Source: an uncultured Actinomycetes bacterium (GTDB lineage Bacteria; Actinomycetota; JAICYB01). Taken from it: a DNA stretch of 64,000 bases. This document shows positions 1-64,000 of the stretch, one piece after another. The first letter of the stretch is position 1. Every line of letters begins with the position of its first letter. Location: contig CAZLKN010000007.1 of assembly GCA_964560135.1 (NCBI GenBank), forward strand, positions 8,418 to 72,417, in the 5' to 3' direction. Under the pieces are notes generated by a model. The model ran no database searches. It was not told the origin of the DNA and saw only the letters and a list, made by a program, of their open reading frames with translations. The translations under genes and the position numbers were made by a program.

Positions 1-1134
1 CTGGCCCGCCTGGGCGGCGGTCCCCGTGCTCTGCGTCTCAGAGCCGGCGGTGGCGTCCACGTCGTTGGAGGAGATGGCGTCGCCGGTGTGAGCGATCGAG
101 TTGGACGCCCCGTTCTGGGCCAGGAGCCGCACCCAACGTGCGTCACCCTCGACCCGGATCGTCACGTCCTGGGAGCCGGAAAGCGCGTCCCCGGTCGCCG
201 AGAGCGCATCCTGGGAGAAGAAGACATGGTTGTCGCCGGTCTGCCCGCCGGCCCCGAGGGGCGCGAGGGCATGCGGCTGCACCGGGACGGTCACTCCGTC
301 CGGTCCCGCGTATCCCATCCCGAGTCGAACGCTCTCTTCGGCCACGTACACCTCGATGTCGACGACGATGCTCATCCCTGCGGTCTGCACGAGAACATCG
401 AGGCCCGGGGGACCCCGGATGTCGTAGGAGATCAGGACCTGGCTCCCACCCCATGTGCAGTCCTCGTTCTGGACGGCCACCTGGAGGATGGAGCCGGTGT
501 CACCGGTCAATCCGTTGTCGAACACCTTGGTCTGGCAGGTCTGCTGCGGCGTGGTGCTGCTCGAGATCACCGCCTCATCGGACGGGGAAACGGGGGCCGC
601 GGGGGCAGGGCCCTGCGGCTGTTCGTCGGTCGCCTGGTCTGCTCCATCCGCGTCCTCGGCGTCTGTTGCATCGTCCGGGTGGTCCTCCCGGGCTCCGGCA
701 TGGCGGCCGCGCAGGCGCGTGGAGGCACTGTTCGCGGTTCCCGAAATCGCATCGGAGACGTCCTGGCGCCCCACTTCGACATCGGCTTCGGCGCCGTCGG
801 GGTCCGGAGGCGCGGTCGCGGTCGCGTCGGCCTCCTGCTCGGCGAGCGCCTCGTCCATCCAGGGGAACGGCCACGGCCACGGCGTGATCGCGGGGGTCGG
901 GGACGGGGTCGCGGCGACGGGGGTCGGCGTCGGCGCAGGGGTGGCAGCCGGTGTCGGTGCCGGTGTGGCCGTCGGTGCAGGAGAGGCCGTCGGTGCCGGA
1001 GAGGGCGTCACCTGGGGGGTGGCGCTCGCCGGCGGTGGAGAGGCCTCCTCCTGGGCATGGGAAACCGAGCCCGTCAGGATCAGGGCCGCCACCGCGGAGG
1101 CCACGAAGGCCAGCCGACGTATCAGATGCCTCAT
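1..1134 (-). CDS. Secreted repeat protein R0, paralog of the GDN/SGDA repeat family (start complete, C-terminus runs off the left window edge)
   Basis: Absent from the ORF track because it has no stop inside the window. Checked by hand: in the frame with plus-strand triplets 1-3, 4-6 and so on, there is no tta/cta/tca from nt 1 to 1167. ATG at 1134..1132 is preceded by AGGAG. N-terminus MRHLIRRLAFVASAVAALILTGSVSHA looks like a signal peptide and is followed by a PT-rich linker. The visible end reads QTGDNHVFFSQDALSATGDALSGSQDVTIRVEGDARWVRLLAQNGASNSIAHTGDAISSND, the same motif order as the four genes downstream. Confidence 0.7.
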   Translation of the reverse strand, partial: MRHLIRRLAFVASAVAALILTGSVSHAQEEASPPPASATPQVTPSPAPTASPAPTATPAPTPAATPAPTPTPVAATPSPTPAITPWPWPFPWMDEALAEQEADATATAPPDPDGAEADVEVGRQDVSDAISGTANSASTRLRGRHAGAREDHPDDATDAEDADGADQATDEQPQGPAPAAPVSPSDEAVISSSTTPQQTCQTKVFDNGLTGDTGSILQVAVQNEDCTWGGSQVLISYDIRGPPGLDVLVQTAGMSIVVDIEVYVAEESVRLGMGYAGPDGVTVPVQPHALAPLGAGGQTGDNHVFFSQDALSATGDALSGSQDVTIRVEGDARWVRLLAQNGASNSIAHTGDAISSNDVDATAGSETQSTGTAAQAGQ

Positions 1135-1256
1135 CCGGCTCCTGTCGTTTACCTGTGTCAAGAATCGTCACATCGGTGTCAAGAGCCCGGTACGCAGGGT
1201 ACGCCCTCGGACGGACCCCCCGCCACTCCGGATGTCCCCACCGCCCGGACAGAAAG

Positions 1257-1286
1257 GGAGAGGGCCCCCGGCTGGGGGCCCTCTCC
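1257..1286 (-). terminator. GC-rich hairpin, probable intrinsic terminator of the LPXTG gene
   Basis: 13-bp stem GGAGAGGGCCCCC/GGGGGCCCTCTCC with a 4-nt loop, 21 nt past the stop at 1308. On the minus strand it is followed by CUUUCU. Confidence 0.55.
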
Positions 1287-1307
1287 AGACTGCTGTGCAG
1301 GTCGTCC

Positions 1308-1757
1308 CTAGGACGCCAGGCTCATGCGGAGCCGGCGCAGCAGGACGCCACCGCCCGAAAGGGCGGCCATGCCGAGAGCGAAGATGTCGCCCACGTTGAC
1401 ACCCGTGACGGGCAGACGGTCCGGACCGGCAGGTCCCGGGCTCGCCGTCGGGGCAGGCGTCGCATCAGCGGCGCCGTCACCCGGACCGACCAGCTTGAGT
1501 CCCGGCAGGTCCATGATCAGGTGACCCTCGGCGTCCTCGCAGACCTCGAGCGCCGGCAGATCGAGGACATCCTCCACACAGGGACCGTGGTCGGTGTCAC
1601 CCATCTCACCGATCGCCGCAGCCTCGAGACCCCCGCCGGTGGCGCCATCCGCCACACCGTCTCCGGGAAGCCCGAGTTGGGCGAAGGCCGTCGAGCCCAT
1701 GCCGAGGAACACCCCGGTCACGGCCACGAGGACCATTGCCTTGAGCTTGTTCGTCAT
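1308..1757 (-). CDS. LPXTG cell-wall-anchored surface protein (sortase substrate), 149 aa
   Basis: Signal peptide MTNKLKAMVLVAVTGVFLGMGSTAFA. C-terminal sorting signal LPVTG, then hydrophobic GVNVGDIFALGMAALSGGGVLL, then the basic tail RRLR. Acidic body with two Cys. Confidence 0.8.
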   Translation of the reverse strand: MTNKLKAMVLVAVTGVFLGMGSTAFAQLGLPGDGVADGATGGGLEAAAIGEMGDTDHGPCVEDVLDLPALEVCEDAEGHLIMDLPGLKLVGPGDGAADATPAPTASPGPAGPDRLPVTGVNVGDIFALGMAALSGGGVLLRRLRMSLAS

Positions 1758-1831
1758 TCTGATTGCTCCTTTCCGACAACAAAACGACCTAACCAGTCGA
1801 ATCCACGTTCAGTGGACTCTAGAGGACCCGA

Positions 1832-2479
1832 CTATCCTGGTGCAATCACGTCCCAGGCGTAAAGGAACTCACGCGCCTCCTCGTCGGCGACCGCCCGGAA
1901 CGGGACGATCCGGTGCCGTGTCAGGGCTAACGCCGAACCGAGCAGGGCGGCCACGAGGCCCAGGCCTCCGGACATCGAAGCCGCACCGACCCTGCAGGCG
2001 CTGGCCGCTTCGGCGAGGAACGCGCCGAAACCCGTCAAACTCTTCTCTGAACGCTCATCTCGAGCCGTGGTCCCGGCATGGACGGCGTCCTCGACCGACC
2101 CAGAGGGCACCGGCCTGGCCGAGCGCGTCATGACCTGTTCGGGGGCGGGGGTCGCGGACATCGGGATGGTGTAGGTCGGCGCCTGCGCTGGGACCGGGTC
2201 CGCGGGGGCGGGATCCTCCGCGGTCACCGGCTCGGGCTCGGCCCCCTCCGCGACGGGCTCGGGGGCCGGCGGTGCGCCCGGCTCCTCACCTTCAGAGGGC
2301 GCAGGCGTCGTCACAGGCTCGGGGACCACCGGATTCGACGCGGGGAACTTCGTCTTTGAGTGGACCTCGTAGGGATCGGTCATCTCCGGCACGGAGGCGG
2401 ACGCGTGCCCGGCGGCCAGGAGCAGGGCGCCACCCACGAGCGCCATCGCGATGCCCACCGTCCGGACCGTGGTCCTCAC
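1832..2479 (-). CDS. Proline-rich exported protein with a C-terminal membrane anchor, unknown function
   Basis: GTG start preceded by GGGGAG. Signal peptide MRTTVRTVGIAMALVGGALLLAAGHASA, PE/PA-rich region, late hydrophobic segment GGLGLVAALLGSALAL followed by TRHR. Confidence 0.6.
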   Translation of the reverse strand: MRTTVRTVGIAMALVGGALLLAAGHASASVPEMTDPYEVHSKTKFPASNPVVPEPVTTPAPSEGEEPGAPPAPEPVAEGAEPEPVTAEDPAPADPVPAQAPTYTIPMSATPAPEQVMTRSARPVPSGSVEDAVHAGTTARDERSEKSLTGFGAFLAEAASACRVGAASMSGGLGLVAALLGSALALTRHRIVPFRAVADEEAREFLYAWDVIAPG

Positions 2480-2551
2480 ACCTGCTCCCCTTCGACACTC
2501 GGGTCCACAACAACGTCAGCGACCCGGCACGGGTATACCCGTACGGGCCGA

Positions 2552-2580
2552 ATCGTATGCCTGGCGATGGAAACGGTCAA
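2552..2580 (-). promoter_or_regulatory. Candidate sigma-70-type promoter for the 1832..2479 gene
   Basis: The minus strand reads TTGACC, 17 nt, TACGAT, about 70 nt upstream of the GTG start. Confidence 0.35.
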
Positions 2581-2695
2581 CCATCTTGCACGCTCGTTAA
2601 CCCGAACAACACAAGAGGACGAGCTTCCAGGTTGGCGGACCGGACGTTTTCTATCGCATCCGCACAGTCGCTGACAAATCCGCACCGGAAACGCG

Positions 2696-2725
2696 AAGGA
2701 GGGGCGGGTCGCCCCGCCCCTCCTT
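2696..2725 (-). terminator. GC-rich hairpin downstream of repeat gene R1
   Basis: 13-bp stem AAGGAGGGGCGGG/CCCGCCCCTCCTT with a 4-nt loop, 21 nt past the R1 stop. Weak U tract (CGCGUUUCC). Confidence 0.5.
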
Positions 2726-2746
2726 GCGTACAGCGGCCCTGGTCGC

Positions 2747-5530
2747 CTAAGAGGCGGCCATGGCGGACAGCTCGAAGCTCGATGCGGAGCCGGTCGCCGC
2801 GGGCGCCAGGCCGCTCCCCGTAGAGAGGGCCGTGGACCCGCTGGTCGCGACACCGATCACCTGCGAGCCGGCCACCGCGTCGCCCGTGTGGGCATCCGCG
2901 GCCTGGCCGGCATCCAGGATCGAGTCACCGAGCTGCGACGACGAGGCCGTGTCGCCCGTGGACTCTGCCACGGCACCGAGCTGGCCTGTCGCGAAGTTGT
3001 CGGCGTCGGCTTCGAACGTCTCGGCGATGCTCGCGTCGTCGAAGTTCTGCAGCTGTGCGAGCACATCACCGTGGACGGTGCCGATCACCTGCGAGCCGGC
3101 CACCGCGTCGCCGGAAGAGACCGACGCGTGCTGACCGAGCGCGAGGGCGTTATCGCCGATCTGGGAGGCCGTAGCCTCGCCACCGTCGGCGACAGCGAGC
3201 GCCCCGACGTTGATACCGTTCGCGGCGTTGGTCGCCGTGGCGTCGCCCGTGACCGCAACCGCGTCAACGGCTGCGTTCTGGGTCTGCACCGTGGCGTCCC
3301 CGCCTGCGGTCCCGATCACCTGGGATCCGGCCACCGCGTCACCCGAGTACGCCTCCGCGAGCTGCCCGATCACGGCGTCGTTGTCGCCGATCTGGGAAGC
3401 GGATGCGTCCTCGTCGAACGCGAGGGCTTCAGGACCCGCGGTGAGCAGGTCGACCTCGTTCACGATGACGTCGAACGCGACGTCACCAGAGACCGAGGTG
3501 CTGGTGTCCGACGAGTTCTGTCCCTGGATCGAGACGTCCCCGCCGTCCGCCACCGCACCGGTGACCTGCGAGCCGGCCACTGCATCGCCGGAGGCGAGCA
3601 GAGCCTGCTGGTCGACCGCAACGCCGTTGGAGCCGTTCTGAACGGCCGTCGCCGCCCCGAACTCACCAACAGCCAGAGGTCCGGCCAGCGCTTCCTCGAC
3701 GAGATTGATCGTCGAGAAGGTGCCCACATCGCCGGTGAAGGCGAAGTCGTCGACCGAGTCGTTCTGGTTCTGCACCAGCACGCTCGAGCCGGCGATCACG
3801 CCCGTGACCTGCGAACCCGCGACCGCATCGCCCGAGGCGAGGTCGGCCGACTGGCCCGTGGCCAGGGTGTTGTCGCCGATCTGCGAGGCCGACGCTTCAT
3901 CGAAAACACCGATGGCGAAGGGACCCGCGACCGAGTTGGCGTTCACGTTACCGGTGCCACCGAAGAGCACGAACCCCGACAGCGCCAAGGCGTTGTCGGA
4001 GGTGTTCTGGTTCTGCACCGTCACGTCGCCGCCGATGGCACCCGTGATCTGGGCGCCGGCAACCGCATCGCCGGAAGCGAGCGCGGCAACCTGATCGGCG
4101 AGGAGCTCGTTGTCTCCGACCTGCGAGGCCGTTGCAGCCTCGAAGATCGCCAGGGCGAACGGACCCGCGACGGCGCCGGTCACCACATTGGTGTCCGAGC
4201 CGAGGGCCACGTCGCCCGAGAACGCGAAGCTGTCGGTGGAGGTGTTCTGCTGCTGGATCTCGCCCGTCGCACCGACGGCTCCGGTCACCTGGGAACCCGC
4301 GACCGCATCGCCGGAGGCGAGGTCGGCCGACTGGGCGATCCCCAGGTCGTTGTCACCGTTCTGGGTCGCCGAGGCGGGCGCGAAGATCGCGTCCGCGGTG
4401 GGACCCACCTGCACGAATTCGACGAGGTTCTCGACCCCGCCGAGTCCGACCGTGCCACTGAAGGCGGTGTCGCCTTCACTCGACTGCTGGTTCTGGACAG
4501 ACAGGTGTCCGGCCTGCTCGGTGACCAGGCCCGTGATCTGCGAACCGGCGACGGCGTCGCCGGAATGCGCACGGACGTCCTGGTCGATCTCCGCCGAGTT
4601 GTCGCCGACCTGGCTCGACTGAGCCTGGTCGTCGAACGCTCGGGCGGTGGGACCGACGACAACCGCCAGGGCCAGGTTCTCGGACTCGACATCACCCGAG
4701 AAGGCCGCCGCGTCCGTCGAGGAGCTCTGCCCCTGGACGGTGGACGAACCGTTCCCGACGATGCCGGTCACGAAGGACCCGGCCACGGCGTCACCCGACG
4801 AAGCCTCGTTGGACTGCGTCAGGACGGCGTCGTTGTCCCCGATCTGGCTGGCCGAGGCCTCCGCCTGGTCGGCGAAGGCGTTCGGGCCGAGGGCCAGATC
4901 ACCGAGGTTGAATGCGTCCACTGCGCCGGAGACGGCGACCGGGTCCGTTGCCGAGTTCTGGCTCTGGACCTCGTTGTCGCCGTTCGACACGATGCCGACG
5001 ACCTGCGAACCGGCGACCGCGTCACCGGTAGCAGCCCCGACGGTCTGGGACGCATCCAGCCGGTTGTCCCCGACCTGCGACGCCTGAGCGAGCGCGTCGA
5101 CCGATGTCGCCTCCGGACCGAGCACGTACGCTCCGTCGTTGGCGGCGGTCGCGGGACCCGACTCGGCGATGGCGCCATCCGAGGTGTTCTGCACCTGGAC
5201 GGTCGCTCCGCCGCCCACCGCGCCGGCAACCGTGCTCCCGGCCGCGGCGTCGCCCGAGTGGGCGGCCGCGTCCTGCGAGACGGTACCGGCGTTGTCCCCG
5301 TTCTGCGCCGCCTGGGCCGGGGCGCCGTCGGCACCCGCAGCCGGCCCCGCATTGAACGTCAGCGCGTTCTGTGCGGTGGCCGTATCAGACGTCGCATCCG
5401 AGTCGGTGGATGTGTTCTGTCCTTGCACCACAGTGGCCTCCTGGGCGGTTGCACTACCCGCCCAAGCCAGGAAGCCGAAGCAGCCGAGCGCGGCGAACAC
5501 CAGCCACCTGGCCAGTGTCCTGCGCTCCAT
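2747..5530 (-). CDS. Secreted acidic repeat protein R1 (927 aa, 11 repeats)
   Basis: RBS GAGGAGGAAGC before the ATG. Signal peptide MERRTLARWLVFAALGCFGFLAWAGSATA. The rest is 11 units such as TVQNQNTSDNALALSGFVLFGGTGNVNANSVAGPFAIGVFDEASASQIGDNTLATGQSADLASGDAVAGSQVTGVIAGSSV. By eye the mature chain has no Lys, Cys or Trp. Confidence 0.85.
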   Translation of the reverse strand: MERRTLARWLVFAALGCFGFLAWAGSATAQEATVVQGQNTSTDSDATSDTATAQNALTFNAGPAAGADGAPAQAAQNGDNAGTVSQDAAAHSGDAAAGSTVAGAVGGGATVQVQNTSDGAIAESGPATAANDGAYVLGPEATSVDALAQASQVGDNRLDASQTVGAATGDAVAGSQVVGIVSNGDNEVQSQNSATDPVAVSGAVDAFNLGDLALGPNAFADQAEASASQIGDNDAVLTQSNEASSGDAVAGSFVTGIVGNGSSTVQGQSSSTDAAAFSGDVESENLALAVVVGPTARAFDDQAQSSQVGDNSAEIDQDVRAHSGDAVAGSQITGLVTEQAGHLSVQNQQSSEGDTAFSGTVGLGGVENLVEFVQVGPTADAIFAPASATQNGDNDLGIAQSADLASGDAVAGSQVTGAVGATGEIQQQNTSTDSFAFSGDVALGSDTNVVTGAVAGPFALAIFEAATASQVGDNELLADQVAALASGDAVAGAQITGAIGGDVTVQNQNTSDNALALSGFVLFGGTGNVNANSVAGPFAIGVFDEASASQIGDNTLATGQSADLASGDAVAGSQVTGVIAGSSVLVQNQNDSVDDFAFTGDVGTFSTINLVEEALAGPLAVGEFGAATAVQNGSNGVAVDQQALLASGDAVAGSQVTGAVADGGDVSIQGQNSSDTSTSVSGDVAFDVIVNEVDLLTAGPEALAFDEDASASQIGDNDAVIGQLAEAYSGDAVAGSQVIGTAGGDATVQTQNAAVDAVAVTGDATATNAANGINVGALAVADGGEATASQIGDNALALGQHASVSSGDAVAGSQVIGTVHGDVLAQLQNFDDASIAETFEADADNFATGQLGAVAESTGDTASSSQLGDSILDAGQAADAHTGDAVAGSQVIGVATSGSTALSTGSGLAPAATGSASSFELSAMAAS

Positions 5531-5741
5531 GCTTCCTCCTCTGTCGTCCGGACCCCACGACGGGGCCCGGATCCGTTCTTCTCCCGGTGCTGAACCGTCT
5601 CACCTCCTTCGACGCGCGCGGGGCCACGCACCGGCGTGCGGCCCCGATGGTGTTGTTACTGATGTTGTTTGCGCTCATGAAGTTGCTCAAGTGCAAACAG
5701 TAGCCCAGTGGGGTACTGCGCACAACGAACAGGAGAAAAGG

Positions 5742-5769
5742 GGAGGGGCCCCCTTGTGGGGGCCCCTCC
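5742..5769 (-). terminator. Intrinsic terminator downstream of R2
   Basis: 12-bp stem GGAGGGGCCCCC/GGGGGCCCCTCC with loop TTGT, 40 nt past the R2 stop. Followed on the minus strand by CUUUUCUCCU. Confidence 0.65.
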
Positions 5770-5809
5770 ACCAGCTCTGGCAGCCTCTCGGCCGCGACGA
5801 GCGCGTTAC

Positions 5810-8194
5810 CTAGCTGACATCACCCGTGACCTGGGCGCCGGCCACCGCATCACCCGAGTCCGAAGACAGGGTCTGCGAAGCGACGAACCCGGTGTCACCG
5901 ACGGTGCTGGCCGAAGCCGTCGCAGTAGCGGAGAACGCCTCCGCGGTCAGCGAACCCGCTGCCGCGTTGTTGGCGAACCCGTTACCGGAGAGCGCGAACG
6001 AACCGAAGTCGTTGTTGCTGACCTGGATCGTCGCCTCCGGCGCCACGACGCCGGTGACCTGGGAGCCCGCAACTGCGTCTCCCGTGCCAACCGACACGTC
6101 CTGACCGAAGTCAAGGAAGTTGTCTCCGACCTGCGAGGCCGAAGCCACGCCGTCAGCATCCGCACTCGGGCCAAGATTGGCGTCGAGCAGGTTGTCTGCG
6201 AACACATCACCCGAGAACGCGAACGTGTCCTCGGATGTGTTCGTGTTCTGCACCACAGCTTCGCCACCGGCGACAACACCGGTCACCTGGCTGCCGGCGA
6301 CGGCGTCACCGCTGTCAGCGGCGATCACCTGGTCGGCAGAGGCGTCGTTGTCACCGATCTGCGAAGCAGACGCGGTGTCGAAGAAGGAGACCGCAGTCGG
6401 GCCTGCCTCCAAGATGCCGTCGTTCACGGCATCGACCTCACCGCTGACGGAGAAGGCGAAGTCGGCGACGTTGGTGTTCTGCACCGTGACGTCACCGTCG
6501 GCCACCACTCCCGTCACCTGGCCGCCGGCAACCGCGTCGCCAGAAGCGACATCGATCACCTGCGCCAGCGCGGCGGCGTTGTCGCCCGTCTGGCTGACCG
6601 TTGCATCGCCATCAGCGATGGCGCTCGGGCCGGCCTCGACGAAGGCGAGGTTGTCGGCGAACAGCTCACCGGAGACCGCGAATGCGACCTCCGTGTTGGC
6701 CGTGTTCTGCACGACAACATCGCCCGTGGCGACGATACCGGTGACCTGACCGCCAGCGACGGCGTCACCGGTCTCGCCCGTGATCTCCTGCGCCACGGCC
6801 GCGGTGTTGTCCCCCACCTGCGAGGCGGAGGCATCACCGAAGAACGAGTCCGCAGAGGGACCCGAAAGCGCAAATCCGAAGTTCACGGTGTCGACGCTGC
6901 CGGAGACGGCGAACGGGAGCACAGCGGAGAGCTGCTGCTGAACCGTGACGTCGCCGTGGCCCACAGCACCCACCACCTGGCCGCCCGCGAGGGCGTCCCC
7001 GGTGGTGCCGTCTGCGACCTGAGCAACCGCCACGTCATTGTCTCCGATCTGCGAAACCGTCGCATCTCCGTCTTCTGCAAATGCGTTCGGGCCGGCAAGG
7101 CCGAACCCGATGTTCACTGCCTCAGCGTCACCGCTGACTGCGAAGTCACCATCACTCGCTTGCTGGTTCTGAACCGTCAGGAACCCACCCTGGTCACCCA
7201 CGGCACCGGTCACCTGGGAGCCTGCCAGCGCATCACCGGTCGACGACTGCGCATCCTGCGCAACGTCGGCGGTGTTGTCGCCGGTCTGGCTCGCCGAAGC
7301 ACTGGTACCGAAGATGCTAGCTGCGTTAGGAGCGGCAGTGGCGAAGCCGACGTTGAGAGCCAACGTGTCTCCACTGGCCGCGAACCCGTCCTCAGACGAG
7401 CCCTGGTTCTGAACGGTCGCCGATCCGCCGACGATCCCCGTCACCTGTGACGAGGCCACTGCGTCGCCCGATTCGGCCTCCGAGGACTGCGTAAGTACCG
7501 CATCGTTGTCCCCGATCTGGCCGGTCTGAGCGACGCCGTCGGTCGAAAAGGCGGTCGGTCCAGCAGCTGCGAGCCCGAGGTTCACCACTTCGGCGTCGCC
7601 GGATTCGGCGAACGCGTCGGTGGCGTTGTTTGTGTTCTGAACGACGTGCTCGCCGTCACCCACGATGCCCGTGATCTGCCCACCGGCGACAGCGTCACCG
7701 GTAGCAGCGGCACCGAACTGGGAAACAGCAGTGTCGTTCGAACCAACCTGGCTCGTCTGGGCGGTACCGTCATCGGTGGAGGCCGAAGGGCCCGTCGTGA
7801 CGTTGGCGTCGTTCACCACGTCTGCATCCCCGGACACCGCAACCGGATTGGTCGCGTTGTTCGTGTTCTGCACCGTGGCGTCATCCGCCACAACACCGGT
7901 CACCTGCGCCCCAGCCACGGGATCGCCACTCTCGGCGGTCCCGGACTGCGACACGTTCGCGGTGTTGTCGCCCAGCTGCTGGGACGAAGCCCCCGTGTCT
8001 CCCGTGGCTGCAGGGCCCCCCGCGAAATCGGCGTTGTTCTCGCCGCTCGCGGTACCCGTCTCAGCCTCGGAATCCGTCGAGGTCTGCGTCCCCTGGACCG
8101 TGGTCTCCGCGTTCGCGGCATTCGCCGCGAACAGGAAACCGAAGCAAGCGAGCGCGGAGACGAGCAGCCACCTGGCTACTGTCCTGCGCTCCAT
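5810..8194 (-). CDS. Secreted acidic repeat protein R2 (794 aa, 10 repeats)
   Basis: The track ORF 5810..8401 was trimmed to the internal ATG at 8194, which is preceded by AGGAGGAAGC. From there the N-terminus MERRTVARWLLVSALACFGFLFAANAANA aligns with the R1 signal peptide. By eye the mature chain has no Lys, Arg, Cys or Trp. Confidence 0.85.
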   Translation of the reverse strand: MERRTVARWLLVSALACFGFLFAANAANAETTVQGTQTSTDSEAETGTASGENNADFAGGPAATGDTGASSQQLGDNTANVSQSGTAESGDPVAGAQVTGVVADDATVQNTNNATNPVAVSGDADVVNDANVTTGPSASTDDGTAQTSQVGSNDTAVSQFGAAATGDAVAGGQITGIVGDGEHVVQNTNNATDAFAESGDAEVVNLGLAAAGPTAFSTDGVAQTGQIGDNDAVLTQSSEAESGDAVASSQVTGIVGGSATVQNQGSSEDGFAASGDTLALNVGFATAAPNAASIFGTSASASQTGDNTADVAQDAQSSTGDALAGSQVTGAVGDQGGFLTVQNQQASDGDFAVSGDAEAVNIGFGLAGPNAFAEDGDATVSQIGDNDVAVAQVADGTTGDALAGGQVVGAVGHGDVTVQQQLSAVLPFAVSGSVDTVNFGFALSGPSADSFFGDASASQVGDNTAAVAQEITGETGDAVAGGQVTGIVATGDVVVQNTANTEVAFAVSGELFADNLAFVEAGPSAIADGDATVSQTGDNAAALAQVIDVASGDAVAGGQVTGVVADGDVTVQNTNVADFAFSVSGEVDAVNDGILEAGPTAVSFFDTASASQIGDNDASADQVIAADSGDAVAGSQVTGVVAGGEAVVQNTNTSEDTFAFSGDVFADNLLDANLGPSADADGVASASQVGDNFLDFGQDVSVGTGDAVAGSQVTGVVAPEATIQVSNNDFGSFALSGNGFANNAAAGSLTAEAFSATATASASTVGDTGFVASQTLSSDSGDAVAGAQVTGDVS

Positions 8195-8444
8195 GTGCTT
8201 CCTCCTGTCTAGGAGTCCTACGTACGACCCGGCGTCCTTGGCGTGCCCTACGGGCCCGCTGCGGAGCACCGGTGCCCGGCCAACGGGGCCGGACTTCCCG
8301 ATCCGAGCGCGCGCAAGCGCATCACTCTTGTCGGGCAGGGAGACACAGGGCGCATCGTCCCTGTGTCCGCCTACCCGGCGCTTGCTCATCGCTCGCGTCA
8401 TCCTACCGTCTTCCGCCCATCCGTCACATCAACCGGGGCCGGCG

Positions 8445-8471
8445 CGGGGGCGGGCACGAGGCCCGCCCCCG
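8445..8471 (-). terminator. GC hairpin downstream of R3 (no clear U tract)
   Basis: 11-bp stem CGGGGGCGGGC/GCCCGCCCCCG with a 5-nt loop, 17 nt past the R3 stop. Confidence 0.4.
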
Positions 8472-8488
8472 GTAGCCGAACCAAATCC

Positions 8489-11400
8489 CTACAGCGCCTC
8501 GCCCCCGACGGCGTCTCCGACGAACCCGCCGGTCACCCAGCGGAGTCCGTCCTGGACACCCTCGGAACCGAAGCTGTCGCCCGCCGACAATGCCAGCGGA
8601 CCGAAACCCGCGACCCCGGTCGTGAAGACTCCCAGGATCGTGACCTGCTGGAACCCGGCGTCCGCGTCGCCCGAGGAGGCCGTCGTCACCTGCGTCACGC
8701 TGGCGGAGGCGTCCTCGATCATCGCGGCACTGGCGTCCTGACCACGCGGCCCCACGACACCGTCCACCAGGGCGAAAGCCGAAGCCTCACCACTGGTGGC
8801 GATGGGGGCGATGTGGTCGTTGACCTCCTGGACCGTGGCCCCGCGGACCAGCGTCTCCTGGACGCCGGCGAACGCATCGCCGGACGTCGCGGTGACGTCG
8901 ATCCGCAGTCGGAGGTCGGCGTCGCCGGCGAGCGTCGCAGACGCGTCCGCCGTGAGCGCCAGCGCGGTCGCTCCGACCACCAGGACGACCTCCGGGTCTC
9001 CGGGGTTGAACGGATCCACCCCGAGGCCGCTGAACGCCGTGGCCGGACCGGCCTCGGCGAGGGCGTCCTCGCTGATGTTGTCGTTCTGGACCGTGGAGTC
9101 CCGGGCGTCGGTGATCTGGGAGCCCGCGAAGGTGGAGCCACCCGTCGCCTCCGAGGTCTGCGCACGGTTCGCGCGCAGCGTGGAGTCGCCGATCTGCTCC
9201 GCGGTGGCCTCGAAGCCCGCCTCTGCGAAGGCGAGCGGACCGACGAACACCTGAGCGGCGTTCCCGGCCACCACAGGGCAGTCGCACCCGGCGATGGGGG
9301 CCAAAGCGTCGTTGAAGTTCTGGACCTCGGAGGTACCCGAGGCGGTCGTCGACTGCAGCCCGGCCGCGGCGTCACCGCTGGTGGCGGTGGCACGCTGGCC
9401 GAAACGCGCGTCGGTGTCGCCCACCAGGTCGGCGCTGGCGTCGCCCTCGCCGGCCGCAACGGGCCCAGCGAAGATCTCCACCTGGTTGCCACCCGGCACG
9501 AGGACGGTCGTCCCGAACTCGTCGGTGATCTCCCCGTCGCAGAGCACGGAGGCGCACGCCAGAGCACTGGTGGCGCTTCCGAAGTCGACGAGGTTGAGGT
9601 CCTGCACGATCGAGCGGTCGCGTGCGTCGGCCTCCTGGGAGGCGGCGGTGGCGTCGCCCGAGAAGGCTTCGGCCACCACGTCGAGGCGGAGGGTGTTGTC
9701 CCCCACCTGCGACGCGTTCGCGTCCGTCGCTCCGGCGAACGGACCGGCCACCCCGAAGACGAGGTTGTCGGCCAGAGCATCGCCGGACAGGGCGTCGTTG
9801 AAGAACGAGTCGTTGTCGTTCTGCACCACGGCGGAGTCCCGGGCGGTGGTCGTCTGTGACCCGCCGGTGGCGTCGCTGCTGACCGCGGTCGCCTCTCCGT
9901 TCAGCCGGGCCTCATCGTCTCCTACCTGGTCGGCCGTGGCCGGTCCGAAGATCCCGAACGCGACCGGGCCCGCGAAGAGCTGGGCCTCATTGGCCGCTCC
10001 GGCGAACCCGCTCACGACGAGGTCGAGGACCGAGGTGTTCACGTTCTGCACCGTCGACGAGTCGCGAGCGTCCGTGTCCTGGGAGCCGACGATGGCGTCC
10101 CCGGATCTGGAGGTCGCGTCGAGGTCGACGCGCACGTCCGTGTCCCCCACCTGGCCGGCGGACGCCGACTCGAAGATGGCGATGGCCGCTGGGCCGGACA
10201 CTGACGTCAGGAAGTTGTCACTCACCGAGTCCCCCGAAAGGGCCTGGTTGAGCTCGGACAGGTTGTCGTTCTGGACGACGGCCTGTCCGCGGGCATCGGT
10301 GTTCTGGACTCCCGCCCAGGCATCCCCGCTGGCGGCGTCGGCCACCGTGGCGATGTCGAACGAAGCGTCCCCCACCTGCGATGCGTCGGCATCCGCGCCG
10401 GCTCCGAAGGCCAAAGCCACCGGTCCGGCGAACGCCTCCACAACGCTCACTGCGTTTGCTGCTCCAGTTACTGCTTCGTCATCCTCACTCGCGCTGCGAT
10501 TCTGAACGGTCAACGCCCCGGCACGGTCACCCGTGGCCGCGGTCGTCTGGGAACCCGTCACGGCATCCCCGGAGGTCCCCGTCGCGTCCATGTCGAGAGC
10601 GCCTGAGGCGTTCCCGACCTGCGACGCGCCGGCGGACGAAGCTCCGTGGGCGAAGGGCCCGACGAAGGCGATGCCGAGGTTGGCCGCGAGTACCGGGCCT
10701 GACTCGGCGAGCCCGCCGGCTGCCGTGTTGTCGTTCTGGACGATCCCATCGGATGCGGTCGTGTCCTGGGTGCCGAGTGTGGCACCGCCGGACAGCCCGT
10801 CCGCCGACTGCGTGATGACCGCATCGGCGTCCCCGATCAGGCTCGCGTCGACCGGCTCCCCGGATCCGGAGATCGCGACCGGACCGGTCCCCGACGGTGC
10901 GGGGAAGGTCGGATCGGTCGAATCACCGAACACGTTGAGCACGTCGACGGCGCCGGAGAAGGCAAAGCCGCAGTCGGTCACAGCGTTCCCGCATTCATTG
11001 GTGTTCTGGACGATCGCGCCGTCCGAGGCGGTGAACTGTGATCCGGCGCGGGCTGGGCCGCTCTCTCCGATCGCGTCCTGTGAGATGTCCAGGTTCCCGT
11101 CACCGACCATCGACGCGTTCGCGCCCTCGCCTGTGGCGTAGGGCCCGTTGTGGGCGTCGACGGAATTGAACGAGGTGACGGGACCCGACTCGGCGGTGGC
11201 TCCGACGGAGCTGTTGTTGTTCTGCTCCGTGGATCCCGCCTCCGGTGTCGATGTCTGCGAGCCGGCCGAGGCCGGTCCGCTCGACGCCGACGAGTTCTGA
11301 CCGACGGTGGTGTCCGTATCGCCCACCATCGACGCGCTCGCGCCGTCCTGCGCCGCGGGGCCCGACTGAAGAGTCGTCGAGTTCCCTGCGGCCACCGGAG

Positions 11401-11548
11401 CGGACGTGGCGGTCGAGTCGGTCGACTCGTTCCCGTTCTGAACCACGGTCCCGTCCTGCGCGGAGGCCGAACCCCCGAGCCACAGAACAGAACCTGCGCA
11501 CGCGAGCGCGAGGACGGCGAGCAATCTCGCTATCGATCTCGCGTTCAT
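8489..11548 (-). CDS. Secreted acidic repeat protein R3, divergent subtype (1019 aa, about 12 repeats)
   Basis: The track ORF was trimmed to the ATG at 11548, preceded by AGGAGG. Signal peptide MNARSIARLLAVLALACAGSVLWLGGSASA. Repeats keep VQN-x-N, AGP, QVGD and SGDA-x-x-G-x-Q, but the VTG-x-VGG tail is replaced by T(D/T)ARD. Three Cys pairs are present (NECGNAVTDCG, LACASVLCDG, GCDC). Confidence 0.85.
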   Translation of the reverse strand: MNARSIARLLAVLALACAGSVLWLGGSASAQDGTVVQNGNESTDSTATSAPVAAGNSTTLQSGPAAQDGASASMVGDTDTTVGQNSSASSGPASAGSQTSTPEAGSTEQNNNSSVGATAESGPVTSFNSVDAHNGPYATGEGANASMVGDGNLDISQDAIGESGPARAGSQFTASDGAIVQNTNECGNAVTDCGFAFSGAVDVLNVFGDSTDPTFPAPSGTGPVAISGSGEPVDASLIGDADAVITQSADGLSGGATLGTQDTTASDGIVQNDNTAAGGLAESGPVLAANLGIAFVGPFAHGASSAGASQVGNASGALDMDATGTSGDAVTGSQTTAATGDRAGALTVQNRSASEDDEAVTGAANAVSVVEAFAGPVALAFGAGADADASQVGDASFDIATVADAASGDAWAGVQNTDARGQAVVQNDNLSELNQALSGDSVSDNFLTSVSGPAAIAIFESASAGQVGDTDVRVDLDATSRSGDAIVGSQDTDARDSSTVQNVNTSVLDLVVSGFAGAANEAQLFAGPVAFGIFGPATADQVGDDEARLNGEATAVSSDATGGSQTTTARDSAVVQNDNDSFFNDALSGDALADNLVFGVAGPFAGATDANASQVGDNTLRLDVVAEAFSGDATAASQEADARDRSIVQDLNLVDFGSATSALACASVLCDGEITDEFGTTVLVPGGNQVEIFAGPVAAGEGDASADLVGDTDARFGQRATATSGDAAAGLQSTTASGTSEVQNFNDALAPIAGCDCPVVAGNAAQVFVGPLAFAEAGFEATAEQIGDSTLRANRAQTSEATGGSTFAGSQITDARDSTVQNDNISEDALAEAGPATAFSGLGVDPFNPGDPEVVLVVGATALALTADASATLAGDADLRLRIDVTATSGDAFAGVQETLVRGATVQEVNDHIAPIATSGEASAFALVDGVVGPRGQDASAAMIEDASASVTQVTTASSGDADAGFQQVTILGVFTTGVAGFGPLALSAGDSFGSEGVQDGLRWVTGGFVGDAVGGEAL

Positions 11549-11822
11549 CGTGCCTCCTGATCGATCACGTGCAGCGTGCACGCGACAACAAACAACGAAC
11601 GAAGCTGGACCTTCCGGAGGTCACCTCCTCGAGGCCGAGCACCGACCGGTCCGAGGTCGGCGCCCACCACACCAGGGCTCGCTACGAACAGCTCGCAGCG
11701 GCGAGTGGTCAGCATATCAGAGGCCCGCGGTGCCGCGGTCAACCGCCACTGGGGGCCGTAGCCCCGGAAGGGCCTCAACCCGGTTCATGTTGAGGTCGAG
11801 GGTGGCCTCTGACCTGGGAAAA

Positions 11823-11852
11823 GGAGAGGGGCCCCCGTCGGGGCCCCTCTCC
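11823..11852 (-). terminator. Intrinsic terminator downstream of R4
   Basis: 13-bp stem GGAGAGGGGCCCC/GGGGCCCCTCTCC with a 4-nt loop, 22 nt past the R4 stop. Followed on the minus strand by UUUUCCC. Confidence 0.7.
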
Positions 11853-11874
11853 GAACTACAGACGACCGGATCGT

Positions 11875-14313
11875 TTACACGATCCCGATCACCGTTCCAC
11901 CGGACACCGCATCGCCCGTAATGGCGTCGGTCGCCTGCCCCGCGGTGACGGAGTTGTCACCGACCTGGGAGACGGTACCGGGGTTCGCCACCGGACCCAC
12001 CGAGCCCGCCGCAAGGTTCGTGGCGAAGGCGTCGAGGGTCAGGGCGAACGGTGCAGTGGCGTTGTTCACGTGCTGGACGGTCGCGTCCCGAGCTCCCGCC
12101 ACACCCACAACCTGGCCGCCTGCTACGGCGTCCCCGCTGTGGGCGGTGGCGATCTGGTCGAGGTCGATCGAGTTGTCCCCGATCTGGTTCGCACTGGCGG
12201 TACCCGCGCCGGAAGCGATGGCCTCGGGTCCTGCCAGCACGATCGCGTCGTTGAACGCCTCCGCGAATCCGGAGATCGCCAACGCATCGGTGCTGGTGTT
12301 GGTGAGCTGGGCCACGACGTCACGGCCGCCAACCACACCGAGTACCTGCGACCCCGCCACGGCGTCGCCGGAGACCGCGAGGGCCTCCTGCGCGACGAAC
12401 GTGTCGTTGTCGCCGAACTGGGTGGCGGTGGCTGTGCCATCGTCCGTTACTGCCGAGGGTCCGGCGAACACGTCGCCCAGGTTCACCGCGAGCGCGTCGC
12501 CCGAGAAGGCGAACGGCGCGTCGGCGTTGTTCTGGGCCTGCACGGTCACGTCGCGGGAAGCGACGATCCCGAACACCTGTCCACCGGCCACGGCGTCACC
12601 CGACTCGGCCTCCGCGAGCTGCGCGAGGCCTGCCGAGTTGTCACCGTTCTGAACTGCGGACGCCGTGCCGGTCCCCGAGGTGCTGGCGACCGGTCCGGCT
12701 TCCACGAGCCCTGCGTTAAAGGCCGTGGCGTTACCGGAGAACGCCGTGGCGTCGACCGTGTTGTTCCCGGACTGCACGACGGCATCCCGGGTGTCCACGA
12801 TCCCGACCACGGTCCCACCGGCGACAGCATCGCCGCTGGTGGCCGACGCATCCTGGACGAGCAGCGCGTCGTTGTCGCCCAGCTGGGCGGCTGAAGCGCT
12901 TCCATCCGCACCGGAGGCGGCAGAAGGCCCGGCGAGCACGAGGCCGTCGTTGAAGGCCTCCGCATCACCGGAGAAGGCGAACGGAGCATCGGCCACGTTC
13001 TGGCCCTGCACCGTCACGTCGCTGCCGCCGACCGAGCCCGTAATTTGCGAGCCCGCCACAGCGTCACCGCTCGTTGCCTCTGCCGTCTGTACCACCGTCA
13101 CGTCGTTGTCTCCGTTCTGAGTAGCTTGTGCGATCGCGCCGTCCGTGAAAGCTTCCGGACCGGCGATGACCAGCACGTCGTTCACCGAATCGGCATTACC
13201 CGAAATGGCTACCGGGTCTTCGCTGGACTGCTGGTTCTGGACCGTGAGGTGTCCTCGCTGCGCCGATACCAGACCAGTCACCTGCGAACCCGCCACGGCG
13301 TCACCCGATGTGGACACAGCTTCCTGATCAACCAGGACGTCGTTGTCGCCGACCTGGCTGGACTGGGCCGTACCCGTCACCGAGAACGCGGCCGGGCCCG
13401 CCAGTACCGCGGAGAAATTCTCCGCGAAGGCGTTCCCGGATATCGCGACCGGATCCGTGGATGCATTCTGGTTCTGGATCGTGGCATCACCGTTGCCGAC
13501 ATAGCCCGTTACCTGGCTACCGGCAACGGCGTCACCCGACGCGGCCTCGCTGGACTGCCTCAGAACGGCGTCGTTGTCGCCGACCTGAGCTGCGTTGGCC
13601 GTGCCGTCTACGGTGTCGGAGAAGGGACCGGCGGCCACGAACGCGTCGTTGAACGCGTCTGCGTCACCTGAGATACCGACCGCGTCGGTACTCGAGTTCG
13701 TGCCCTGGACGACGCCATCGCCGCCCACGATCCCTGCCACCTGGGAGCCGGCGACTGCCGACCCTGTCCCGGCGACACTCTCCTGATCAACCCTCACGCT
13801 GTTGTCCCCGACCTGGGATGCGTTTGCGTCTCCGGTGCCCGTGGCCGTGGCTTCTGGGCCAGCGGTCACATCGGCGTTGTTCGACGCCGTTGCGTCACCG
13901 GATACTGCGGTGGCACCCGTAGACGTGTTCGTCTGCTGGATGGTGCCTCCGCCCACGCTCCCGCTCACCTGTGAACCCGCCACCGCATCGCCCGACTGGG
14001 CTTCCGCTGACTGGTCCACGGTGACCGAGTTGTCTCCGATCTGGGACGACTGAGCTCCTCCGCCCGTCGCGGCAGGTCCGGCGCCGACGGTCGCGTTGTT
14101 GCTCGCGTCCGCCGTCGACGAAACCGCCGTCGAATCGGTGGAGGAGTTCGAGCCCTGAACCGTGGTGGAGTCGGCTGCCGCCGGAGAAGCTTCCGGAGAA
14201 GCTTCCGGCGTCGGCGTGGGTTCCTGCGCCGAAGCGCTACCCGCACCGATCAACAGTCCGAATCCCGCCAGCGCCCCGATAACCAGCCCGTAGGCCAGTC
14301 TGGGTCGCTGCAT
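11875..14313 (-). CDS. Secreted acidic repeat protein R4 (812 aa, 10 repeats)
   Basis: RBS GGGAGG. Signal peptide MQRPRLAYGLVIGALAGFGLLIGAGSASA, short PT/PEAS linker, then 10 units ending in SGDAVAGSQVTG-like cores. No Lys, Cys or Trp seen. Confidence 0.85.
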   Translation of the reverse strand: MQRPRLAYGLVIGALAGFGLLIGAGSASAQEPTPTPEASPEASPAAADSTTVQGSNSSTDSTAVSSTADASNNATVGAGPAATGGGAQSSQIGDNSVTVDQSAEAQSGDAVAGSQVSGSVGGGTIQQTNTSTGATAVSGDATASNNADVTAGPEATATGTGDANASQVGDNSVRVDQESVAGTGSAVAGSQVAGIVGGDGVVQGTNSSTDAVGISGDADAFNDAFVAAGPFSDTVDGTANAAQVGDNDAVLRQSSEAASGDAVAGSQVTGYVGNGDATIQNQNASTDPVAISGNAFAENFSAVLAGPAAFSVTGTAQSSQVGDNDVLVDQEAVSTSGDAVAGSQVTGLVSAQRGHLTVQNQQSSEDPVAISGNADSVNDVLVIAGPEAFTDGAIAQATQNGDNDVTVVQTAEATSGDAVAGSQITGSVGGSDVTVQGQNVADAPFAFSGDAEAFNDGLVLAGPSAASGADGSASAAQLGDNDALLVQDASATSGDAVAGGTVVGIVDTRDAVVQSGNNTVDATAFSGNATAFNAGLVEAGPVASTSGTGTASAVQNGDNSAGLAQLAEAESGDAVAGGQVFGIVASRDVTVQAQNNADAPFAFSGDALAVNLGDVFAGPSAVTDDGTATATQFGDNDTFVAQEALAVSGDAVAGSQVLGVVGGRDVVAQLTNTSTDALAISGFAEAFNDAIVLAGPEAIASGAGTASANQIGDNSIDLDQIATAHSGDAVAGGQVVGVAGARDATVQHVNNATAPFALTLDAFATNLAAGSVGPVANPGTVSQVGDNSVTAGQATDAITGDAVSGGTVIGIV

Positions 14314-14598
14314 ATTACCTCCCTAGGTTCGTCCGACGCCGGCCGAAGCCGGCGCAAGAGGCTCACCTCATGACTTCGGGCCCTCCTGGTTCACCTCCCT
14401 TTCAGGCGGTGGATCCCCCTGGCCCGGTGGGGGTCCGCCGTCATGACTGCACCCCGGCGACCGTCGCCACCGGGGACAACACGTTACTCCTGTTCAGCGC
14501 ATCCGCAAAGCGGTTGTCCAATACATCACGCTAAGACACCCAAGCAACACTATTCGTCACCGGGCCACAGGAAGAAACGGACATTCGACGTGTCCGCC

Positions 14599-16806
14599 TC
14601 AGCGGACGTCGAAGGCGTCCACGAAGGTGAACCCGTAGCGGGAGCTGGGGTTCTTGTCCCCGGTCACGACCACCTCGATCGTGTGGGAGCCGACACCGAG
14701 ACCGGTGGCCTCGAAGAGCACCACCCGGTGGCTGGTGGCGGACGAGTAACTGTCGACCCGGTCAACCACGCTGCCGTCGATCCGGACCTCGGTGATGCCC
14801 CCGTCGGGGTCGCGCATCCCGATCCACCGGATGTCGGTGCCCGTGAAGGTGAAGGCCGCGCTGTCCCCGGTCCGCAGGGCCCGGCTGTAGCCGCCGCCGC
14901 TGGCCGACGAATCCGACCGCGTGCGCCAGCCACCGTCGTAGACGATCGCCGACGAGCCGTCCTCGGTCCGCTGCCAGGTCCCGGGGGCCGTCGTCGGGGT
15001 CGGGGTGGGCGTGGGCGTCGGTGTCGGTGTGGGCGTCGGGCTGGCGGTCGGTGTCGGGGTGGGGGTCGGCGTCGGGTCGGGGTCGCTCGAGGCGCCACCG
15101 GACGAGGCCTCGAAGGCGTCCACGTAGGTGAAGCCATACCGGGAGTCGGGGTGCTTGTCCCCCGTCACGACCAGCTCGATCGTGTGCGGTCCGGCCGTCA
15201 GTCCCGAGACCTCGTATATGACCTTCTGGTACTCGGTGGTCGAGGCGTAGCCGTCGATACGCCCGACGAACGCGCCGTCGACCCTGACCTCCGTGATCCC
15301 GGCGTCCGACGAACGGATACCGATCCAGCGCGCCGCCGTGCCGTCGAAGGAGAAGGTGACCGAATCACCCGTGTAGCGAGAGTACGTGTACGTCCCCCCG
15401 CTCACGAGCGAGGAACTCCTGGTCCGCCAGTACCCCGAGTACGACGGGCTCGAGGAGTTGTCCTCGGTGCGGGTCCACACGCCGTCGGGTTCCGGCGTCG
15501 GCGTGGGGGTGGGACTCGCGGTCGGTGTCGGGCTCGGGTCGCTCTCGGAGGCACCCACGGCGCGGGCGAGGTTCAGACGGCCCTCACTCGACACCTTCCC
15601 GGCCAACGCCGGGATCTTGTCCACGCTGGACAGCAGCCGGTCGCGTACCGAGGTGTAGCTCCACCCCGGGTTGGCGGCCCAGACCAGCGCCGCCGCCCCC
15701 GCCACCGCGGGAGCCGACATCGAGGTCCCACTCATGTACATGTAGCCGCCGGGCACGGTCGAGTAGATCGACGAGCCGGGGGCCCCGATGTGGACGGTGG
15801 TCGGGCCGTAGCTGGAGAAGGACGACAGGTTGTCGTACCGGTCGGTGGATGCCACGGTCACGACGTTGGCGTTGGAGCAAGTGGCGGGCCACGTGGCCCG
15901 CGTGTCGTTGTTGCGCCCGTCGTTGCCGGCAGCGGCCACGAACAGCACGCCCCTGGCCTTCGCGTACTCGAGGGCGTCGAAGATCACCGACGGGCAGCTT
16001 CCGGAGCCGCCCCAGGATGCGTTCATCACGGTCTTGCGCCCCGTGGAGGAGGCGTGGTCGGCGACCATCCGGATCGCCTGGGCGCCACCGCTGGAGGAGA
16101 AGTCGAAGGGGACGTCGACGAGCCCGACCTCCCAGTTGACCCCCGAGACTCCGAGGCTGTTGTTCCCCCGGGCCCCCGCGATGCCCGCGACATGCGATCC
16201 GTGCCTGCAGGAGGACGAGGAGAACGGGCAATTCCCCTGGAAGAGCCTGGTCAGGTAGTTCGGACTCAGGTCCTCGTGTGTCTCCTGGAGGCCCGTGTCG
16301 ATCACGGCGACCGAGACCGCCGAGGAGCCTTTCGTCACCGTCCACGCATCGGTGGCGGAGATGTCGGCACCCGGCGTGCCGCCGGACTGTCCGGTGTTCT
16401 CGAGGCCCCACTGCACGCCGAAATTCGGGTCATTGGGGACGACGGCGAACGGTTCGGCCAGGAAATCGGGTTCCGCGAAGCGGACCCGCCGGTCCGACCG
16501 GTAGGCACGGAGACGTTTGTCGAGGTCAGCGCCCGACGCGAGCCGCACCACCTCCACGTGCAGAGGTTCGATCCGCCGCTCCACCCGGTCGCCCCCGCGG
16601 TCGCGGTGGGTACGTGCGCGGTCCACGCCGCTGGTCCGGGGCTGAAAACCGACCACGATGCGATCGGGAGCGTACGAGCCGGCGGGCGTCTCGGCCCCCG
16701 CGCCCGGACCGCCGGCCGGAAGGAGCGTGAGCAGGAGCGCCACGGCAGCGGCGATCGTCCCCGTCCTTTCCCAGCGTCCACCCATCTCGATCGTGCCTCT
16801 CGTCAA
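14599..16806 (-). CDS. Secreted subtilisin-like (S8) serine peptidase with two C-terminal beta-sandwich (carbohydrate-binding-like) domains
   Basis: Catalytic motifs VAVIDTGL (Asp), [10 protein letters not shown] (His), AAAGNDG and [12 protein letters not shown] (Ser). An inhibitor_I9-like propeptide sits after the signal sequence. Two similar domains of about 125 aa (W-x-RTED ... GITEVR-x-DG ... HTIE-x-VVTGDK-x-P-x-SRYGFT-x-VDAF) are separated by PT linkers. The start codon (16806 or 16785) is uncertain. Confidence 0.9.
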
Positions 16807-16892
16807 GAAAACCCCGCGCCACGTGGAGCTCGCGGGGCTGCTTCACTCTATAAAGAGTCATCGGCCCCCTACAACAGGTTCTGAAGCTCCGG

Positions 16893-18224
16893 TCACAGGA
16901 ACCCTCGCGCCCAGCCGGCCACGAAGACGCCGACCGCGGCGAAGGCGAACACGACCAGCAGGACCGAGGCGATCCGGCCGGACAGCCGGGCGCCGACCTC
17001 CGGGATCACCCGAGGGAACCGGCCGGACAGGCCGACCGGCGCACGCGGGATTCGGCCGGGGATGAGCACCGCGGCCCACCGGGCTCCGGCAGCAGCCCCG
17101 ATGAGGACCGCGCCGAGGGCCCAGACCGGGGGCTGGGGGATCGGCGCACCGGCCAGCCTCCCCGGGATCGTCGCCGCGGGGGCCCAGACCGCCAGGAGCG
17201 CACCGACACCGAGCAGTCCTGCGAGCCACACCCCTGCCAGGGGGCCTACCCGGCCTTTCGGGCGGCTGGTGGCGACGGCCGTCCGCCCGGCGAGACCGAG
17301 CATGAGAGCCAGGAGCACCACCGCCCCCTGCGATCCGCCCGACGCCGTGGCGCCCGCCGAGACGGCCACCACCACCGCGACCAGCGGCGACGGGAACCCG
17401 CCGCCGCGAACCGCCGCGGCTGTGATCCGGATCCATGCAGGCCGGGAGCCGGCCAGCCGGACGAGATGCAGGATCGTGCCCGCCCCGAGCACCCCCCACA
17501 ACCACCCCGGCGGAACCGCACCGGTCACCGCACCGCCGATCGCCACCGCCGCGAGACCGATCTCCCCCGCCCCGTCACGCACGCCGGGCCGCGCCGCCGT
17601 CGTGGCGCCGGCGAACACGACCGCACCGGCGAACACGGCCACGGTGGCTGCCACATCGGCAGCACCCGCCCCGAGCATCAGCAGGACAACCGCCTGCGTG
17701 CGGACGACCAGGAGACCGCTGGAGGGCAGCCGCTCCAGCGGACCCGCGCTCAGCGCCACCCGCCCGAGGGCCGCCGCTACCAGCAGGAGCGCCGGGCCCG
17801 TCCCGAGATCCCCCGGCCAGGTCACGAACCCGCGGGCCCATACCGACCACACCACCGCGGCCACGACGGGCACATCGCAGGCCAGCGTCCCCGCCAGCCA
17901 GCGTCGCCGGCTCTCGACGTCGTGCGAGGGCTCCACCCGGACCGCCAGCACCCCGATCATCCACGCCGCCAGGAAGGCCGCTGCGTTCGGTGCCGCACCG
18001 GCCACGAGGATCCCGGCGGCGCCCACCGCGGGGACCGCCACCCGGCGCGGCTGGGGGCCCACAAGCGTCAACCCGCCGGCAGTGACCGCCGTCCAGGCCC
18101 CGATCACCGCCACCGGCCCGCCGGTCGCGGCCGCCGCCACGGCGGCACCCAGCCACACCACGGCGGCGCCCCGGGTCCCCAGGAGGGACGCAAGCGCCGC
18201 CGCCGCGAACCACGCGAGAGTCAT
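16893..18224 (-). CDS. Polytopic integral membrane protein (443 aa), unknown function
   Basis: The track ORF 16893..18833 was trimmed to the ATG at 18224 (MTLAWFAAAALASLL...). The discarded upstream 203 codons are Arg/Gly-rich junk overlapping the next gene in another frame. About 12 Ala/Gly/Val/Leu-rich hydrophobic segments. Confidence 0.6.
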   Translation of the reverse strand: MTLAWFAAAALASLLGTRGAAVVWLGAAVAAAATGGPVAVIGAWTAVTAGGLTLVGPQPRRVAVPAVGAAGILVAGAAPNAAAFLAAWMIGVLAVRVEPSHDVESRRRWLAGTLACDVPVVAAVVWSVWARGFVTWPGDLGTGPALLLVAAALGRVALSAGPLERLPSSGLLVVRTQAVVLLMLGAGAADVAATVAVFAGAVVFAGATTAARPGVRDGAGEIGLAAVAIGGAVTGAVPPGWLWGVLGAGTILHLVRLAGSRPAWIRITAAAVRGGGFPSPLVAVVVAVSAGATASGGSQGAVVLLALMLGLAGRTAVATSRPKGRVGPLAGVWLAGLLGVGALLAVWAPAATIPGRLAGAPIPQPPVWALGAVLIGAAAGARWAAVLIPGRIPRAPVGLSGRFPRVIPEVGARLSGRIASVLLVVFAFAAVGVFVAGWARGFL

Positions 18225-18745
18225 CGCGCGAAGCCGGTCACGAGGATCCCCGCCGCGGCCAGCGCCACCAACGACGCGGCGGGCAGCCGGGCCGCGAGCG
18301 GGCGGAGGAGCAGGGCGGCGAGAGCCAGACCGATGCCTGCTCCCGTCCACCAACCGAGCACCACCCACGGATCGGCCCCACCGGGCCCCGGGGCGCAGTA
18401 CATCGGGATCAGCACCACCAGCGCCGCCACCGTCGCCGCCCGGGCCACCGGCGGAGCCGTCCGCAGCGGCCGGCGGGACAGCTCGAGCAGCGCTGCTGCC
18501 AACAACAGCACGGAGCCCACCACGAGCAGCGGTGAGCCCGTGGCCACCGTCGGACCGAGGAGCCGCGTGGCGGCTTGGACGTCGGCCAGCGTGGTGGTGC
18601 CCCAGCGCAGGCCCGCCCCCAGACACGCGATCCCCCACGCGACATCGGGGGAAGACCCCAGAGCCCAGCGGATGGTCCAGAGACCCGCGACGATCCAGAC
18701 GATGCCTCCGTCGGACCCGAATGCGCCCACGGCCACCGCGGCCAC
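18221..18745 (-). CDS. Integral membrane protein (174 aa), translationally coupled to the downstream 443-aa membrane protein
   Basis: 4-5 hydrophobic segments. Its TGA stop overlaps the ATG of the next gene (ATGA at 18221..18224). Confidence 0.5.
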   Translation of the reverse strand: MAAVAVGAFGSDGGIVWIVAGLWTIRWALGSSPDVAWGIACLGAGLRWGTTTLADVQAATRLLGPTVATGSPLLVVGSVLLLAAALLELSRRPLRTAPPVARAATVAALVVLIPMYCAPGPGGADPWVVLGWWTGAGIGLALAALLLRPLAARLPAASLVALAAAGILVTGFAR

Positions 18746-18795
18746 ACCCGCACCGACGAGGGCTCCGCGGACGGTACGGGGCTGCAGGTCGGTGG

Positions 18796-19179
18796 CTACT
18801 TCGACGCCTCCCGTCCCCGGCCGCCATCCTCACGACCGAGCCCGAGCTGCGAGCGCAGATGGTTCCACGAGCAGTCGGTGCACACCTCGACGGTGTAGAG
18901 CCGCACCTCCCGGAGCTTCAACAGGGGTGCGAGGTCGTCGCGCGGCCACACACGCCCGTTCTCGCGTTTCGACAACTCATCGGAGAACACGTAGGAGACC
19001 AGCACGAGCCTCCCCGTGCTGCACACCGGGCAGGCCTGCTCCGTCTGCTCACCGCAGTAGTTGGCAGCGCGGAGCAGATCAGGATGCGCGTCACAGACCT
19101 CAGCCCGCGACACGTGTCCGGCTTGGACGGCCCGGAGGAGAGCCTTCCGGGCGAGCGAGTAGTCCACCGTCGGGTGCAT
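18796..19179 (-). CDS. Small conserved Cys-rich protein, DUF5318-like by size, Cys pattern and neighbourhood
   Basis: Trimmed to MHPTVDYSLARKALL... (127 aa). Cys motifs are CPVC and CTDC plus two further Cys. From memory, actinobacteria carry a DUF5318 gene near padR-ino1. Confidence 0.5.
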   Translation of the reverse strand: MHPTVDYSLARKALLRAVQAGHVSRAEVCDAHPDLLRAANYCGEQTEQACPVCSTGRLVLVSYVFSDELSKRENGRVWPRDDLAPLLKLREVRLYTVEVCTDCSWNHLRSQLGLGREDGGRGREASK

Positions 19180-19225
19180 GGTCCGGCTATGGTCCCAAAC
19201 CACCGGGGAGGCGGCAAGAAGCGGA

Positions 19226-19249
19226 GGAGGGCCCCCGCCGGGGCCCTCC
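19226..19249 (-). terminator. GC hairpin downstream of the 907-aa Ig-like protein gene
   Basis: 10-bp stem GGAGGGCCCC/GGGGCCCTCC with loop CGCC, 24 nt past the stop at 19274. Confidence 0.45.
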
Positions 19250-19273
19250 CGCAAAAACAAGCCGCTCGTCGTC

Positions 19274-21997
19274 TCAGACCGCGCCGTAGACCGTGACCTC
19301 GATCGTCGGTCCGTCGGTCTCGAGGTTCCCTGCGTAGTCCTGGGACTGCACCTGGAAGCGCCATGTGCCGGGCCCCAGACTGCTCGTGTTGAGCTGCCAG
19401 GTCACCTCGCTGGCGTTGGGGTGGGACTTGGCCGCCGGCTGGGCGAAGTACCCCCCGCCGTCGACCCTCGTCCCGATGAGATAGACCAACTGGATATCCG
19501 ACGTCGCGGGGCTCTCCACCGTCTCGCCCTCGAGGCTCACGGTGCTGAACCGCAACGGTGTGAACGGCACCGAGAGGCGGAAGAACTGCGCGCCGGACTC
19601 CGTGGTCCACGTCGACACGGGTGTGGTCAGGTCCAGGATGGACGTTCTCGTCACCGTGGTCGTCTGCCCGAAGGAGTCGGTCATCTCGGCGACGAACGTC
19701 ACCTCGCCCTCGACCAGATCGCTGAGATCGATCTGGAAGGCCCAATCCTCCTCGCTCGAACCGTCGCCCAGCAGCTTGGGCCCGTCCGAGGCGGTGTTCC
19801 CCTCCTCGTCGGTCGCGGTCATCGTCGCGCTGACCGGCGAAACCACCGTGGAGGCGTCCCTGTCGAGGTTGATCGTCTCCGTGCCGATGGGCGAGCTGTC
19901 CCCGCTGGTGCGCTCGGCGTTGATGAACTGCGGCAGATCGAAGGAGAAGACCCCCGCGGTCACGTGCAGATTCGAATCGTCGGTGGCCGAGGCGCTGTTG
20001 CCGGCCAGGTCCACGCCGGTGACCGTGGCCACGATCGGGCCCTCGTCGAGCTCCCCGAAGCAGTCCATGTCGAAGACCTCAGAGCCGACACGTGGCTGGT
20101 CCGTCAGGAGGCATTCGGCGGGAGCCGCGGCGCCCACGTTGGCCACACCGACCTCGACATCGGGCCCGGTCTCGTCGACATCCCAGTCGATCGTGACGCC
20201 GGAGGAGGCCTCCGCAGCGGTCACGATCCCGTCACCATCGAGCATCGAGATGCTCACGGCCGGCGGGATCGTGTCCTTGACCGAAGCCACGCTGCGCAGC
20301 GAAGACCGGTTGTCCACGTCGTCGAACCATTGCACGAAGAACCGGAAGGTGCCCTCCGGCAGGTTCGCCGCGCAGTCCGGGTTCAAGGAGTCCGTCCCCG
20401 ACGGCCCGAAGATGAACGGGCCACAGCCGTCCGGGATCCGGTTGTCACGCCGGATCGAGGAGTTGCTCCACTGGAACCACACCTCGGCCCCCGCCACGTC
20501 CGCGCCCGGATCCTCGGTCCAGGAAACCGGCACACCGCTGGCGGCATCGGCCGCGTTGACGAAGCCGTCGCCGTCGTCGATGGCCGCCGTGCCTGCTGCC
20601 GGGATCGTGGTCTTCTTCAGCGCGTCGACCGACGCCTGCGAGGCGTTGCCGAGCGCATTCGTGGCCACGGCCACGTAGGTGACGGTGCCGTCCGCCAGCG
20701 TGGAGACATCGATACCGGACACCGACCAGTTGCCGTCACCGTCGACGGTGGCGGGGAAGGGGCCGAGGTCCAGGGCGCCGTCCGTCGCCGACACGTCCAC
20801 CGTGGCACCAGGATCGGTCGTGCCCGACGCGTCGGTGGATGTCTGGGCCGCGGCGTTGATCGGGTCGGTGACCTCGGTGATGTCGATCGCGGGACCTTCG
20901 CGGTCCAGGATCCCGATCACCGACCCCGAACCGGCGTTGCCGGCGAGGTCCCCACCGGCGACGGTCGCCGTGAGCTCGCCGTCCAGCAGCTCGTCGAAGC
21001 AGGAGGCGTGGAAGAGCCGCTCGGTGCGCTGCGTCGGGTACCCGCGGGGGCGGCCGGTGAACACGCACTCCGCCGGTGCCTCCGACCCGGTGTTGGCGAG
21101 GGACGCTTCGACCGTGCCGCCGTCCTCGTCGGCGAGCCAGCGGAGCCGGACCCCGGCGTCGATGTGGGGCTCGGCGATGTGCCGGACACCATCGATGATG
21201 ACGCCGTCGCGGAACTGGACGGTCCACGTCGGCGCGACGGTGTCTTTGACCGTGGTGTCGCCGGCCTCAGAGGACATGTTGCCCGCCTCGTCCGCCCAGG
21301 TGCCCGCGAACAAGACCGTGCCGTCGGGCAGGTTGCCCGCGCACGTCGGGTTCAGGGAGCCGGTCCGCGTCGCAGCTCCGGTAAAGGGACCGCAGCCGGA
21401 CGGGATGTTGGCCGCGGAGTCCTCGAACCACACGGTGGCCGACACCGCATCCGACAGCGGATCGGCCTCGATCTGGACCGGGACACCCGAGGCCACGTCG
21501 TCGGCGTTGATGAAGCCGTCGCCGTCGTCGATGGTCAGCGTGCCCGGGTCGGGCGCGATCCGGTCGATCACGGAACGGTTGTCGGAGACCGCGACGTCGC
21601 TGTTGGTTCCGCCGTCGGTGGCGACGGCACGGGCGCAGGTCTCCGTGCCCTCGGGGAAGGTGCCGGTGTCCGACAGGTCGAAGGGACCCGCCTCCCAGGC
21701 GCCGTCCGGATTCAGGGTCGCGCCCTGCGTCGGCGTGCCTGCCGTGGTCGACAGGCAGGGCTCCTTGGTGACCCGTGCCGTGATCGACGTGATGCCGGCC
21801 CCCGTGTCGTAGGTACCGGACAGCATCACGCCGTCGGTGATCTCCTGGGCGTTGAGGAAACCGTCCCCCCCGTCCTCGATGTGGACCGTCGGCTCGGGGA
21901 CGGCCGCGTGCGCGGGGCTCGCGAGGGCCAGCATCCCGCCCACAACCGCGAGCACCACGAAAGAGGCCAGATGAACCGGCCGCGATGCGTGCTGCAT
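19274..21997 (-). CDS. Secreted Ig-like-domain repeat protein (adhesin-like), 907 aa
   Basis: Trimmed to the ATG at 21997, preceded by GGGGGGAAAG. Signal peptide MQHASRPVHLASFVVLAVVGGMLALASPAHA. Recurrent DGDGF(I/L/V)NA-x-(D/E) segments, conserved Cys pairs (GCGPF...NP-x-CA-x-NLP-x-GT and PAEC...CF-x-EL) and DLAGN/DEAGN motifs. Confidence 0.8.
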   Translation of the reverse strand: MQHASRPVHLASFVVLAVVGGMLALASPAHAAVPEPTVHIEDGGDGFLNAQEITDGVMLSGTYDTGAGITSITARVTKEPCLSTTAGTPTQGATLNPDGAWEAGPFDLSDTGTFPEGTETCARAVATDGGTNSDVAVSDNRSVIDRIAPDPGTLTIDDGDGFINADDVASGVPVQIEADPLSDAVSATVWFEDSAANIPSGCGPFTGAATRTGSLNPTCAGNLPDGTVLFAGTWADEAGNMSSEAGDTTVKDTVAPTWTVQFRDGVIIDGVRHIAEPHIDAGVRLRWLADEDGGTVEASLANTGSEAPAECVFTGRPRGYPTQRTERLFHASCFDELLDGELTATVAGGDLAGNAGSGSVIGILDREGPAIDITEVTDPINAAAQTSTDASGTTDPGATVDVSATDGALDLGPFPATVDGDGNWSVSGIDVSTLADGTVTYVAVATNALGNASQASVDALKKTTIPAAGTAAIDDGDGFVNAADAASGVPVSWTEDPGADVAGAEVWFQWSNSSIRRDNRIPDGCGPFIFGPSGTDSLNPDCAANLPEGTFRFFVQWFDDVDNRSSLRSVASVKDTIPPAVSISMLDGDGIVTAAEASSGVTIDWDVDETGPDVEVGVANVGAAAPAECLLTDQPRVGSEVFDMDCFGELDEGPIVATVTGVDLAGNSASATDDSNLHVTAGVFSFDLPQFINAERTSGDSSPIGTETINLDRDASTVVSPVSATMTATDEEGNTASDGPKLLGDGSSEEDWAFQIDLSDLVEGEVTFVAEMTDSFGQTTTVTRTSILDLTTPVSTWTTESGAQFFRLSVPFTPLRFSTVSLEGETVESPATSDIQLVYLIGTRVDGGGYFAQPAAKSHPNASEVTWQLNTSSLGPGTWRFQVQSQDYAGNLETDGPTIEVTVYGAV

Positions 21998-22227
21998 GGT
22001 CTTTCCCCCCTTGCCATCCTGCCGGAGGTCACCATCTCGACCGGGACCACGAAGCACCCGCCGGGGGGGAAAGGCAGGCAACCACCTCTTGAGCGCACAC
22101 CCCTCGCGGCGCTCCGGACCCCGGAACCCGTCTCCCAGGACGGGTTCGGACTACCGGCTACGTCGCAACAGCCTTCGACATCGTTGCGTCGAAATCCTCC
22201 CCGCTACTGGCATGATCCCCAAAGACG

Positions 22228-22256
22228 GCGACGGCCCCCGGATCGGGGGCCGTCGC
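22228..22256 (-). terminator. GC hairpin downstream of the 471-aa Ig-like protein gene
   Basis: 13-bp stem around GACGGCCCCCG/CGGGGGCCGTC with a 3-nt loop, 21 nt past the stop at 22278. Confidence 0.45.
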
Positions 22257-22277
22257 GATGTCCGATCGCGGTACCGG

Positions 22278-23693
22278 CTAGAGAGCTCCGATGACCGTCA
22301 GTTCGATCTGGTCGGGGGCGCCGAGGTTGCCCGCCTCGTCCTGGGCGTAGGCGGTCAACTCCCACTCGCCGGGCTCCAGCGGAGCGTCCAGCGACCATGT
22401 CGTATCGGCCGCGGGCTTGTTCTCCAGTTTCGCCGTCCGCTCGAACCGGATGTTCCGGTCCGCATTGAACCCCGAGATGTATACCAACTGGATCGGGGAG
22501 GTCTGGCCGGGATCGGTCACGGTCCCCTGGAGGTCCGCGGTCCCGGTCCTGAAGATCAACGGGACCTGGATACGGAAGTACGTAGACCCGTCGGCCGTGG
22601 TCCATTGGGTGATCGGAGCGGTCACATCCAGCACCGTCGATGTCGAAGCAGCGTGTGTCGAGGTATCCGTAGTGATGACACCGTCGATGGTCACCGGGCC
22701 GTCGGCCAGGGCCGAGACGTCCACAGCGACCGTACGCGTCTCCTCAGACGACGTCCCCGCCATGTCCTTGGGGTCGGAGACCGCCGAATCGCCGTCCTCG
22801 TCCGTCACCGTCACGACCGCGCTGGCTTCGGCGTCACCCAGCTCCGGGAAGTCGAACAGCACCTTGAGCGCCGTCCCGTCCTCGGTGTCGGTCGCGTTGG
22901 CGTGCTGCGTGCCTGCCAGCACCGAGATCGACAGGATGCGGTCGAGGACCGATCCCGCTGAGGCCGCGCCCACGTTGCCGGCGAGGTCCTCGCCGGCGAC
23001 GGTGAAGTCGATCGCACCGTCGGTCAGGACGTCGAAGCAGCCCGGACCCACGAACACCGACTCGGGGCCCCGCGGCAGGTCGGCGAACGTACATTCCACC
23101 GGCGCCGCCTCGCCCGTGTTCGCGACCGTCAGCGTGGCATCCGGACCGTCCTCCTCGACGTGGTAGAGAACCTCGACCCCCGCGGCTGCGAGGTCCGATC
23201 CGATGTCCCCGTCGTCGTCGAGAACGTCGATCACCGCCGGAGGCGGCGTGGTGTCGATCTCGGGTCGGCTGACCGAGAACCCACGGTCGCTCATCCCGTC
23301 GGGGTTGTGTGCGCGCGCCTGGGCGCAGACGATCTGGCCTTCGGGGAACGCGGACAAGTCGAAGGGACCGAGGTCGAAGGTCCCGTCGGGGTTGATCGTG
23401 GCCTCCTGCGGATCGGTCTTCAATGGCGCGTCGATGTCGCAGTTCTCCTCGGCGACGAACCGTCCGGTCACCTTGGTGACGCCTGCGCCGGTGTCGTAGG
23501 TGCCGGTCACCATGACCCCGGCCGCGATCTCCGAGGCGTTCAGGAACCCGTCGCCGCCATCGGCGATCTCGACCGTCGGCGCCGGCGGGACGGCCGCATG
23601 AGCTGGACTCGCTGCCAGAACGCCGGAAGCGAGCGCCAGGATCAGTGCAACCGCGAGACGCGGGTAGCGCTTGTGCTGTGATGTTTGCTGCAT
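22278..23693 (-). CDS. Secreted Ig-like-domain protein, short paralog of 19274..21997 (471 aa)
   Basis: Trimmed to the ATG at 23693, preceded by GAGGGGGAG. Signal peptide ...LAVALILALASGVLAASPAHA. The N-terminal (AVPPAPTVEIADGGDGFLNASEIAAGVMVTGTYDTGAGV) and C-terminal (IQLVYISG...AQDEAGNLG) modules align with the larger paralog. Confidence 0.8.
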   Translation of the reverse strand: MQQTSQHKRYPRLAVALILALASGVLAASPAHAAVPPAPTVEIADGGDGFLNASEIAAGVMVTGTYDTGAGVTKVTGRFVAEENCDIDAPLKTDPQEATINPDGTFDLGPFDLSAFPEGQIVCAQARAHNPDGMSDRGFSVSRPEIDTTPPPAVIDVLDDDGDIGSDLAAAGVEVLYHVEEDGPDATLTVANTGEAAPVECTFADLPRGPESVFVGPGCFDVLTDGAIDFTVAGEDLAGNVGAASAGSVLDRILSISVLAGTQHANATDTEDGTALKVLFDFPELGDAEASAVVTVTDEDGDSAVSDPKDMAGTSSEETRTVAVDVSALADGPVTIDGVITTDTSTHAASTSTVLDVTAPITQWTTADGSTYFRIQVPLIFRTGTADLQGTVTDPGQTSPIQLVYISGFNADRNIRFERTAKLENKPAADTTWSLDAPLEPGEWELTAYAQDEAGNLGAPDQIELTVIGAL

Positions 23694-23953
23694 CTGCTCC
23701 CCCTCTCGGGTGTTCGTCCGGTCACGTGGAAACCGGCGCCGGCACGTCGTCCGAGAGGGTCGTGAGCAGGCCACCCCAGATGGCCCGTCCACGGTGCGAG
23801 CGCAACCCCTCAGTCGTCGCTCCGGCTCCCGGTTCCCACCGCGTCCACCGGGCGGGTGGTACCGGTAACCTGGCAGCATCCTTCTCCGCCTGGGGACCGA
23901 AATCCTGCTTCGGTTCTGGAGGCGCTTGACTTCGCGGCGTCCGGGGTAGTCTT

Positions 23954-23993
23954 ATCGATATATCGATTCGATATATCTGGCGCGATATATCGG
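23954..23993. promoter_or_regulatory. Candidate PadR operator/promoter: three tandem CGATATATC boxes
   Basis: ATCGATATATCGAT is a perfect 14-bp palindrome (23954..23967). It is followed by TCGATATATCT and GCGATATATCGG at 13-14-bp spacing, 26 nt upstream of the padR ATG. This is the only strongly AT-rich patch in the intergenic region. Confidence 0.55.
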
Positions 23994-24018
23994 TGGAACC
24001 ATATCCCGGAAGGGCACG

Positions 24019-24603
24019 ATGACGGCTTCTTCGCTCGAGCTGGCGATCCTGGGCCTCCTGAAGGAGGGCCCCATGCACGGCTACGAGCTGCGCAAGCGGC
24101 TCAGCACGACCCTCGGCCCCCTGTACGTGGTGTCGTTCGGATCGTTGTATCCGGGTTTGAAGCGCCTGAAGAAGGCCGGGATGCTGCGGGAGATCGAGGC
24201 CGAAGCCTCGCCCCGGCGCCGGCGCCGCCGCCCCGACGGGGACCCGAAGCCCGGCAAGAGCCGCCGAGCGCGCAAGGTGTACGAGATCACGCCCGAGGGC
24301 GAGGAGTTCTTCTTCGACCAGCTCGAACAGGGCGCCGTCTACGACACCGACCGCTTCAAGCTGCGGCTGGCGTTCTTTCGCTACCTGCCGCGGGAGTCGC
24401 GGATCGGCCTGATGGAGCGCCGCAAGGCGTACCTGCAGGAGAAGCTCGAAGAATTCAAAGATTCCCTCCAAGCCACCAAGGAGAGGATCGACGCCTATAC
24501 CCGTTCGCTCACCGAGCACGGGATGGAGACCGTCGAACAGGACATCCGATGGCTCGAGAAGCTGATCGACCAGGAACGCGCGGCCGGTGCGGGCCGCGGG
24601 TAG
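24019..24603 (+). CDS. PadR-family transcriptional regulator
   Basis: N-terminal winged helix LELAILGLLKEGPMHGYELRKRL...GSLYPGLKRLKKAGML and a long C-terminal coiled region. It sits directly upstream of ino1, as in other actinobacteria. Confidence 0.85.
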   Translation: MTASSLELAILGLLKEGPMHGYELRKRLSTTLGPLYVVSFGSLYPGLKRLKKAGMLREIEAEASPRRRRRRPDGDPKPGKSRRARKVYEITPEGEEFFFDQLEQGAVYDTDRFKLRLAFFRYLPRESRIGLMERRKAYLQEKLEEFKDSLQATKERIDAYTRSLTEHGMETVEQDIRWLEKLIDQERAAGAGRG

Positions 24604-24619
24604 AGGAGGACACGGCTAG

Positions 24620-25726
24620 ATGACCAAGGTACGAGTAGGCATCATCGGTGTGGGCAACTGCGCATCCGCCTTCGTCCAGGGGGTGGAGCATTACCGTGAC
24701 GCGGCGGACGACGAGGTGATCCCCGGCCTCATGCATACCGTCCTCGGCGGCTACGCCGTGGGCGACATCGAATTCGTCTGCGCCTTCGACGTGGATGCGA
24801 ACAAGGTCGGACGCGATCTCAACGAGGCCGTCTTCACCAACCCGAACAACACGCTGCGGTTCGCCGATCTGTCCCCGTCCGGCGTCCGCGTGATGCGGGG
24901 TCACACCTTCGACGGTTTGGGCCAGTTCTACCGGGATGAGATCACCGAATCCTCCGAACAGACCGTCGACGTCGCCGAAGTGCTCCGGGCCGAGAAGGTC
25001 GACGTCCTGGTGTCCTATCTGCCCGTCGGGTCCGAGCTGGCCACCCGGTTCTACGCGGAACAGGCACTGGCGGCCGAAGTCGGCTTCGTGAACTGCATCC
25101 CCGTCTTCATCGCCCAGGACCCCGAATGGGAACGCCGTTTCAAGGAGGCCAACGTTCCCATCATCGGGGACGACATCAAGTCCCAGGTCGGGTCTACGAT
25201 CGTCCACCGGCAGCTCGCGAAGCTCTTCGAGGACCGCGGCATCCACATCGACAGCACGTACCAGCTGAACTTCGGCGGCAACATGGATTTCAAGAACATG
25301 CTCGAGCGCGAGCGCCTCGCGTCCAAGAAGCTGTCGAAGACCAACGCCGTCCGGTCCAACATCAGCCAGGAGCTCAGCGACGACGACATCCACATCGGAC
25401 CGTCGGATCACGTGCCCTGGCTGGCCGACCGCAAGTGGGCCCACATCCGCCTCGAGGGCCACGGGTTCGGCGGGGCCCCCATGTCTGTGGAACTGAAGCT
25501 GGAGGTCTGGGACTCCCCGAACTCCGCCGGGGTCGTCGTCGACGCCGTCCGGTGCTGCAAGCTCGCGCTGGATCGCGGTGTCGGCGGTGCCCTCATCGGA
25601 CCCAGCGCCTATTTCATGAAGTCGCCGCCGGTGCAGTATCCCGATGACCTCGCCCGCCGCATGATCGAGGACTTCATCGAAGCCGAGGCCCCGGTCCTCC
25701 AGAGCGCCTCAGAGCGGCTCCGCTAG
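24620..25726 (+). CDS. ino1: myo-inositol-1-phosphate (inositol-3-phosphate) synthase
   Basis: N-terminus [22 protein letters not shown] is typical of actinobacterial MIPS. Length is 368 aa and it is paired with padR. Confidence 0.9.
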
Positions 25727-25749
25727 AACAGGCCCACCCACGGAGGCTG

Positions 25750-26796
25750 GTGGGCGCTAGCATCGTCAGGGTGTGGCGGCCCGGGTCGAAGCGTCTGCTC
25801 GTCGTCACCGCCCTGGTGGCGGCGATGGCCTCCGGCCTGCTACCAACCCCCGTGGACGAATCGTCCCCCGCCGTCGCCGGGTCCGGCGGCGGCACCGTGA
25901 GCACACCGGCTCCACGGACCGACGAACAGTTGCGGCGGTCCGGTGCCAACGAGCTGGGCCGGGTGATCGTCATGGAGTGGCATGACCTCACGGACTCCGA
26001 CGGCCGATGGAGCCTCTCACGGGACAGCTTCCGCCGCCAGCTGGAGGAGCTCTACCGGCGCGGATACCGTCCGGTGACCGTAGCGGAGTTCATCGAGGGA
26101 ACCTTCCCGATCCCCGCGGGGACGACGCCGGTGATCCTCACCTTCGACGACTCGTTCCGCTCCCATCTGTTCTTCGACGAGCGGGGTGACCCTCATCCCG
26201 ACTCCGCCGTCGGCATCCTCGAGGATTTCTCGCGCCGCCACCCCGACTGGCGCGCCACCGCCGCGTTCTACATCTTCTGGCCTCGCCCCTTCCGGGAGCG
26301 CGGACTCGTGGAACACAAGCTCCGCTGGCTGGTGCGCAACGGGTACGAGCTCGGCAACCACAGCTACAACCACGACGACCTCAGGATCATGACCGACCAG
26401 GAGGTCCGTCGATCACTCGGGTCGTTGCAGGCCCGGGTGGCCGAGGTCGTTCCGGGCTACCGGATGCGCAGCTTCGCCCTCCCGTTCGGGATGTGGCCCG
26501 ATCGCCGGGAGCTCGCACGGGAGGGAGAGTGGCAGGGCACGCGGTACCGGCATGAGATCGTGCTGCTCGTCGGGGACATGCCCACGCTGCCGCCCACCCA
26601 TTCGGACTTCGACCCGATGCAGGTGATGCGCGTCCAGGCCTACCCGCCCGAGTTCCGGAAGTGGACCGACTGGATGGATGCCGATCAGGCACGCCGGTTC
26701 GTGTCCGACGGCCACCCCGGCGTGACCACCTATCCGCGGTCGCTCGCCGACCAGGCCGCGGTCGGTGTGCGGCCGGTCCGCGTCTACGACGACTGA
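25750..26796 (+). CDS. Polysaccharide deacetylase (NodB-homology) family protein, exported
   Basis: Hydrophobic N-terminus LLVVTALVAAMASGLL. NodB motifs ILTFDDS and GNHSYNHDD. Confidence 0.75.
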   Translation: MGASIVRVWRPGSKRLLVVTALVAAMASGLLPTPVDESSPAVAGSGGGTVSTPAPRTDEQLRRSGANELGRVIVMEWHDLTDSDGRWSLSRDSFRRQLEELYRRGYRPVTVAEFIEGTFPIPAGTTPVILTFDDSFRSHLFFDERGDPHPDSAVGILEDFSRRHPDWRATAAFYIFWPRPFRERGLVEHKLRWLVRNGYELGNHSYNHDDLRIMTDQEVRRSLGSLQARVAEVVPGYRMRSFALPFGMWPDRRELAREGEWQGTRYRHEIVLLVGDMPTLPPTHSDFDPMQVMRVQAYPPEFRKWTDWMDADQARRFVSDGHPGVTTYPRSLADQAAVGVRPVRVYDD

Positions 26797-26797
26797 A

Positions 26798-28252
26798 TCA
26801 GCCGTCCTCGTCCTCGGCCGCCCGAGCGTCGTCCGAGAGCCGGATCGCCTCCTCCACGGTGCGGGCGGGCTCCAGTCCACGGGCGCGTCCCCACCGCTCG
26901 AGCTCGGCGTAGGCCTCCTTGCGCCCCATGGGGCCCTGCTCCAGCCGGAGATCCAGCAGGAACGTCAGAGCCTCCCCAACGATCCGGGAGGGCTTGAGGT
27001 CGTAGAACGCCATCACGTCGTGGCCGTCGAGCGGCGGCTTGATCTTGGACAGCTCCTCACGCTCGGCGAGATCGGCGATGCGCTCCTCGAGTTCGTCCAT
27101 CCGCTCCTGCAGGCGCCGCGCCTTGGCCCGGTTGCGTGTGGTGCAGTCCGCTCGGACCAGGGCGTTGAGTTTGTCCAGGAGCTCGCCGGCGTCGCGCACG
27201 TACCGTCGCACGGCCGAGTCGGTCCAACCGCTGCGGTAGGTGTGGAATCGCAGATGCAGGAACACGAGCCTGCTCACGTCGTCGACGACGTCGTTGGGGT
27301 ACCGCAACTCCCTCATCCGCTTGGTGGTCATCCTCGCCCCGACGACCTCGTGGTGGTGGAAGGTGACCCCGTCGGGGCCGAAGGCGCGCGTGGCGGGCTT
27401 GCCGATGTCGTGGAAAAGGGCCCCGAGCCGCAGGACCGGGTCCGGGGGCACGCCCTCGATGACCGCGAAGGTGTGCTGGAGGACGTCCTTGTGCCGGTGG
27501 ATGCTGTCCTGCTCCATCGCCAGCTGGGGCAACTCGGGGACCACATGCTCGGTCAGGCCGGTGGACACGAGCAGCTCGAGCCCCCGGGACGGACGCACGC
27601 CCACCAGCAGTTTGGTCAGCTCGTCGCGGATGCGCTCCTTGGAGACGATCGCGAGCCGGTCGCGCATCCCGTGGATCGCCTCGATGACCTCCTCGGCCAC
27701 CTCGAAGTCCAGGACCGACGCGAACCGGCACGCTCGCAGCATCCTCAGGGGATCGTCGGTGAACGCCTGTTCGGGGGAGCGGGGCGTACGCAGGACGCGC
27801 CGCGAGAGATCCCGGATTCCCGCGAACGGGTCGAAGACCTCTGCCGTGGGGGTTCGCAGGGCGATGGCGTTGACCGTGAAGTCCCGGCGTGAGAGGTCGG
27901 TCTCGATGTCCCTGGCGAAGTGGACCTCCGGCTTCCGGGAGTCCGGCGGGTACCATTCCTCACGGTACGTGGTGATCTCGACGCGCTGATCGCCGACAGC
28001 GGCACCCACAGTGCCGAAGCGCACCCCCTGGAGCCAGATGTGGTGTGCCCACCCCCGCAGGATCTCGATGACCTCCGTCGGCTTGGCGTTGGTCGCGAAA
28101 TCGAGATCGGGGGAGCCCTTCTGCATCAGGAAGTCGCGGACGGTCCCGCCGACCAGCCACGTCTCGTGGCCGGCGTCCGCCAGCCGTTGGCCGACCTCGC
28201 GGGCCAGTGAACCCTCGGGAACGAGCTCTGGGATGCGGGGGGCCTCGCTCAT
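26798..28252 (-). CDS. cca: CCA tRNA nucleotidyltransferase with HD domain
   Basis: LVGGTVRDFLM...SPDLDFAT nucleotidyltransferase head, HD-domain motif LFHDIGKP, 484 aa. Confidence 0.85.
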   Translation of the reverse strand: MSEAPRIPELVPEGSLAREVGQRLADAGHETWLVGGTVRDFLMQKGSPDLDFATNAKPTEVIEILRGWAHHIWLQGVRFGTVGAAVGDQRVEITTYREEWYPPDSRKPEVHFARDIETDLSRRDFTVNAIALRTPTAEVFDPFAGIRDLSRRVLRTPRSPEQAFTDDPLRMLRACRFASVLDFEVAEEVIEAIHGMRDRLAIVSKERIRDELTKLLVGVRPSRGLELLVSTGLTEHVVPELPQLAMEQDSIHRHKDVLQHTFAVIEGVPPDPVLRLGALFHDIGKPATRAFGPDGVTFHHHEVVGARMTTKRMRELRYPNDVVDDVSRLVFLHLRFHTYRSGWTDSAVRRYVRDAGELLDKLNALVRADCTTRNRAKARRLQERMDELEERIADLAEREELSKIKPPLDGHDVMAFYDLKPSRIVGEALTFLLDLRLEQGPMGRKEAYAELERWGRARGLEPARTVEEAIRLSDDARAAEDEDG

Positions 28253-28297
28253 GCCCCTAGCCTACGGGGGTGGAGACGGAGGCGGTCGGCGGTGGAT

Positions 28298-29371
28298 TCA
28301 GGCCACGCCGGCCTTCTTCAGGGAAACGCGGAAGTCGTGCGGGCTGGTAGCCGCGTGCAGCGCTTCCTCCATCGAGATCATGCCGTCGACGTACAGCTTC
28401 ATGAGGGCCTGGTCGAAGGTCTGCATCCCGTAGAACTCTCCTTCGGAGACGATGTCGGTGATCATCCGTGTCTCTGCCGGATCGACGATGCATTCGTGGA
28501 CCCGGCCGGTGTTGACCAGGACCTCGATGCCGGGGATCCGACCCTTGCCGTCCTTCCGGGGCAGCAGGCGCTGGGAGACGATGCCACGCAACGCTCCCGC
28601 CAGCGAATGGCGGATCTGCATCTGCTGGTTGGGCGGGAAGAACTCGATGATCCGGTTGACGGTTTCCATGGCGTCCACCGTGTGAAGCGTCGAGATCACG
28701 AAGTGGCCGGTCTCCGAGGCCGAGAGGGCGGCCCAGACCGTCTCCGGGTCCCGCATCTCACCGACGAAGATCACGTCGGGATCCTGACGCATAGCGTGAC
28801 GCAGGCCCTGCGAGAAGGATTCGGTGTCGGTACCGACCTCCCGCTGGTTCACCAGGGCCTGCTTGTCGGCGTGGAGGATCTCGATGGGATCCTCCAGGGT
28901 GACGATGCTGCACCGGCGCGTGGCGTTCACGTGGTTGATCATCGCCGCGCAGGTCGTCGTCTTCCCCGATCCCGTCGGACCGGTGACCAGGACGAGCCCC
29001 CGCGGTTCTTCGGCCAGGCGCTTCACGATCTCGGGCAGGTGGAGTGCGTCGAGCACCGGCGGCGCCGGAAGCACCCGCCGGAAGACCATCCCGAGCGATC
29101 CGCGCTGACGGAAGACGTTCACGCGGAACCGGCCCATCCCGGAGACCGAGTGTGCGAAGTCGGCGCCCCCGGAGGATTCCAGCTCGCCGACCAGCTTCTC
29201 CGGAACGATCTCGGAGGCGATCCGCTCGGTGTCCTCGGGCATGAGCTTGGGGTGCTCGGTCGGGACGAGCTCACCGTCGAGCCTCATCACCGGCGGCTGG
29301 TTGACCTTCAGATGAAGGTCGGAGCCTCGCCGGTCGACGAGTTCTTTGAGGAAATCACTGAGGTCTGGCAT
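28298..29371 (-). CDS. pilT: Type IV pilus retraction ATPase PilT family
   Basis: GSDLHLKVNQPPVMRLDG, Walker A GPTGSGKTTT, Asp/His boxes (VGEMRD, TLHT), 357 aa. Confidence 0.85.
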   Translation of the reverse strand: MPDLSDFLKELVDRRGSDLHLKVNQPPVMRLDGELVPTEHPKLMPEDTERIASEIVPEKLVGELESSGGADFAHSVSGMGRFRVNVFRQRGSLGMVFRRVLPAPPVLDALHLPEIVKRLAEEPRGLVLVTGPTGSGKTTTCAAMINHVNATRRCSIVTLEDPIEILHADKQALVNQREVGTDTESFSQGLRHAMRQDPDVIFVGEMRDPETVWAALSASETGHFVISTLHTVDAMETVNRIIEFFPPNQQMQIRHSLAGALRGIVSQRLLPRKDGKGRIPGIEVLVNTGRVHECIVDPAETRMITDIVSEGEFYGMQTFDQALMKLYVDGMISMEEALHAATSPHDFRVSLKKAGVA

Positions 29372-29433
29372 CGCTCCTTCCTATCGGCTCCCATGGTGCC
29401 CCGCTGAAGGGGATGAGGAAAGACGTCGCCGGA

Positions 29434-30462
29434 TCATCCGAGCTCGGCGCGAACCGTGGCTGCGCGCTCCACCCACCGGTCCGCATCGGCTGAGCCGATC
29501 GTAACCTCCAGCTCCTCATCCGGAACACCCACGGGTGCGGACTCGCCGATCAGCGCCGATACCGTCGCCGCAGCCGACCAGCGGAGCGCGTCGAGGTCGT
29601 AGCCACCCTCGAGGACGACGACCGGACCGCGCCCGAGGGCGCCGATCATCCGCGTGAAGCGGAAGAACGCGCCCGCCCGGAGACGCATCATGCATAGCGG
29701 ATCGCGCTCGTGGGCGTCGTATCCGGCGGACACGCAGACGAGGTCCGGGGAGAAGCGTTCCGCTTCCGGCAGGACGAGATCCTCGAGGGCCCGGCGGTAG
29801 GTGTCCTCGCCGGTTCCTGCAGGCAGGGCTACGTTCATCGTCGTCCCGCCTCCGGCGCCCTCACCGGTCTCCGTGACATCGCCGGTTCCCGGGTACCAGG
29901 GGTACTGGTGCAGCGATACGTACAGGACGTCGCCGTCCTGCCAGAAGATGTCCTGCGTCCCGTTGCCGTGATGGGCATCCCAGTCCAGGATCAGGACCCG
30001 GGACGCCCCGCCCGATCGGATCGCCCAGCGCGCCGCCACAGCGACGTGGTTGGTGAGGCAGAAGCCCATGGGGCGGTCGCGGGTGGCGTGATGGCCGGGT
30101 GGGCGCATGAGCGCGATACCGGCATCCCAGGTGCCGTCCAGCACCAGGGCGGCGGCGTCCACGGCGGCCTGCGATCCACGCTGGGCCGCCTCGAGACTCA
30201 CGGGGCCCATGCCGGTGTCCCGGTCCAGGCGGCCGCCGCCTTGGCCGTCCAGCCGCTCCAGGACGTCCAGGTGGCCGGGGTCGTGCACGAGCTCGAGGGT
30301 CTCACGCTCGGCGGGTGCCGGCTCCCGGTGCTCCAGACCCTCCCATAGGCCCACGCGCGCGAGATGATCGAGGATCGACCGGAGCCGGTCGGGACGTTCG
30401 GGATGCCCGGGCCAAGCCTCGTGGGCGACCCCGCATGGATGGGTGATGGCGCCGACCCGCAA
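29434..30462 (-). CDS. Histone deacetylase / acetoin-utilisation (AcuC-like) family deacetylase
   Basis: HPERPDRL, PPGHHA and DWDAHHGNGTQDIF motifs. Confidence 0.85.
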   Translation of the reverse strand: MRVGAITHPCGVAHEAWPGHPERPDRLRSILDHLARVGLWEGLEHREPAPAERETLELVHDPGHLDVLERLDGQGGGRLDRDTGMGPVSLEAAQRGSQAAVDAAALVLDGTWDAGIALMRPPGHHATRDRPMGFCLTNHVAVAARWAIRSGGASRVLILDWDAHHGNGTQDIFWQDGDVLYVSLHQYPWYPGTGDVTETGEGAGGGTTMNVALPAGTGEDTYRRALEDLVLPEAERFSPDLVCVSAGYDAHERDPLCMMRLRAGAFFRFTRMIGALGRGPVVVLEGGYDLDALRWSAAATVSALIGESAPVGVPDEELEVTIGSADADRWVERAATVRAELG

Positions 30463-30720
30463 TCTTCCTCCTGTCCTCGACCGCCAGCGAGCTTACCCGC
30501 AAGAGCGCTGAGAGCCCTCCCCCCCGGGTGGCATACTGGGCTCCGCCATGGCGCCCCTCCCCCCCGCCGACCGCCCCCACGACCCGGCCCGTGCCCGGTC
30601 CGTGGGCGCCATGCACCACGGGCGGAGGACGCGCCCGGACAAGCTCCGCATCCCCGGCCGGGATCGGTGCCGCCACGACGACGAGGTGGGAGAGAGTGCC
30701 GCCGAGCGGACCGCCACATC

Positions 30721-31476
30721 GTGAGGACCCTGCTCGCCGCACTCATCGGGTTCGGCTCAGGCGTCGCTTCGGGGGCATTCGGCATCGGCGGCGCGCTGCT
30801 GTCCACTCCGGGGATCAGGGTGCTACTGGCGACCCCGGCGATGACCGCGGTCGGAACGACCCTCCCGGTCATCGTGCCCACCGCGATGGTGGGACTGATG
30901 GCCTACATCCGCGGCGGTCACGTGCGGTTCAAGCTCGCCGCCGTCGCCGCGGCCGCAGGTGGGGTGTCCGCGGTGCTCGGCGCTTACACGACCGAGTACC
31001 TCGAGGGAGAGCTGCTGCTGATCCTCACGGCGGGGCTGATCTTCGTCCTGGCACTTCGCATGCTCCCGGCGAAGCCGAGTTTGAAGCCGCCCCGCATTCC
31101 CCAGACCGTGCCGGTGTACCTCGCCGTCGGCGCCGTCTCCGGGTTCTTGTCCGGACTGCTCGGGCTGGGTGGAGGGCTGATCCTCGTGCCCGCGTTCACC
31201 GTGTTGTTCCGGCTGCCCGTGAAGACGGCACTCGGCACCTCGCTCGCCGTCGTGGCCGCCCAGGCCATCCCCGGCACGGTGGTCCACAGCACGCTCGGCA
31301 ACATCGACTGGAGGATCGCCGGGGGGCTGTTCATCGGCGTGGTCCCGGGGGCCAGGATCGGCTCGAAGCTCGCCGTGGCCGCCGAGGACACCAAACTGCG
31401 CCTGCTGGTGGGCCTCGGAATGGCCGTCCTCGCCCTAGCGTTCGGGCTCGGAGAGGTCCGCGAGCTCCTCAGATGA
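30721..31476 (+). CDS. TauE/SafE-family anion exporter (membrane)
   Basis: Trimmed to GTG at 30721. Two GxGGxLL-type repeats (GAFGIGGALLSTP and LLGLGGGLILVPA), about 8 TM segments. The start is uncertain because no good SD is present. Confidence 0.65.
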   Translation: MRTLLAALIGFGSGVASGAFGIGGALLSTPGIRVLLATPAMTAVGTTLPVIVPTAMVGLMAYIRGGHVRFKLAAVAAAAGGVSAVLGAYTTEYLEGELLLILTAGLIFVLALRMLPAKPSLKPPRIPQTVPVYLAVGAVSGFLSGLLGLGGGLILVPAFTVLFRLPVKTALGTSLAVVAAQAIPGTVVHSTLGNIDWRIAGGLFIGVVPGARIGSKLAVAAEDTKLRLLVGLGMAVLALAFGLGEVRELLR

Positions 31477-33380
31477 GAGTCCTGGGGATGAGAGTCCTGT
31501 CCGCGACCGCCGTGCTGGTGATCCTCGGAACCGGCGCCCTTCCGGCGGTCGCGCAGCCCGCAGAACCCGAGGTGCGGCTGCAGGTGGATCTGGTGCGTCC
31601 GTGGTTCGGCCCGGACGCCCCTCTGGTGATCGAGGTGGAGGTCCACAACGACGACCAGACGACCCTGGGTGACCTCCGCGTCGGGGTCGCGCTCTACCAG
31701 CGTGTCCGCAGCCGCACCGAACTGGAACGCGTCTTCGCCGGACGCCTGCCGCGCTCGCCGTTGGAGGCGGCCACCGTCCGCGTGGATCCGGTTCCCGCCC
31801 GCGGGAGCCAGGTCCTCCGGATCGAGCAGACCTTCGATGACCTGCCGGTCTTCGACGCCGTCCCCGACGGCCTATATCCACTGGTCGTGACCGTCCGGCG
31901 ATCGAGCGAGCCCACCACCGACGAGGTGGTCACGGCCGTGTCGCTGTTCACCGAGCCCTCTCCGGTCCCGCTGTCGGTGCTGCCCGTCATCGACCTGGCC
32001 CCCGGCCCCCTGCTCCGCCCGGACGGCTCGCCGGCTCCGGACGCCGGGCGCCGCCTCGCGTTGCTCCACCGGACGCTGGAGGGCCTCCCGGTCCAGGGGG
32101 TCCCCCTCGGCCTGTCCGTGAGTCCCCTGCTCCTCGAGGAGCTTGAGCACATGACCGCCACCCCACTCGCGGAGGAGGCGGTGGCGGCCCTGGCCGCGGT
32201 GCGCCGTGTGGCCCGTGGCGCGATGCTGTTGTCGGTCCCCCGGGTCCGCGCCGAGCTGCCGCATCTCGTCCGGACCGGCGACCTCACCCCGGAGATCGAG
32301 GCGGGACGTGAGGTGGTGCAGGCCCATCTGGGTGCGGCCCCCACCCCACTGATCCTCCCCCCGAACCTCGCCGTCGACGAGGCGGCCCTGGAGGGGCTGC
32401 CGGAAGCCGGGGTCACCGCCGCCCTCGTCCCGGGCAGCCTGTTCGGGGACACCGTCCTGTCGCCCGCCGACCCCGTCACCGCCGGCGATGTGACGCTCGT
32501 CCCCGTCGACGCCGGACTGCGGGACACGCTCGACGACCCGGACGACGACCACGCCACCACCCGGACCATCGCGCAGACGGCGATGCTGTTCTTCGAGAGC
32601 CCCGGCCGGGAACGGACGATCGCCGCGGTGATCGACTGGGACTCCGGACGTGCCGCGCGCTTCCTCATCGGGCTGCGCGACGCCCCCTGGGTGCGAGGCC
32701 TGTCCCCAGCAGAGGTTGCACACATGGACGCCCGCACCCGGACGATCCGACCCGGACGGGCCCCCGGAACGCCGCGGACCTACCGCGCAGCCGTGGAGCG
32801 GGCGGCCTCCGCCCTCCACGGACTCCGGGCCTTCACCTTCGAGGACAATCCCGTCCGCCGGCGGCTCGGGACGGCGTTGGCCGTTGCCAGATCCACGTCC
32901 TGGTGGGTGGACGGCTGGCCGGGTGCCCGCCGCTACGCCAACGGCATCGTGGAAGAAGTGGACCGTCAGCGGGAGCACGTCGGCGTCGGCGGAGCAGCCG
33001 TCACCTTCACCTCGAGGCGCGGCGAAGTGCCCGTGACGGTGATCAATGGGGCCCCGTACCCGCTTCGGGTCCGGATCGAGCTGACCTCGGCGAAGCTGCG
33101 CTTCCCGGAGGGCGCCAGCCGCGTCGTCGACCCCCTCGAGCCCCCGGGCGAGACCGTGGCCTTCCCCGCGCTGGCCGACGCCACGGGCACGTTCCCCCTC
33201 ACGATCCGCGTGTGGAGCGCAGACGGCCGGATACTCGTATCCGAGGAGGAGCTCCTCGTGCGATCCACCGCCGCCAACGTGGTCGCTCTCGTCCTCACGC
33301 TCGGGGCCGCGGGATTCCTGGTGGCCTGGTACGGGCGGCGCCTGCTGCCCGGACGCCACGACCCGTCCCGGTCTCCGTAG
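31473..33380 (+). CDS. Large exported protein with C-terminal TM anchor, DUF6049-like partner of murJ
   Basis: Trimmed to the ATG at 31473, which overlaps the TauE stop (ATGA). Signal peptide MRVLGMRVLSATAVLVILGTGALPAVA and C-terminal TM VVALVLTLGAAGFLVAWY. Lies immediately upstream of murJ, as Rv3909 does next to mviN (from memory). Confidence 0.6.
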   Translation: MRVLGMRVLSATAVLVILGTGALPAVAQPAEPEVRLQVDLVRPWFGPDAPLVIEVEVHNDDQTTLGDLRVGVALYQRVRSRTELERVFAGRLPRSPLEAATVRVDPVPARGSQVLRIEQTFDDLPVFDAVPDGLYPLVVTVRRSSEPTTDEVVTAVSLFTEPSPVPLSVLPVIDLAPGPLLRPDGSPAPDAGRRLALLHRTLEGLPVQGVPLGLSVSPLLLEELEHMTATPLAEEAVAALAAVRRVARGAMLLSVPRVRAELPHLVRTGDLTPEIEAGREVVQAHLGAAPTPLILPPNLAVDEAALEGLPEAGVTAALVPGSLFGDTVLSPADPVTAGDVTLVPVDAGLRDTLDDPDDDHATTRTIAQTAMLFFESPGRERTIAAVIDWDSGRAARFLIGLRDAPWVRGLSPAEVAHMDARTRTIRPGRAPGTPRTYRAAVERAASALHGLRAFTFEDNPVRRRLGTALAVARSTSWWVDGWPGARRYANGIVEEVDRQREHVGVGGAAVTFTSRRGEVPVTVINGAPYPLRVRIELTSAKLRFPEGASRVVDPLEPPGETVAFPALADATGTFPLTIRVWSADGRILVSEEELLVRSTAANVVALVLTLGAAGFLVAWYGRRLLPGRHDPSRSP

Positions 33381-34958
33381 ATGGACGAGGGGCGCATCTA
33401 CCGCGCAACGGCGCTGATGAGCGTCGGGACGGCGCTGTCGCGCCTGACGGGGATCATGCGCCTGGCGGCCATGGTCTACGCCCTCGGCGTCACGCAGACG
33501 CGCCTGGCCGACACCTACAACCTGGCCAACACCCAGCCGAACATGATCTACGAGCTGTTCCTCGGCGGCGTGTTCACCGCCGTCTTCGTGCCGATCCTGG
33601 TCGAGCTGCGGGAAGGCAACAGAGACAACTCCGCCCTGGTCACCGTGTCGCTGCTCGCCCTGGCGGCCGTGTCGGTCCTGGCGGCGGTGGGGGCCCCGGT
33701 GCTGATGCACGTCTACACCTTCCGCATCGCCGACCCGGCGTTGCGTGCCGCCCAGCACGAACTCGCGACCTTCCTGTTCCGCTGGTTCGCCCCCCAGATC
33801 TTCTTCTACGGCGTATCGGCGATGGCCGGCGCGCTGCTCAACGTCCGGCGGCGCTTCGGCCCTCCGATGTTCACACCGGTGCTCAACAACCTGATCTGGG
33901 GCGGGACCTTCCTCGTCTACGCACGGGCCTTCGCCGAGCAGGGACTCGACATCAGCCTGGGGGCCCGGATCCTGCTCGGTGCGGGGACCACCGCGGGCGT
34001 GGTCGTCCAGGCCGTTGCGCTGCTGCCCTTCCTGCGCGGTGAGCGGATCTCGTTCCGCCCCGACATCCGCGATCCGGCCGTGGCCCGTGCGCTGCGGATG
34101 TCCGTCTACGTCCTCGGGTACGTGGTGATCAACCAGATCGGCCTCTGGGTGGTCCTCACCCTCGCCAACGGCGTTCGCGGGGGGCTGAGTTCCTACCAGT
34201 ATGCGTTCATCTTCTTCCAGCTCCCGCACGGCCTGTTCGCCGTCAGTCTGATCACGGCACTGTTCCCGGATCTCTCCTCCGCCGCCGGCCGCAGGGACTG
34301 GGATGCCTACCGGAGGTGGTTCTCCTCGGGCGTGCGCGGCGTGGCCTTCCTGCTGCTCCCGGCGGCCATCGGATACGTGTTGCTCGCCGAACCGATCACC
34401 CGGCTGCTCCTGGCTCGCGGTGTGGCGGGCTTCGACGACGCCGACGCCGTCGCGCGCGTGCTTCGGTTGTTCGCGCTGGGCCTCGTTCCCTTCTCCCTCT
34501 TCCAGCTCCTCACCCGGTGCTTCTACGCTCTCCAGGACACCCGGACCCCGACGAGCCTCAACGCGGTTGCGGTAGGGCTGAACATCACGTTGAACCTCCC
34601 GCTGTTCTTCCTCCTCGGGGTCCCGGGCCTGGCCCTCGGGCACGCCGCCGCGTACACGGCCGGCGCGCTGCTCCTGCTCCGGGCATTGGACCGGCGTATC
34701 GGCGGTGGCCTCGCGCTCGGCGCACTCGGCGCGCCGCTGACCCGCATCGCCGCCGCAGCCGCGCTCATGGGGGCCGGGGTCTGGGTTGTGACCCTCGTCC
34801 TGCCGGCGATCACGTGGGTCACCGTCCTGGGCTCCGTGGGGGCGGGAGCTATACTCTATCTTGCGTTCTCGCAGGTCGCGGGCATCCCCGAACGGAGGAT
34901 CCTGCTGGGGTGGTTCCGGAGCGGCGGGGGACGGGCTCGCGCGGAGAAGGAAGGATAG
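33381..34958 (+). CDS. murJ: Lipid II flippase MurJ (MviN)
   Basis: N-terminus ...ALMSVGTALSRLTGIMRLAAMVYALG...ADTYNLANTQPNMIYELFLGGVF. About 14 TM segments, 525 aa. Confidence 0.85.
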   Translation: MDEGRIYRATALMSVGTALSRLTGIMRLAAMVYALGVTQTRLADTYNLANTQPNMIYELFLGGVFTAVFVPILVELREGNRDNSALVTVSLLALAAVSVLAAVGAPVLMHVYTFRIADPALRAAQHELATFLFRWFAPQIFFYGVSAMAGALLNVRRRFGPPMFTPVLNNLIWGGTFLVYARAFAEQGLDISLGARILLGAGTTAGVVVQAVALLPFLRGERISFRPDIRDPAVARALRMSVYVLGYVVINQIGLWVVLTLANGVRGGLSSYQYAFIFFQLPHGLFAVSLITALFPDLSSAAGRRDWDAYRRWFSSGVRGVAFLLLPAAIGYVLLAEPITRLLLARGVAGFDDADAVARVLRLFALGLVPFSLFQLLTRCFYALQDTRTPTSLNAVAVGLNITLNLPLFFLLGVPGLALGHAAAYTAGALLLLRALDRRIGGGLALGALGAPLTRIAAAAALMGAGVWVVTLVLPAITWVTVLGSVGAGAILYLAFSQVAGIPERRILLGWFRSGGGRARAEKEG

Positions 34959-34969
34959 ACCACACGTCG

Positions 34970-35359
34970 ATGCGTGAGCGGATCCGCACCGAGGACGGCC
35001 AGGTCTCCTCCTGGCTGATCAAGCTGATCATCGTGGTCGGCGTGGTCGGATTCGCGCTCCTGGAAGGGGGCGCGGTGGTGATCAACCGGATCCAGGCTCA
35101 GGATGCCGCGGGCCGGGCCGCCAGCGAAGCCGGGTTCGTCTACTCGAACAGGGGCGATGTGGACGCCGCCACCCGCCGGGCGACCGATATCGTCGAGCAA
35201 CTCGGCGCCGAGTTCGTCGGGCTGGCGGTCGACCAGGCAGACCGGGAGGTTGCGGTCACGGTCACCAAGACCGCGAACACCCGGCTGCTGCACCGGTTCG
35301 AACAAACCGCCGGCCTGACGGAAGCCGAGGTCACCGAACGGGCCCCCATGCGGGAATAG
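34970..35359 (+). CDS. Small membrane-anchored protein, unknown function (N-terminus faintly TadE/G-like)
   Basis: Trimmed to the ATG at 34970. One TM segment (WLIKLIIVVGVVGFALL) followed by VINRIQAQDAAGRAASEAG. Confidence 0.45.
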   Translation: MRERIRTEDGQVSSWLIKLIIVVGVVGFALLEGGAVVINRIQAQDAAGRAASEAGFVYSNRGDVDAATRRATDIVEQLGAEFVGLAVDQADREVAVTVTKTANTRLLHRFEQTAGLTEAEVTERAPMRE

Positions 35360-35436
35360 ACGCCGGGACACCGCCCGGTAGGCTGCTATGGGTACGCGCC
35401 GGTGGTCGGTACCGGAAGTCGACGAGAGACGGAGGG

Positions 35437-36282
35437 ATGCACGTGGCGAACGTCAGGATCGTGACCGACTCGGCGGCGGACCTGCCCGCCGATCTGGCGG
35501 CCTCCCGCGGGATCAGTGTGGTCCCCCTCACGATCCGGTTCGGTCAGGAGAGCTTCCTGAGCGGCGTCGACCTGACCCCGGACGCCTTCTGGGAACGGAT
35601 GACCACCTCGGCGGAGGGTCCCGCCACCGCCGCCCCCAGCGCCGGTACGTTCGAGGAGTTGTACCGGCGCCTCGCCGACGAGGGGGCCCAGGGAATCGTG
35701 TCGGTGCACCTGTCCTCCAAGCTGTCCGCCACCTACCAGTCCGCGACGGTGGCGGCGAAGGAGGCGCCGATCCCCGTCGAGGTCGTGGACACCCTCGGGG
35801 TGTCCGCCGCCACCGGGCTGGCGGCCCTCGCCGCGGCCGACCTCGCAGACACGGGATCCGGCGCCGCGGACATCGCCGCCCAACTCACGGATCTGCGAGG
35901 CCGGACCGGGCTGTATGCCGTCATCGACACGCTCGAGTACCTGCGCCGGGGGGGCCGGATCGGCGGCGCTCAGGCGCTGCTCGGAACGATGCTCAAGGTG
36001 AAGCCGGTGATCAGCCTCCAGGACGGCGTGGTGGAACCGGTCGGCCGCGTCCGCACCCGCGCCAAGGCCCTCGAACATCTGGCCGGCATCCTCCGCCAGG
36101 CCGGCGACCACATCGAACGCCTCGTCGTCGTGAACGGCAACGCCCCCGACATCGACGCGTTCCTCGATCTGGTTCGGGGCGTGGTCGAGCTGGCTTCCGA
36201 CGACGTCTGGACACTCGGCCCCGTGGTCGGAGCCCATGCGGGCCCCGGCGTGGTAGGGGTCGCGTTCATCACGAAAGCCTGA
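35437..36282 (+). CDS. DegV-family fatty-acid-binding protein
   Basis: VRIVTDSAADLP...VVPLTIRFG start, 281 aa, typical DegV length and motifs. Confidence 0.85.
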   Translation: MHVANVRIVTDSAADLPADLAASRGISVVPLTIRFGQESFLSGVDLTPDAFWERMTTSAEGPATAAPSAGTFEELYRRLADEGAQGIVSVHLSSKLSATYQSATVAAKEAPIPVEVVDTLGVSAATGLAALAAADLADTGSGAADIAAQLTDLRGRTGLYAVIDTLEYLRRGGRIGGAQALLGTMLKVKPVISLQDGVVEPVGRVRTRAKALEHLAGILRQAGDHIERLVVVNGNAPDIDAFLDLVRGVVELASDDVWTLGPVVGAHAGPGVVGVAFITKA

Positions 36283-37535
36283 TGCCGGGCCACCTGGCCC
36301 AGGGTTACCGGGTCGGCGGGCGGTACCTGCTCGAGGCGGAGCTCGGCCAGGGGTCGGTCAGCACGGTCTGGAGAGCCTTCGACGACCGCCTGGAGCGGCG
36401 CGTCGCGGTCAGGCTCTACGACCCCGAACTCGACCGCTCACTCCTCGAGGACCGCACGGGGCTCGCCGCGTCCCTCACGCATCCGCGCGTCGTGCGCATC
36501 TTCGATTCCGGCGTCGAAGCCGGGCACTTCTACACCGTCAGCGAGCTCCTGCCTGGATCCCTCGCCTGGGCCCGGCTCCCCCTGGAACCCGACGAAGCGG
36601 CCAGGATCGCCGACCAGATCGCCGAAGCCCTCGAGCACGCTCATCAGCGCGGGATCGCGCACGGCGGACTGCATCCGGGCAACGTCCTGCTCTCCGAACA
36701 GGGCGTGAAGGTCTCGGACTTCTCTCTGGCCGGCCGCAGCCTCGACGGCCTTCCCGCCATGCCGCAGGATCTCCGAGATCTGGGTCGACTCCTCTACCTG
36801 GTCCTGACGGGTTCCGGATCCCGCCCCCTGCCGGACCGGCCGCGCGGGCTGGCCGCGATCGTGCACAAGCTTCGCGAGGGCGCCTATCCGGCGGCTGTCC
36901 ACGTCCGCTCGGAGCTGCGCGCCCTCGGCCCCCGTGAGACCGACGAGTCCCGACCGCGCGTGGTGCCCATCCTCGCGGGCGTCGTCGTCGTGCTCCTCGC
37001 CGTCGTCGTGTTCGGCGCGACCCGTCTGGGAGACCGTCCGGGGAATCCTCCCGCTCCGTCCCCGGGCACGCGCATCATCGGAACTCCGCTGACGATCGCC
37101 ACGGTGCAGGACTTCGATCCCCTGGGCGACGAACGCGAGAACCGGGCCACGGTGGAGACGATCTACGACGGTGATCCGCAGACCTTCTGGTCAACGGAGC
37201 GCTACCGCGCCTCCCCCGACTTCTCGGGCTTGAAGGAGGGCGTGGGGGTGATCTTCGATCTCGGCGAGCCGAGCGAGGTCGGAAAGGCCCAGATCCTGTT
37301 CGCCACCCCGGGGTGCTCCTACGAGATCCGGTACTCCACTTCACGGTCCCGCAGGGTGGAGGACTGGGAGACGGCGGCCTCGGCCGCCGACACCTCTGCC
37401 ACCAGCGGCATCGAGTTCCCCGCCGCGGAATCCAGATGGTGGCTGCTGTGGATCACCGGACTGACGGAGAGCGTCCCGGGGGCCAGGGGCGCCTTCGCCT
37501 GCGCCGTCGCCGAGGTCGACCTCTACGCACCGTGA
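36282..37535 (+). CDS. Membrane-spanning pseudokinase (degenerate Ser/Thr kinase fold) with extracellular discoidin/CBM-like domain
   Basis: Trimmed to the ATG at 36282 (TGATG overlap with degV). Hanks motifs are degenerate: GQGSVS, VAVRLY (Lys replaced by Arg), HGGLHPGNVLL (HRD Asp missing) and DFS instead of DFG. A single TM (VVPILAGVVVVLLAVVVFGA) follows. The C-terminal domain contains IYDGDPQTFWSTERY. Confidence 0.75.
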   Translation: MPGHLAQGYRVGGRYLLEAELGQGSVSTVWRAFDDRLERRVAVRLYDPELDRSLLEDRTGLAASLTHPRVVRIFDSGVEAGHFYTVSELLPGSLAWARLPLEPDEAARIADQIAEALEHAHQRGIAHGGLHPGNVLLSEQGVKVSDFSLAGRSLDGLPAMPQDLRDLGRLLYLVLTGSGSRPLPDRPRGLAAIVHKLREGAYPAAVHVRSELRALGPRETDESRPRVVPILAGVVVVLLAVVVFGATRLGDRPGNPPAPSPGTRIIGTPLTIATVQDFDPLGDERENRATVETIYDGDPQTFWSTERYRASPDFSGLKEGVGVIFDLGEPSEVGKAQILFATPGCSYEIRYSTSRSRRVEDWETAASAADTSATSGIEFPAAESRWWLLWITGLTESVPGARGAFACAVAEVDLYAP

Positions 37536-37613
37536 CCGAACGCGCGCGGGCGGCCCGGCGGCGCATAGTCTCAGGTTGGGAATACGAGACCACGGCCATG
37601 CGTTCGGAGGAAT

Positions 37614-38588
37614 GTGATGAACGACGAGCAGACCACGCCCACAGCCGGCTCGGGTGATCGCCCCGTCCGCAAGGTGATCATCATCGGTTCCGGCCCGGCC
37701 GGGTTCACCGCGGCCCTGTACGCCGCGCGCGCCGACCTCGAACCCCTCATGTTCGAGGGGGCCGAGTGGGGCGGACAGCTCATGATCACCACCGATGTCG
37801 AGAACTACCCCGGGTTCCCCGACGGCATCCAGGGCCCGGACATGATGGAACTGTTCCGCAAGCAGGCGCAGCGGTTCGGCGCCGAGATCGTCACCGCTCA
37901 CGTGACCCGGGTCGACCTGTCCACGCGGCCCTTCAAGGTCTTCGTCGGCGACGACCTCCACCTGGCCAGCTCGGTCATCGTCAGCACGGGTGCGGTCGCA
38001 CGAACGCTCGGGATCCCCGGGGAACGGGAGTACACGGGACACGGACTCTCCTACTGCGCCACCTGTGACGGCTTCTTCTTCCGCGACAAGGACATCGCCG
38101 TGATCGGCGGTGGCGACACCGCGATGGAGGAGGCCATGTTCCTGACACGCTTCGGACGCAAGGTCACCGTCATCCACCGCCGGGACGAGCTGCGTGCCTC
38201 GAAGATCATGCAGGAGCGGGCCTTCGCCAACGACAAGGTCTCCTTCGTCTGGGACACGACCGCGACCTCGGTCGTCGGCGAGGAGGGCCGGCTCACCGGC
38301 CTGCAGCTGAAGAACACGAAGACGGGCGAGGAGTCGTTCATGGCCGCCGACGGCGTGTTCATCGCCATCGGCCACGATCCCGCCACGAAGATCTTCGAGG
38401 GCCAGCTCGACATGGACGACGAAGGCTACATCCGGGTGCAGTCGCAGGCGTCTCGAACCTCGGTGGAGGGTGTGTTCGCCGGCGGCGACTGCGTGGATCA
38501 CGTCTACCGGCAGGCCGTCACGGCCGCCGGCATGGGCTGCATGGCGGCAATCGACGCCGAGCGCTGGCTCGAATCCCAGGACCAGTAG
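37614..38588 (+). CDS. trxB: Thioredoxin-disulfide reductase
   Basis: GSGPAGFTAALYAAR, redox-active CATCDG and GGGDTAMEEA motifs. Confidence 0.9.
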   Translation: MMNDEQTTPTAGSGDRPVRKVIIIGSGPAGFTAALYAARADLEPLMFEGAEWGGQLMITTDVENYPGFPDGIQGPDMMELFRKQAQRFGAEIVTAHVTRVDLSTRPFKVFVGDDLHLASSVIVSTGAVARTLGIPGEREYTGHGLSYCATCDGFFFRDKDIAVIGGGDTAMEEAMFLTRFGRKVTVIHRRDELRASKIMQERAFANDKVSFVWDTTATSVVGEEGRLTGLQLKNTKTGEESFMAADGVFIAIGHDPATKIFEGQLDMDDEGYIRVQSQASRTSVEGVFAGGDCVDHVYRQAVTAAGMGCMAAIDAERWLESQDQ

Positions 38589-38644
38589 CCGCCGGGAAGC
38601 GCCCGATTCGTCCGCTCCGGGACCGTCCGGGTACAGTCGGCGGC

Positions 38645-39781
38645 ATGAAGATCGAGAGCATCGAGGCATGGGTGTGTCACTTCCCCCTGCCGAGGCCCTT
38701 CAGCCCGTCATGGGTCCCGGGCGCGCCGTCGGAGGCGAACTCCTGCGTGGTCTACCGGGTACGCACCGACGACGGCCTCGAAGGGGTCGCCGGAGGCATC
38801 GCGGTGTTCGAGGAGGCCAAGGGCTACCTCCCGCTGCTCCAGGTGTATCTCACGGGGCGTGAGGTCACGAGCGTCGAAGACATCCTCAAGACCCTGCGGT
38901 CGGCCCACCAGATCCTGGGCTACCGGGGATGGCACATCGAGATGGCGCTGTGGGACATCATCGGGAAGGCCGCCGGACTGCCGGTGTACAAGTTGCTCGG
39001 CGGAGCCCGCGACCGGCTCACCGCCTACGCGTCCACCGGCGAGCTGAAGACACCCGAGCGCCACGTCGAAACCTGCCAGCAGCTCAAGGAGCTCGGTTTC
39101 TCCGCCATCAAGCTGCGCGTCCGCCACCCGACCATCGCCGAGGACGTTGCCGTGGTGGAGGCGGTGCGGGAGGAGTTCGGGGACCTCACGATCATGGTGG
39201 ACGCCAACCAGGGTTGGCGCGTCCACGGTCTCGGTCCGTACCCCGAGTGGGATTTCAAGCGCGCCGTGAACTTCGCCCGCGAATGCGAGGATCTCGATGT
39301 TCACTGGCTCGAAGAGCCGCTCTACCAGCACGACTACGAGGGGTACGCCGCGCTGCGGGCCCAGACCGACGTGCGGATCGCAGGCGGCGAGATGCTGTGC
39401 GAGCTGCACCCCTTCCGCGAGCATCTGCAGCGCGGCGGCCTCGACCTCGTGCAGCCCGACGCCGCCCTGTCCGGCGGGATCTGGATGTCCCGGAAGATCT
39501 CCGTGCTGGCGGAGGCCTTCGGAGCCGAGTATGCACCGCACACGTGGACCAACGGCATCGGCCTGGCCGCCAACCTTCACTGCATGGGCGCGGCGCCCAA
39601 CGCCTCCTATTGCGAATTCCCGTTCGAGCCCGGGTCCTGGATCCCGGAGGTTCGCGACGCGATGCTCACCGCCCCCCTCGAAGTGGACGAGGACGGGACC
39701 ATCGGTGTTCCACAGAGGCCGGGACTGGGTATCGACATCGATTGGGGGCGCGTGGAGGCGAACGGTACGCCGATCCACTGA
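38645..39781 (+). CDS. Enolase-superfamily enzyme (mandelate racemase / muconate lactonizing enzyme family)
   Basis: 378 aa. Has an MR/MLE-type capping-domain start and barrel metal-ligand context (VDANQGW, WLEEP, ...GGE). Specific substrate cannot be called. Confidence 0.8.
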   Translation: MKIESIEAWVCHFPLPRPFSPSWVPGAPSEANSCVVYRVRTDDGLEGVAGGIAVFEEAKGYLPLLQVYLTGREVTSVEDILKTLRSAHQILGYRGWHIEMALWDIIGKAAGLPVYKLLGGARDRLTAYASTGELKTPERHVETCQQLKELGFSAIKLRVRHPTIAEDVAVVEAVREEFGDLTIMVDANQGWRVHGLGPYPEWDFKRAVNFARECEDLDVHWLEEPLYQHDYEGYAALRAQTDVRIAGGEMLCELHPFREHLQRGGLDLVQPDAALSGGIWMSRKISVLAEAFGAEYAPHTWTNGIGLAANLHCMGAAPNASYCEFPFEPGSWIPEVRDAMLTAPLEVDEDGTIGVPQRPGLGIDIDWGRVEANGTPIH

Positions 39782-39849
39782 ACGCACGAGGAGAGGACGG
39801 TCCCGGCTAGAATCGAGGGACACGACGACCACGTCCGGAGGATACGACC

Positions 39850-40173
39850 ATGGCCGAAATCACCGAACTGACCACCGGCACCTTCGAGGACTCGATCAGC
39901 GGCGACACACCCGTGCTCGTCGATTTCTGGGCCGAGTGGTGCGCGCCCTGCCGGGCCGTCGCACCGATCCTCGAAGAGATCGCCACCGAGGAATCGGATC
40001 GTCTGCGGATCGCGAAGCTGAATGTCGACGAACATCCCGACATCCCGCAACGCTTCGGGATCATGAGCATCCCGACCTTGATGCTGTTCGCGAAGGGTGA
40101 GGAGAAAGCCCGCATGGTGGGGGCCCGGGCGAAGGAACAACTCCTCAAGGAGCTCGAGCCCCACCTCGGCTGA
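39850..40173 (+). CDS. trxA: Thioredoxin
   Basis: 107 aa. The active site is WAEWCAPCR, a WCAPC variant of the canonical WCGPC. Confidence 0.9.
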   Translation: MAEITELTTGTFEDSISGDTPVLVDFWAEWCAPCRAVAPILEEIATEESDRLRIAKLNVDEHPDIPQRFGIMSIPTLMLFAKGEEKARMVGARAKEQLLKELEPHLG

Positions 40174-40183
40174 GACGCCTCAC

Positions 40184-41245
40184 GTGGCCGAAAACCTGCT
40201 TCCCCGCCTCCAGCTCGGTGATTCGGGCGGCGCCGTTCTGGACGTCCAGGCCAAGCTCTCCGCCCTCGGCTACGGCGTGGCGCCCGAAGAGCGCGGGACC
40301 TTCGGCCCCCAGACCGAGTCGGCCGTGAAGGCCTTTCAGGTGCGCCGGGGGCTCAATCCGGACGGCAGCGTCGAACAGTACACATGGCGCGAGCTCGTGG
40401 AGGCCGGTTGGACGCTGGGCGGCCGCATGCTGTACCTGCGGCGCCCCCCGATGCGCGGAGACGACGTCCGCGATCTCCAGTCGCGGTTGAACGCCCTCGG
40501 CTTCGACGCGGGCAAGGACGACGGGATCTTCGGTCGCGCCACCCTCGAGGCGGTGATCGACTTCCAGCGCAACGCCGGCCTGCCCGCCGACGGCATCGTG
40601 GGTCGCGCGACCGTGGACGAGCTCAACCGGTTGCGGCGCCGCATCGGGGCCGGGTCCAAGGCTCAGCTGCGCGAGCGGATCGCCCGCGAGCTGGCCGAAG
40701 GGCTCGCCGGGAAAACGGTCTTCCTCGACCCGGGACACGGGGGCCCGGACACGGGGATGCTCACCTCTCCCGGGATCCCCGAGTCCTACGTCGTCTACCG
40801 GGTTGCCGAGGCCGCGGCCGAGCACCTGCGTCAGCTCGGAGCGAATCCCGTACTGTCCCGCGCTATCCAGCAGGGACCCGACATCGAACGGCGCTGCGAG
40901 ACCGCCAACGGCGCCTCCTGCGACCTGGCCGTGTCGTTCCACCTCGCCTGCCGGCCCGAACCCGGCCCCACCGTCGTGTTCTGGTCGGTGGAGCGGACGC
41001 ATTCGCGCATGGGCCGTGAACTCGCGGAGGCGGTCGGCGAGTCGCTGCGTCCACGGATCGGGCGCGGCGCTCAGATCCTCGGGCGCAACCTGCCGTTCCT
41101 CCGCCAGACGGCGATGCCGGCGGTGGTCGTCGATCTCGCTTGTCCGGGCTCAGAGCCGATCCTGGCCGAGGAGCCCTATCTGACCAGTCTCGGGGAAGCC
41201 GTGGCGGCCGGGATCCGGGGCTACTTCGATACGGCCGAATCCTGA
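40184..41245 (+). CDS. cwlM: N-acetylmuramoyl-L-alanine amidase with two peptidoglycan-binding domains (CwlM-type)
   Basis: Trimmed to GTG at 40184. Two PG_binding_1 repeats (GDSGGAVLDVQAKLSALGY, GDDVRDLQSRLNALGF) followed by Amidase_3 (VFLDPGHGGPDTGM). The position after trxB/trxA matches mycobacterial cwlM. Confidence 0.8.
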   Translation: MAENLLPRLQLGDSGGAVLDVQAKLSALGYGVAPEERGTFGPQTESAVKAFQVRRGLNPDGSVEQYTWRELVEAGWTLGGRMLYLRRPPMRGDDVRDLQSRLNALGFDAGKDDGIFGRATLEAVIDFQRNAGLPADGIVGRATVDELNRLRRRIGAGSKAQLRERIARELAEGLAGKTVFLDPGHGGPDTGMLTSPGIPESYVVYRVAEAAAEHLRQLGANPVLSRAIQQGPDIERRCETANGASCDLAVSFHLACRPEPGPTVVFWSVERTHSRMGRELAEAVGESLRPRIGRGAQILGRNLPFLRQTAMPAVVVDLACPGSEPILAEEPYLTSLGEAVAAGIRGYFDTAES

Positions 41246-41276
41246 TCCGACCACCTCTCTCGCCGCCGGGCCGTCT

Positions 41277-42530
41277 TTGCCGCACAATAGTGGGATGCCG
41301 CACGTGACCGATCCCTTCAGGGACCGTTACGCGCTCCGTGCCGCGGGGATGTCGGGCTCGGAGATCCGCGCCCTGTTCGCGGTCCTCGACTTTCCCGAGA
41401 TCATCTCGCTGGCCGGAGGCAATACCTACACGGAGGCGATCGCCGGCCGCGTGGCCGACTGCGTACAGTCCGTGATGGCCCGGGCCAGCGACGAGGCGCT
41501 CCGCTACGGTCCCGCCGGCGGGCTCGCCGTCCTCCGTCGCCGTCTGGCCGAGCTCATGGCCTCCCAGGGCATCGAGGCCGACCCCCACCACGTCCTGATC
41601 ACCGACGGCGCCCAGCAGGCGCTCGAGCTGTTGGGCAAGATCTTCCTGGATCCAGGCGACATCGTCCTGACGGAGGCACCCACCTACGTCGGTGCGCTCG
41701 GAGCCTTCTCCTCGTACCAGGCGGACATGCGCTCGGTGGAGATGGACGACGACGGCCTGGTCCCCGAGGCCCTCGAGGAGACCCTCCGACGCCTCGACTC
41801 CGAGGGGCGCCGGGCCAAGTTCCTGTACCTGGTCCCCACCTTCCAAAACCCCAGCGGGGTGACCCTTCTCGGCTCGCGGCGGGAGCGGATCCTCGAGATC
41901 TGCCGTGCCGCCGACCTGCTGGTGATCGAGGACGACCCCTACACCCAGGTCCGCTTCGAGGGTGAGCATGTCCCACCGATGCGCGCGATGTCGTCGGAGG
42001 GCGTGATCTACCTGGGCACCCTTTCGAAGGTCTTCTCGCCCGGAATGCGCGTCGGCTGGGTACTGGCCCCCGAGCCTGTGCGAGAGCGGCTGGTCCTGGC
42101 CAAGGAGGCCGCCGACCTCTGCACCTCGCCGTTCACCCAGCTCGTCGCCGAGGAGTACCTCGGATCCAGCCATCTCGAGGAGGACCTGCAGCTCATCCGC
42201 AAGGTCTATCGCGAGCGTCGCGACGCGATGACCGACGCGATCGCCACCCACTTCCCGGACGCGGCCCGCTACCGTCTGCCCGAGGGTGGCCTCTTCCTGT
42301 GGGTGACCCTGCCCGCCCCCCTGGACACCAAGGCCATGCTCGCCCGGGCCCTCGAGGAAGGGGCGGCCTATGTCCCGGGCACGGCCTTCTATCCCCGCAA
42401 GCGCGACGGACGCCGCTCCATGCGCCTCAACTTCTCCTATCCCTCCCTCGCGGACATCGAGGAAGGGATCCGCCGCCTCGGCGCCGTCGTCACCGACGAG
42501 CTCGAGCTGGCCCGCACCCTGGAGCTGTAG
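41277..42530 (+). CDS. PLP-dependent aminotransferase (class I/II, 2-aminoadipate/MocR-like catalytic domain without HTH)
   Basis: ...GMSGSEIRALF...ISLAGGNTY and LGTLSKVFSPGMRVGW (PLP Lys). The start may be at 41277 or 41295. Confidence 0.8.
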   Translation: MPHNSGMPHVTDPFRDRYALRAAGMSGSEIRALFAVLDFPEIISLAGGNTYTEAIAGRVADCVQSVMARASDEALRYGPAGGLAVLRRRLAELMASQGIEADPHHVLITDGAQQALELLGKIFLDPGDIVLTEAPTYVGALGAFSSYQADMRSVEMDDDGLVPEALEETLRRLDSEGRRAKFLYLVPTFQNPSGVTLLGSRRERILEICRAADLLVIEDDPYTQVRFEGEHVPPMRAMSSEGVIYLGTLSKVFSPGMRVGWVLAPEPVRERLVLAKEAADLCTSPFTQLVAEEYLGSSHLEEDLQLIRKVYRERRDAMTDAIATHFPDAARYRLPEGGLFLWVTLPAPLDTKAMLARALEEGAAYVPGTAFYPRKRDGRRSMRLNFSYPSLADIEEGIRRLGAVVTDELELARTLEL

Positions 42531-43472
42531 ATGGCCGCGGTGGCCGTGGTCCGCGGCGGGCGTTCGCTGGAGCGTGAGATCTCGCTTCGTTCGGGGCATC
42601 ACGTCGCAGCCGCGCTCCGCAGCCTCGGGCACGACGTCGAAGAGCTCGATGTCGACGAACGGTTGGGCCATGCGCTGGAGCGTTGCGATGCCGCCTTCGT
42701 CGCCCTGCACGGCCGCGACGGCGAGGACGGGACGATCCAGGCGATCCTGCACGCGCTCGGCGTGCCCTACACAGGGTCCGGGCCCCTGGCCTGTCACCTG
42801 TGTTTCGACAAGGCGTTCGCCAAAGGGCTCCTGCGCAGGGCGGGTATCCCGACCCCCGACTCCTTCGTGATCTCTGCCGAGGCCGTGCGCCGCATGGGCG
42901 CGGGGGTGGCCGTCCGGGTGGCCGCCGACCGGATCGGCTATCCGATCGTCGTGAAACCCGCCGCCCAGGGCAGTGCCCTGGGGCTGGTGGTGGTGGACGA
43001 GGCCGAGGAGCTCTCTTCGGCCGTGATGACCGCCTTCAACCACGGTGACCGCGTGCTGCTCGAGCGTTTCGTCGACGGCTGCGAGCTCGCGGTCAGCGTC
43101 CTGGGGCAGCCCCTGGAGGCTCTTCCCCCCGTCGAGATCCGCACCACCCATCGCGTCTTCGATTTCCAGGCCCGCGTCAGTCCCGGCGCAGCGGACTACC
43201 TGTGCCCCGCGGACCTTCCCCCCGACCAGATCCGTGCCGCCGAGGAGGTCGCGGTGAAGGCCTGCGAGCCGTTCGGTATCCGCGACTTCGCCCGGGTGGA
43301 TCTGATCGTCACCCCCGATGGGCCGCAGATCCTCGAGATCAATCCCTGTCCGGGGCTGACCGAAAGCAGCCTTTTGCCACTCTCCGTGGTCGAATCGGGC
43401 CGGACGTTCGACGATTTCGTGGGCACGGTGATCGAAGCCGCTTTCGCTCGCGGCGCCGGCAAGCCCGCCTGA
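42531..43472 (+). CDS. ddl: D-alanine--D-alanine ligase
   Basis: VAVVRGGRSLEREISLRSG start, ATP-grasp body, 313 aa. Confidence 0.85.
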   Translation: MAAVAVVRGGRSLEREISLRSGHHVAAALRSLGHDVEELDVDERLGHALERCDAAFVALHGRDGEDGTIQAILHALGVPYTGSGPLACHLCFDKAFAKGLLRRAGIPTPDSFVISAEAVRRMGAGVAVRVAADRIGYPIVVKPAAQGSALGLVVVDEAEELSSAVMTAFNHGDRVLLERFVDGCELAVSVLGQPLEALPPVEIRTTHRVFDFQARVSPGAADYLCPADLPPDQIRAAEEVAVKACEPFGIRDFARVDLIVTPDGPQILEINPCPGLTESSLLPLSVVESGRTFDDFVGTVIEAAFARGAGKPA

Positions 43473-43484
43473 CCCACCCTGCGC

Positions 43485-44345
43485 TCAGTATCCGAGCAAT
43501 AGCTCGACGATCCGGTGCAGATCGTCCCGCGACCCGAAGGTCACTACGATTTTCCCCTTCCCACGTCCCGCTTCCACCCGGACCTCCGTTCCAAGATGGT
43601 CGGCGAGGGACTCCTCGAGATCCGGGAAACGGGAAGCCCGCGTGCGGGACTCGGTTGCCGGCCGAACCGCGGGACGCTCGGTCTCCCCGCCCCTGGCGAT
43701 CGCCTCGAGCTGTCGCACCGTCAAGCGCTCCTCCACCGCCCGATTCGCGAGGGCGACCTGCTTCGTCGTGTCCTTGACCTGCAGGATCGCACGGCAATGA
43801 CCGGCCGCGAGCCGGCCCTGGGCCACGAGCTGCTTGACCTCCTCAGGCAGATCCAGCAGGCGCAGGGTGTTCGTCACGTGGACCCGGCTCTTGCCCACGC
43901 GGTGCGCAACCTCCTCCTGGGTGAGCTCGAACAGCTCCACCAGGTTCCGGTAGGCCTGGGCCTCCTCCAGGGCGTGCAGGTCGGCGCGCTGCAGGTTCTC
44001 GACAAGCGCCTGCTCCAGGGCCTCCCGATCGTCGGCCTCCCGCACGATGGCCGGCACCTGTCGCGCTCCGGCGAGCTTGGAGGCTCGCAGCCGACGCTCG
44101 CCCACGAGCAGCTCGTACCCGCCCTGCTTCCTCGTGCGCACGACCACGGGCTGCAGGACGCCCAGCTCACGGATTGACGAAGCCAGCTCCTCGAGCTCCT
44201 CCTGCGGGAAGTCCGTCCGCGGCTGCCGCGGGTTCGGATGGATCTCGTCAACGGACAACTCGATGATCCGTGCGCCCTCCGCCTCGCTCTCACCCGCCGG
44301 GAGCAGAGCCCCCAGACCCTTGCCCAGACCCGCCTTCCTCGTCAT
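43485..44345 (-). CDS. parB: Chromosome partitioning protein ParB
   Basis: GLGKGLGALLP and IHPNPRQPR motifs with an HTH region. The start overlaps the parA stop (ATGA). Confidence 0.9.
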   Translation of the reverse strand: MTRKAGLGKGLGALLPAGESEAEGARIIELSVDEIHPNPRQPRTDFPQEELEELASSIRELGVLQPVVVRTRKQGGYELLVGERRLRASKLAGARQVPAIVREADDREALEQALVENLQRADLHALEEAQAYRNLVELFELTQEEVAHRVGKSRVHVTNTLRLLDLPEEVKQLVAQGRLAAGHCRAILQVKDTTKQVALANRAVEERLTVRQLEAIARGGETERPAVRPATESRTRASRFPDLEESLADHLGTEVRVEAGRGKGKIVVTFGSRDDLHRIVELLLGY

Positions 44346-45493
44346 AGCTCACCCTCCCGCTCACTCCGCCATCCGACCTCGTCGCCCTGCCCGCCCGGCT
44401 CGTCCCCCTCTCCGTCCGGGGGGCCACCGGAAGGCTCGTGACCACGCTCCGTGGTCATATCGTCGGAGACATCACTCTGAGTGCCTTCCACTGCCGCCTC
44501 ACTCTCCGTGGTGGGTGGCTGCTCTTGGGGAACATGCCCTTCGGCCCCCTCCGGGAGATGCTGGTGGCCCACGATCAGATCGCGGGCCTTGGAGACCGCC
44601 CAGGCGGCCGGATTGGGACGTGAAGGTCCATCATCAGAACCTGGCCCATCCGCCGGCGGACTCTCCACCGGCGGTTCATCTGCCGGCAGATGCGCGTCCG
44701 GGCTCTCCGTCTGCGCCGCCTCCGGTTGAGGCGCCTTCAGGTGTCGGCCGTCGAATTCCTCCGCCAGCCACCGGTAGGCCATCGATCCCCGCGAACTGGG
44801 GTCGTACACGGTAGCCGGCTGCCCGTAAGAGGGCGCCTCGGACAGCCGGACGCTCCGAGGGATCACCGTGGAGAACACCCGTTCCCCGAAGTGTTGGCGG
44901 ACCTCCTCTGCCACTTGTTCCGACAACTTCGTCCGAGCGTCGTACATGGTCAGGACGATCCCGCCGATCTCGAGGCTCGGATTGAGTCCGGACCGCACGA
45001 GCTCGACGTTCCTGATGAGTTGGCTGAGACCCTCGAGAGCGTAATATTCGCATTGGATCGGGACGAGCATCCAATCCGCGGCCGTCAGTGCGTTCACGGT
45101 CAACAGCCCAAGAGAGGGTGGACAGTCCACGAGGATCGCGTCGTAGTCGGCGTCGAGGGTCTCCAGGGCCGTGCGCAGCTTGCTCTCCCGCGCGAACGCA
45201 GATACCAGCTCCAACTCCGCCCCGGCCAGGTCGATCGCGGACGGAAGCAGGAACAGGTTCTCGTAGGGCGTCCCCACCACGATCTCCGCCGGATCCCGGC
45301 TCCCGACGATCACATCGTAGACAGAAGCCTCTACCACTCTGTGGTCCACACCCACACCGGTGGTCGCGTTCGCCTGGGGATCGAGATCCACCAACAGGAT
45401 GCGTCGTCCGAGCTCCGCGAGGCACGCCGCGAGGTTCACGGCTGTGGTCGTCTTGCCCACCCCGCCCTTCTGGTTCGCGATGGCCACCCGCAT
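44342..45493 (-). CDS. parA: Chromosome partitioning ATPase ParA/Soj with a C-terminal acidic Pro-rich extension of about 125 aa
   Basis: Deviant Walker A: IANQKGGVGKTTTAVNLA. The core ends around residue 255. The same frame then continues for 125 residues rich in E/D/P/G up to the parB start. Confidence 0.9.
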   Translation of the reverse strand: MRVAIANQKGGVGKTTTAVNLAACLAELGRRILLVDLDPQANATTGVGVDHRVVEASVYDVIVGSRDPAEIVVGTPYENLFLLPSAIDLAGAELELVSAFARESKLRTALETLDADYDAILVDCPPSLGLLTVNALTAADWMLVPIQCEYYALEGLSQLIRNVELVRSGLNPSLEIGGIVLTMYDARTKLSEQVAEEVRQHFGERVFSTVIPRSVRLSEAPSYGQPATVYDPSSRGSMAYRWLAEEFDGRHLKAPQPEAAQTESPDAHLPADEPPVESPPADGPGSDDGPSRPNPAAWAVSKARDLIVGHQHLPEGAEGHVPQEQPPTTESEAAVEGTQSDVSDDMTTERGHEPSGGPPDGEGDEPGGQGDEVGWRSEREGEL

Positions 45494-45556
45494 ACTGATC
45501 CCCCTTCCGCCTCCGGGACCTCGTAGATCTCCCTGGAACGCACTCGCCTCAGACCG

Positions 45557-46279
45557 TCAGGACAACGGGCGGCGCGCAGGAACGCCGGCCCGCCTGGGGA
45601 AGCGTACGGGGCAGGTGTCGGTCTTCGGTACGATCACAGCCCATCTTGCCGCGTCCAACCCCGGGACCGCAAGAGATTCACGAAGAATCTCGCCTCCTCC
45701 GAGCTGAGCCGCGGCCGCGGCAGCGGCAGCGAGCGCCTCCGGTGTCACCGCCGCCGGCCCCACGGCCAGGATCGCGGCCCCGCCGGGCCGTACGAGGGGG
45801 AGGAGGAGTTCCAGGGCGACCGGTGGGGGAGCGAGGGCCCGGGCAACGGCTGTGCCGAAGTGCTCGCGGCGCTCCGGATCGCGTCCGAGGTCCTCGGCTC
45901 GCCCCCACACCACCTCCACGGCGAGACCCGCAGACGTCGCGGCCTCTTCGAGGAAGCGAACCTTCTTCTGTTCGGAGTCCACCAGCGTGGTCCGGCATCC
46001 GAGGGCGGCGAGGACGAGCCCTGGGAGCCCCGCTCCGGACCCCACGTCCACGAGCTCGCCTTCGCGTCCCACGAGCGGAAAGAGGGCAGCGGATTCCAGG
46101 ATGTGCCGGGTGAGGATCCGGGGTCCTTCCGCGGGACCAAGGATGCCCCGCTCTACGCCGGGCCCCTCCAGGAACGCCGCCAAGCGGGCCAGGCGATCGG
46201 CTGCGTCCTCGGCCGCGTCCCCCAGCGCCAGGCCCAGGCTCTGGAGCCCCTGGAGGACCGTTGTTTCACGTGCTACCAT
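45557..46279 (-). CDS. rsmG: 16S rRNA (guanine527-N7)-methyltransferase RsmG (GidB)
   Basis: Trimmed to the ATG at 46279. SAM motif LVDVGSGAGLPGLVLA, 240 aa. Confidence 0.85.
   Translation of the reverse strand: MVARETTVLQGLQSLGLALGDAAEDAADRLARLAAFLEGPGVERGILGPAEGPRILTRHILESAALFPLVGREGELVDVGSGAGLPGLVLAALGCRTTLVDSEQKKVRFLEEAATSAGLAVEVVWGRAEDLGRDPERREHFGTAVARALAPPPVALELLLPLVRPGGAAILAVGPAAVTPEALAAAAAAAAQLGGGEILRESLAVPGLDAARWAVIVPKTDTCPVRFPRRAGVPARRPLS
46262..46277. promoter_or_regulatory. parS-like site (13/16 match)
   Basis: TGTTTCACGTGCTACC against the consensus TGTTTCACGTGAAACA. The left half is perfect and the right half degenerate. It abuts the rsmG start codon. Confidence 0.3.
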
Positions 46280-46321
46280 ACGGTGTAACAACTCCAGCTG
46301 GTCAGGACAGGGAGGCGTGCG

Positions 46322-46693
46322 ATGGATGCCGGAAGGGGCCGGTCGGGCCCGACGGAACTCGAACTCGGGATCCTTCTCGGGGTTCTGGTCGGAGAGGGAA
46401 GCTTCGGCGGGGACGGTCGCCAGCCCCAGATCACCGTCCGGATGCACGTGCGCCACGAGGCACTGTTCCATCTACTGCAACGCATCGTCGTGGGCTCCCG
46501 CCTGTACGGACCCTACAACCATTCGGGGCGAGAGTACTTCCAGTGGTCGGTCCGTGGACAGGCACTCAGGCGTCTGGTCCCGATCATCGACCCCCACCTG
46601 ACCCCGGAACTCGACGAACACGCGGCTGCCCGGTACCGCCGCATGAAGGACACCTACGGACGCTTCCTCGGCCTGCCCGAGCCTTCGGGATGA
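46322..46693 (+). CDS. Small free-standing LAGLIDADG-like (homing-endonuclease fold) protein, 123 aa
   Basis: ELELGILLGVLVGEGSFGG resembles the LAGLIDADG helix plus the G-x-F turn. It is followed by ITVRMHVRHEALFHLLQRIV-GSRLYG...YFQWSVRGQALRRLVPII, the usual strand/helix pattern of this fold. It lies on the opposite strand to all neighbours. Confidence 0.5.
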   Translation: MDAGRGRSGPTELELGILLGVLVGEGSFGGDGRQPQITVRMHVRHEALFHLLQRIVVGSRLYGPYNHSGREYFQWSVRGQALRRLVPIIDPHLTPELDEHAAARYRRMKDTYGRFLGLPEPSG

Positions 46694-46767
46694 CGCCTCG
46701 CGTGCGGTGGGGTGGGTCGACCAACAGCTCCAAGCTCACGGCCATCACCAGGAGCTTGTGAATCAGT

Positions 46768-47520
46768 TCACGAGCGGTCGTCGTTCTCCCGATCCTGGCG
46801 GTCCCGGCCCCCGGGCCCCCGGCGCCGGCCGCGGCGCCGTTCCCAGTAGGCCTCCACGTCGACCACCACCGCCTGCCGGGTCCTGAGCTTCCGCTGCACA
46901 CCCGCTCTGACCAGCTCCTGGAGCGCCTCGAGCGTTGCCCCTCCACGCCCGATCAGGATCCCCATGTCATCCCCGAAGATCTCCACGTACACGGTGCCGC
47001 CGGAGGCGCGCGTCGTGACCTCGCCGTCCAGGCCCATCCGCTGCAGTACGCCGCGCACCATCTCTCCCCCGACCTCCATCGCCTGCTCCTGGCGCTCGGC
47101 GAGCGAGAGCTGGTCCTCGTCCTCGGTTTCCTGCACCCGCGGCTCGGCGGCCGCCGGCTCGGCACGATCGGGGGAAGGCTCAGCCACGGCCTCCCGAGCT
47201 GGGGCCGGAGCCGGTGGCTCCGCCTCCTCGGGTGGCGGAGGCCGTTCGGGGGCCGCCGGCTCGGGTTCCTCCGGGGCCGGAGGCTGTTCGGGGGCCGGGG
47301 CGGGCCGGGGCCGGTCGTCCCGGAACGCCGACCGCACGTCCACCGCCTCGCTGCGAGGCCGCACCCGGACGAGCGCGGGCTCTCCACCCAGCCCGAACAG
47401 GCCTTTCGCGCCCTCGCGCAACACCTCGACCTCGAGCTCGGACTCGGGAAGCCTCGCCGCGGCGATCGCCGCCGCCCGGGCCTCTTCCACGCTCCGGCCT
47501 TCCTTCTCGATCCACGGCAT
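46768..47520 (-). CDS. jag: Jag/SpoIIIJ-associated RNA-binding protein (Jag_N, KH, R3H)
   Basis: Trimmed to MPWIEKEGRSVEEA. A PE/PA-rich linker is followed by KH-like ILIGRGGATLEALQELV and a C-terminal R3H region. Confidence 0.8.
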   Translation of the reverse strand: MPWIEKEGRSVEEARAAAIAAARLPESELEVEVLREGAKGLFGLGGEPALVRVRPRSEAVDVRSAFRDDRPRPAPAPEQPPAPEEPEPAAPERPPPPEEAEPPAPAPAREAVAEPSPDRAEPAAAEPRVQETEDEDQLSLAERQEQAMEVGGEMVRGVLQRMGLDGEVTTRASGGTVYVEIFGDDMGILIGRGGATLEALQELVRAGVQRKLRTRQAVVVDVEAYWERRRGRRRGPGGRDRQDRENDDRS

Positions 47521-47537
47521 CGTCTGGTCTCCTGCGT

Positions 47538-48389
47538 TCAGCGCTTGCGGTTCGGCTTGGTCTGCTTGCCTTTGAGCTCCCGGGCCTTGATCTGCTTGCC
47601 CTTCGCGGGCTGGCTCGGCTTCGCCGGCTTGGACGGGGGAGGTTCGGGCAGCTTGGACCCCCGCAGCATGATCGTCTGTTGGGCGAACTGGTAGACGTTC
47701 TGCGTCGCCCAGTACAGCACCAGACCGGCGGGGAACTGGAGCATGATGAAAACGAAGAACAACGGCATGAGCTGCATGATCTTCTGCTGTTGCGGGTTCT
47801 GACCCGTGCGCATCTGCCGCATCGACAGGAAGCTGGTCACGGTCATCAGCGCCAGCAGCAACCACCCGGCGGGGCTCGAACTGGCACCGTGGGCGAGGTC
47901 GCCGATGCCGAGGAACGGCATCTCGGGCACGAGGCCGCGCTGCTGCGCCAGGTCGAGGATCGACCGGCCCGTATCCTCGGCGATCGGCTGCAGCCGCTCC
48001 GCGATCTCGCCGGGCACCTGGGTCAGGTTCCGGATCGCGTAGAACATCGCGAACAGGATCGGGCCCTGGGCGATCATCGGCAGACAGCCCCCGAGCGGGT
48101 TCACACCCTCCCGCTTGTAGAGCTCCATCATCTCCTGGTTCAGCCGCTGGCGGTCCTTCTTGTACTTCTGCTGGAGCCGCTTCATCTCCGGCTGGAGCCG
48201 CTGCATCGCCTGCATGGATCGGATCTGTTTCACGGCGAGCGGCAGCACCAACGTCCGCACGATCAGCGTGAGAACGACGATCGCCGCCGCCCACTGGTGC
48301 GATCCGAGGAAGGAGAAAGCATCGGCCAGGGTCTGGAGGCCCGTGGCGAACAGCGCCACGAACTCGTTCCAGATCTGCAACGGGCTCAT
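47538..48389 (-). CDS. yidC: Membrane protein insertase YidC
   Basis: [12 protein letters not shown]...KQ-x-x-SM-x-x-MQ-x-LQPE and NPLGGCLPM-x-x-Q-x-PI motifs. Confidence 0.9.
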
Positions 48390-48667
48390 TCGCCGCTCCG
48401 CGCCGCGACGCGCTCCCGGTCGGACCGCTCATGGCGCCAGGTGAAGTCCGCCGGCAGGGGATCCATCCCTCCGTCGTGCCACGGGTGGCAGCGCAGAACC
48501 CGCCGGAGGGCCAGGTAGGCTCCCCGCACCGCCCCGAAGCGCGACAGCGCCTCGATCGCGTACTGGGAGCAGGTTGGATGGAAGCGGCACCGGGAGCCGA
48601 GCAGGGGAGAGATCAGGCGCTGATAGCCGCGCAATCCCGCGACCATCAGCCGAGCCGGGTATCTCAT
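48386..48667 (-). CDS. yidD: Membrane protein insertion efficiency factor YidD
   Basis: [23 protein letters not shown]. 4-nt overlaps with rnpA and yidC. Confidence 0.9.
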
Positions 48668-49032
48668 GTCGAGGTGTGTCCTTCTGTCGTCTGTGGTGTG
48701 GTGAGCCCTGCCCGAGTCGCTGCTTCCGTGAATGCCCGTCGAAGTTCGACCAGGTCGGCTTCGGCCGCCGGTCCGCGAGCCACGACGACCATGTCGACCC
48801 CCGGCGCGAACCGCGGGATCAGTGGCCGCACGGCCTCCCTCAGGAGCCGCTTGACGCGATTCCGAACGACGGCTCCCCCGATCCTGCGGGTCACCGCCAA
48901 GCCGATCCTGGGGGGTTCCCGTACGTCCCGGTCCAGATGGTACAGCACCAGTTCGGGACGGGCCACCGAGGCCCCCTCGTGGATCACGCGCTTGAAGTCA
49001 CGCGACGAGCGGAGTCGGTGGACGCGCTTCAC
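48664..49032 (-). CDS. rnpA: Ribonuclease P protein component
   Basis: [11 protein letters not shown] and [11 protein letters not shown] motifs, located downstream of rpmH. Confidence 0.85.
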
Positions 49033-49064
49033 GGGCCCTCACCGCGACGACCGGGCCCGGGGGA

Positions 49065-49199
49065 TCAGGCGCTCAGACGGTGGCGGCCCTTCTCCCGCCG
49101 GCGGCGAATGACGGCCCGCCCGCCTGGTTTGCGCATGCGCTTGCGGAAGCCGTGGGTGCGGCTCCGGCGCCTGTTGTGTGGCTGGTAGGTCCTCTTCAT
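49065..49199 (-). CDS. rpmH: 50S ribosomal protein L34
   Basis: Trimmed to [44 protein letters not shown] (44 aa). Confidence 0.95.
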
Positions 49200-49274
49200 G
49201 ACGCGATTTCCCCGGGTCGGCGTACTTGCGGTCCTAGCAGGGTACATGCAGCGAAACCCCTGGTCAACCGGGGA

Positions 49275-49305
49275 TTGACAAGTCCGTGTCCCACGGCGGT
49301 AGTAT
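49275..49305 (+). promoter_or_regulatory. Candidate dnaA promoter
   Basis: TTGACA (49275..49280), 19 nt, TAGTAT (49300..49305). The spacer is longer than ideal. Confidence 0.35.
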
Positions 49306-49364
49306 GCACCCGCTCCGGGTGACGGAGCCGCGGCCTCCGGGCCGCGTTTCTGCGTTCAAGGGCG

Positions 49365-49396
49365 GTTTCCACACCTGTGGAGAGAGCTGTGGATAT
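49365..49396. promoter_or_regulatory. Cluster of three DnaA-box-like 9-mers just upstream of the dnaA start
   Basis: GTTTCCACA (plus strand), CTCTCCACA and ATATCCACA (minus strand), against the consensus TT(A/G)TCCACA. Confidence 0.5.
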
Positions 49397-49424
49397 GTCG
49401 GCGAACACGCTGGGGGGAGGGCCA

Positions 49425-50789
49425 ATGGCACCCACCGAAGCCCAGGTCGTCTGGGAACAGTGCCTCACCGCCGTACGGGAACGGTTGTCCACACCGGCCT
49501 CCCGCGCCTGGTTCGAGGAGACCGAACCGGTCTCACTCAGCCAGGAGGCCATCACACTGTGCGCACCCCACTCCTTCGCCAAGGAATGGCTCGAGCAGCG
49601 CTACGCCGGGCTGCTTCAGGAGACACTGAACAGGGCCGCCGGTCGCGAGCTCCGCGTCGAAATCGTCACACAGAACGGAGGTTCGCCCCAGCCGGTCCCT
49701 GCGATGCCTCCGCCGCCGGTCCCCGCGGCCCCGGCCCCCGAGGAGCAGGAGGACCAGGCTGCCCTCAGCCCCCGCTACACCTTCGAGACCTTCGTGATCG
49801 GTCCCTCGAACCGTTTCGCCCACGCCGCCGCCATGGCCGTGGCCGAGGCCCCCGCCAGCGCCTACAATCCGCTGTTCGTCTACGGGGGAGCGGGGCTCGG
49901 CAAGACCCACCTCCTGCATTCCATCGGGCGGCACAGCCAGGTCCTCTACCCGCACCTGACCGTGAAGTACGTGAGCTCGGAGCGGTTCATGAACGAGTTC
50001 ATCAACGCGATCAAGGACGACCGCAGCGAGGCCTTCCAGCGCAAGTACCGGGAGAACGACATCCTCCTGGTGGACGACATCCAGTTCCTGGAGAACAAGG
50101 AACGCACCCAGGAGGAGTTCTTCCACACGTTCAACGCGCTGCACAACGCCAACCGGCAGATCATCATCTCGTCCGACCGGCCCCCCAAGAAGATCGCCAC
50201 GCTCGAGGACCGGCTGCGCTCCCGGTTCGAGTGGGGGCTGATCACCGACATCCAGCCCCCTGACCTCGAGACCCGCATCGCGATCCTGCGCAAGAAAGCG
50301 GAGATGGACCATCTGACCGTCCCCGAGGAGGTCATGTACTACATCGCCTCGCGGGTCGAGTCCAACATCCGGGAGCTGGAAGGAGCCCTGATCAGGGCCA
50401 TCGCCTACGCCTCGCTGAATCAGACGACGGTCACCCTCGACCTCGCCGAGGAGGTGCTGGGGCACCTGTTCCCTTCCGCCGCCGCCGAGCCCGTACGGGT
50501 GGACACCATCCTCGGGGAGACGGCCGCCTACTTCGGGGTGACCGTGGACGACCTCCGCTCCCAGAACCGCTCACGACCCATCGTGCAGGCTCGCCAGATC
50601 GGCATGTACCTGGTGCGCGACCTCACGGATCTGTCGCTGCCCAAGATCGGCGAGGTGTTCGGGGGCCGCGACCACACCACGGTCCTGCACGCCAACCAGA
50701 AGGTCCTGAACATGATGTCGGAGAAGCGCGTGGTCTATCACCAGGTCCAGGACCTCACCGCGCGCATCAGGAAACGGTCGGGAAGCTAG
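49425..50789 (+). CDS. dnaA: Chromosomal replication initiator DnaA
   Basis: I chose the start at ATG 49425 ([12 protein letters not shown] 3 nt upstream), not track position 49377, which lies inside the DnaA-box cluster. AAA+ motifs [11 protein letters not shown] and LLVDDIQF are present, with a C-terminal DNA-binding domain (HTTVLHA). Confidence 0.95.
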
Positions 50790-51025
50790 GTCCACAGGGC
50801 CTGGGGACGAGCTGGGGACGGAGGACTGACGATGGTGGACAACTTCACGGCTACGCACACGGAGCCCAAAGATGTCCCCAGCCGTCCCGATACTGTCCCC
50901 AGCCGGTGGAGGGCACGTGACCTGGGAACAGAGGTGGTTACCCACAGCGTGCACAGGACTTACTACTGCTGCTACCTGAGAGATGTATTTGAGAAGGAAC
51001 AGAGAACCGACCCGGGAGGGAAGCG
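50790..51025. other. Probable oriC (dnaA-dnaN intergenic)
   Basis: Box-like 9-mers: AGGTCCACA (50787..50795), TTGTCCACC (minus strand, 50833..50841) and TTACCCACA (50937..50945). There are two CTGGGGACG direct repeats (50800, 50811) and two TGTCCCCAGCCG repeats 21 nt apart (50872, 50893). The AT-richest stretch, GAGATGTATTTGAGAAGGAACAGAGAA, is at 50979..51005. Confidence 0.6.
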
Positions 51026-52108
51026 ATGAAGCTCGTATGCCCCCGTGAAGAACTGTCGCGAGGACTCCAGACCGTTCTGCGTAGCGTCGGCGCCAGAGCG
51101 GGCATCCCGGCGTTGTCGGGGGTCCTGGTTGAGCTCACCGACCAGGACCTGCGGCTCACGACCACCGACCTCGAGCTGACGACGAGGGTGCGGGTGCCGG
51201 TCACCGGAGAGGCGGGCAAGGTCGTCGTCCCCGCCCGGCTGCTTGCGGAGATCGTGCGCAATCTGCCGTCGGACGACGTGGAGCTGGTGGTGGAGGACGG
51301 CACGGTGAAGGTCGCCGGAGGCCGTGCCCGGTTCGGGTTGCGTTCGCTGGCGGCCGAGGACTTCCCGCGCACCGAGCTCACCGGCGAGACCACGACGTTC
51401 AAGGTCGAAGGCGACCTGCTGGCCGGTGCGCTGAACCAGGTCGCCCCGGCAGCTTCACGGGACGAGACCCGCCCGGTGCTGACGGGGGTCCTGTTCGAAG
51501 GAGAGGGCGAGGGGCTGCGGATCGTCGCCACCGACTCCTACCGCCTCGCCGTGCGCAAGGTGGCCGTTGCGGGGGCGTCGGGGATGAAGATGCTGGCTCC
51601 GGCCCGGGCCGTGGTGGAGGTGGCGCGGATCGCCGCCGGTCAGACCGTGGAGATCCAGGTCTCGGCCTCCCAGGTCAGCTTCCAGGCCGGTGACGTGGTG
51701 GTCCAGAGTCGGCTGATCGAAGGCGAGTTTCCCGCCTACCGGCAGCTGCTCCCGGAGGACCTGCCCAATACGCTCGAGGTCGAGCGGGACCCCTTCATCC
51801 AGGCGCTGCGGCGTGTGGCCGTGCTGGCCCAGGACGCCACCCCGGTGTTCCTCGAGCTGGAACCGGACCGCGTGCGGATGGTCTGCCAGGCACAGGGGCT
51901 GGGGGAGGCCGCCGAGGAGGCCGACGGGCAGTACACGGGCGAGCAGGTGCGGATCGCGTTCAACCCCGGCTACCTCGAGGCGGGGGTGACCGCCTGCGAT
52001 CAGGACCGTGTGAAACTCGAGTTGTCCGATCCGCAGCGTCCGGCTCTGATCCGGGGCGTCGAGGAGCAGGAGTTCGTGTACCTGCTGATGCCGATCCGGG
52101 TGTCGTAG
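51026..52108 (+). CDS. dnaN: DNA polymerase III beta sliding clamp
   Basis: 360 aa. Typical start MKLVCPREEL..L..V and three-domain length. Position after dnaA. Confidence 0.9.
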   Translation: MKLVCPREELSRGLQTVLRSVGARAGIPALSGVLVELTDQDLRLTTTDLELTTRVRVPVTGEAGKVVVPARLLAEIVRNLPSDDVELVVEDGTVKVAGGRARFGLRSLAAEDFPRTELTGETTTFKVEGDLLAGALNQVAPAASRDETRPVLTGVLFEGEGEGLRIVATDSYRLAVRKVAVAGASGMKMLAPARAVVEVARIAAGQTVEIQVSASQVSFQAGDVVVQSRLIEGEFPAYRQLLPEDLPNTLEVERDPFIQALRRVAVLAQDATPVFLELEPDRVRMVCQAQGLGEAAEEADGQYTGEQVRIAFNPGYLEAGVTACDQDRVKLELSDPQRPALIRGVEEQEFVYLLMPIRVS

Positions 52109-52114
52109 AGGCGC

Positions 52115-53173
52115 ATGTCGATCGCGCTCCTGCGGATCTGGAACCTGCGGAACTACCGGGAAACCGAGTTCCGTCCGGCAGCGGGAACCACGATGCTGAC
52201 CGGGGAGAACGGTTCGGGGAAGACCAGCCTGCTGGAGGCCGCATCGCTGTTCTCGACGTTGTCCTCACCCCGGACCGGTCACATGGGGGCCCTGGTGCGG
52301 GAGGGAGAACCCGAAGGCGGGACGAGGATGGAGACCGTGGAGGGGATGCTCCTGGAGGTGCGGATCCGGGGGGGCCGGACCCTCCTGCGCGCGGGAGGGG
52401 TGGGTGTGGCCGCCAAGGGATTCCTCGGACGGTTCCGCTCGGTGCTGTTCACCCCGGAGGACCTGGACCTCGTACGGGGGGAGCCGGAGCTCCGGCGGCG
52501 GGCCCTGGACGACCTCCTGATCCAGTTCCGGCCGGGGTACCGCGCCGTACGCCAGGAGTTCGAACGATCCCTGCGCCAGCGCAATGCAGCGCTCCGTCAC
52601 GGCCGGGAACAGGATGCCGCCCTGTACGACATGCCGCTGGCGACCGCAGGGGCGCAGGTCCTGGAGTCCCGGAGACGGGTGGTGGAGGAGCTCCGTCCGG
52701 TGGCGGTGGAGCTCTACACCGAGATGGCGGGCCGCGGACGGCTCGGGTTGTCCTACCGGGACACCTCGGGGGACGAGGGGTCGGTGGGATCCGATCTCGT
52801 GGACCATCTGCTCGGGCGCTACGCCGAGACCCTGCAGCGGGACCTCGAACGCGGACGCACCGGCATCGGCCCCCACCGTGACGATCTGGAGGTGGGGATC
52901 GACGGGCGCCCGGCCCGTACCCACGCCTCGCGGGGGGAGCAGCGCTCCGCGACCCTCGCGTTCCGCCTCGCCGAGCTCCGGCTGCTGCCCGAGGCCGTGC
53001 TCCTGCTCGACGACGTCCTCTCGGAGTTGGATCCCGACCGAAGACGACGCGTGTTCGAGGTCACCGGGTCGACGCAGACCGTCGTCACGGCGACCGACCG
53101 CGACATCCTGCCACCCGCAGTGAAGGTCGACGCCTGGTGGCATGTGGACGGGGGCGAGCTGCATGTCGCGTGA
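52115..53173 (+). CDS. recF: DNA replication/repair protein RecF
   Basis: Walker A GENGSGKTSLLEA and signature SRGEQRS, with LLLDDVLSELD. Confidence 0.9.
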   Translation: MSIALLRIWNLRNYRETEFRPAAGTTMLTGENGSGKTSLLEAASLFSTLSSPRTGHMGALVREGEPEGGTRMETVEGMLLEVRIRGGRTLLRAGGVGVAAKGFLGRFRSVLFTPEDLDLVRGEPELRRRALDDLLIQFRPGYRAVRQEFERSLRQRNAALRHGREQDAALYDMPLATAGAQVLESRRRVVEELRPVAVELYTEMAGRGRLGLSYRDTSGDEGSVGSDLVDHLLGRYAETLQRDLERGRTGIGPHRDDLEVGIDGRPARTHASRGEQRSATLAFRLAELRLLPEAVLLLDDVLSELDPDRRRRVFEVTGSTQTVVTATDRDILPPAVKVDAWWHVDGGELHVA

Positions 53174-53495
53174 CGGCGCGCGGGAACGCGGTGGGTACCC
53201 CGTCCGCCTCGGTGAGTTCATGGCGGGCAACATCGAACGGATCGGCCCCAAGGGCCTCTGGAAGGAGGCCAGGCTGCGCAAAGCCTGGGGCGAGGCGGTG
53301 GGGGCCGAGGTGTCCCTCCACGCCCAGGTGGGGCGGCTCAGAGGGACCACATTGGAGGTTTTCGTGGACAGTGAGGCCTGGGGGACGCAGCTGCGGTACC
53401 TGTCCGCGGTGGTGATAGAGAAGCTGAACCGGGCGCTGGGGGCCGGAGCCGTTTCGGAGATCGTGGTCCGGCGTGCGCGCCGCAGCCGCTCGTGA
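53163..53495 (+). CDS. DUF721 (DciA-type) protein
   Basis: Trimmed to the ATG at 53163, overlapping the recF end. Has the conserved recF-gyrB position and the W-x-x-x-VG...L-V-V-DS-AW-x-x-L-x-x-L pattern. Confidence 0.7.
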   Translation: MSRDGARERGGYPVRLGEFMAGNIERIGPKGLWKEARLRKAWGEAVGAEVSLHAQVGRLRGTTLEVFVDSEAWGTQLRYLSAVVIEKLNRALGAGAVSEIVVRRARRSRS

Positions 53496-53525
53496 CACTG
53501 CCACGTGGTATACTTTCGGGTATGA

Positions 53526-55583
<2,058 letters not shown>

Positions 55584-55584
55584 G

Positions 55585-58086
55585 ATGAGCGCGGACGGCA
55601 ACGGCAGCGACACCCCAACCGGCGGCAACGGCCACGGGCCGGTGGTGATGGGCCTCATCCAGCCCATCGAGATCCAGGAGGAGATGGAGCGGTCCTACCT
55701 GGACTATGCGATGTCGATGCTCCAGGGGCGGGCGATACCCGACGTCCGGGACGGTCTGAAGCCCGTCCACCGGCGGATCCTCTACGGGATGCTCGATGTG
55801 GGTGCCCGGCCCGACCGGCCGCACATGAAGTGCGCCCGGATCACCGGTCACGTGATGGGGCGCTACCACCCCCACGGCAGCCAGGCGATCTACGACGCGC
55901 TGGTGCGTCTGGCACAGGACTTCTCCGTTCGGCACCCGCTGATCGACGGGCACGGCAACTTCGGGTCGCCCGACGATCCACCGGCTGCGGAGCGCTATAC
56001 AGAGGCACGGCTGGCGACGCTGGCGATGGAGATGCTCGCCGGGATCGACGAGAACACCGTCGACTTCACCGAGAACTACACGGGCGAGTTCCAGGAACCC
56101 ACGGTGCTGCCGGCACGCTTCCCGAACCTGCTCGTCAACGGCGGACAGGGGATCGCCGTCGGGATGGCCACCAACATCCCCACCCACAACCTCGGCGAGG
56201 TCATCGACGCCTGCCAGCACGTGCTGGCCCACCCCGATGCCGCCGTCGAGGACCTGATGAAGATCGTGAAGGGTCCCGACTTCCCCACCGGTGCCCTGAT
56301 CCTGGGCCGCCAGGGGATCCACGACGCCTACCGGACGGGCCGGGGCTCGATCAAGCTCCGCGCCCGAGCCGAGATCGAGGAGTCCCGCAAGGGTCCGGTG
56401 GTCGTCGTCAGCGAACTGCCTTACCAGGTGAGCCCGGGCGCCGTCGGCCTGAAGATCAAGGACCTCGTGGACGCCAAACAGCTCGACGGCGTCCGCAACG
56501 TCAACGACGAGTCGGCCCGCGGGAACACGCGTCTGGTCATCGAGCTGAAGCGCGACGCGAACGCCAACGTCGTCCTGAACAACCTCTACAAGCACACCCC
56601 GCTGCAGACGACCTTCGGCGTGAACATGGTGGCCCTGGTCGACGGGATCCCGCGCACCCTCAACCTGCTCCAGGCGGTCACCGCCTACGTCGACCACCAG
56701 ATCGTGGTGGTGCGGCGCCGGTCGGAGTTCCGGCTGGAGAAGGCCCTGGCCCGAGCCCACATCATCGAAGGGCTCTTGAAGGCCCTCGACATGATCGATG
56801 CGATCATCGCCCTGATCCGGGGATCCGACGACCGCGAGGCGGCCCGCGAGGGACTCATGGCCGAGCCCTTCTCCTTCAGCGAGGTGCAGGCCAACCACAT
56901 CCTGGACATGACGCTGGCCCGGCTCACGCGCCTCGGCCGCTCCCAGCTCGAAGAAGAGATGGCGCAGCTGCGCGAGACCATCGCCGAGCTCGAGGCGATC
57001 CTGGCCGATGAGGACAAGCTGCGCACCGTGATCCGTGAGGAGCTCGCCGAGGTCCGTGAGAAGTACGGCAACGAACGCCGCACCGAGCTCACGTTCGATC
57101 CCGGCGAGATGGACATCGAGGACCTGATCGACGACGAGGAGGTCGTCGTGGTCCGCACGAAGGCCGGGTACGTGAAGACGGTGGCCGCCGACGCCTTCAA
57201 GCGGCAGGGTCGCGGGGGCCGCGGCGTGGCGGGGGCGAAGCTGCGGGATGAGGACTTCGTCACCGACATCATCTACACCTCAACCCACGCGCATCTGCTG
57301 TTCTTCTCGAACCAGGGCCGCGTGTTCCGCCTGCGCGCCTACGAGGTCCCGATGAAGGAGCGCACCGCCCGCGGGATGGCGTTGGTGAACCTGCTGCCGC
57401 TGGGCCCGGAGGAGTTCATCCAGGCGGTGATCGCGACCACCGACTTCCCGGAGGACCACTACCTGTTCTTCGCCACCAAGCACGGGCAGGTGAAGAAGAC
57501 CGTCTTCGCGGAGTACGACAAGAGCCGCCGCGAAGGGTTCATCGCGATCAGCCTGAAGGACGGCGACGAGCTCGTGAGAGTCATCCCGACCGACGGCGAC
57601 GCCGACATCCTCATGGTGTCACGCCTCGGCATGACGATCCGGTTCACGGAAGAGGACGTTCGTCCGATGGGTCGCGGCACCGCGGGTGTCCGCGGGATGA
57701 AGCTGCGCAAGGGCGACGAGGTCGTGTCCTGCGACGTGGCCCGCGACGACGCCAGCATCCTGATCGTCACCTCGGCGGGGTACGGCAAGCGCACCCAGCT
57801 CGACCGGTTCAACAAGCAGGGCCGGGGCGGGCAGGGGGTCCGCGGGATCAAGCTCACGGAGAAGAAGGGTTACGTGGTGGCGGCCTTCATGGTGGCGCTC
57901 GACGACGACGTGGTCCTGATCTCGTCCGGCGGGGTGACCGTCCGCATCCAGGTGCGCGAGATCTCCTCGCAGGGACGCGACGCGACCGGCGTCCGGTTGA
58001 TGAACGTGGACGCCGGTCAGACCGTCGCTTCCGCGGCCCCCGTCCTCAGCACCGAGGACGACGAGGCCCTTACCCCCTCGCCTTAA
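55585..58086 (+). CDS. gyrA: DNA gyrase subunit A
   Basis: RAIPDVRDGLKPVHRRILYGM, active-site region AAERYTEARL, and C-terminal beta-pinwheel repeats. Confidence 0.95.
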   Translation: MSADGNGSDTPTGGNGHGPVVMGLIQPIEIQEEMERSYLDYAMSMLQGRAIPDVRDGLKPVHRRILYGMLDVGARPDRPHMKCARITGHVMGRYHPHGSQAIYDALVRLAQDFSVRHPLIDGHGNFGSPDDPPAAERYTEARLATLAMEMLAGIDENTVDFTENYTGEFQEPTVLPARFPNLLVNGGQGIAVGMATNIPTHNLGEVIDACQHVLAHPDAAVEDLMKIVKGPDFPTGALILGRQGIHDAYRTGRGSIKLRARAEIEESRKGPVVVVSELPYQVSPGAVGLKIKDLVDAKQLDGVRNVNDESARGNTRLVIELKRDANANVVLNNLYKHTPLQTTFGVNMVALVDGIPRTLNLLQAVTAYVDHQIVVVRRRSEFRLEKALARAHIIEGLLKALDMIDAIIALIRGSDDREAAREGLMAEPFSFSEVQANHILDMTLARLTRLGRSQLEEEMAQLRETIAELEAILADEDKLRTVIREELAEVREKYGNERRTELTFDPGEMDIEDLIDDEEVVVVRTKAGYVKTVAADAFKRQGRGGRGVAGAKLRDEDFVTDIIYTSTHAHLLFFSNQGRVFRLRAYEVPMKERTARGMALVNLLPLGPEEFIQAVIATTDFPEDHYLFFATKHGQVKKTVFAEYDKSRREGFIAISLKDGDELVRVIPTDGDADILMVSRLGMTIRFTEEDVRPMGRGTAGVRGMKLRKGDEVVSCDVARDDASILIVTSAGYGKRTQLDRFNKQGRGGQGVRGIKLTEKKGYVVAAFMVALDDDVVLISSGGVTVRIQVREISSQGRDATGVRLMNVDAGQTVASAAPVLSTEDDEALTPSP

Positions 58087-58871
58087 GCCCAGAACGCGAG
58101 CCTGCTGACGAGCCTGGTCATGAGCAGCAGTAGCGTTTCGAGGAACGATGGCCCCTCTGAGCCGTCGCCGTCGCCGTCGCTGGAGTTCGGTGTGGTGTCG
58201 GGAGCCGGCTCGGTGGACTCTTCGACCGCTTCCGTCTCCTGTGTCTCCTGTGCGCGGCTCGGCTCGGCTGGCCGCTGCGGGGCCGATTCGGCCCGACGGG
58301 CACGGCTTTCCTGCGCCGCCGTCGGGGTTGCGGGCGCGGGCGCGACCGGCTCGGCTGTGGGCTGCGGCTTCGGGGTCGCCGGAGCCGGGGTCGGCTGCGG
58401 TGTCCAGTCGGCGAAGTTCTGCGTGAAGTAGAGCTGCCCGCCGGCGGCACGGACGGCACCGATCCCGATGATGTTCACGTTGCTCTTCAGGATGTTGGCC
58501 TTGTGCTTGGAGGACTTGTAGAAGGCCTCCTGGACCGCCTCGGTGGTGGGACCGACGCCGACGTTCTCAGCGATCAGGCGCCATCCGGGAATCGCCTCGT
58601 CCGCGTCCCGTGCGAGGTTCGGGTTGTGGTACAGGTGCTCCTCGGCGGCCATCCGGCTCGTGTGTCTGCGGGCCACACCCTGCAGCGCCGCGTTGACCGT
58701 GAGAGCGTGCAGGCCGTGCTGCGCCCGGTAGTCGTTGACCATGGCCAGCATCTTGTTCTCCTCCTCGGTGAGGTAGGTTCCGGCGGATGCCGGAGCTGCG
58801 ACCGAGACGCCGACGGTGGCGGAAAGCGCGAACAGCAGAGCGATTGAGAGCGTGCGGAAGCAAGCGCGCAT
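58083..58871 (-). CDS. Secreted CAP/SCP (PR-1-like) domain protein with Pro/Glu-rich tail
   Basis: Signal peptide ...ALSATVGVSVAAPASA. CAP motifs NDYRAQHGL, HYHNPN-like (LYHNPN) and ENVG...SSKHKANIL. Confidence 0.75.
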   Translation of the reverse strand: MRACFRTLSIALLFALSATVGVSVAAPASAGTYLTEEENKMLAMVNDYRAQHGLHALTVNAALQGVARRHTSRMAAEEHLYHNPNLARDADEAIPGWRLIAENVGVGPTTEAVQEAFYKSSKHKANILKSNVNIIGIGAVRAAGGQLYFTQNFADWTPQPTPAPATPKPQPTAEPVAPAPATPTAAQESRARRAESAPQRPAEPSRAQETQETEAVEESTEPAPDTTPNSSDGDGDGSEGPSFLETLLLLMTRLVSRLAFWA

Positions 58872-59106
58872 GACAACACCCCTCCAAGGGTTCGGGTTCC
58901 TGTGCGACGTTCCGGATCTCGTCGGATCCGGGTGGTGCAGGCACCCGTTTCCTCGTCGTGGTCGTGGCGGCGCTGAAGAGAAATCCCCCGGAGGTGTGGG
59001 AGGGGGTAGTCTCCCGGACCAGTCCCCGACTACACGTGTCCTGCAGACGGGTGGTCACACGCATTCCCCCGACGAGGGGATGGCCGGTCGTGGTTCCCTG
59101 GATCCC

Positions 59107-59523
59107 ATGGGATACGAGGTGATCGAGCACACGGCCGACCTCGGAATCAGGATCTGGGCCCCCGACCTCGACGCCCTGTTCGCGCAGGCGGCGGCGGCGC
59201 TCGTGGCCGTCATGGGCGAGGCGACCGGACCGTACGTCCACCGCGAGCAGATCGCCCTGGATGCCCCCGATCGGGAGGCGCTGTTGGTCGACTGGCTCTC
59301 GGAGATCCTCTTCCTGTTCGAGGCGCGCGGTGTCGCGCCCGGGGAGGTGGAAGTGAAGATCGCCGCGGGCCAGCCGTGGCGGCTCACCGCGACGGTGCGG
59401 GGCCCGGACGCGGCGGAGGGGTTCAGCCAGCACGGCCCCCAGGTGAAGGCCGTCACCTACCATGCGCTGGAGGTTCGCGACTCGCCGGGCGGGGTAGAAG
59501 CTCGCGTATACCTAGACGTATGA
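59107..59523 (+). CDS. Archease (RtcB activator)
   Basis: MGYEVIEHTADLGIRIWA and VKAVTYHALEV. Its stop overlaps the rtcB ATG (ATGA). An alternative start exists at 59080. Confidence 0.8.
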   Translation: MGYEVIEHTADLGIRIWAPDLDALFAQAAAALVAVMGEATGPYVHREQIALDAPDREALLVDWLSEILFLFEARGVAPGEVEVKIAAGQPWRLTATVRGPDAAEGFSQHGPQVKAVTYHALEVRDSPGGVEARVYLDV

Positions 59524-60956
59524 GCACGCTGACGCGCATCGACAGAGACATCTGGGAGATCCCGGCCCGCGAGGGCATGCGCGTACCCGGTCGCGTCTTC
59601 GCCTCCGAAGCGCTCATGGACAAGGCCTCCGAAGACCGCGCCGTGGATCAGGTCGCCAACGTCGCCCACCTGCCCGGCATCGTCGGTTACTCGTTCGCGA
59701 TGCCCGACATCCACTGGGGCTACGGGTTCCCGATCGGCGGGGTCTGCGCCACCGACGTGGACGAGGGCGGGGTGATCTCCCCCGGCGGCGTCGGCTTCGA
59801 CATCTCCTGCGGCGTGCGGCTGGTCCGCACCGACCTCACGCTGGACGACGCCGCTCCCAAGATGGCCGACCTCGTGCGCGAGCTCGGACGGATCCCCCGC
59901 GGCGTGGGCGGCAAGGGTCTGATGCCCCTGGATCGCAGCGAGATGCCGAAGGTGCTGCGCGAGGGCATCGGCTTCCCGCTGTCCCGCGGGGTGGGCTGGG
60001 AGGAGGACGTCGAGGTCTGCGAGGATCACGGACGCCTCGAGGAGGCCGACCCGGACGTGGTGTCCGACAAGGCGATCGAGCGCGGCGCGCCCCAGCTCGG
60101 CTCCCTCGGCGGCGGCAACCACTTCCTCGAGATCCAGGCGGTGGAGCGGGTGATCGAGCCGGTGGCCGCGGAGCGTTTCGGGCTGGCCGAGGGGCAGATC
60201 GTGGTGATGATCCACTGCGGGTCCCGCGGGGTGGGACACCAGGTGTGCACCGACGAGGTGCGCACGATGGACCGGACGATGCGGGAGCACGGCATCGAGG
60301 TGCCCGACCGGCAGCTCGCCTGCGTGCCGGTGTCCTCGCCGCAGGGTCGGCGCTACCTGGGTGGGATGGCTGCCGCCGCCAACTACGGACGGGCGAACCG
60401 TCACGTGATCACCGACGGCGTCCGGAACGCCTTCGCGCGCACCTTCGGCAGCGACGCGCGCGCGCTCGGGATGCACGTGGTCTACGACGTCAGCCACAAC
60501 CTGGCGAAGCTCGAGCGCTACACGGTGGACGGACGTGAGCGGCAGCTCTGCGTGCACCGCAAGGGCGCCACCCGGGCTTTCGGGCCCGGCCACCCGGAGC
60601 TGCCCGAGCGCTACCGGGACGTCGGCCAGCCGGTCATGATCCCGGGCAGCATGGGGACCGCGTCCTACGTGCTGGTGGGCACCGCCGAGGGCCGGGATGT
60701 GGCCTGGTGGTCGACGTGCCACGGGGCCGGGCGGCTGATGTCTCGGAAGGCGGCCGCGAAGCACATGCACGGCCGTGAGCTGCGGGACCAGCTCAAGCAC
60801 CAGGGGATCCTCGTGCTGTCCAAGGAGCTGAAGCTCCTGGCCGAGGAGGGACCCTACGCGTACAAGGACGTGTCCGAGGTCGTGGAAGTGTGCGAGCGTG
60901 TGGGTCTGTCCAAACAGGTGGCCCGGCTGGTGCCCCTCGGCGTCGTGAAAGGGTGA
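59520..60956 (+). CDS. rtcB: RNA 3'-phosphate ligase RtcB
   Basis: Trimmed to MSTLTRIDRD. MPDIHWGYGFPIGGV, GGGNHFLE, HCGSRGVGHQ and HNLA motifs. Confidence 0.9.
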   Translation: MSTLTRIDRDIWEIPAREGMRVPGRVFASEALMDKASEDRAVDQVANVAHLPGIVGYSFAMPDIHWGYGFPIGGVCATDVDEGGVISPGGVGFDISCGVRLVRTDLTLDDAAPKMADLVRELGRIPRGVGGKGLMPLDRSEMPKVLREGIGFPLSRGVGWEEDVEVCEDHGRLEEADPDVVSDKAIERGAPQLGSLGGGNHFLEIQAVERVIEPVAAERFGLAEGQIVVMIHCGSRGVGHQVCTDEVRTMDRTMREHGIEVPDRQLACVPVSSPQGRRYLGGMAAAANYGRANRHVITDGVRNAFARTFGSDARALGMHVVYDVSHNLAKLERYTVDGRERQLCVHRKGATRAFGPGHPELPERYRDVGQPVMIPGSMGTASYVLVGTAEGRDVAWWSTCHGAGRLMSRKAAAKHMHGRELRDQLKHQGILVLSKELKLLAEEGPYAYKDVSEVVEVCERVGLSKQVARLVPLGVVKG

Positions 60957-60960
60957 AAAG

Positions 60961-61317
60961 GTGAGCGCACCCGCAGAGCCCGTGGAGCGTCGCGTCGTCC
61001 GGAGGCTGGACACGGGGTCCGTCGCCCGCGTGGCCTTCGCCTTCTCGATGACGCTCGTGGCGATCCTGCTCGTCGGGTTCGTGGCCCTGTACCTGCTCGG
61101 AGCGGCTTCGGGGGCCCTGGCGGGGGTGGAGTCGTTCATCTCGAGCCTCGGCTGGGCCGATTTCCAGTTCCGGTTCGCGGCGGTCCTCGGTCTGACCCTG
61201 CTGCTGGGGCTGGCCGGGGCGCTGCTGTTCACGCTGCTGACGGTGGTGGGGGCCGCCCTGTACAACGTGCTCGCGGAGCTCGTCGGGGGGATCGAGGTCG
61301 TCTCCCGCGACCGGTGA
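60961..61317 (+). CDS. DUF3566-like transmembrane protein (the conserved post-gyrA gene of actinobacteria)
   Basis: GTG start. RRLDTGSVARVAFAFS is followed by two TM segments and ALYNVLAELVGGIEV. Confidence 0.65.
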   Translation: MSAPAEPVERRVVRRLDTGSVARVAFAFSMTLVAILLVGFVALYLLGAASGALAGVESFISSLGWADFQFRFAAVLGLTLLLGLAGALLFTLLTVVGAALYNVLAELVGGIEVVSRDR

Positions 61318-61357
61318 GCGCGTACCCCGCTGGCGCAGGTAGACTGGATGCTCTCCC

Positions 61358-61431
<74 letters not shown>

Positions 61432-61545
61432 CGAGGGTTCCGAGACGCAAGCGCCGAGGGGAAGAGAGATTCCTCGCGGGTTTGCCGTCGACCCCAAACC
61501 GCCTGGAAGCCTCCCGGTGGTCACCCCATAGACGTGGGAGGACCG

Positions 61546-62376
61546 ATGTTCATCTTCCGGGTGTTGTGCGCGATGCTTCTTATCGGTGTCGCGGCGGCGT
61601 GCGCGGGGGAGCCGGATGGACCCGCCGCAGGGACGGCAGATCCGGCAGCGACGAGAACACGTGTCGGCGATCCGACGCCTGGCGGTTCACCGTCGACGGG
61701 TGATCGTGCAGGTCGGGAGCTCGGTCAGGACGAGCCGGAAGGTCGAGGAGAGCCCCCGAGCGAGCCCCGGACCCGTTCGGAACAACCAGCGTGCGGGCCC
61801 GAAGCGTCCGGGGGAGTCGCCGGAAAGGGCTCCAGCCGCGATGCGATAACGGTCACCCAAGCGCAGGATTGGATGCCCTACCGACCGTTCTACGTGCACG
61901 ATCCGTGTGAGGCTACGGGATCCGGCCGTGTATTGCTGCTGGGCCTCGGGGCGGCGCAATGGGACGAAGGGAAACCTCGGGTGCGCTACACGGCTTCCAT
62001 CTGGCAAGATCCATCGGCCGAGTTTCCCAGCTACCGGAGCCTGGATCTTGTGGGCCAGGGGTCCATCGTGTTCGAGTCGGCCATGCACACGCGCTCGGCC
62101 CGCGGCGAGTTCTTGTATCCGTCCTACGACGACTACGAGCCGATCATGGTGCGTGGGGACACACGCGCGTACCTTCGGGAGAGCTACGTGGCCTGCGAGG
62201 AGATGGAAGACCGTGAATCCTGGCAAGGATGCGGTAACCATGACGTGCGCAGCATCTTCTGGTCAACGGATCTGCCGACCGGAGGACAGATCATCTACCG
62301 GTCGTACTCGGATCCGACGATCCACGAACTGGAGCAGATCCTGGCCGGCATCGACCGGCTCGTCCAGGTCGACTGA
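61546..62376 (+). CDS. Predicted lipoprotein, unknown function (276 aa)
   Basis: Trimmed to the ATG at 61546, preceded by GGGAGG. Lipobox-like MFIFRVLCAMLLIGVAAAC. An acidic linker precedes a Cys-containing globular part. Confidence 0.6.
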   Translation: MFIFRVLCAMLLIGVAAACAGEPDGPAAGTADPAATRTRVGDPTPGGSPSTGDRAGRELGQDEPEGRGEPPSEPRTRSEQPACGPEASGGVAGKGSSRDAITVTQAQDWMPYRPFYVHDPCEATGSGRVLLLGLGAAQWDEGKPRVRYTASIWQDPSAEFPSYRSLDLVGQGSIVFESAMHTRSARGEFLYPSYDDYEPIMVRGDTRAYLRESYVACEEMEDRESWQGCGNHDVRSIFWSTDLPTGGQIIYRSYSDPTIHELEQILAGIDRLVQVD

Positions 62377-62537
62377 AATCGCAGCGCCCTCGAGCCCGAG
62401 CGAGCAGATGAGGGCGTCGGGTAGGAGATTCCCCGACGACGCACGGGCCAGGGTCGTCGGCTATCTTGGGAGCCGAACGGTCGGCCGGCGTTCAGAGCGG
62501 CGTGACCGGATTCACGAGAGGTGGCGGGAGGTAGAGG

Positions 62538-62696
62538 ATGGCGAAGAAGAAGCAGTGGTTCCTGTTGGGTGCGCTCGGAACCCTCGTGGGCTTGGCCGTG
62601 AAGGCCCTCAAGGGCCGGCGGCAGGAGCACGTGGAGCTCGGCCGCTGGGAGGAGCCGCCCCCCGCCACGAGCGAAGGCGAGGAAGCAGCCTCGTAG
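62538..62696 (+). CDS. Small single-pass membrane protein (52 aa), below the ORF-track cutoff
   Basis: Translated by hand: MAKKKQWFLLGALGTLVGLAVKALKGRRQEHVELGRWEEPPPATSEGEEAAS. The SD GGGAGG lies upstream. Its position between tRNA-Ile and tRNA-Ala and its architecture recall, from memory only, the small actinobacterial DLW-39 family. Confidence 0.4.
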   Translation: MAKKKQWFLLGALGTLVGLAVKALKGRRQEHVELGRWEEPPPATSEGEEAAS

Positions 62697-62713
62697 CCGT
62701 CCTTCGCCCTTCC

Positions 62714-62786
62714 GGGGATGTAGCTCAGGTGGTAGAGCGCCGCCTTTGCAAGGCGGAGGTCAGGGGTTCGAATCCCCTCATCTCCA
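62714..62786 (+). tRNA. tRNA-Ala (anticodon TGC)
   Basis: Folded by hand: acceptor GGGGATG/CATCTCC with the G3:U70 alanine identity pair, anticodon stem CCGCC/GGCGG with loop TTTGCAA, T stem AGGGG/CCCCT. 73 nt. Confidence 0.95.
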
Positions 62787-62839
62787 CGTTCGCAAGCATT
62801 CGAACCAGCGCCCGGCCGGCTCGTCGCCGTCGGGCGCTC

Positions 62840-62867
62840 GTATATACGCATCTTCGCTGATATATAC
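62840..62867 (+). promoter_or_regulatory. Candidate vapBC promoter/operator (two TATATAC boxes)
   Basis: GTATATAC (62840..62847, palindromic) and GATATATAC, with TATATAC cores 20 nt apart. They end 8 nt before the vapB ATG, in otherwise GC-rich DNA. Confidence 0.4.
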
Positions 62868-62874
62868 TTTCGCC

Positions 62875-63069
62875 ATGAAGAAGCGTCTGGTCGAGATTGA
62901 CGAGGCGGCCCTGGCGGCCGCTCGGGCCGAGCTGGGGACCCGGACCATCAAGGAAACGGTCAACGAGGCGCTCCGGCGGGCGGGTCGCGAACGGGATGCC
63001 GAAGTCGAGCGCGCGCTCGACGTGCTCTCCAGCGCTCGGATCACCGATCGTGAGGACGCGTGGCGCTGA
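62875..63069 (+). CDS. vapB: Type II antitoxin, VapB family (64 aa)
   Basis: MKKRLVEIDEAALAAARAELGTRTIKETVNEALRR matches the N-terminal pattern of VapB (DUF2191-type) antitoxins. It overlaps the toxin gene by 10 nt. Confidence 0.7.
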   Translation: MKKRLVEIDEAALAAARAELGTRTIKETVNEALRRAGRERDAEVERALDVLSSARITDREDAWR

Positions 63070-63473
63070 CCCATCTGGTCGACACGAGCGTCCTCAACAG
63101 GCTGCAGCACGAGAAGGTCCGCGGGGTGGTGCAGCCGTTGGCCGAGACGGGACGGCTCGCGCGAGCCGGGATCTCCGATCTGGAGATCGGGTTCTCAGCG
63201 AGGAACGCTCGTGAGTGGGACCGGTTGATCGGGGCGCTCGCGGTCTTCGCCCTCATCGAGACGACGGTCTTGCATGTCCGGCGCGCTCGCCAGGTGCAAC
63301 GGCTGCTCGCCTCGAAGAGCCAGCGCGGACGGAAGATACCCGATCTTCTCGTCGCGGCAGCCGCCGAGGAGGCCGGTCTGATCGTTCTTCACTACGACGC
63401 CGACTTCGACCAGATTTCACGAGCTACCGGCCAACGATGTGAATGGGTCGTGCTCGCGGGCAGTATCGATTGA
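63060..63473 (+). CDS. vapC: Type II toxin, PIN-domain ribonuclease VapC
   Basis: GTG start. The acidic PIN residues sit in LVDTSV, ISDLEIG, IPDLLVAAAA and HYDADFD. Confidence 0.8.
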   Translation: MALTHLVDTSVLNRLQHEKVRGVVQPLAETGRLARAGISDLEIGFSARNAREWDRLIGALAVFALIETTVLHVRRARQVQRLLASKSQRGRKIPDLLVAAAAEEAGLIVLHYDADFDQISRATGQRCEWVVLAGSID

Positions 63474-63498
63474 CCCGCTTCGGGTGTGGTCCGGCCCC

Positions 63499-63526
63499 CT
63501 TGACCGGCCGCCGGATGGGCCGATAC
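63499..63526 (+). promoter_or_regulatory. Candidate promoter for the downstream sigma-factor gene
   Basis: TTGACC, 16 nt, GATACT, about 165 nt upstream of the GTG start. Confidence 0.3.
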
Positions 63527-63692
63527 TCCGGGTGTTCCTCGGGCGGAGGTCCGCCTTCGTGTACGTAGTCCCCCGGTAGCCCGACTAGTCCTTTTGGACC
63601 CCCCAAAACCCCCCGGCAACCCTATGGGCGGAGGTCTGAGGTCTGCGTACGGTGGGAATGCCTGTAAGGACACCGTACGAGGAGGGTTCGCC

Positions 63693-64000
63693 GTGACCAC
63701 ACTAGCCGCACCATCCGAGCAGTTCACGGGCCACGACGTCGAAGAGCGCAACGCGGTCGTGCTCGAGAACTACGGGCTCGTCCAGCGCTTGGCCAACCGC
63801 GTCGCCTCGACGTATGGCCTGCCCACCGGGATGGAGGCCGCCGATCTCGTCTCGCACGGCGTCCTCGGCCTCGTGGAGGCCTGGGAACGCTTCGACCCGG
63901 ACCGTGGAGTGCCCTTCGAGGCCTACGCGGTCCCCCGGGTGCGCGGGGCGATCGTGGACGCGATCCGCCGGATCGACTGGGTTCCCCGCAAGGTCAGGGC
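63693..64000 (+). CDS. Sigma-70-family RNA polymerase sigma factor, FliA/WhiG-like region 2 (3' end beyond the window)
   Basis: Translated by hand from GTG 63693 (SD GGAGGG): ...NYGLVQRLANRVASTYGLP...DLVSHGVLGLVEAWERFDPDRGVPFEAYAVPRVRGAIVDAIRRIDWVPRKVR. No stop before the window end, so it is absent from the ORF track. Confidence 0.7.
   Translation, partial: MTTLAAPSEQFTGHDVEERNAVVLENYGLVQRLANRVASTYGLPTGMEAADLVSHGVLGLVEAWERFDPDRGVPFEAYAVPRVRGAIVDAIRRIDWVPRKVR

Follow-up and report, generated by a model that had tools for sequence, protein, structure and literature searches.

Gene organization of the R locus

The stretch of DNA analyzed here (64,000 nucleotides from an uncultured actinobacterium; hereafter, the window) carries four adjacent minus-strand genes, R4, R3, R2, and R1, which encode secreted proteins with precursors of 794 to 1019 aa. 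R4 (11875..14313; GC3 of 0.79) encodes an 812-aa precursor composed of a signal peptide, a short PT-rich linker, and 10 units of ~77 aa. The 1019-aa precursor of R3 (8489..11548), with 12 units and a C-terminal non-repeat tail, is the most divergent of the paralogs; several of its units are degenerate or carry Cys-containing insertions, and it contains 24 Arg and 7 Cys. R2 (5810..8194) encodes a 794-aa precursor with 10 units, its start being set at 8194 by the RBS and signal peptide, although the open frame runs upstream to 8401. R1 (2747..5530) encodes a 927-aa precursor with 11 units and a 29-aa C-terminal non-repeat tail, STALSTGSGLAPAATGSASSFELSAMAAS, which is kept in orthologs. The original prediction had placed the ORFs at these coordinates on the minus strand, each gene with its own AGGAGG-type RBS and each complete gene with its own GC hairpin. 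Direct reading of the sequence bears this out: an AGGAGG-type RBS lies 6–9 nt 5' of the ATG of each gene, and GC-rich hairpins follow all four stop codons, at 11823..11852 after R4 (minus strand, with a T tract), 8446–8470 after R3, 5742–5769 after R2, and 2696–2725 after R1. A terminator scan recovered two of these four hairpins, that at 5742–5769 among them.

The locus had been described as five head-to-tail paralogs, of which the four contiguous genes stand, while the fifth, R0 (1..1134, minus strand; partial, cut by the window edge), is divergent and lies beyond two unrelated small genes. R0 consists of a signal peptide, a PT-rich linker, a WPWPFPW motif, and a distinct ~200-aa N-terminal region followed by a few units, and it carries one Lys. 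It is 42% identical to R0 of the relative L004, and in the full-length R0 relatives examined (L004 and L011) about five units follow the N-terminal region.

The small gene acc215 (1832..2479, minus strand) encodes a protein of 215 aa that combines a signal peptide and a Pro-rich region with a single C-terminal membrane helix and a conserved tail closing with LYAWDVIAPG. It had no Pfam match and is a backbone neighbor rather than an R paralog, with homologs at the equivalent position in L004, L011, L012, L013, and L014. The second, acc149 (1308..1757, minus strand; terminator hairpin at 1257–1286), encodes a small protein that is secreted and carries a sortase motif (LPVTG), a hydrophobic helix, and a tail with RRLR, features that make wall anchoring probable. 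Its family comprises 77 clusters under the JGI name "LPXTG-motif cell wall-anchored protein," and in the window, L004, L011, and L012 the next gene downstream belongs to the R family. The gene immediately upstream of R4, also on the minus strand, encodes a secreted subtilisin-like peptidase (14599..16806; Peptidase_S8, E = 2.7e-47) with a fervidolysin-type prodomain, the S8 domain, and two C-terminal CE2_N-like domains connected by PT linkers. The peptidase gene occupies the matching position in L005, and S8 genes also occur in L013 and L014, both without R genes. The linkage of the peptidase, acc215, and acc149 to the R genes may be positional only, because all three also occur in relatives that lack an R gene at that locus.

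Composition and distribution of the R family

Lysine is absent from all four whole precursors, which extends a claim first made for the mature chains. Zero Lys has a probability of ~1e-36 given the 2.4% Lys of the 23 other window proteins and of ~1e-17 given the 1.1% Lys of secreted neighbors, and among 97 relatives Lys makes up 0.34% of 75,588 residues. Arg accounts for only 0.4–2.4% of R1–R4. As had been noticed by eye, R1, R2, and R4 have neither Cys nor Trp behind the signal peptide and R2 is free of Arg once mature, so that mature R2 lacks all of K, R, C, and W and would yield not one tryptic peptide; the expected near-invisibility to trypsin is correct for Lys and largely so for Arg. The label "hyper-acidic," however, does not hold, as D+E content (10.8–12.9%) is at the genome background (12.6%); the acidic residues are not enriched, and the depletion affects the basic ones. 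The large negative net charge of the R proteins therefore arises because K, R, and H are nearly absent.

The R family is previously unannotated and very rare. Neither the unit nor the R proteins had a match in Pfam, NCBIfam, or PDB sequences, in agreement with the initial impression that the repeat fits no known family, and only 212 of 1.84 billion clusters matched the unit, all of them from metagenomes or MAGs of uncultured Actinomycetota. Multi-copy R arrays occur in the window, L003, L004, L005, L007, L008, and L012, and distant homologs stand singly in unrelated contexts. In L005, genes g1–g4 are orthologs of R4, R3, R2, and R1 in identical order (R4/g1, 58% identity; R3/g2, 52%; R1/g4, 54%). 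High-GC DNA yields many long spurious ORFs on both strands, and the R genes could in principle be such chance ORFs or decaying pseudogenes. Conservation effectively refutes this: 97 homologs share the same architecture, the orthologs are 51–58% identical with conserved order, and conservation is position specific over 679 units; moreover, GC3 in the called frame is 0.78–0.85, and every gene has an RBS, a signal peptide, and a terminator.

Repeat unit and chain ends

An HMM of the unit found 11, 10, 12, and 10 copies in R1, R2, R3, and R4, exactly the numbers counted earlier by eye, with a period of 73–83 aa (unit, ~77 aa) that confirms the proposed ~78 aa. No 231-bp repeat was found at the DNA level; therefore, the repeats are old and have been maintained at the protein level. 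Across the profile of the 679 units, positions alternate strictly between in and out, the Gly turns are invariant, and N/Q positions are conserved.

The signal peptides look cleavable (AxA), as had been supposed, and AF2 renders residues 1–29 of R2 as a low-confidence helix, with beta structure from residue 32. The mature R chains begin at a unit start, and in 40 of the 97 relatives the first unit lies directly behind the signal peptide. Contrary to the earlier view that the chains end inside a repeat, R2 and R4 terminate precisely at a unit end (profile positions 72–76), and R1 and R3 end in non-repeat tails (29 aa in R1, longer in R3). In 19 of the 97 relatives, the chain likewise ends 0–1 residue past profile positions 72–76. 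The R proteins themselves carry no LPXTG, SLH, or other anchor, as originally stated.

Within the profile, D63 (94% of 679 units) and D48 (73%) are each conserved beside an invariant Gly in a turn. This pattern, and a predicted surface that is anionic throughout, would fit a role in cation-dependent folding or mineral and metal binding, in which Gly-Asp turns (candidates are SGD 61–63, GDN 47–49, and SGD 17–19) build stacked sites for Ca2+/Mg2+ in the manner of RTX beta-rolls. Folding would then be confined to the exterior of the cell, and the proteins would serve mainly in cation sequestration, mineral nucleation, or mineral-surface adhesion. The weak structural neighbors found by Foldseek include 4phb (a polysaccharide-lyase-like beta-helix, gadolinium derivative) and the AlgE6 A-module, but neither HemolysinCabind nor known Ca-binding repeats were matched. 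We regard this as a rather improbable account of the main function, although it is compatible with the fiber model presented below and not exclusive of it.

Predicted fold

The R proteins are strongly predicted to fold as an all-beta solenoid. For three units (in-register MSA of 44 fragments), AF2 returned an all-beta model with a pLDDT of 93.7 and a pTM of 0.80; full-length R2 was likewise all beta (pLDDT, 92.5; pTM, 0.88), with strands running uninterrupted between residues 32 and 793 and the signal peptide as the sole disordered part. In a Foldseek search of the PDB with the three-unit model, the sole match at E ≤ 1e-3 was the functional amyloid FapC (9u4u, E = 6.5e-7), followed by a second FapC entry, the CsgA fibril, bactofilin, antifreeze or ice-binding proteins, LpxD, and pectate lyases. 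Every neighbor is a beta-solenoid or beta-helix, and together with the AF2 models this strongly supports the beta-solenoid first guessed from the letters. TM-scores to FapC and all others are very low (0.05–0.17) and none superposes well, and on these models the FapC match is one of local 3Di similarity, not of common topology. The full-length R2 model gave no significant Foldseek match.

The presence of several ice-binding and antifreeze beta-helices among the weak matches (E of 0.07–1) could be taken to suggest an ice-binding function. These matches are all non-significant with TM below 0.1, Pfam searches found no DUF3494 or other IBP domain, and the outward positions are acidic, whereas ice-binding faces typically present flat arrays of Thr/Ala; together, these points make the function very improbable.

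Direct-coupling analysis of 504 two-unit windows gave couplings at a separation of 34–43 residues, and the pairs P32-S68, S68-P109, A43-Q82/N83, and V81-Q122 fit a stacking offset of ~38.5 residues. This covariation suggests two ~38-aa rungs per unit, although the analysis is noisy, and both gaps and the relatedness of the repeats confound its strongest signals (i, i+77). DSSP strings and these couplings are the basis for rung length, handedness, and cross-section alike.

Proposed assembly of the R rods

The reading we favor, with a probability of roughly 45%, is that R1–R4 are Sec-exported, open-ended polyanionic rods that stack end to end into fibers or a surface matrix. Once the signal peptide is cleaved, the whole chain would form one continuous beta-solenoid, uncapped at both ends. 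Each ~77-aa unit would contribute seven short strands connected through the invariant Gly turns G18, G31, G47, G62, G67, and G72, most likely as two rungs of ~38–39 residues. Ala, Ser, and Val would fill the interior together with ladders of conserved Asn/Gln (N8, N24, Q45, N49, Q55, and Q69), and Asp, Glu, and Thr would face outward. In this arrangement, 10–12 units would build a stiff rod about 10–12 nm long, with ~90–125 negative charges and essentially zero positive ones on its surface.

Solenoids with open, uncapped ends polymerize by sheet augmentation, and capped or imperfect ends block it (PMC10192328, curli literature). The open ends of the R rods would be in register, because the mature chains start at a unit start and R2 and R4 stop at a unit end, and from this we infer head-to-tail stacking by beta-sheet augmentation, as in curli and Fap subunits. 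The stacked rods would form extracellular fibers or a surface matrix, in which the uniform negative charge would block lateral clumping and hold counter-cations. High AF2 confidence for a periodic sequence is no proof of polymerization, and rods charged at −90 to −125 each would resist stacking in the absence of cation screening.

The same fold evidence would equally suit rods that do not polymerize, that is, monomeric beta-solenoids acting as a polyanionic brush, spacer, or wall-zone cation reservoir comparable in function to teichoic or teichuronic acids, with electrostatic repulsion blocking both end-to-end and lateral assembly. The extreme net charge, essentially without basic residues, points in this direction, as do the non-repeat C-terminal tails of R1 and R3, which could block stacking, and the lack, across the family, of conserved machinery dedicated to secretion or nucleation and of a conserved nucleator or chaperone system. 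However, soluble solenoids normally prevent polymerization via capping (PMC10192328), and R2, R4, and 19 of the 97 relatives retain open, in-register ends. The R proteins also have no wall-binding or anchoring module to keep single rods at the surface, and four paralogs in fixed order are better explained by hetero-assembly. We consider single rods unlikely, if the most credible of the alternatives raised here.

Returning to stacked fibers, a division of labor is suggested by the four distinct paralogs, whose order a second organism has kept. R2 and R4, with both ends open, would elongate the fiber, which R1 and R3 would terminate or connect through their C-terminal tails; the N-terminal domain of R0 might make it the starting or anchoring subunit.

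Comparison with known systems

Like RTX beta-roll proteins (HemolysinCabind), the R proteins are secreted, acidic, Gly/Asp-rich repeat proteins with Asp beside Gly in turns. They differ in lacking the nonapeptide GGxGxD and any HemolysinCabind Pfam match, in having an N-terminal Sec signal instead of a C-terminal T1SS signal, and in period and strand pattern. Chaplins and other actinobacterial surface amyloids are, like the proposed R fibers, amyloid-type surface proteins that Actinomycetota secrete, and sortase anchoring occurs in some chaplins. Chaplins are small (~55-aa domain), hydrophobic, and Cys-containing, in contrast to the very large size and the hydrophilic, polyanionic character of the R proteins, which had no chaplin-domain match in Pfam.

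The curli subunits CsgA and CsgB would share with the R proteins a secreted, open-ended beta-solenoid with imperfect repeats and N/Q ladders, and curli family members have 5 to >15 repeats per chain, with length scaling with repeat number (PMC10192328). The R motif Q-x-G-D-N-x-A-x3-Q echoes Q-x-G-x-G-N-x-A-x3-Q of CsgA, and R0 could be the counterpart of CsgB, the homologous minor subunit that nucleates curli. Foldseek matched the R model to the CsgA fibril at E = 0.087; at the sequence level, the R proteins had no match to Curlin_rpt (Pfam) at E ≤ 1, and the R profile was not significantly similar to CsgA (hhalign probability, 0.75%). The curli repeat is 19–23 aa with two strands per rung, compared with a 77-aa unit and a predicted ~38 aa per rung in R, and, unlike in curli systems, csgDEFG genes are absent here.

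The best structural neighbor in the PDB is FapC, the functional biofilm amyloid of Pseudomonas (9u4u, 9nqd). An imperfect repeat of FapC corresponds to a single cross-beta layer made of several short strands, with a core of small residues and a conserved Asn/Gln network of hydrogen bonds; the layers stack at 4.8 Å (PMC12392863). The R unit is predicted to resemble it in its short strands, Gly turns, and inward conserved N/Q, although sequence similarity is undetectable and TM is only 0.08–0.17. FapC has 3 layers per monomer and long linkers, whereas the R proteins would have ~20–24 contiguous layers and no linkers; Lys pairs with Asp across FapC layers, and the R proteins have no Lys. Fap also depends on the fapABCDEF operon and, as a diderm system, on the outer-membrane channel FapF, whereas the R host is an actinobacterium without fap-type genes in which export would proceed by the Sec signal peptide. 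On the predicted models, the functional amyloid FapC is the nearest structural relative of the R rods, if a distant one.

Gene array and coding evidence

Four large paralogous genes lie consecutively on the minus strand: R4 (11875-14313, 812 aa), R3 (8489-11548, 1019 aa), R2 (5810-8194, 794 aa), and R1 (2747-5530, 927 aa). All four frames are coding by codon-position G+C (GC3 0.78-0.85), each gene has a GGAGG-type ribosome-binding site immediately 5′ of its ATG, and GC-rich hairpins stand 3′ of R4, R3, R2, and R1 (11823-11852, 8446-8470, 5742-5769, and 2696-2725, in that order). The R2 frame is open as far as 8401; judged from its ribosome-binding site and signal peptide, the start is 8194. 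Set beside these features, the explanation that the R open reading frames are not genes is vanishingly improbable. Alignment of the regions upstream of R1-R4 revealed conservation limited to the terminator and the ribosome-binding site. A second Shine-Dalgarno-like element (GGAGGTGA) occurs ~60-90 nt 5′ of the R1, R3, and R4 starts (about 5592-5607, 11613-11630, and 14380-14400, minus strand) and not of R2; it matched no Rfam family and could be a short leader ORF or a 5′-UTR element. The search for regulatory RNA in the window returned two tRNA genes as the sole Rfam matches (61358-61431 and 62714-62786).

The original prediction described a consecutive array of five genes. This stands for R1-R4; the divergent partial fifth gene, R0 (1-1134), is not adjacent to R1, as two small, unrelated minus-strand genes intervene. 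One of them, acc215 (1832-2479, 215 aa), encodes a protein whose signal peptide is accompanied by a Pro-rich stretch and a single membrane helix at the C-terminus. The other, acc149 (1308-1757), encodes a secreted protein of 149 aa that ends in LPVTG, a hydrophobic helix, and RRLR, and by this C-terminal sequence it is a sortase substrate. R0 is built differently, with only a few repeat units behind a distinct N-terminal region, and it also has a PT-rich linker and a WPWPFPW motif; its identity to R1-R4 is just 24-28%.

The window (66-73% G+C) includes the region around the chromosomal replication origin of an actinobacterium. ParB (43485-44348, minus), YidC (47538-48428, minus), and dnaA (49323-50789), then dnaN, recF, gyrB, and gyrA, occupy 43485-58086, and the cumulative GC-skew minimum falls near 48-50 kb. 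The R genes, 35-49 kb from dnaA, are therefore origin-proximal, where gene dosage is high. GyrB has at most 79% identity to any of 5.8 billion proteins, and its named relatives belong to MAGs labeled Acidimicrobiales, Acidimicrobiia, or Actinomycetota. Together with the origin-region genes, this makes the host an uncultured member of the Actinomycetota, and probably an Acidimicrobiia-like one.

Elsewhere in the window, a T2SSE-family secretion ATPase adjoins a CCA-adding enzyme (28298-29380, minus), likewise in a related locus (L006), and a DUF6049 protein is followed by MurJ (30447-34958), which is the usual actinobacterial order near the origin.

The repeat unit and exclusion of basic residues

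The R proteins form a conserved, unannotated family of secreted repeat proteins depleted in basic residues. A 77-position profile was built from 31 units by a regular-expression split followed by MAFFT alignment, giving the consensus xxTVQNQNxSxxxxAxSGDAxAxNxxxxxAGPxAxxxxGxAxASQxGDNxxxxxQxAxAxSGDAVAGSQVTGxVxxx. The period varies between 73 and 83 aa, and a unit HMM counted 11, 10, 12, and 10 repeats in R1-R4, numbers identical to those originally predicted. Tandem Repeats Finder detected no 231-bp periodicity in the DNA, and the units share about 35-65% protein identity, which argues that the repeats are old and held by protein-level selection rather than generated by recent slippage. Comparison of the two half-units with hhalign gave a weak match over A-x-SGDA-x-A (E 0.0096, probability 4%), which is suggestive, not proof, of an internal duplication.

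Most of the earlier statements on composition were borne out. Lysine is absent from all four precursors, with P about 1e-36 when measured against the 2.4% Lys of the 23 other window proteins and about 1e-17 against the 1.1% Lys of three secreted neighbors. Arginine makes up 0.4-2.4% of R1-R4, compared with a background of 8.4%; all three Arg of R2 lie within its signal peptide, and mature R1, R2, and R4 contain neither Cys nor Trp. Mature R2 thus has no tryptic cleavage site, as had been foreseen for trypsin-based proteomics. The description of the proteins as hyper-acidic, however, does not hold, since Asp and Glu account for 10.8-12.9% of R1-R4 and 12.6% of the background: their strongly anionic character stems from the exclusion of basic residues and not from any surplus of acidic ones. 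A halophilic "salt-in" cause of the charge was rejected on the same figures and on the ordinary pI of the window's housekeeping proteins.

With R4 as query, 97 relatives were recovered among 5.8 billion proteins, every one from metagenomes or MAGs and either unnamed or called "hypothetical protein"; the only organism labels among them are Actinomycetota MAGs. Relatives occur in JGI 3300036851 and 3300036859, in SRR12687281, SRR22742743, and SRR28401833, in ERZ25039516, and in GCA_040905525.1. In these relatives Lys amounts to 258 of 75,588 residues (0.34%), and 21 of the 97 lack it entirely. Lysine exclusion is therefore a trait of the family and not of the window genome. The near-complete exclusion of basic residues over about 75,000 family residues is a clear selective signature without an established explanation, and for environmental proteomics the family illustrates how secreted proteins that look abundant and are encoded near the origin escape trypsin workflows.

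The family is also rare. When 1.84 billion cluster representatives were scanned exhaustively with the unit profile (HMMER), only 212 proteins matched at E ≤ 1e-3. Among 185,579 species-representative genomes, a motif scan picked out a single locus, which belongs to an uncultured Actinomycetes MAG, and no cultured host. Among the relatives is a distant subfamily (within P0071-P0097) of ~550-aa proteins with six longer units (~88-90 aa) and a common C-terminal motif (...F[VI]G[LQ]N...), several members of which lack both Lys and Arg. One of its genes (L010) adjoins HemolysinCabind and CLIPPER repeat proteins and cell-envelope polysaccharide genes.

That the repeat belongs to no known family was upheld by searches of Pfam and NCBIfam and by phmmer and profile searches of the PDB: R1-R4 had no match in any of them, even at E = 1-10, and for R0-R4 together Pfam gave none at E ≤ 1. 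Literature searches on lysine-free acidic secreted repeat proteins and on actinobacterial solenoid amyloids brought up no work on the R family.

Export and surface attachment

The N-termini of the R proteins carry RR or RK (MERRTLARW...), and no Pfam or NCBIfam Tat-signal model scored at E ≤ 1. Their signal peptides have a strongly hydrophobic h-region and a c-region without a basic residue. From these features, we infer that the R proteins leave the cell via Sec.

An LPXTG motif with a hydrophobic helix and a basic tail is absent from the C-termini of R1-R4; among the array and its neighbors, only acc149 has one. R1-R4 also had no Pfam or NCBIfam match to an SLH, wall-binding, or S-layer model, and the score of the R0 PT-rich linker against an anammox S-layer model (10.9 bits, with a model cut-off of 1400 bits) is meaningless.

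Predicted structure

A three-unit fragment, modeled with AlphaFold2 on 44 such fragments that were taken from the window and its relatives and aligned in register, was all beta with a mean pLDDT of 93.7 and a pTM of 0.80. The full-length R2 model, built with 40 relatives, reached a pLDDT of 92.5 and a pTM of 0.88; residues 1-29, the signal peptide, form a low-confidence helix, an unbroken succession of strands runs through residues 32-793, and neither end bears a capping helix or domain. In the models each unit has seven strands; the turns between them are two or three residues long and coincide with the invariant glycines G18, G31, G47, G62, G67, and G72 (77-column profile numbering).

Across 679 non-redundant units, residues alternate strictly between inward and outward along the strands. 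Inward positions are Ala, Ser, and Val together with highly conserved Asn and Gln (N8 85%, N24 84%, Q45 89%, N49 80%, Q55 91%, and Q69 91%), and outward positions are Asp, Glu, and Thr. The turn Asp that adjoins Gly is conserved as well (D63 94%, D48 73%). In a mean-field coupling analysis of 504 two-unit windows, the dominant i, i+77 pairs were discounted, being confounded by gap patterns and repeat relatedness, and only separations of 34-43 were used, with caution. The couplings at these separations (P32-S68, S68-P109, A43-Q82/N83, and V81-Q122), combined with the strand pattern, indicate that the 77-aa unit comprises two rungs of about 38-39 residues. In such a unit the VQNQN and ASQxGDN strands would lie stacked, as would the AGP and AVAGSQ turns, and 10-12 units would form a rod of about 10-12 nm at the canonical 4.8 Å per rung. 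Each R protein is strongly predicted to be a continuous uncapped beta-solenoid, and we put the probability that the R proteins are secreted beta-solenoids at about 0.85.

When structures in the PDB were searched with Foldseek, the sole match at E ≤ 1e-3 was FapC, a functional amyloid of Pseudomonas (9u4u, E 6.5e-7). It was followed by a second FapC entry, left-handed beta-helices, tapirins, and antifreeze and ice-binding helices, and further down by the CsgA curli fibril (E 0.087), SufD, LpxD, pectate lyases, and bactofilin. All of these neighbors are beta-solenoids; their TM-scores of 0.05-0.18 mean that none superposes globally, and the FapC match itself has a TM-score of 0.08-0.10 and an rmsd of 27 Å. 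The full-length R2 model had no significant match in the PDB, with FapC still on top at E 1.3, and a viral structure library gave no meaningful match. The presence of antifreeze and ice-binding helices among the neighbors raises the idea that the R proteins bind ice. For ice-binding (IBP) domains (DUF3494 and related), however, there was no Pfam match, with Foldseek E-values of 0.07 or higher and TM-scores below 0.1, and we consider ice binding very unlikely.

Paralog conservation and genomic context

In one related locus (L005), an S8 gene is followed by four family genes that pair best with R4, R3, R2, and R1, respectively, with identities of 58, 52, 51, and 54%, compared with 35-50% for non-orthologous paralogs. 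The four paralogs had therefore diverged before these two organisms parted, and all have stayed distinct since. The types also differ at their C-termini: R1-type proteins have a common tail (LSTGSGL...F-E-x-S-x-A-A-S), R3-type proteins have a common longer tail with Trp and Gly, and R2- and R4-type proteins end flush with the unit. Multi-copy arrays are found in L003, L004, L005, L007, L008, and L012.

Conserved blocks of the actinobacterial origin region flank the array on both sides: one contains ino1, PadR, Ig-like (Big_13) surface proteins, and a polytopic membrane protein, and the other, in relatives, ssb, rpsF, rpsR, rplI, and dnaB. The Big_13 genes of the window (19274-22081 and 22278-23879, minus) encode two paralogous large secreted proteins of 935 and 533 aa with a repeated "IDDGDGF[IL]NA", and homologs in L006 and L012 hold the equal position beside PadR/ino1. 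In related genomes DnaB carries an intein (Intein_splicing, LAGLIDADG; L004 20191-21966, L011 18409-20402).

Directly upstream of R4 on the minus strand lies a secreted S8 subtilisin with a fervidolysin-type prodomain (14599-16806), which ends in two ~100-aa CE2_N-like (carbohydrate-binding-like) modules with long Pro/Thr linkers between. S8, acc215, and acc149 were considered as dedicated assembly genes and rejected. Two loci without any R unit (L013 and L014) keep the series of membrane protein, S8, acc215-like gene, acc149, ssb, and rpsF, and the trio is therefore downgraded to backbone neighbors; distant family members occur alone, in unrelated metabolic contexts. A ~200-aa membrane-anchored protein (...LYAWDVIAPG) and a ~130-150-aa LPXTG protein form a conserved pair in the window, L004, and L011-L014. 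Such acc215/acc149-type pairs sit immediately upstream of ssb-rpsF-rpsR-rplI-dnaB, even where R genes are lacking, and L013 and L014 hold a second, truncated copy.

The only surviving neighbor link is the adjacency of acc149 and an R-family gene, which is suggestive: in four of the four loci having both, the R-family gene is immediately downstream. This gene is R0 in three of them (the window, L004, and L011) and encodes a 670-aa R protein in L012. The acc149 LPXTG family is itself rare (77 clusters), has no Pfam domain, and shares five contigs with R proteins.

Possible assembly of the rods

The Sec-exported chains would fold into stiff polyanionic rods. The mature N-terminus falls at position 1-3 of the unit, and R2 and R4 end at unit position 72-76, so that the last rung of one molecule can continue in register onto the first rung of the next. 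According to the curli literature, open-ended solenoids without caps polymerize through beta-sheet augmentation, and those that do not polymerize have imperfect terminal rungs or blocking domains (PMC10192328). The in-register ends and this behavior favor head-to-tail assembly, through which the rods might build fibers or a surface matrix. The main points against fibers are repulsion at a charge of -90 to -125 per rod, the absence of any nucleation system conserved in the family, and the lack of significance of the structure matches on a global level, and we favor fiber formation tentatively, at somewhat less than even odds. Given the same repulsion, the rods may instead stay monomeric as an anionic brush; the in-register ends count the other way, and we consider a brush rather unlikely.

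Should fibers form, R2 and R4 might extend them and the tailed R1 and R3 might terminate or connect them, and R0, which has the N-terminal domain, is a possible starter near the wall-anchored acc149; such specific roles and anchoring are less probable than fiber formation itself. Exclusion of Lys, Arg, and His may keep the rod surface uniformly negative, with no lateral salt bridges and with insensitivity to trypsin-like proteases, and Ca2+ or Mg2+ counter-ions might be bound, possibly at the stacked Gly-Asp turns. Cation or mineral binding as the primary role, for which these turns and the negative surface would be suited, is compatible with fibers and seems improbable as the main explanation. 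Equally doubtful is the most complete version of the fiber model, in which R0-R4 would form a hetero-polymeric, amyloid-like Gram-positive surface fiber that is exported by Sec only, assembled without dedicated chaperones or a channel, nucleated by R0 near the LPXTG protein, elongated by R2 and R4, and terminated by R1 and R3, a protein polyanion loaded with divalent cations that replaces teichoic-acid-type wall polymers.

Comparison with known systems

The R proteins differ from RTX beta-rolls, which use a C-terminal T1SS signal, in having an N-terminal Sec-type signal peptide, and they match neither the RTX nonapeptide GGxGxDxUx nor PF00353 (HemolysinCabind). Curli homology, suggested by a GDN-x-A-x3-Q motif, was also rejected. 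An hhalign comparison of the unit profile with Escherichia coli CsgA was not significant (probability 0.75%, E 0.075, 12 columns), and the profile matched no CsgA chain in the PDB. Curli repeats are strand-turn-strand units of 19-23 aa that make one rung each, whereas the R unit has 73-83 aa, seven strands, and, by couplings, ~38-aa rungs. Curli are exported through the CsgG outer-membrane channel, whereas the R genes belong to an actinobacterium that uses LPXTG anchoring, and Pfam scans of 33 further predicted proteins over the 64-kb window found no csgBAC/csgDEFG genes or CsgG channel.

FapC resembles the R proteins in its construction logic. Each of its cross-beta layers is one imperfect repeat with five short strands, shaped by a conserved Asn/Gln hydrogen-bond network (PMC12392863). 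The R unit shares this logic without a sequence relationship: phmmer and the unit profile matched no PDB chain at E ≤ 10 (the PDB contains FapC as 9u4u and 9nqd). A common topology with the Greek-key cross-beta layer of FapC is not claimed. The fapABCDEF operon, including the FapF channel, turned up neither in the window nor in the related loci.

The fold class, a repeat-built beta-solenoid with Asn/Gln ladders, and the functional kind, a secreted matrix or fiber protein, are already known. What is new is the sequence family, the unit of 77 aa with its two predicted rungs, the length of the chains and their lack of linkers, the conserved four-paralog array, plain Sec export in an actinobacterium, and near-total exclusion of basic residues. 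Curli homologs have already been mined for protein materials (PMC13579223); the R chains, which are long, linker-free, predicted with unusual confidence, and, for R1, R2, and R4, free of Lys, Cys, and Trp, are attractive as chemically addressable scaffolds of this kind. If the prediction is correct, the R family would be, beside curli and Fap, a third sequence-unrelated bacterial family of repeat-built open-ended beta-solenoid matrix proteins, found in uncultured actinobacteria with the general Sec pathway alone as exporter, and the building of amyloid-like fibers would not be bound to specialized diderm secretion systems.

Follow-up and report, generated by a model that had tools for sequence, protein, structure and literature searches.

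The Streptomyces chaplin system consists of sortase-anchored long chaplins together with secreted short chaplins, and the curli repeat carries the motif QxGxGNxAxxxQ. LapA/MpIBP and RsaA, representing Ca-stabilised adhesins and S-layers, are Gram-negative type I secretion substrates with RTX motifs. In chromosomes of the Mycobacterium/Streptomyces type, the order ino1-padR-DUF5318-ponA1-GT87(Rv0051-like)-rpsF-ssb-rpsR-rplI-dnaB is found, and the backbone genes, with their relative order and orientation, recur around a block of 13 genes at one end of the window, the whole 64,000-nucleotide stretch of DNA analysed here. The block sequence originates from a soil metagenome and the runs that match it are exclusively soil DNA. 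We lean towards reading the block as a three-layered cell-envelope cluster, specific to an uncultured soil Actinomycetota lineage and inherited vertically within it, and propose that it is a surface coat or fibre module.

Layout and conservation of the block

All 13 genes between positions 1 and 23693 lie on the minus strand, as the sequence-only reading had claimed, with no plus-strand gene indicated by GC3 and frame analysis. The minus-strand run continues left of the window edge into ssb, rpsF, rpsR, rplI and dnaB, and thus part of the same-strand pattern represents the conserved orientation of the backbone. The gene order rnpA, yidC, dnaA (49323), dnaN, recF, gyrB, gyrA and a cumulative GC-skew minimum at ~50 kb of the window place oriC near 50 kb, in agreement with the proposed adjacency to origin-proximal core genes; across the block the leading strand is thus the minus one. 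Apart from that of g11, all block products carry either several TM segments or a hydrophobic stretch at the N-terminus with an AxA-type site, calls which derive from a Kyte-Doolittle heuristic and which match the earlier description of all products but the Cys-rich one as exported or membrane proteins. Each item of the gene list previously given, five repeat proteins, an LPXTG protein, a Pro-rich anchor, an S8 protease, a TM pair and two Ig-like proteins, was borne out. The features are:

g1, 1..1134 (partial), minus strand: chimeric repeat protein, its full length of 675 aa being seen on contig L001
hairpin terminator after g2, 1257..1286, minus strand: GC-rich, 13-bp stem followed by a T-run
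g2, 1308..1757, minus strand: 149-aa secreted protein with two conserved Cys
g3, 1832..2479, minus strand: 215-aa bitopic protein
g4, 2747..5530, minus strand: 927 aa, ~10 units of ~77 aa, conserved Gly/Ser-rich C-terminal tail
hairpin terminator after g5, 5742..5769, minus strand: GC-rich
g5, 5810..8194, minus strand: 794 aa, 10 regular units of 76-79 aa, no Lys
g6, 8489..11548, minus strand: 1019 aa, divergent repeat protein with 7 Cys
hairpin terminator after g7, 11825..11850, minus strand: GC-rich, of a sequence type common to all three terminators
g7, 11875..14313, minus strand: 812-aa repeat protein
g8, 14599..16785, minus strand: secreted subtilase
g9, 16893..18224, minus strand: 443-aa polytopic membrane protein, ~10-12 TM
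g10, 18221..18745, minus strand: 174-aa membrane protein, ~4-5 TM
g11, 18796..19179, minus strand: DUF5318, cytoplasmic Cys-rich protein
g12, 19274..21997, minus strand: 907-aa secreted Big_13 Ig-like protein
g13, 22278..23693, minus strand: 471-aa secreted Ig-like paralogue of g12
padR and ino1, 23950..25726, plus strand: right-hand limit of the conserved backbone

The three strong predicted terminators divide the array into four or more transcription units. GC3s was alike in the block (0.849) and the rest of the window (0.860; p = 0.32), which argues against recent horizontal transfer; the idea that the module was assembled into a conserved neighbourhood therefore holds as an old event and not as a recent acquisition. 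The synonymous-codon fit of the block was marginally lower, relative to a reference built from the comparison genes themselves. No Rfam family was found in the block.

The backbone was compared with 18 other Actinomycetota genomes (GTDB), all of which lack g1-g10, g12 and g13. The DUF5318-to-rpsF slot spans 0.7-9 kb in this set with no block gene in it, and varies in content between metabolic genes, histidine kinase genes and PBP/GT87. What occupies the slot in other Actinomycetota is an unrelated polytopic protein together with a class A PBP and GT87, L019 and L018 having the classical content DUF5318-TM-PBP-GT87-rpsF. The block is thus lineage-specific, and the claim of a lineage-specific exported and membrane set in a conserved neighbourhood is upheld. 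padR adjoins DUF5318 (~110-340 bp) at 11 of the 11 loci at which padR was detected, confirming that here the two Ig-like genes separate a pair which is adjacent elsewhere. The product of g11 matches DUF5318 (PF17249; E 2e-35, 121.8 bits against a cut-off of 31) and is part of the conserved backbone, lying outside the module; a literature search for DUF5318 and the accession numbers returned nothing.

Five metagenomic contigs from relatives share the order Ig/DUF5318/TM-TM/(S8)/g7/g6/g5/g4/g3/g2/g1/ssb, with a one-to-one orthologue for each repeat paralogue (L028, L030 plus L036, L040 plus L003, L008), and the genes are accordingly not scattered. These relatives are fairly close (dnaB 83% in L036), and conserved order among them could reflect descent alone. 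A more distant MAG, L029, has DUF5318-TM-TM-S8-g3-g2-ssb, and the repeat proteins, g1 and Ig genes are absent at its locus. The presence of this core without repeats or Ig genes suggests that the block is layered and not monolithic. Ig gene number also varies among relatives, being 0, 1 or 2, and L040/L003 contain a ~14-kb island of sulfate-activation, sulfotransferase and glycosyltransferase genes inside the array, a content which fits surface-polymer biology.

Repeat proteins and their neighbours

Units of ~77 aa are found in five proteins, g1, g4, g5, g6 and g7. The AlphaFold2 model of g7 (pLDDT 92.1, pTM 0.86 over 812 aa) is one continuous all-beta structure with ~8 strands per unit. A Foldseek search with this model gave no significant match, all E-values being >1, the weak neighbours being confined to beta-solenoid proteins, namely adhesins, curli/Fap amyloids, the S-layer protein RsaA and a Ca-dependent antifreeze protein. 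Combined, the predicted secondary structure, the pTM and the list of weak neighbours make g7 a candidate beta-solenoid. None of the 3552 residues of g4-g7 is Lys and the pI is ~4, the repeat proteins having a net charge of ~-90 to -130 per molecule with basic residues almost absent, Asp/Asn/Gly-rich turns and neither anchor nor cap domains. Their C-termini are conserved paralogue by paralogue, that of g6 being distinct (..DGLxW..GGFVG..). Orthologues were detected for g4 (L028_10001, 54%; L003_10001, 52%), g5 (L028, 51%; L030, 51%; L003, 53%), g6 (L028, 52%; L030, 48%; L040, 47%) and g7 (L028, 58%; L030, 53%; L040, 51%; L008, 43%).

g4-g7 matched no Pfam family even at E <= 10, no NCBIfam model and no PDB sequence at E <= 1; specifically, the curlin repeat model (Curlin_rpt) was not matched, nor were HemolysinCabind nonapeptide repeats or SLH domains (Pfam, NCBIfam). 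Ninety-seven relatives of the family were found among 5.8 billion proteins and a metagenome scan with a single-unit alignment yielded 7 loci, solitary members being present elsewhere in unrelated contexts. The protein comprises whole units in 96 family members, in many cases with a short Gly/Ser tail after them. At the DNA level no tandem repeat with a period of about 231 bp was found in the block. The repeats have diverged in nucleotide sequence, which indicates that they are ancient and have been maintained. The idea that subunits complement one another's strands head to tail was considered and rejected, the apparent permutation being an artefact of the unit cut point, that is, of repeat register.

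g1 contains, in order, a signal peptide, a Pro-rich linker, a WPWPFPW motif, an acidic region, a two-Cys domain and ~5 repeat units belonging to the g4-g7 family, and is a candidate adaptor or base subunit. In L004 (42% identity) and L036 (46%) its orthologues occupy the same place, immediately upstream of ssb. WPWPFPW resembles the FPW motif of SafA, a sortase partner (PMC9282373), a lead at the level of coincidence. g2 combines an N-terminal hydrophobic segment with a C-terminal LPXTG signal, as sortase substrates do, its C-terminus reading LPVTG-VNVGDIFALGMAALSGGGVLL-RRLRMSLAS (sorting signal, hydrophobic stretch, positive tail). The signal is LPKTG in the L003 orthologue (63% in pairwise alignment), and LPATG and LPKTG in the two copies of L029; scanning metagenomes with the g2 alignment detected no relatives, and a sortase domain is absent from all window proteins scanned. 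g3 consists of an N-terminal signal peptide/TM, a Pro-rich ectodomain, a C-terminal TM and a conserved, predicted cytoplasmic tail ending LYAWDVIAPG, with orthologues in L003 and L029 and a fragment in L028.

The g10 stop codon overlaps the g9 start (ATGA at 18221-18224), an arrangement from which the pair is predicted to be translationally coupled. Neither protein belongs to a recognisable family. g9 is lineage-restricted, with 51 representatives among 1.84 billion, and its orthologues follow DUF5318 in L008, L029 and L040, the same three in which g10 orthologues, sharing the motif RWGT..L.D.Q.AT, are found. AlphaFold2 on g9 with a 4-sequence alignment gave an unusable model (pLDDT 40). The polytopic proteins after DUF5318 in L019/L018 show no homology to g10/g9 by BLASTP or hhalign.

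g8 matches Peptidase_S8 (PF00082; E 2.7e-47, 161.9 bits against a cut-off of 21.8), with the triad motifs VAVIDTG, HGSHVAG and GTSMSAP in its translation. A fervidolysin-type prodomain and the catalytic domain precede two Pro/Thr-linked beta-sandwich (CE2_N-like) modules, and the nearest solved proteins are deseasin MCP-01 and thermitase. Assignment as a type VII secretion mycosin was rejected: TIGR03921 of NCBIfam scores 128 bits against a cut-off of 278.75, a C-terminal TM is absent, and so are Ecc genes from the window. An S8 gene occupies the g8 position in L028 and L030, and a shorter one in L029; S8 is absent from L008 and L040, both of which have repeat proteins.

g12 matches Big_13 (PF19077; 46.7 bits against a cut-off of 27) and Ig-like repeats from a Lap adhesin (6xi3, E 7.5e-18), and is an internally duplicated version of g13. 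Although g13 scores below the Big_13 cut-off (21.8 bits against 27), it is a 35%-identical paralogue of g12. One Ig homologue is found in the g13 position in L008 and one in L040.

Interpretation of the block

On the interpretation that we favour, the block sits in the variable DUF5318-to-ssb/rpsF slot, while a smaller insertion separates padR from DUF5318. An older core would comprise the g10-g9 pair, usually an S8 subtilase, g3 and the LPXTG protein g2. A second layer, presumably a sub-lineage addition, would comprise four non-redundant paralogues, g7, g6, g5 and g4, and the chimeric g1, their 77-aa units being predicted to fold into a continuous, cap-less, strongly polyanionic all-beta structure. 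Ca-type Ig-like proteins, 0 to 2 in number, would form the third. Exported by Sec, the repeat proteins may build fibres or coat the cell surface and be anchored to wall and membrane, tethering being provided by g1, through its Pro-rich spacer and repeats, and by the wall- or membrane-anchored g2 and g3. The subtilase and g10-g9 may process or assemble the repeat proteins, which is the least supported step. Weighing against this interpretation are the absence of a sortase gene from the window proteins scanned, the terminators between repeat genes, the solitary repeat proteins elsewhere, the dispensability of S8 and Ig genes among relatives and the failure of g9 and g10 to fall into a recognisable family. 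In its strongest form, this becomes an undescribed Gram-positive assembly system in which a polyanionic beta-solenoid coat or fibre of four specialised paralogues is primed by g1, tethered by g2/g3 and assembled by g10-g9 as a dedicated two-component membrane machine outside any known family, a proposal which we regard as rather unlikely.

The principal alternative, possible although on balance unlikely, is that the block is a hot spot and not a system, a tolerant, leading-strand, origin-proximal slot that gathers unrelated genes for secreted proteins. Shared ancestry would then explain gene order, the products acting independently as a protease for nutrition, as adhesins and as a coat family of its own. 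The widely differing slot content among Actinomycetota (0.7-9 kb), the unrelated 14-kb island inserted in the L040/L003 array, the terminators between genes, the coming and going of S8 and Ig genes, the proximity of g8 to degradative subtilases and the solo repeat-family members elsewhere are all consistent with such gathering. It does not readily account for the g3-g2 and g10-g9 pairs, which hold their positions in L029 at 37-48% identity, for the order of the four paralogues, kept at ~50% identity, for g10-g9 translational coupling, or for g1, which shares the g4-g7 repeats yet stays fixed beside g2. The sequence-only reading holds for a lineage-specific gene set, but its suggestion that all 13 genes could form one system is not established, being weighed against by the core alone in L029, S8/Ig variation, the terminators, solo repeat proteins and the place of DUF5318 in the backbone.

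Improbable, in our view, is a curli-like mechanism in which the repeat proteins polymerise end to end into functional-amyloid-like beta-solenoid filaments with g1 as a wall-tethered nucleator (cf. CsgB, long chaplins). The repeat motif SQxGDNxAxxxQ resembles that of curli, cap domains are lacking, the proteins start and stop exactly at unit boundaries, the weak Foldseek neighbours of g7 include FapC and CsgA, and g1 is a chimeric paralogue. However, neither Curlin_rpt nor any other Pfam model is matched at E <= 10, Foldseek E-values exceed 1, the subunits are 800-1000 aa in length and predicted to fold as monomers, and the suggested head-to-tail strand complementation reflects repeat register only. 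Equally doubtful is that these are soluble or loosely bound polyanionic proteins that bind cations or minerals (Ca2+ or ice), form no coat and have unrelated neighbours, since, despite a net charge of ~-90 to -130 with almost no basic residues, Asp/Asn/Gly-rich turns, the Ca-dependent beta-helical antifreeze protein 3p4g among the weak g7 neighbours and a soil metagenome as source, no RTX or other Ca-binding family is matched and the four conserved, ordered paralogues and the g1 chimera are left unexplained.

For the cell-surface architecture of deep uncultured soil Actinomycetota lineages, the block provides a concrete, conserved candidate. Its repeat family has a very confident predicted structure yet no detectable kin in known families or solved structures, and the small anchor proteins and membrane pair likewise fall outside known classification. 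Should the repeat proteins prove to make up a coat or fibres, they would be a new Gram-positive envelope building block and a protein scaffold that is rigid, highly charged and free of lysine. If not, the locus still documents the use of a conserved neighbourhood near the origin as a slot into which lineage-specific envelope genes insert.

Comparison with known systems

As in curli (CsgA/CsgB) and Fap, both among the weak structural neighbours of g7, secreted Gln/Asn/Gly-rich predicted beta-solenoid repeats are accompanied by a paralogous putative nucleator. The unit is, however, 77 aa in place of ~20 aa, with no Pfam match, no CsgG/FapF-type secretion genes and a host of Gram-positive lineage. 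Ca-stabilised adhesins and S-layers (LapA/MpIBP, RsaA) are similarly very acidic, extended, beta-rich repeat proteins, RsaA and MpAFP being weak fold neighbours of g7, but the block proteins differ in having Sec signal peptides and neither RTX nor SLH domains. The chaplin system resembles the block in its anchorless secreted paralogous subunits, sortase-signal protein and chimeric paralogue as possible wall tether. It differs in that the block has no chaplin domain, its subunits are repeat proteins of 800-1000 aa and not 5-kDa peptides, and its signal is LPXTG and not LAXTG, with no sortase nearby. With respect to the Mycobacterium/Streptomyces arrangement, ssb here lies before and not after rpsF, 4.7 kb separate padR from DUF5318, and the slot, in place of PBP and GT87, holds 19 kb of lineage-specific genes.

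Map of the block and its neighbourhood

At ~69% G+C, raw ORF lists for the window are full of false frames, and gene frames were therefore chosen by third-position G+C. The resulting clean map contains 13 genes between 1 and 23693, 13/13 on the minus strand, which bears out the unbroken run described in the sequence-only reading.

Genes of the block
1..1134, minus: g1, truncated by the left window edge
1308..1757, minus: g2, canonical LPVTG sorting signal
1832..2479, minus: g3, bitopic, Pro-rich, cytoplasmic tail conserved
2747..5530, minus: g4, repeat protein
5810..8194, minus: g5, repeat protein
8489..11548, minus: g6, repeat protein
11875..14313, minus: g7, repeat protein
14599..16785, minus: g8, S8 subtilase
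16893..18224, minus: g9, membrane protein
18221..18745, minus: g10, membrane protein
18796..19179, minus: g11, DUF5318
19274..21997, minus: g12, Big_13 Ig-like
22278..23693, minus: g13, Big_13 Ig-like

The frame plot resolves ORF 16893..18833 into g10 and g9, which overlap by ATGA, the only translational coupling in the block; short gaps separate g3 from g2 (75 bp) and g11 from g10 (51 bp). To the right follow padR (23950) and then ino1 (24620) on the plus strand. On identical metagenomic contigs g1 is complete at 675 aa, with ssb, rpsF, rpsR, rplI and dnaB beyond it on the same strand. The stretch 48.6-58 kb contains rnpA, yidC, dnaA, dnaN, recF, gyrB and gyrA, and the cumulative GC skew is lowest near 50 kb, which places the block 25-49 kb left of oriC and co-oriented with replication.

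Elsewhere in the window, a lone T2SSE-type secretion ATPase (28298-29380) adjoins the CCA-adding enzyme gene, a pairing kept in comparison loci L008, L015, L018, L019 and L029; no other pilus or secretion genes were seen beside it. The RtcB ligase ORF (59010-60956) is 648 aa as bounded with its RtcB domain starting at residue 214, which suggests either an extended N-terminus or a true start further downstream, and a secreted CAP-domain protein (58083-59054) is encoded just upstream on the opposite strand.

When 185,579 species genomes were scanned with DUF5318, matches came from 18 loci, none above 55% identity, in Acidimicrobiia, Nitriliruptorales and unclassified Actinomycetota. padR was detected in 11 of the 18, divergent from and abutting DUF5318 in all 11, and rpsF-ssb-rpsR-rplI(-dnaB) lies 0.7-9 kb downstream of DUF5318. 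No homologues of g1-g10, g12 or g13 occur at these 18 loci. Thus, a lineage-specific block sits within a conserved backbone, which supports the module proposed earlier for this neighbourhood. The slot between DUF5318 and rpsF is filled, in L019 and L018, by an unrelated polytopic protein together with a class A PBP and a GT87 protein, the classical mycobacterial arrangement. The window's lineage has the order ssb-rpsF-rpsR-rplI (L001 3933-5532; L003 17615-19197), with ssb before rpsF and rpsF abutting rpsR; the usual rpsF-ssb-rpsR-rplI is seen wherever the genes were detected at other Actinomycetota loci (compare L015-L027).

Gene content and the repeat family

The gene content described from sequence proved accurate for every item tested. 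By a hydropathy heuristic, 12 of 13 proteins have an export-like N-terminal segment or several TM segments, the exception being DUF5318, and the exported or membrane nature claimed for all but the Cys-rich 18796..19179 gene was thereby upheld. Pfam and NCBIfam confirm g8, g11 and g12, with g13 below the Big_13 threshold by itself; no model in either matched g1-g7, g9 or g10 down to E <= 10. g8 combines a fervidolysin-type prodomain with two beta-sandwich modules at the C-terminus; among solved structures, deseasin and thermitase are the nearest to it. g12 and g13 are paralogues (35% identical), and g12 matches Lap adhesin repeats. An exhaustive profile search for the g9 family turned up just 51 representatives among 1.84 billion; almost all are of full length, and the matches did not tail off into distant relatives.

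Units of ~77 aa make up g4-g7 and the C-terminal half of g1; their consensus is SGDAVAGSQVTGxVG..TVQNQNxSxDxxAxSGDAxAxN..GPxA..ASQxGDNxxxxxQ. The repeat proteins begin and finish at unit boundaries, without a cap or anchor domain, and the C-terminal tail is conserved separately among g4-type and among g6-type orthologues. DNA-level tandem repeats were not detectable in these genes, indicating that the repeats are old. Lysine is absent from all 3552 residues of g4-g7, against 2-6% in the window's core proteins; arginine makes up 0.4-2.4% and acidic residues 11-13%, for a pI of about 4. Word-seeded searching of 5.8 billion proteins turned up 97 relatives; none has a protein name, and their sources are soil metagenomes, other metagenomes or 'Actinomycetota bacterium' MAGs.

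The repeat profile matched no PDB sequence. An AlphaFold2 model of g7, based on an alignment of 47 of the 97 relatives, has a mean pLDDT of 92.1 and a pTM of 0.86 and predicts a signal helix followed by unbroken beta strands, ~8 per unit. Foldseek returned nothing from the PDB at E < 1 and nothing meaningful among viral models; the weak neighbours (EtpA, FapC, RsaA, CsgA, Ag43 and a Ca-dependent antifreeze protein) are all beta-solenoid proteins. The model suggests a solenoid geometry for g7.

Further family members occur alone or paired in unrelated metabolic contexts. On the metagenomic contig L007, a PIN/PhdYeFM toxin-antitoxin pair (4807-5477) lies between two repeat-family genes, with six unannotated exported proteins downstream.

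Gene order in relatives and transcription units

Closer relatives, found via the repeat and g9 families, show that the genes are not scattered; their order recurs in L028, L030/L036, L040/L003 and L008. On L028, S8 precedes g7-, g6-, g5- and g4-like genes and the beginning of g3; for each, the best match in the window is its own counterpart (51-58%). L030 carries S8 ahead of genes resembling g7, g6 and g5; L036, a contig of the same sample, carries a g1-like gene, ssb, rpsF, rpsR, rplI and dnaB (83% identical). L040 and L003, one 72-kb contig, begin with a Big_13 protein, DUF5318 and g10-, g9-, g7- and g6-like genes and continue, after an island of ~14 kb (L040 13883-23174 and L003 1-5836) that interrupts the array, with g5- and g4-like genes, g3, g2, g1 and ssb through dnaB. 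The island encodes ATP sulfurylase/APS kinase, a sulfate-type transporter, an ABC exporter, GT9, three sulfotransferases, GH57 and GT4/5; surface polymers or the repeat proteins may be its substrates for modification. Intein-splicing domains are present in DnaB and in a UDP-glucose dehydrogenase of this contig (precomputed Pfam hits; L003 20191-21966, L040 1-1454). L008 runs ino1, padR, one Big_13 gene, DUF5318, g10, g9 and a g7-like gene. L029, an NCBI MAG, has ino1, padR, DUF5318, g10-like and g9-like (39%) genes, a short S8, a g3-like gene, two g2-like LPXTG genes and ssb, with no repeat proteins, g1 or Ig genes at the locus.

Hairpins followed by a T-run
1257-1286: 3' of g2
5742-5769: 3' of g5
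11825-11850: 3' of g7

These hairpins are near-identical and GC-rich, GGAG(A/G)GGGCCCC-loop-GGGGGCCC(C/T)CTCC before the T-run, and the 64-kb window contains no other copies of this type (chance expectation 0.4 matches). Together with the 270-330 bp spacer upstream of each repeat gene, they indicate that the array is not one operon. GC3 profiling, an earlier suggested check, did not set the block apart, its GC3s not being separable from the rest of the window, and nothing points to recent acquisition.

A proposed layered envelope cluster

Combined, these results support an envelope cluster inherited vertically and built in layers: g10-g9, g3, g2 and usually S8 as the core, four specialised repeat paralogues with the chimeric g1 as an added array, and Ig-like proteins as an optional part. 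The suggestion of one functional system stands only in part, as order is kept in relatives but L029 has the core without the repeats and the array is not one operon. As the chief alternative, the slot may simply gather exported-protein genes whose order is kept by descent, and the relatives with a full array are indeed fairly close (dnaB 83%). For the layered cluster, the most economical mechanism would be a Sec-exported polyanionic coat or fibre, which g1 might tether via wall-anchored g2 and membrane-anchored g3; this tether, and any role of the subtilase g8 or the g10-g9 membrane pair, would be read from anatomy only.

At residues about 85-95 (window 1 to about 900), after a Pro-rich linker, g1 and its L004 orthologue share TPWPWPFPWM. 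In Actinomyces, SafA binds the housekeeping sortase through an exoplasmic FPW motif (PMC9282373); the likeness may be coincidence. None of the repeat family, g2, g3 or g9/g10 has been characterised; the cluster as such, a set of Gram-positive surface proteins that includes a sortase-type anchor, is of a familiar kind.
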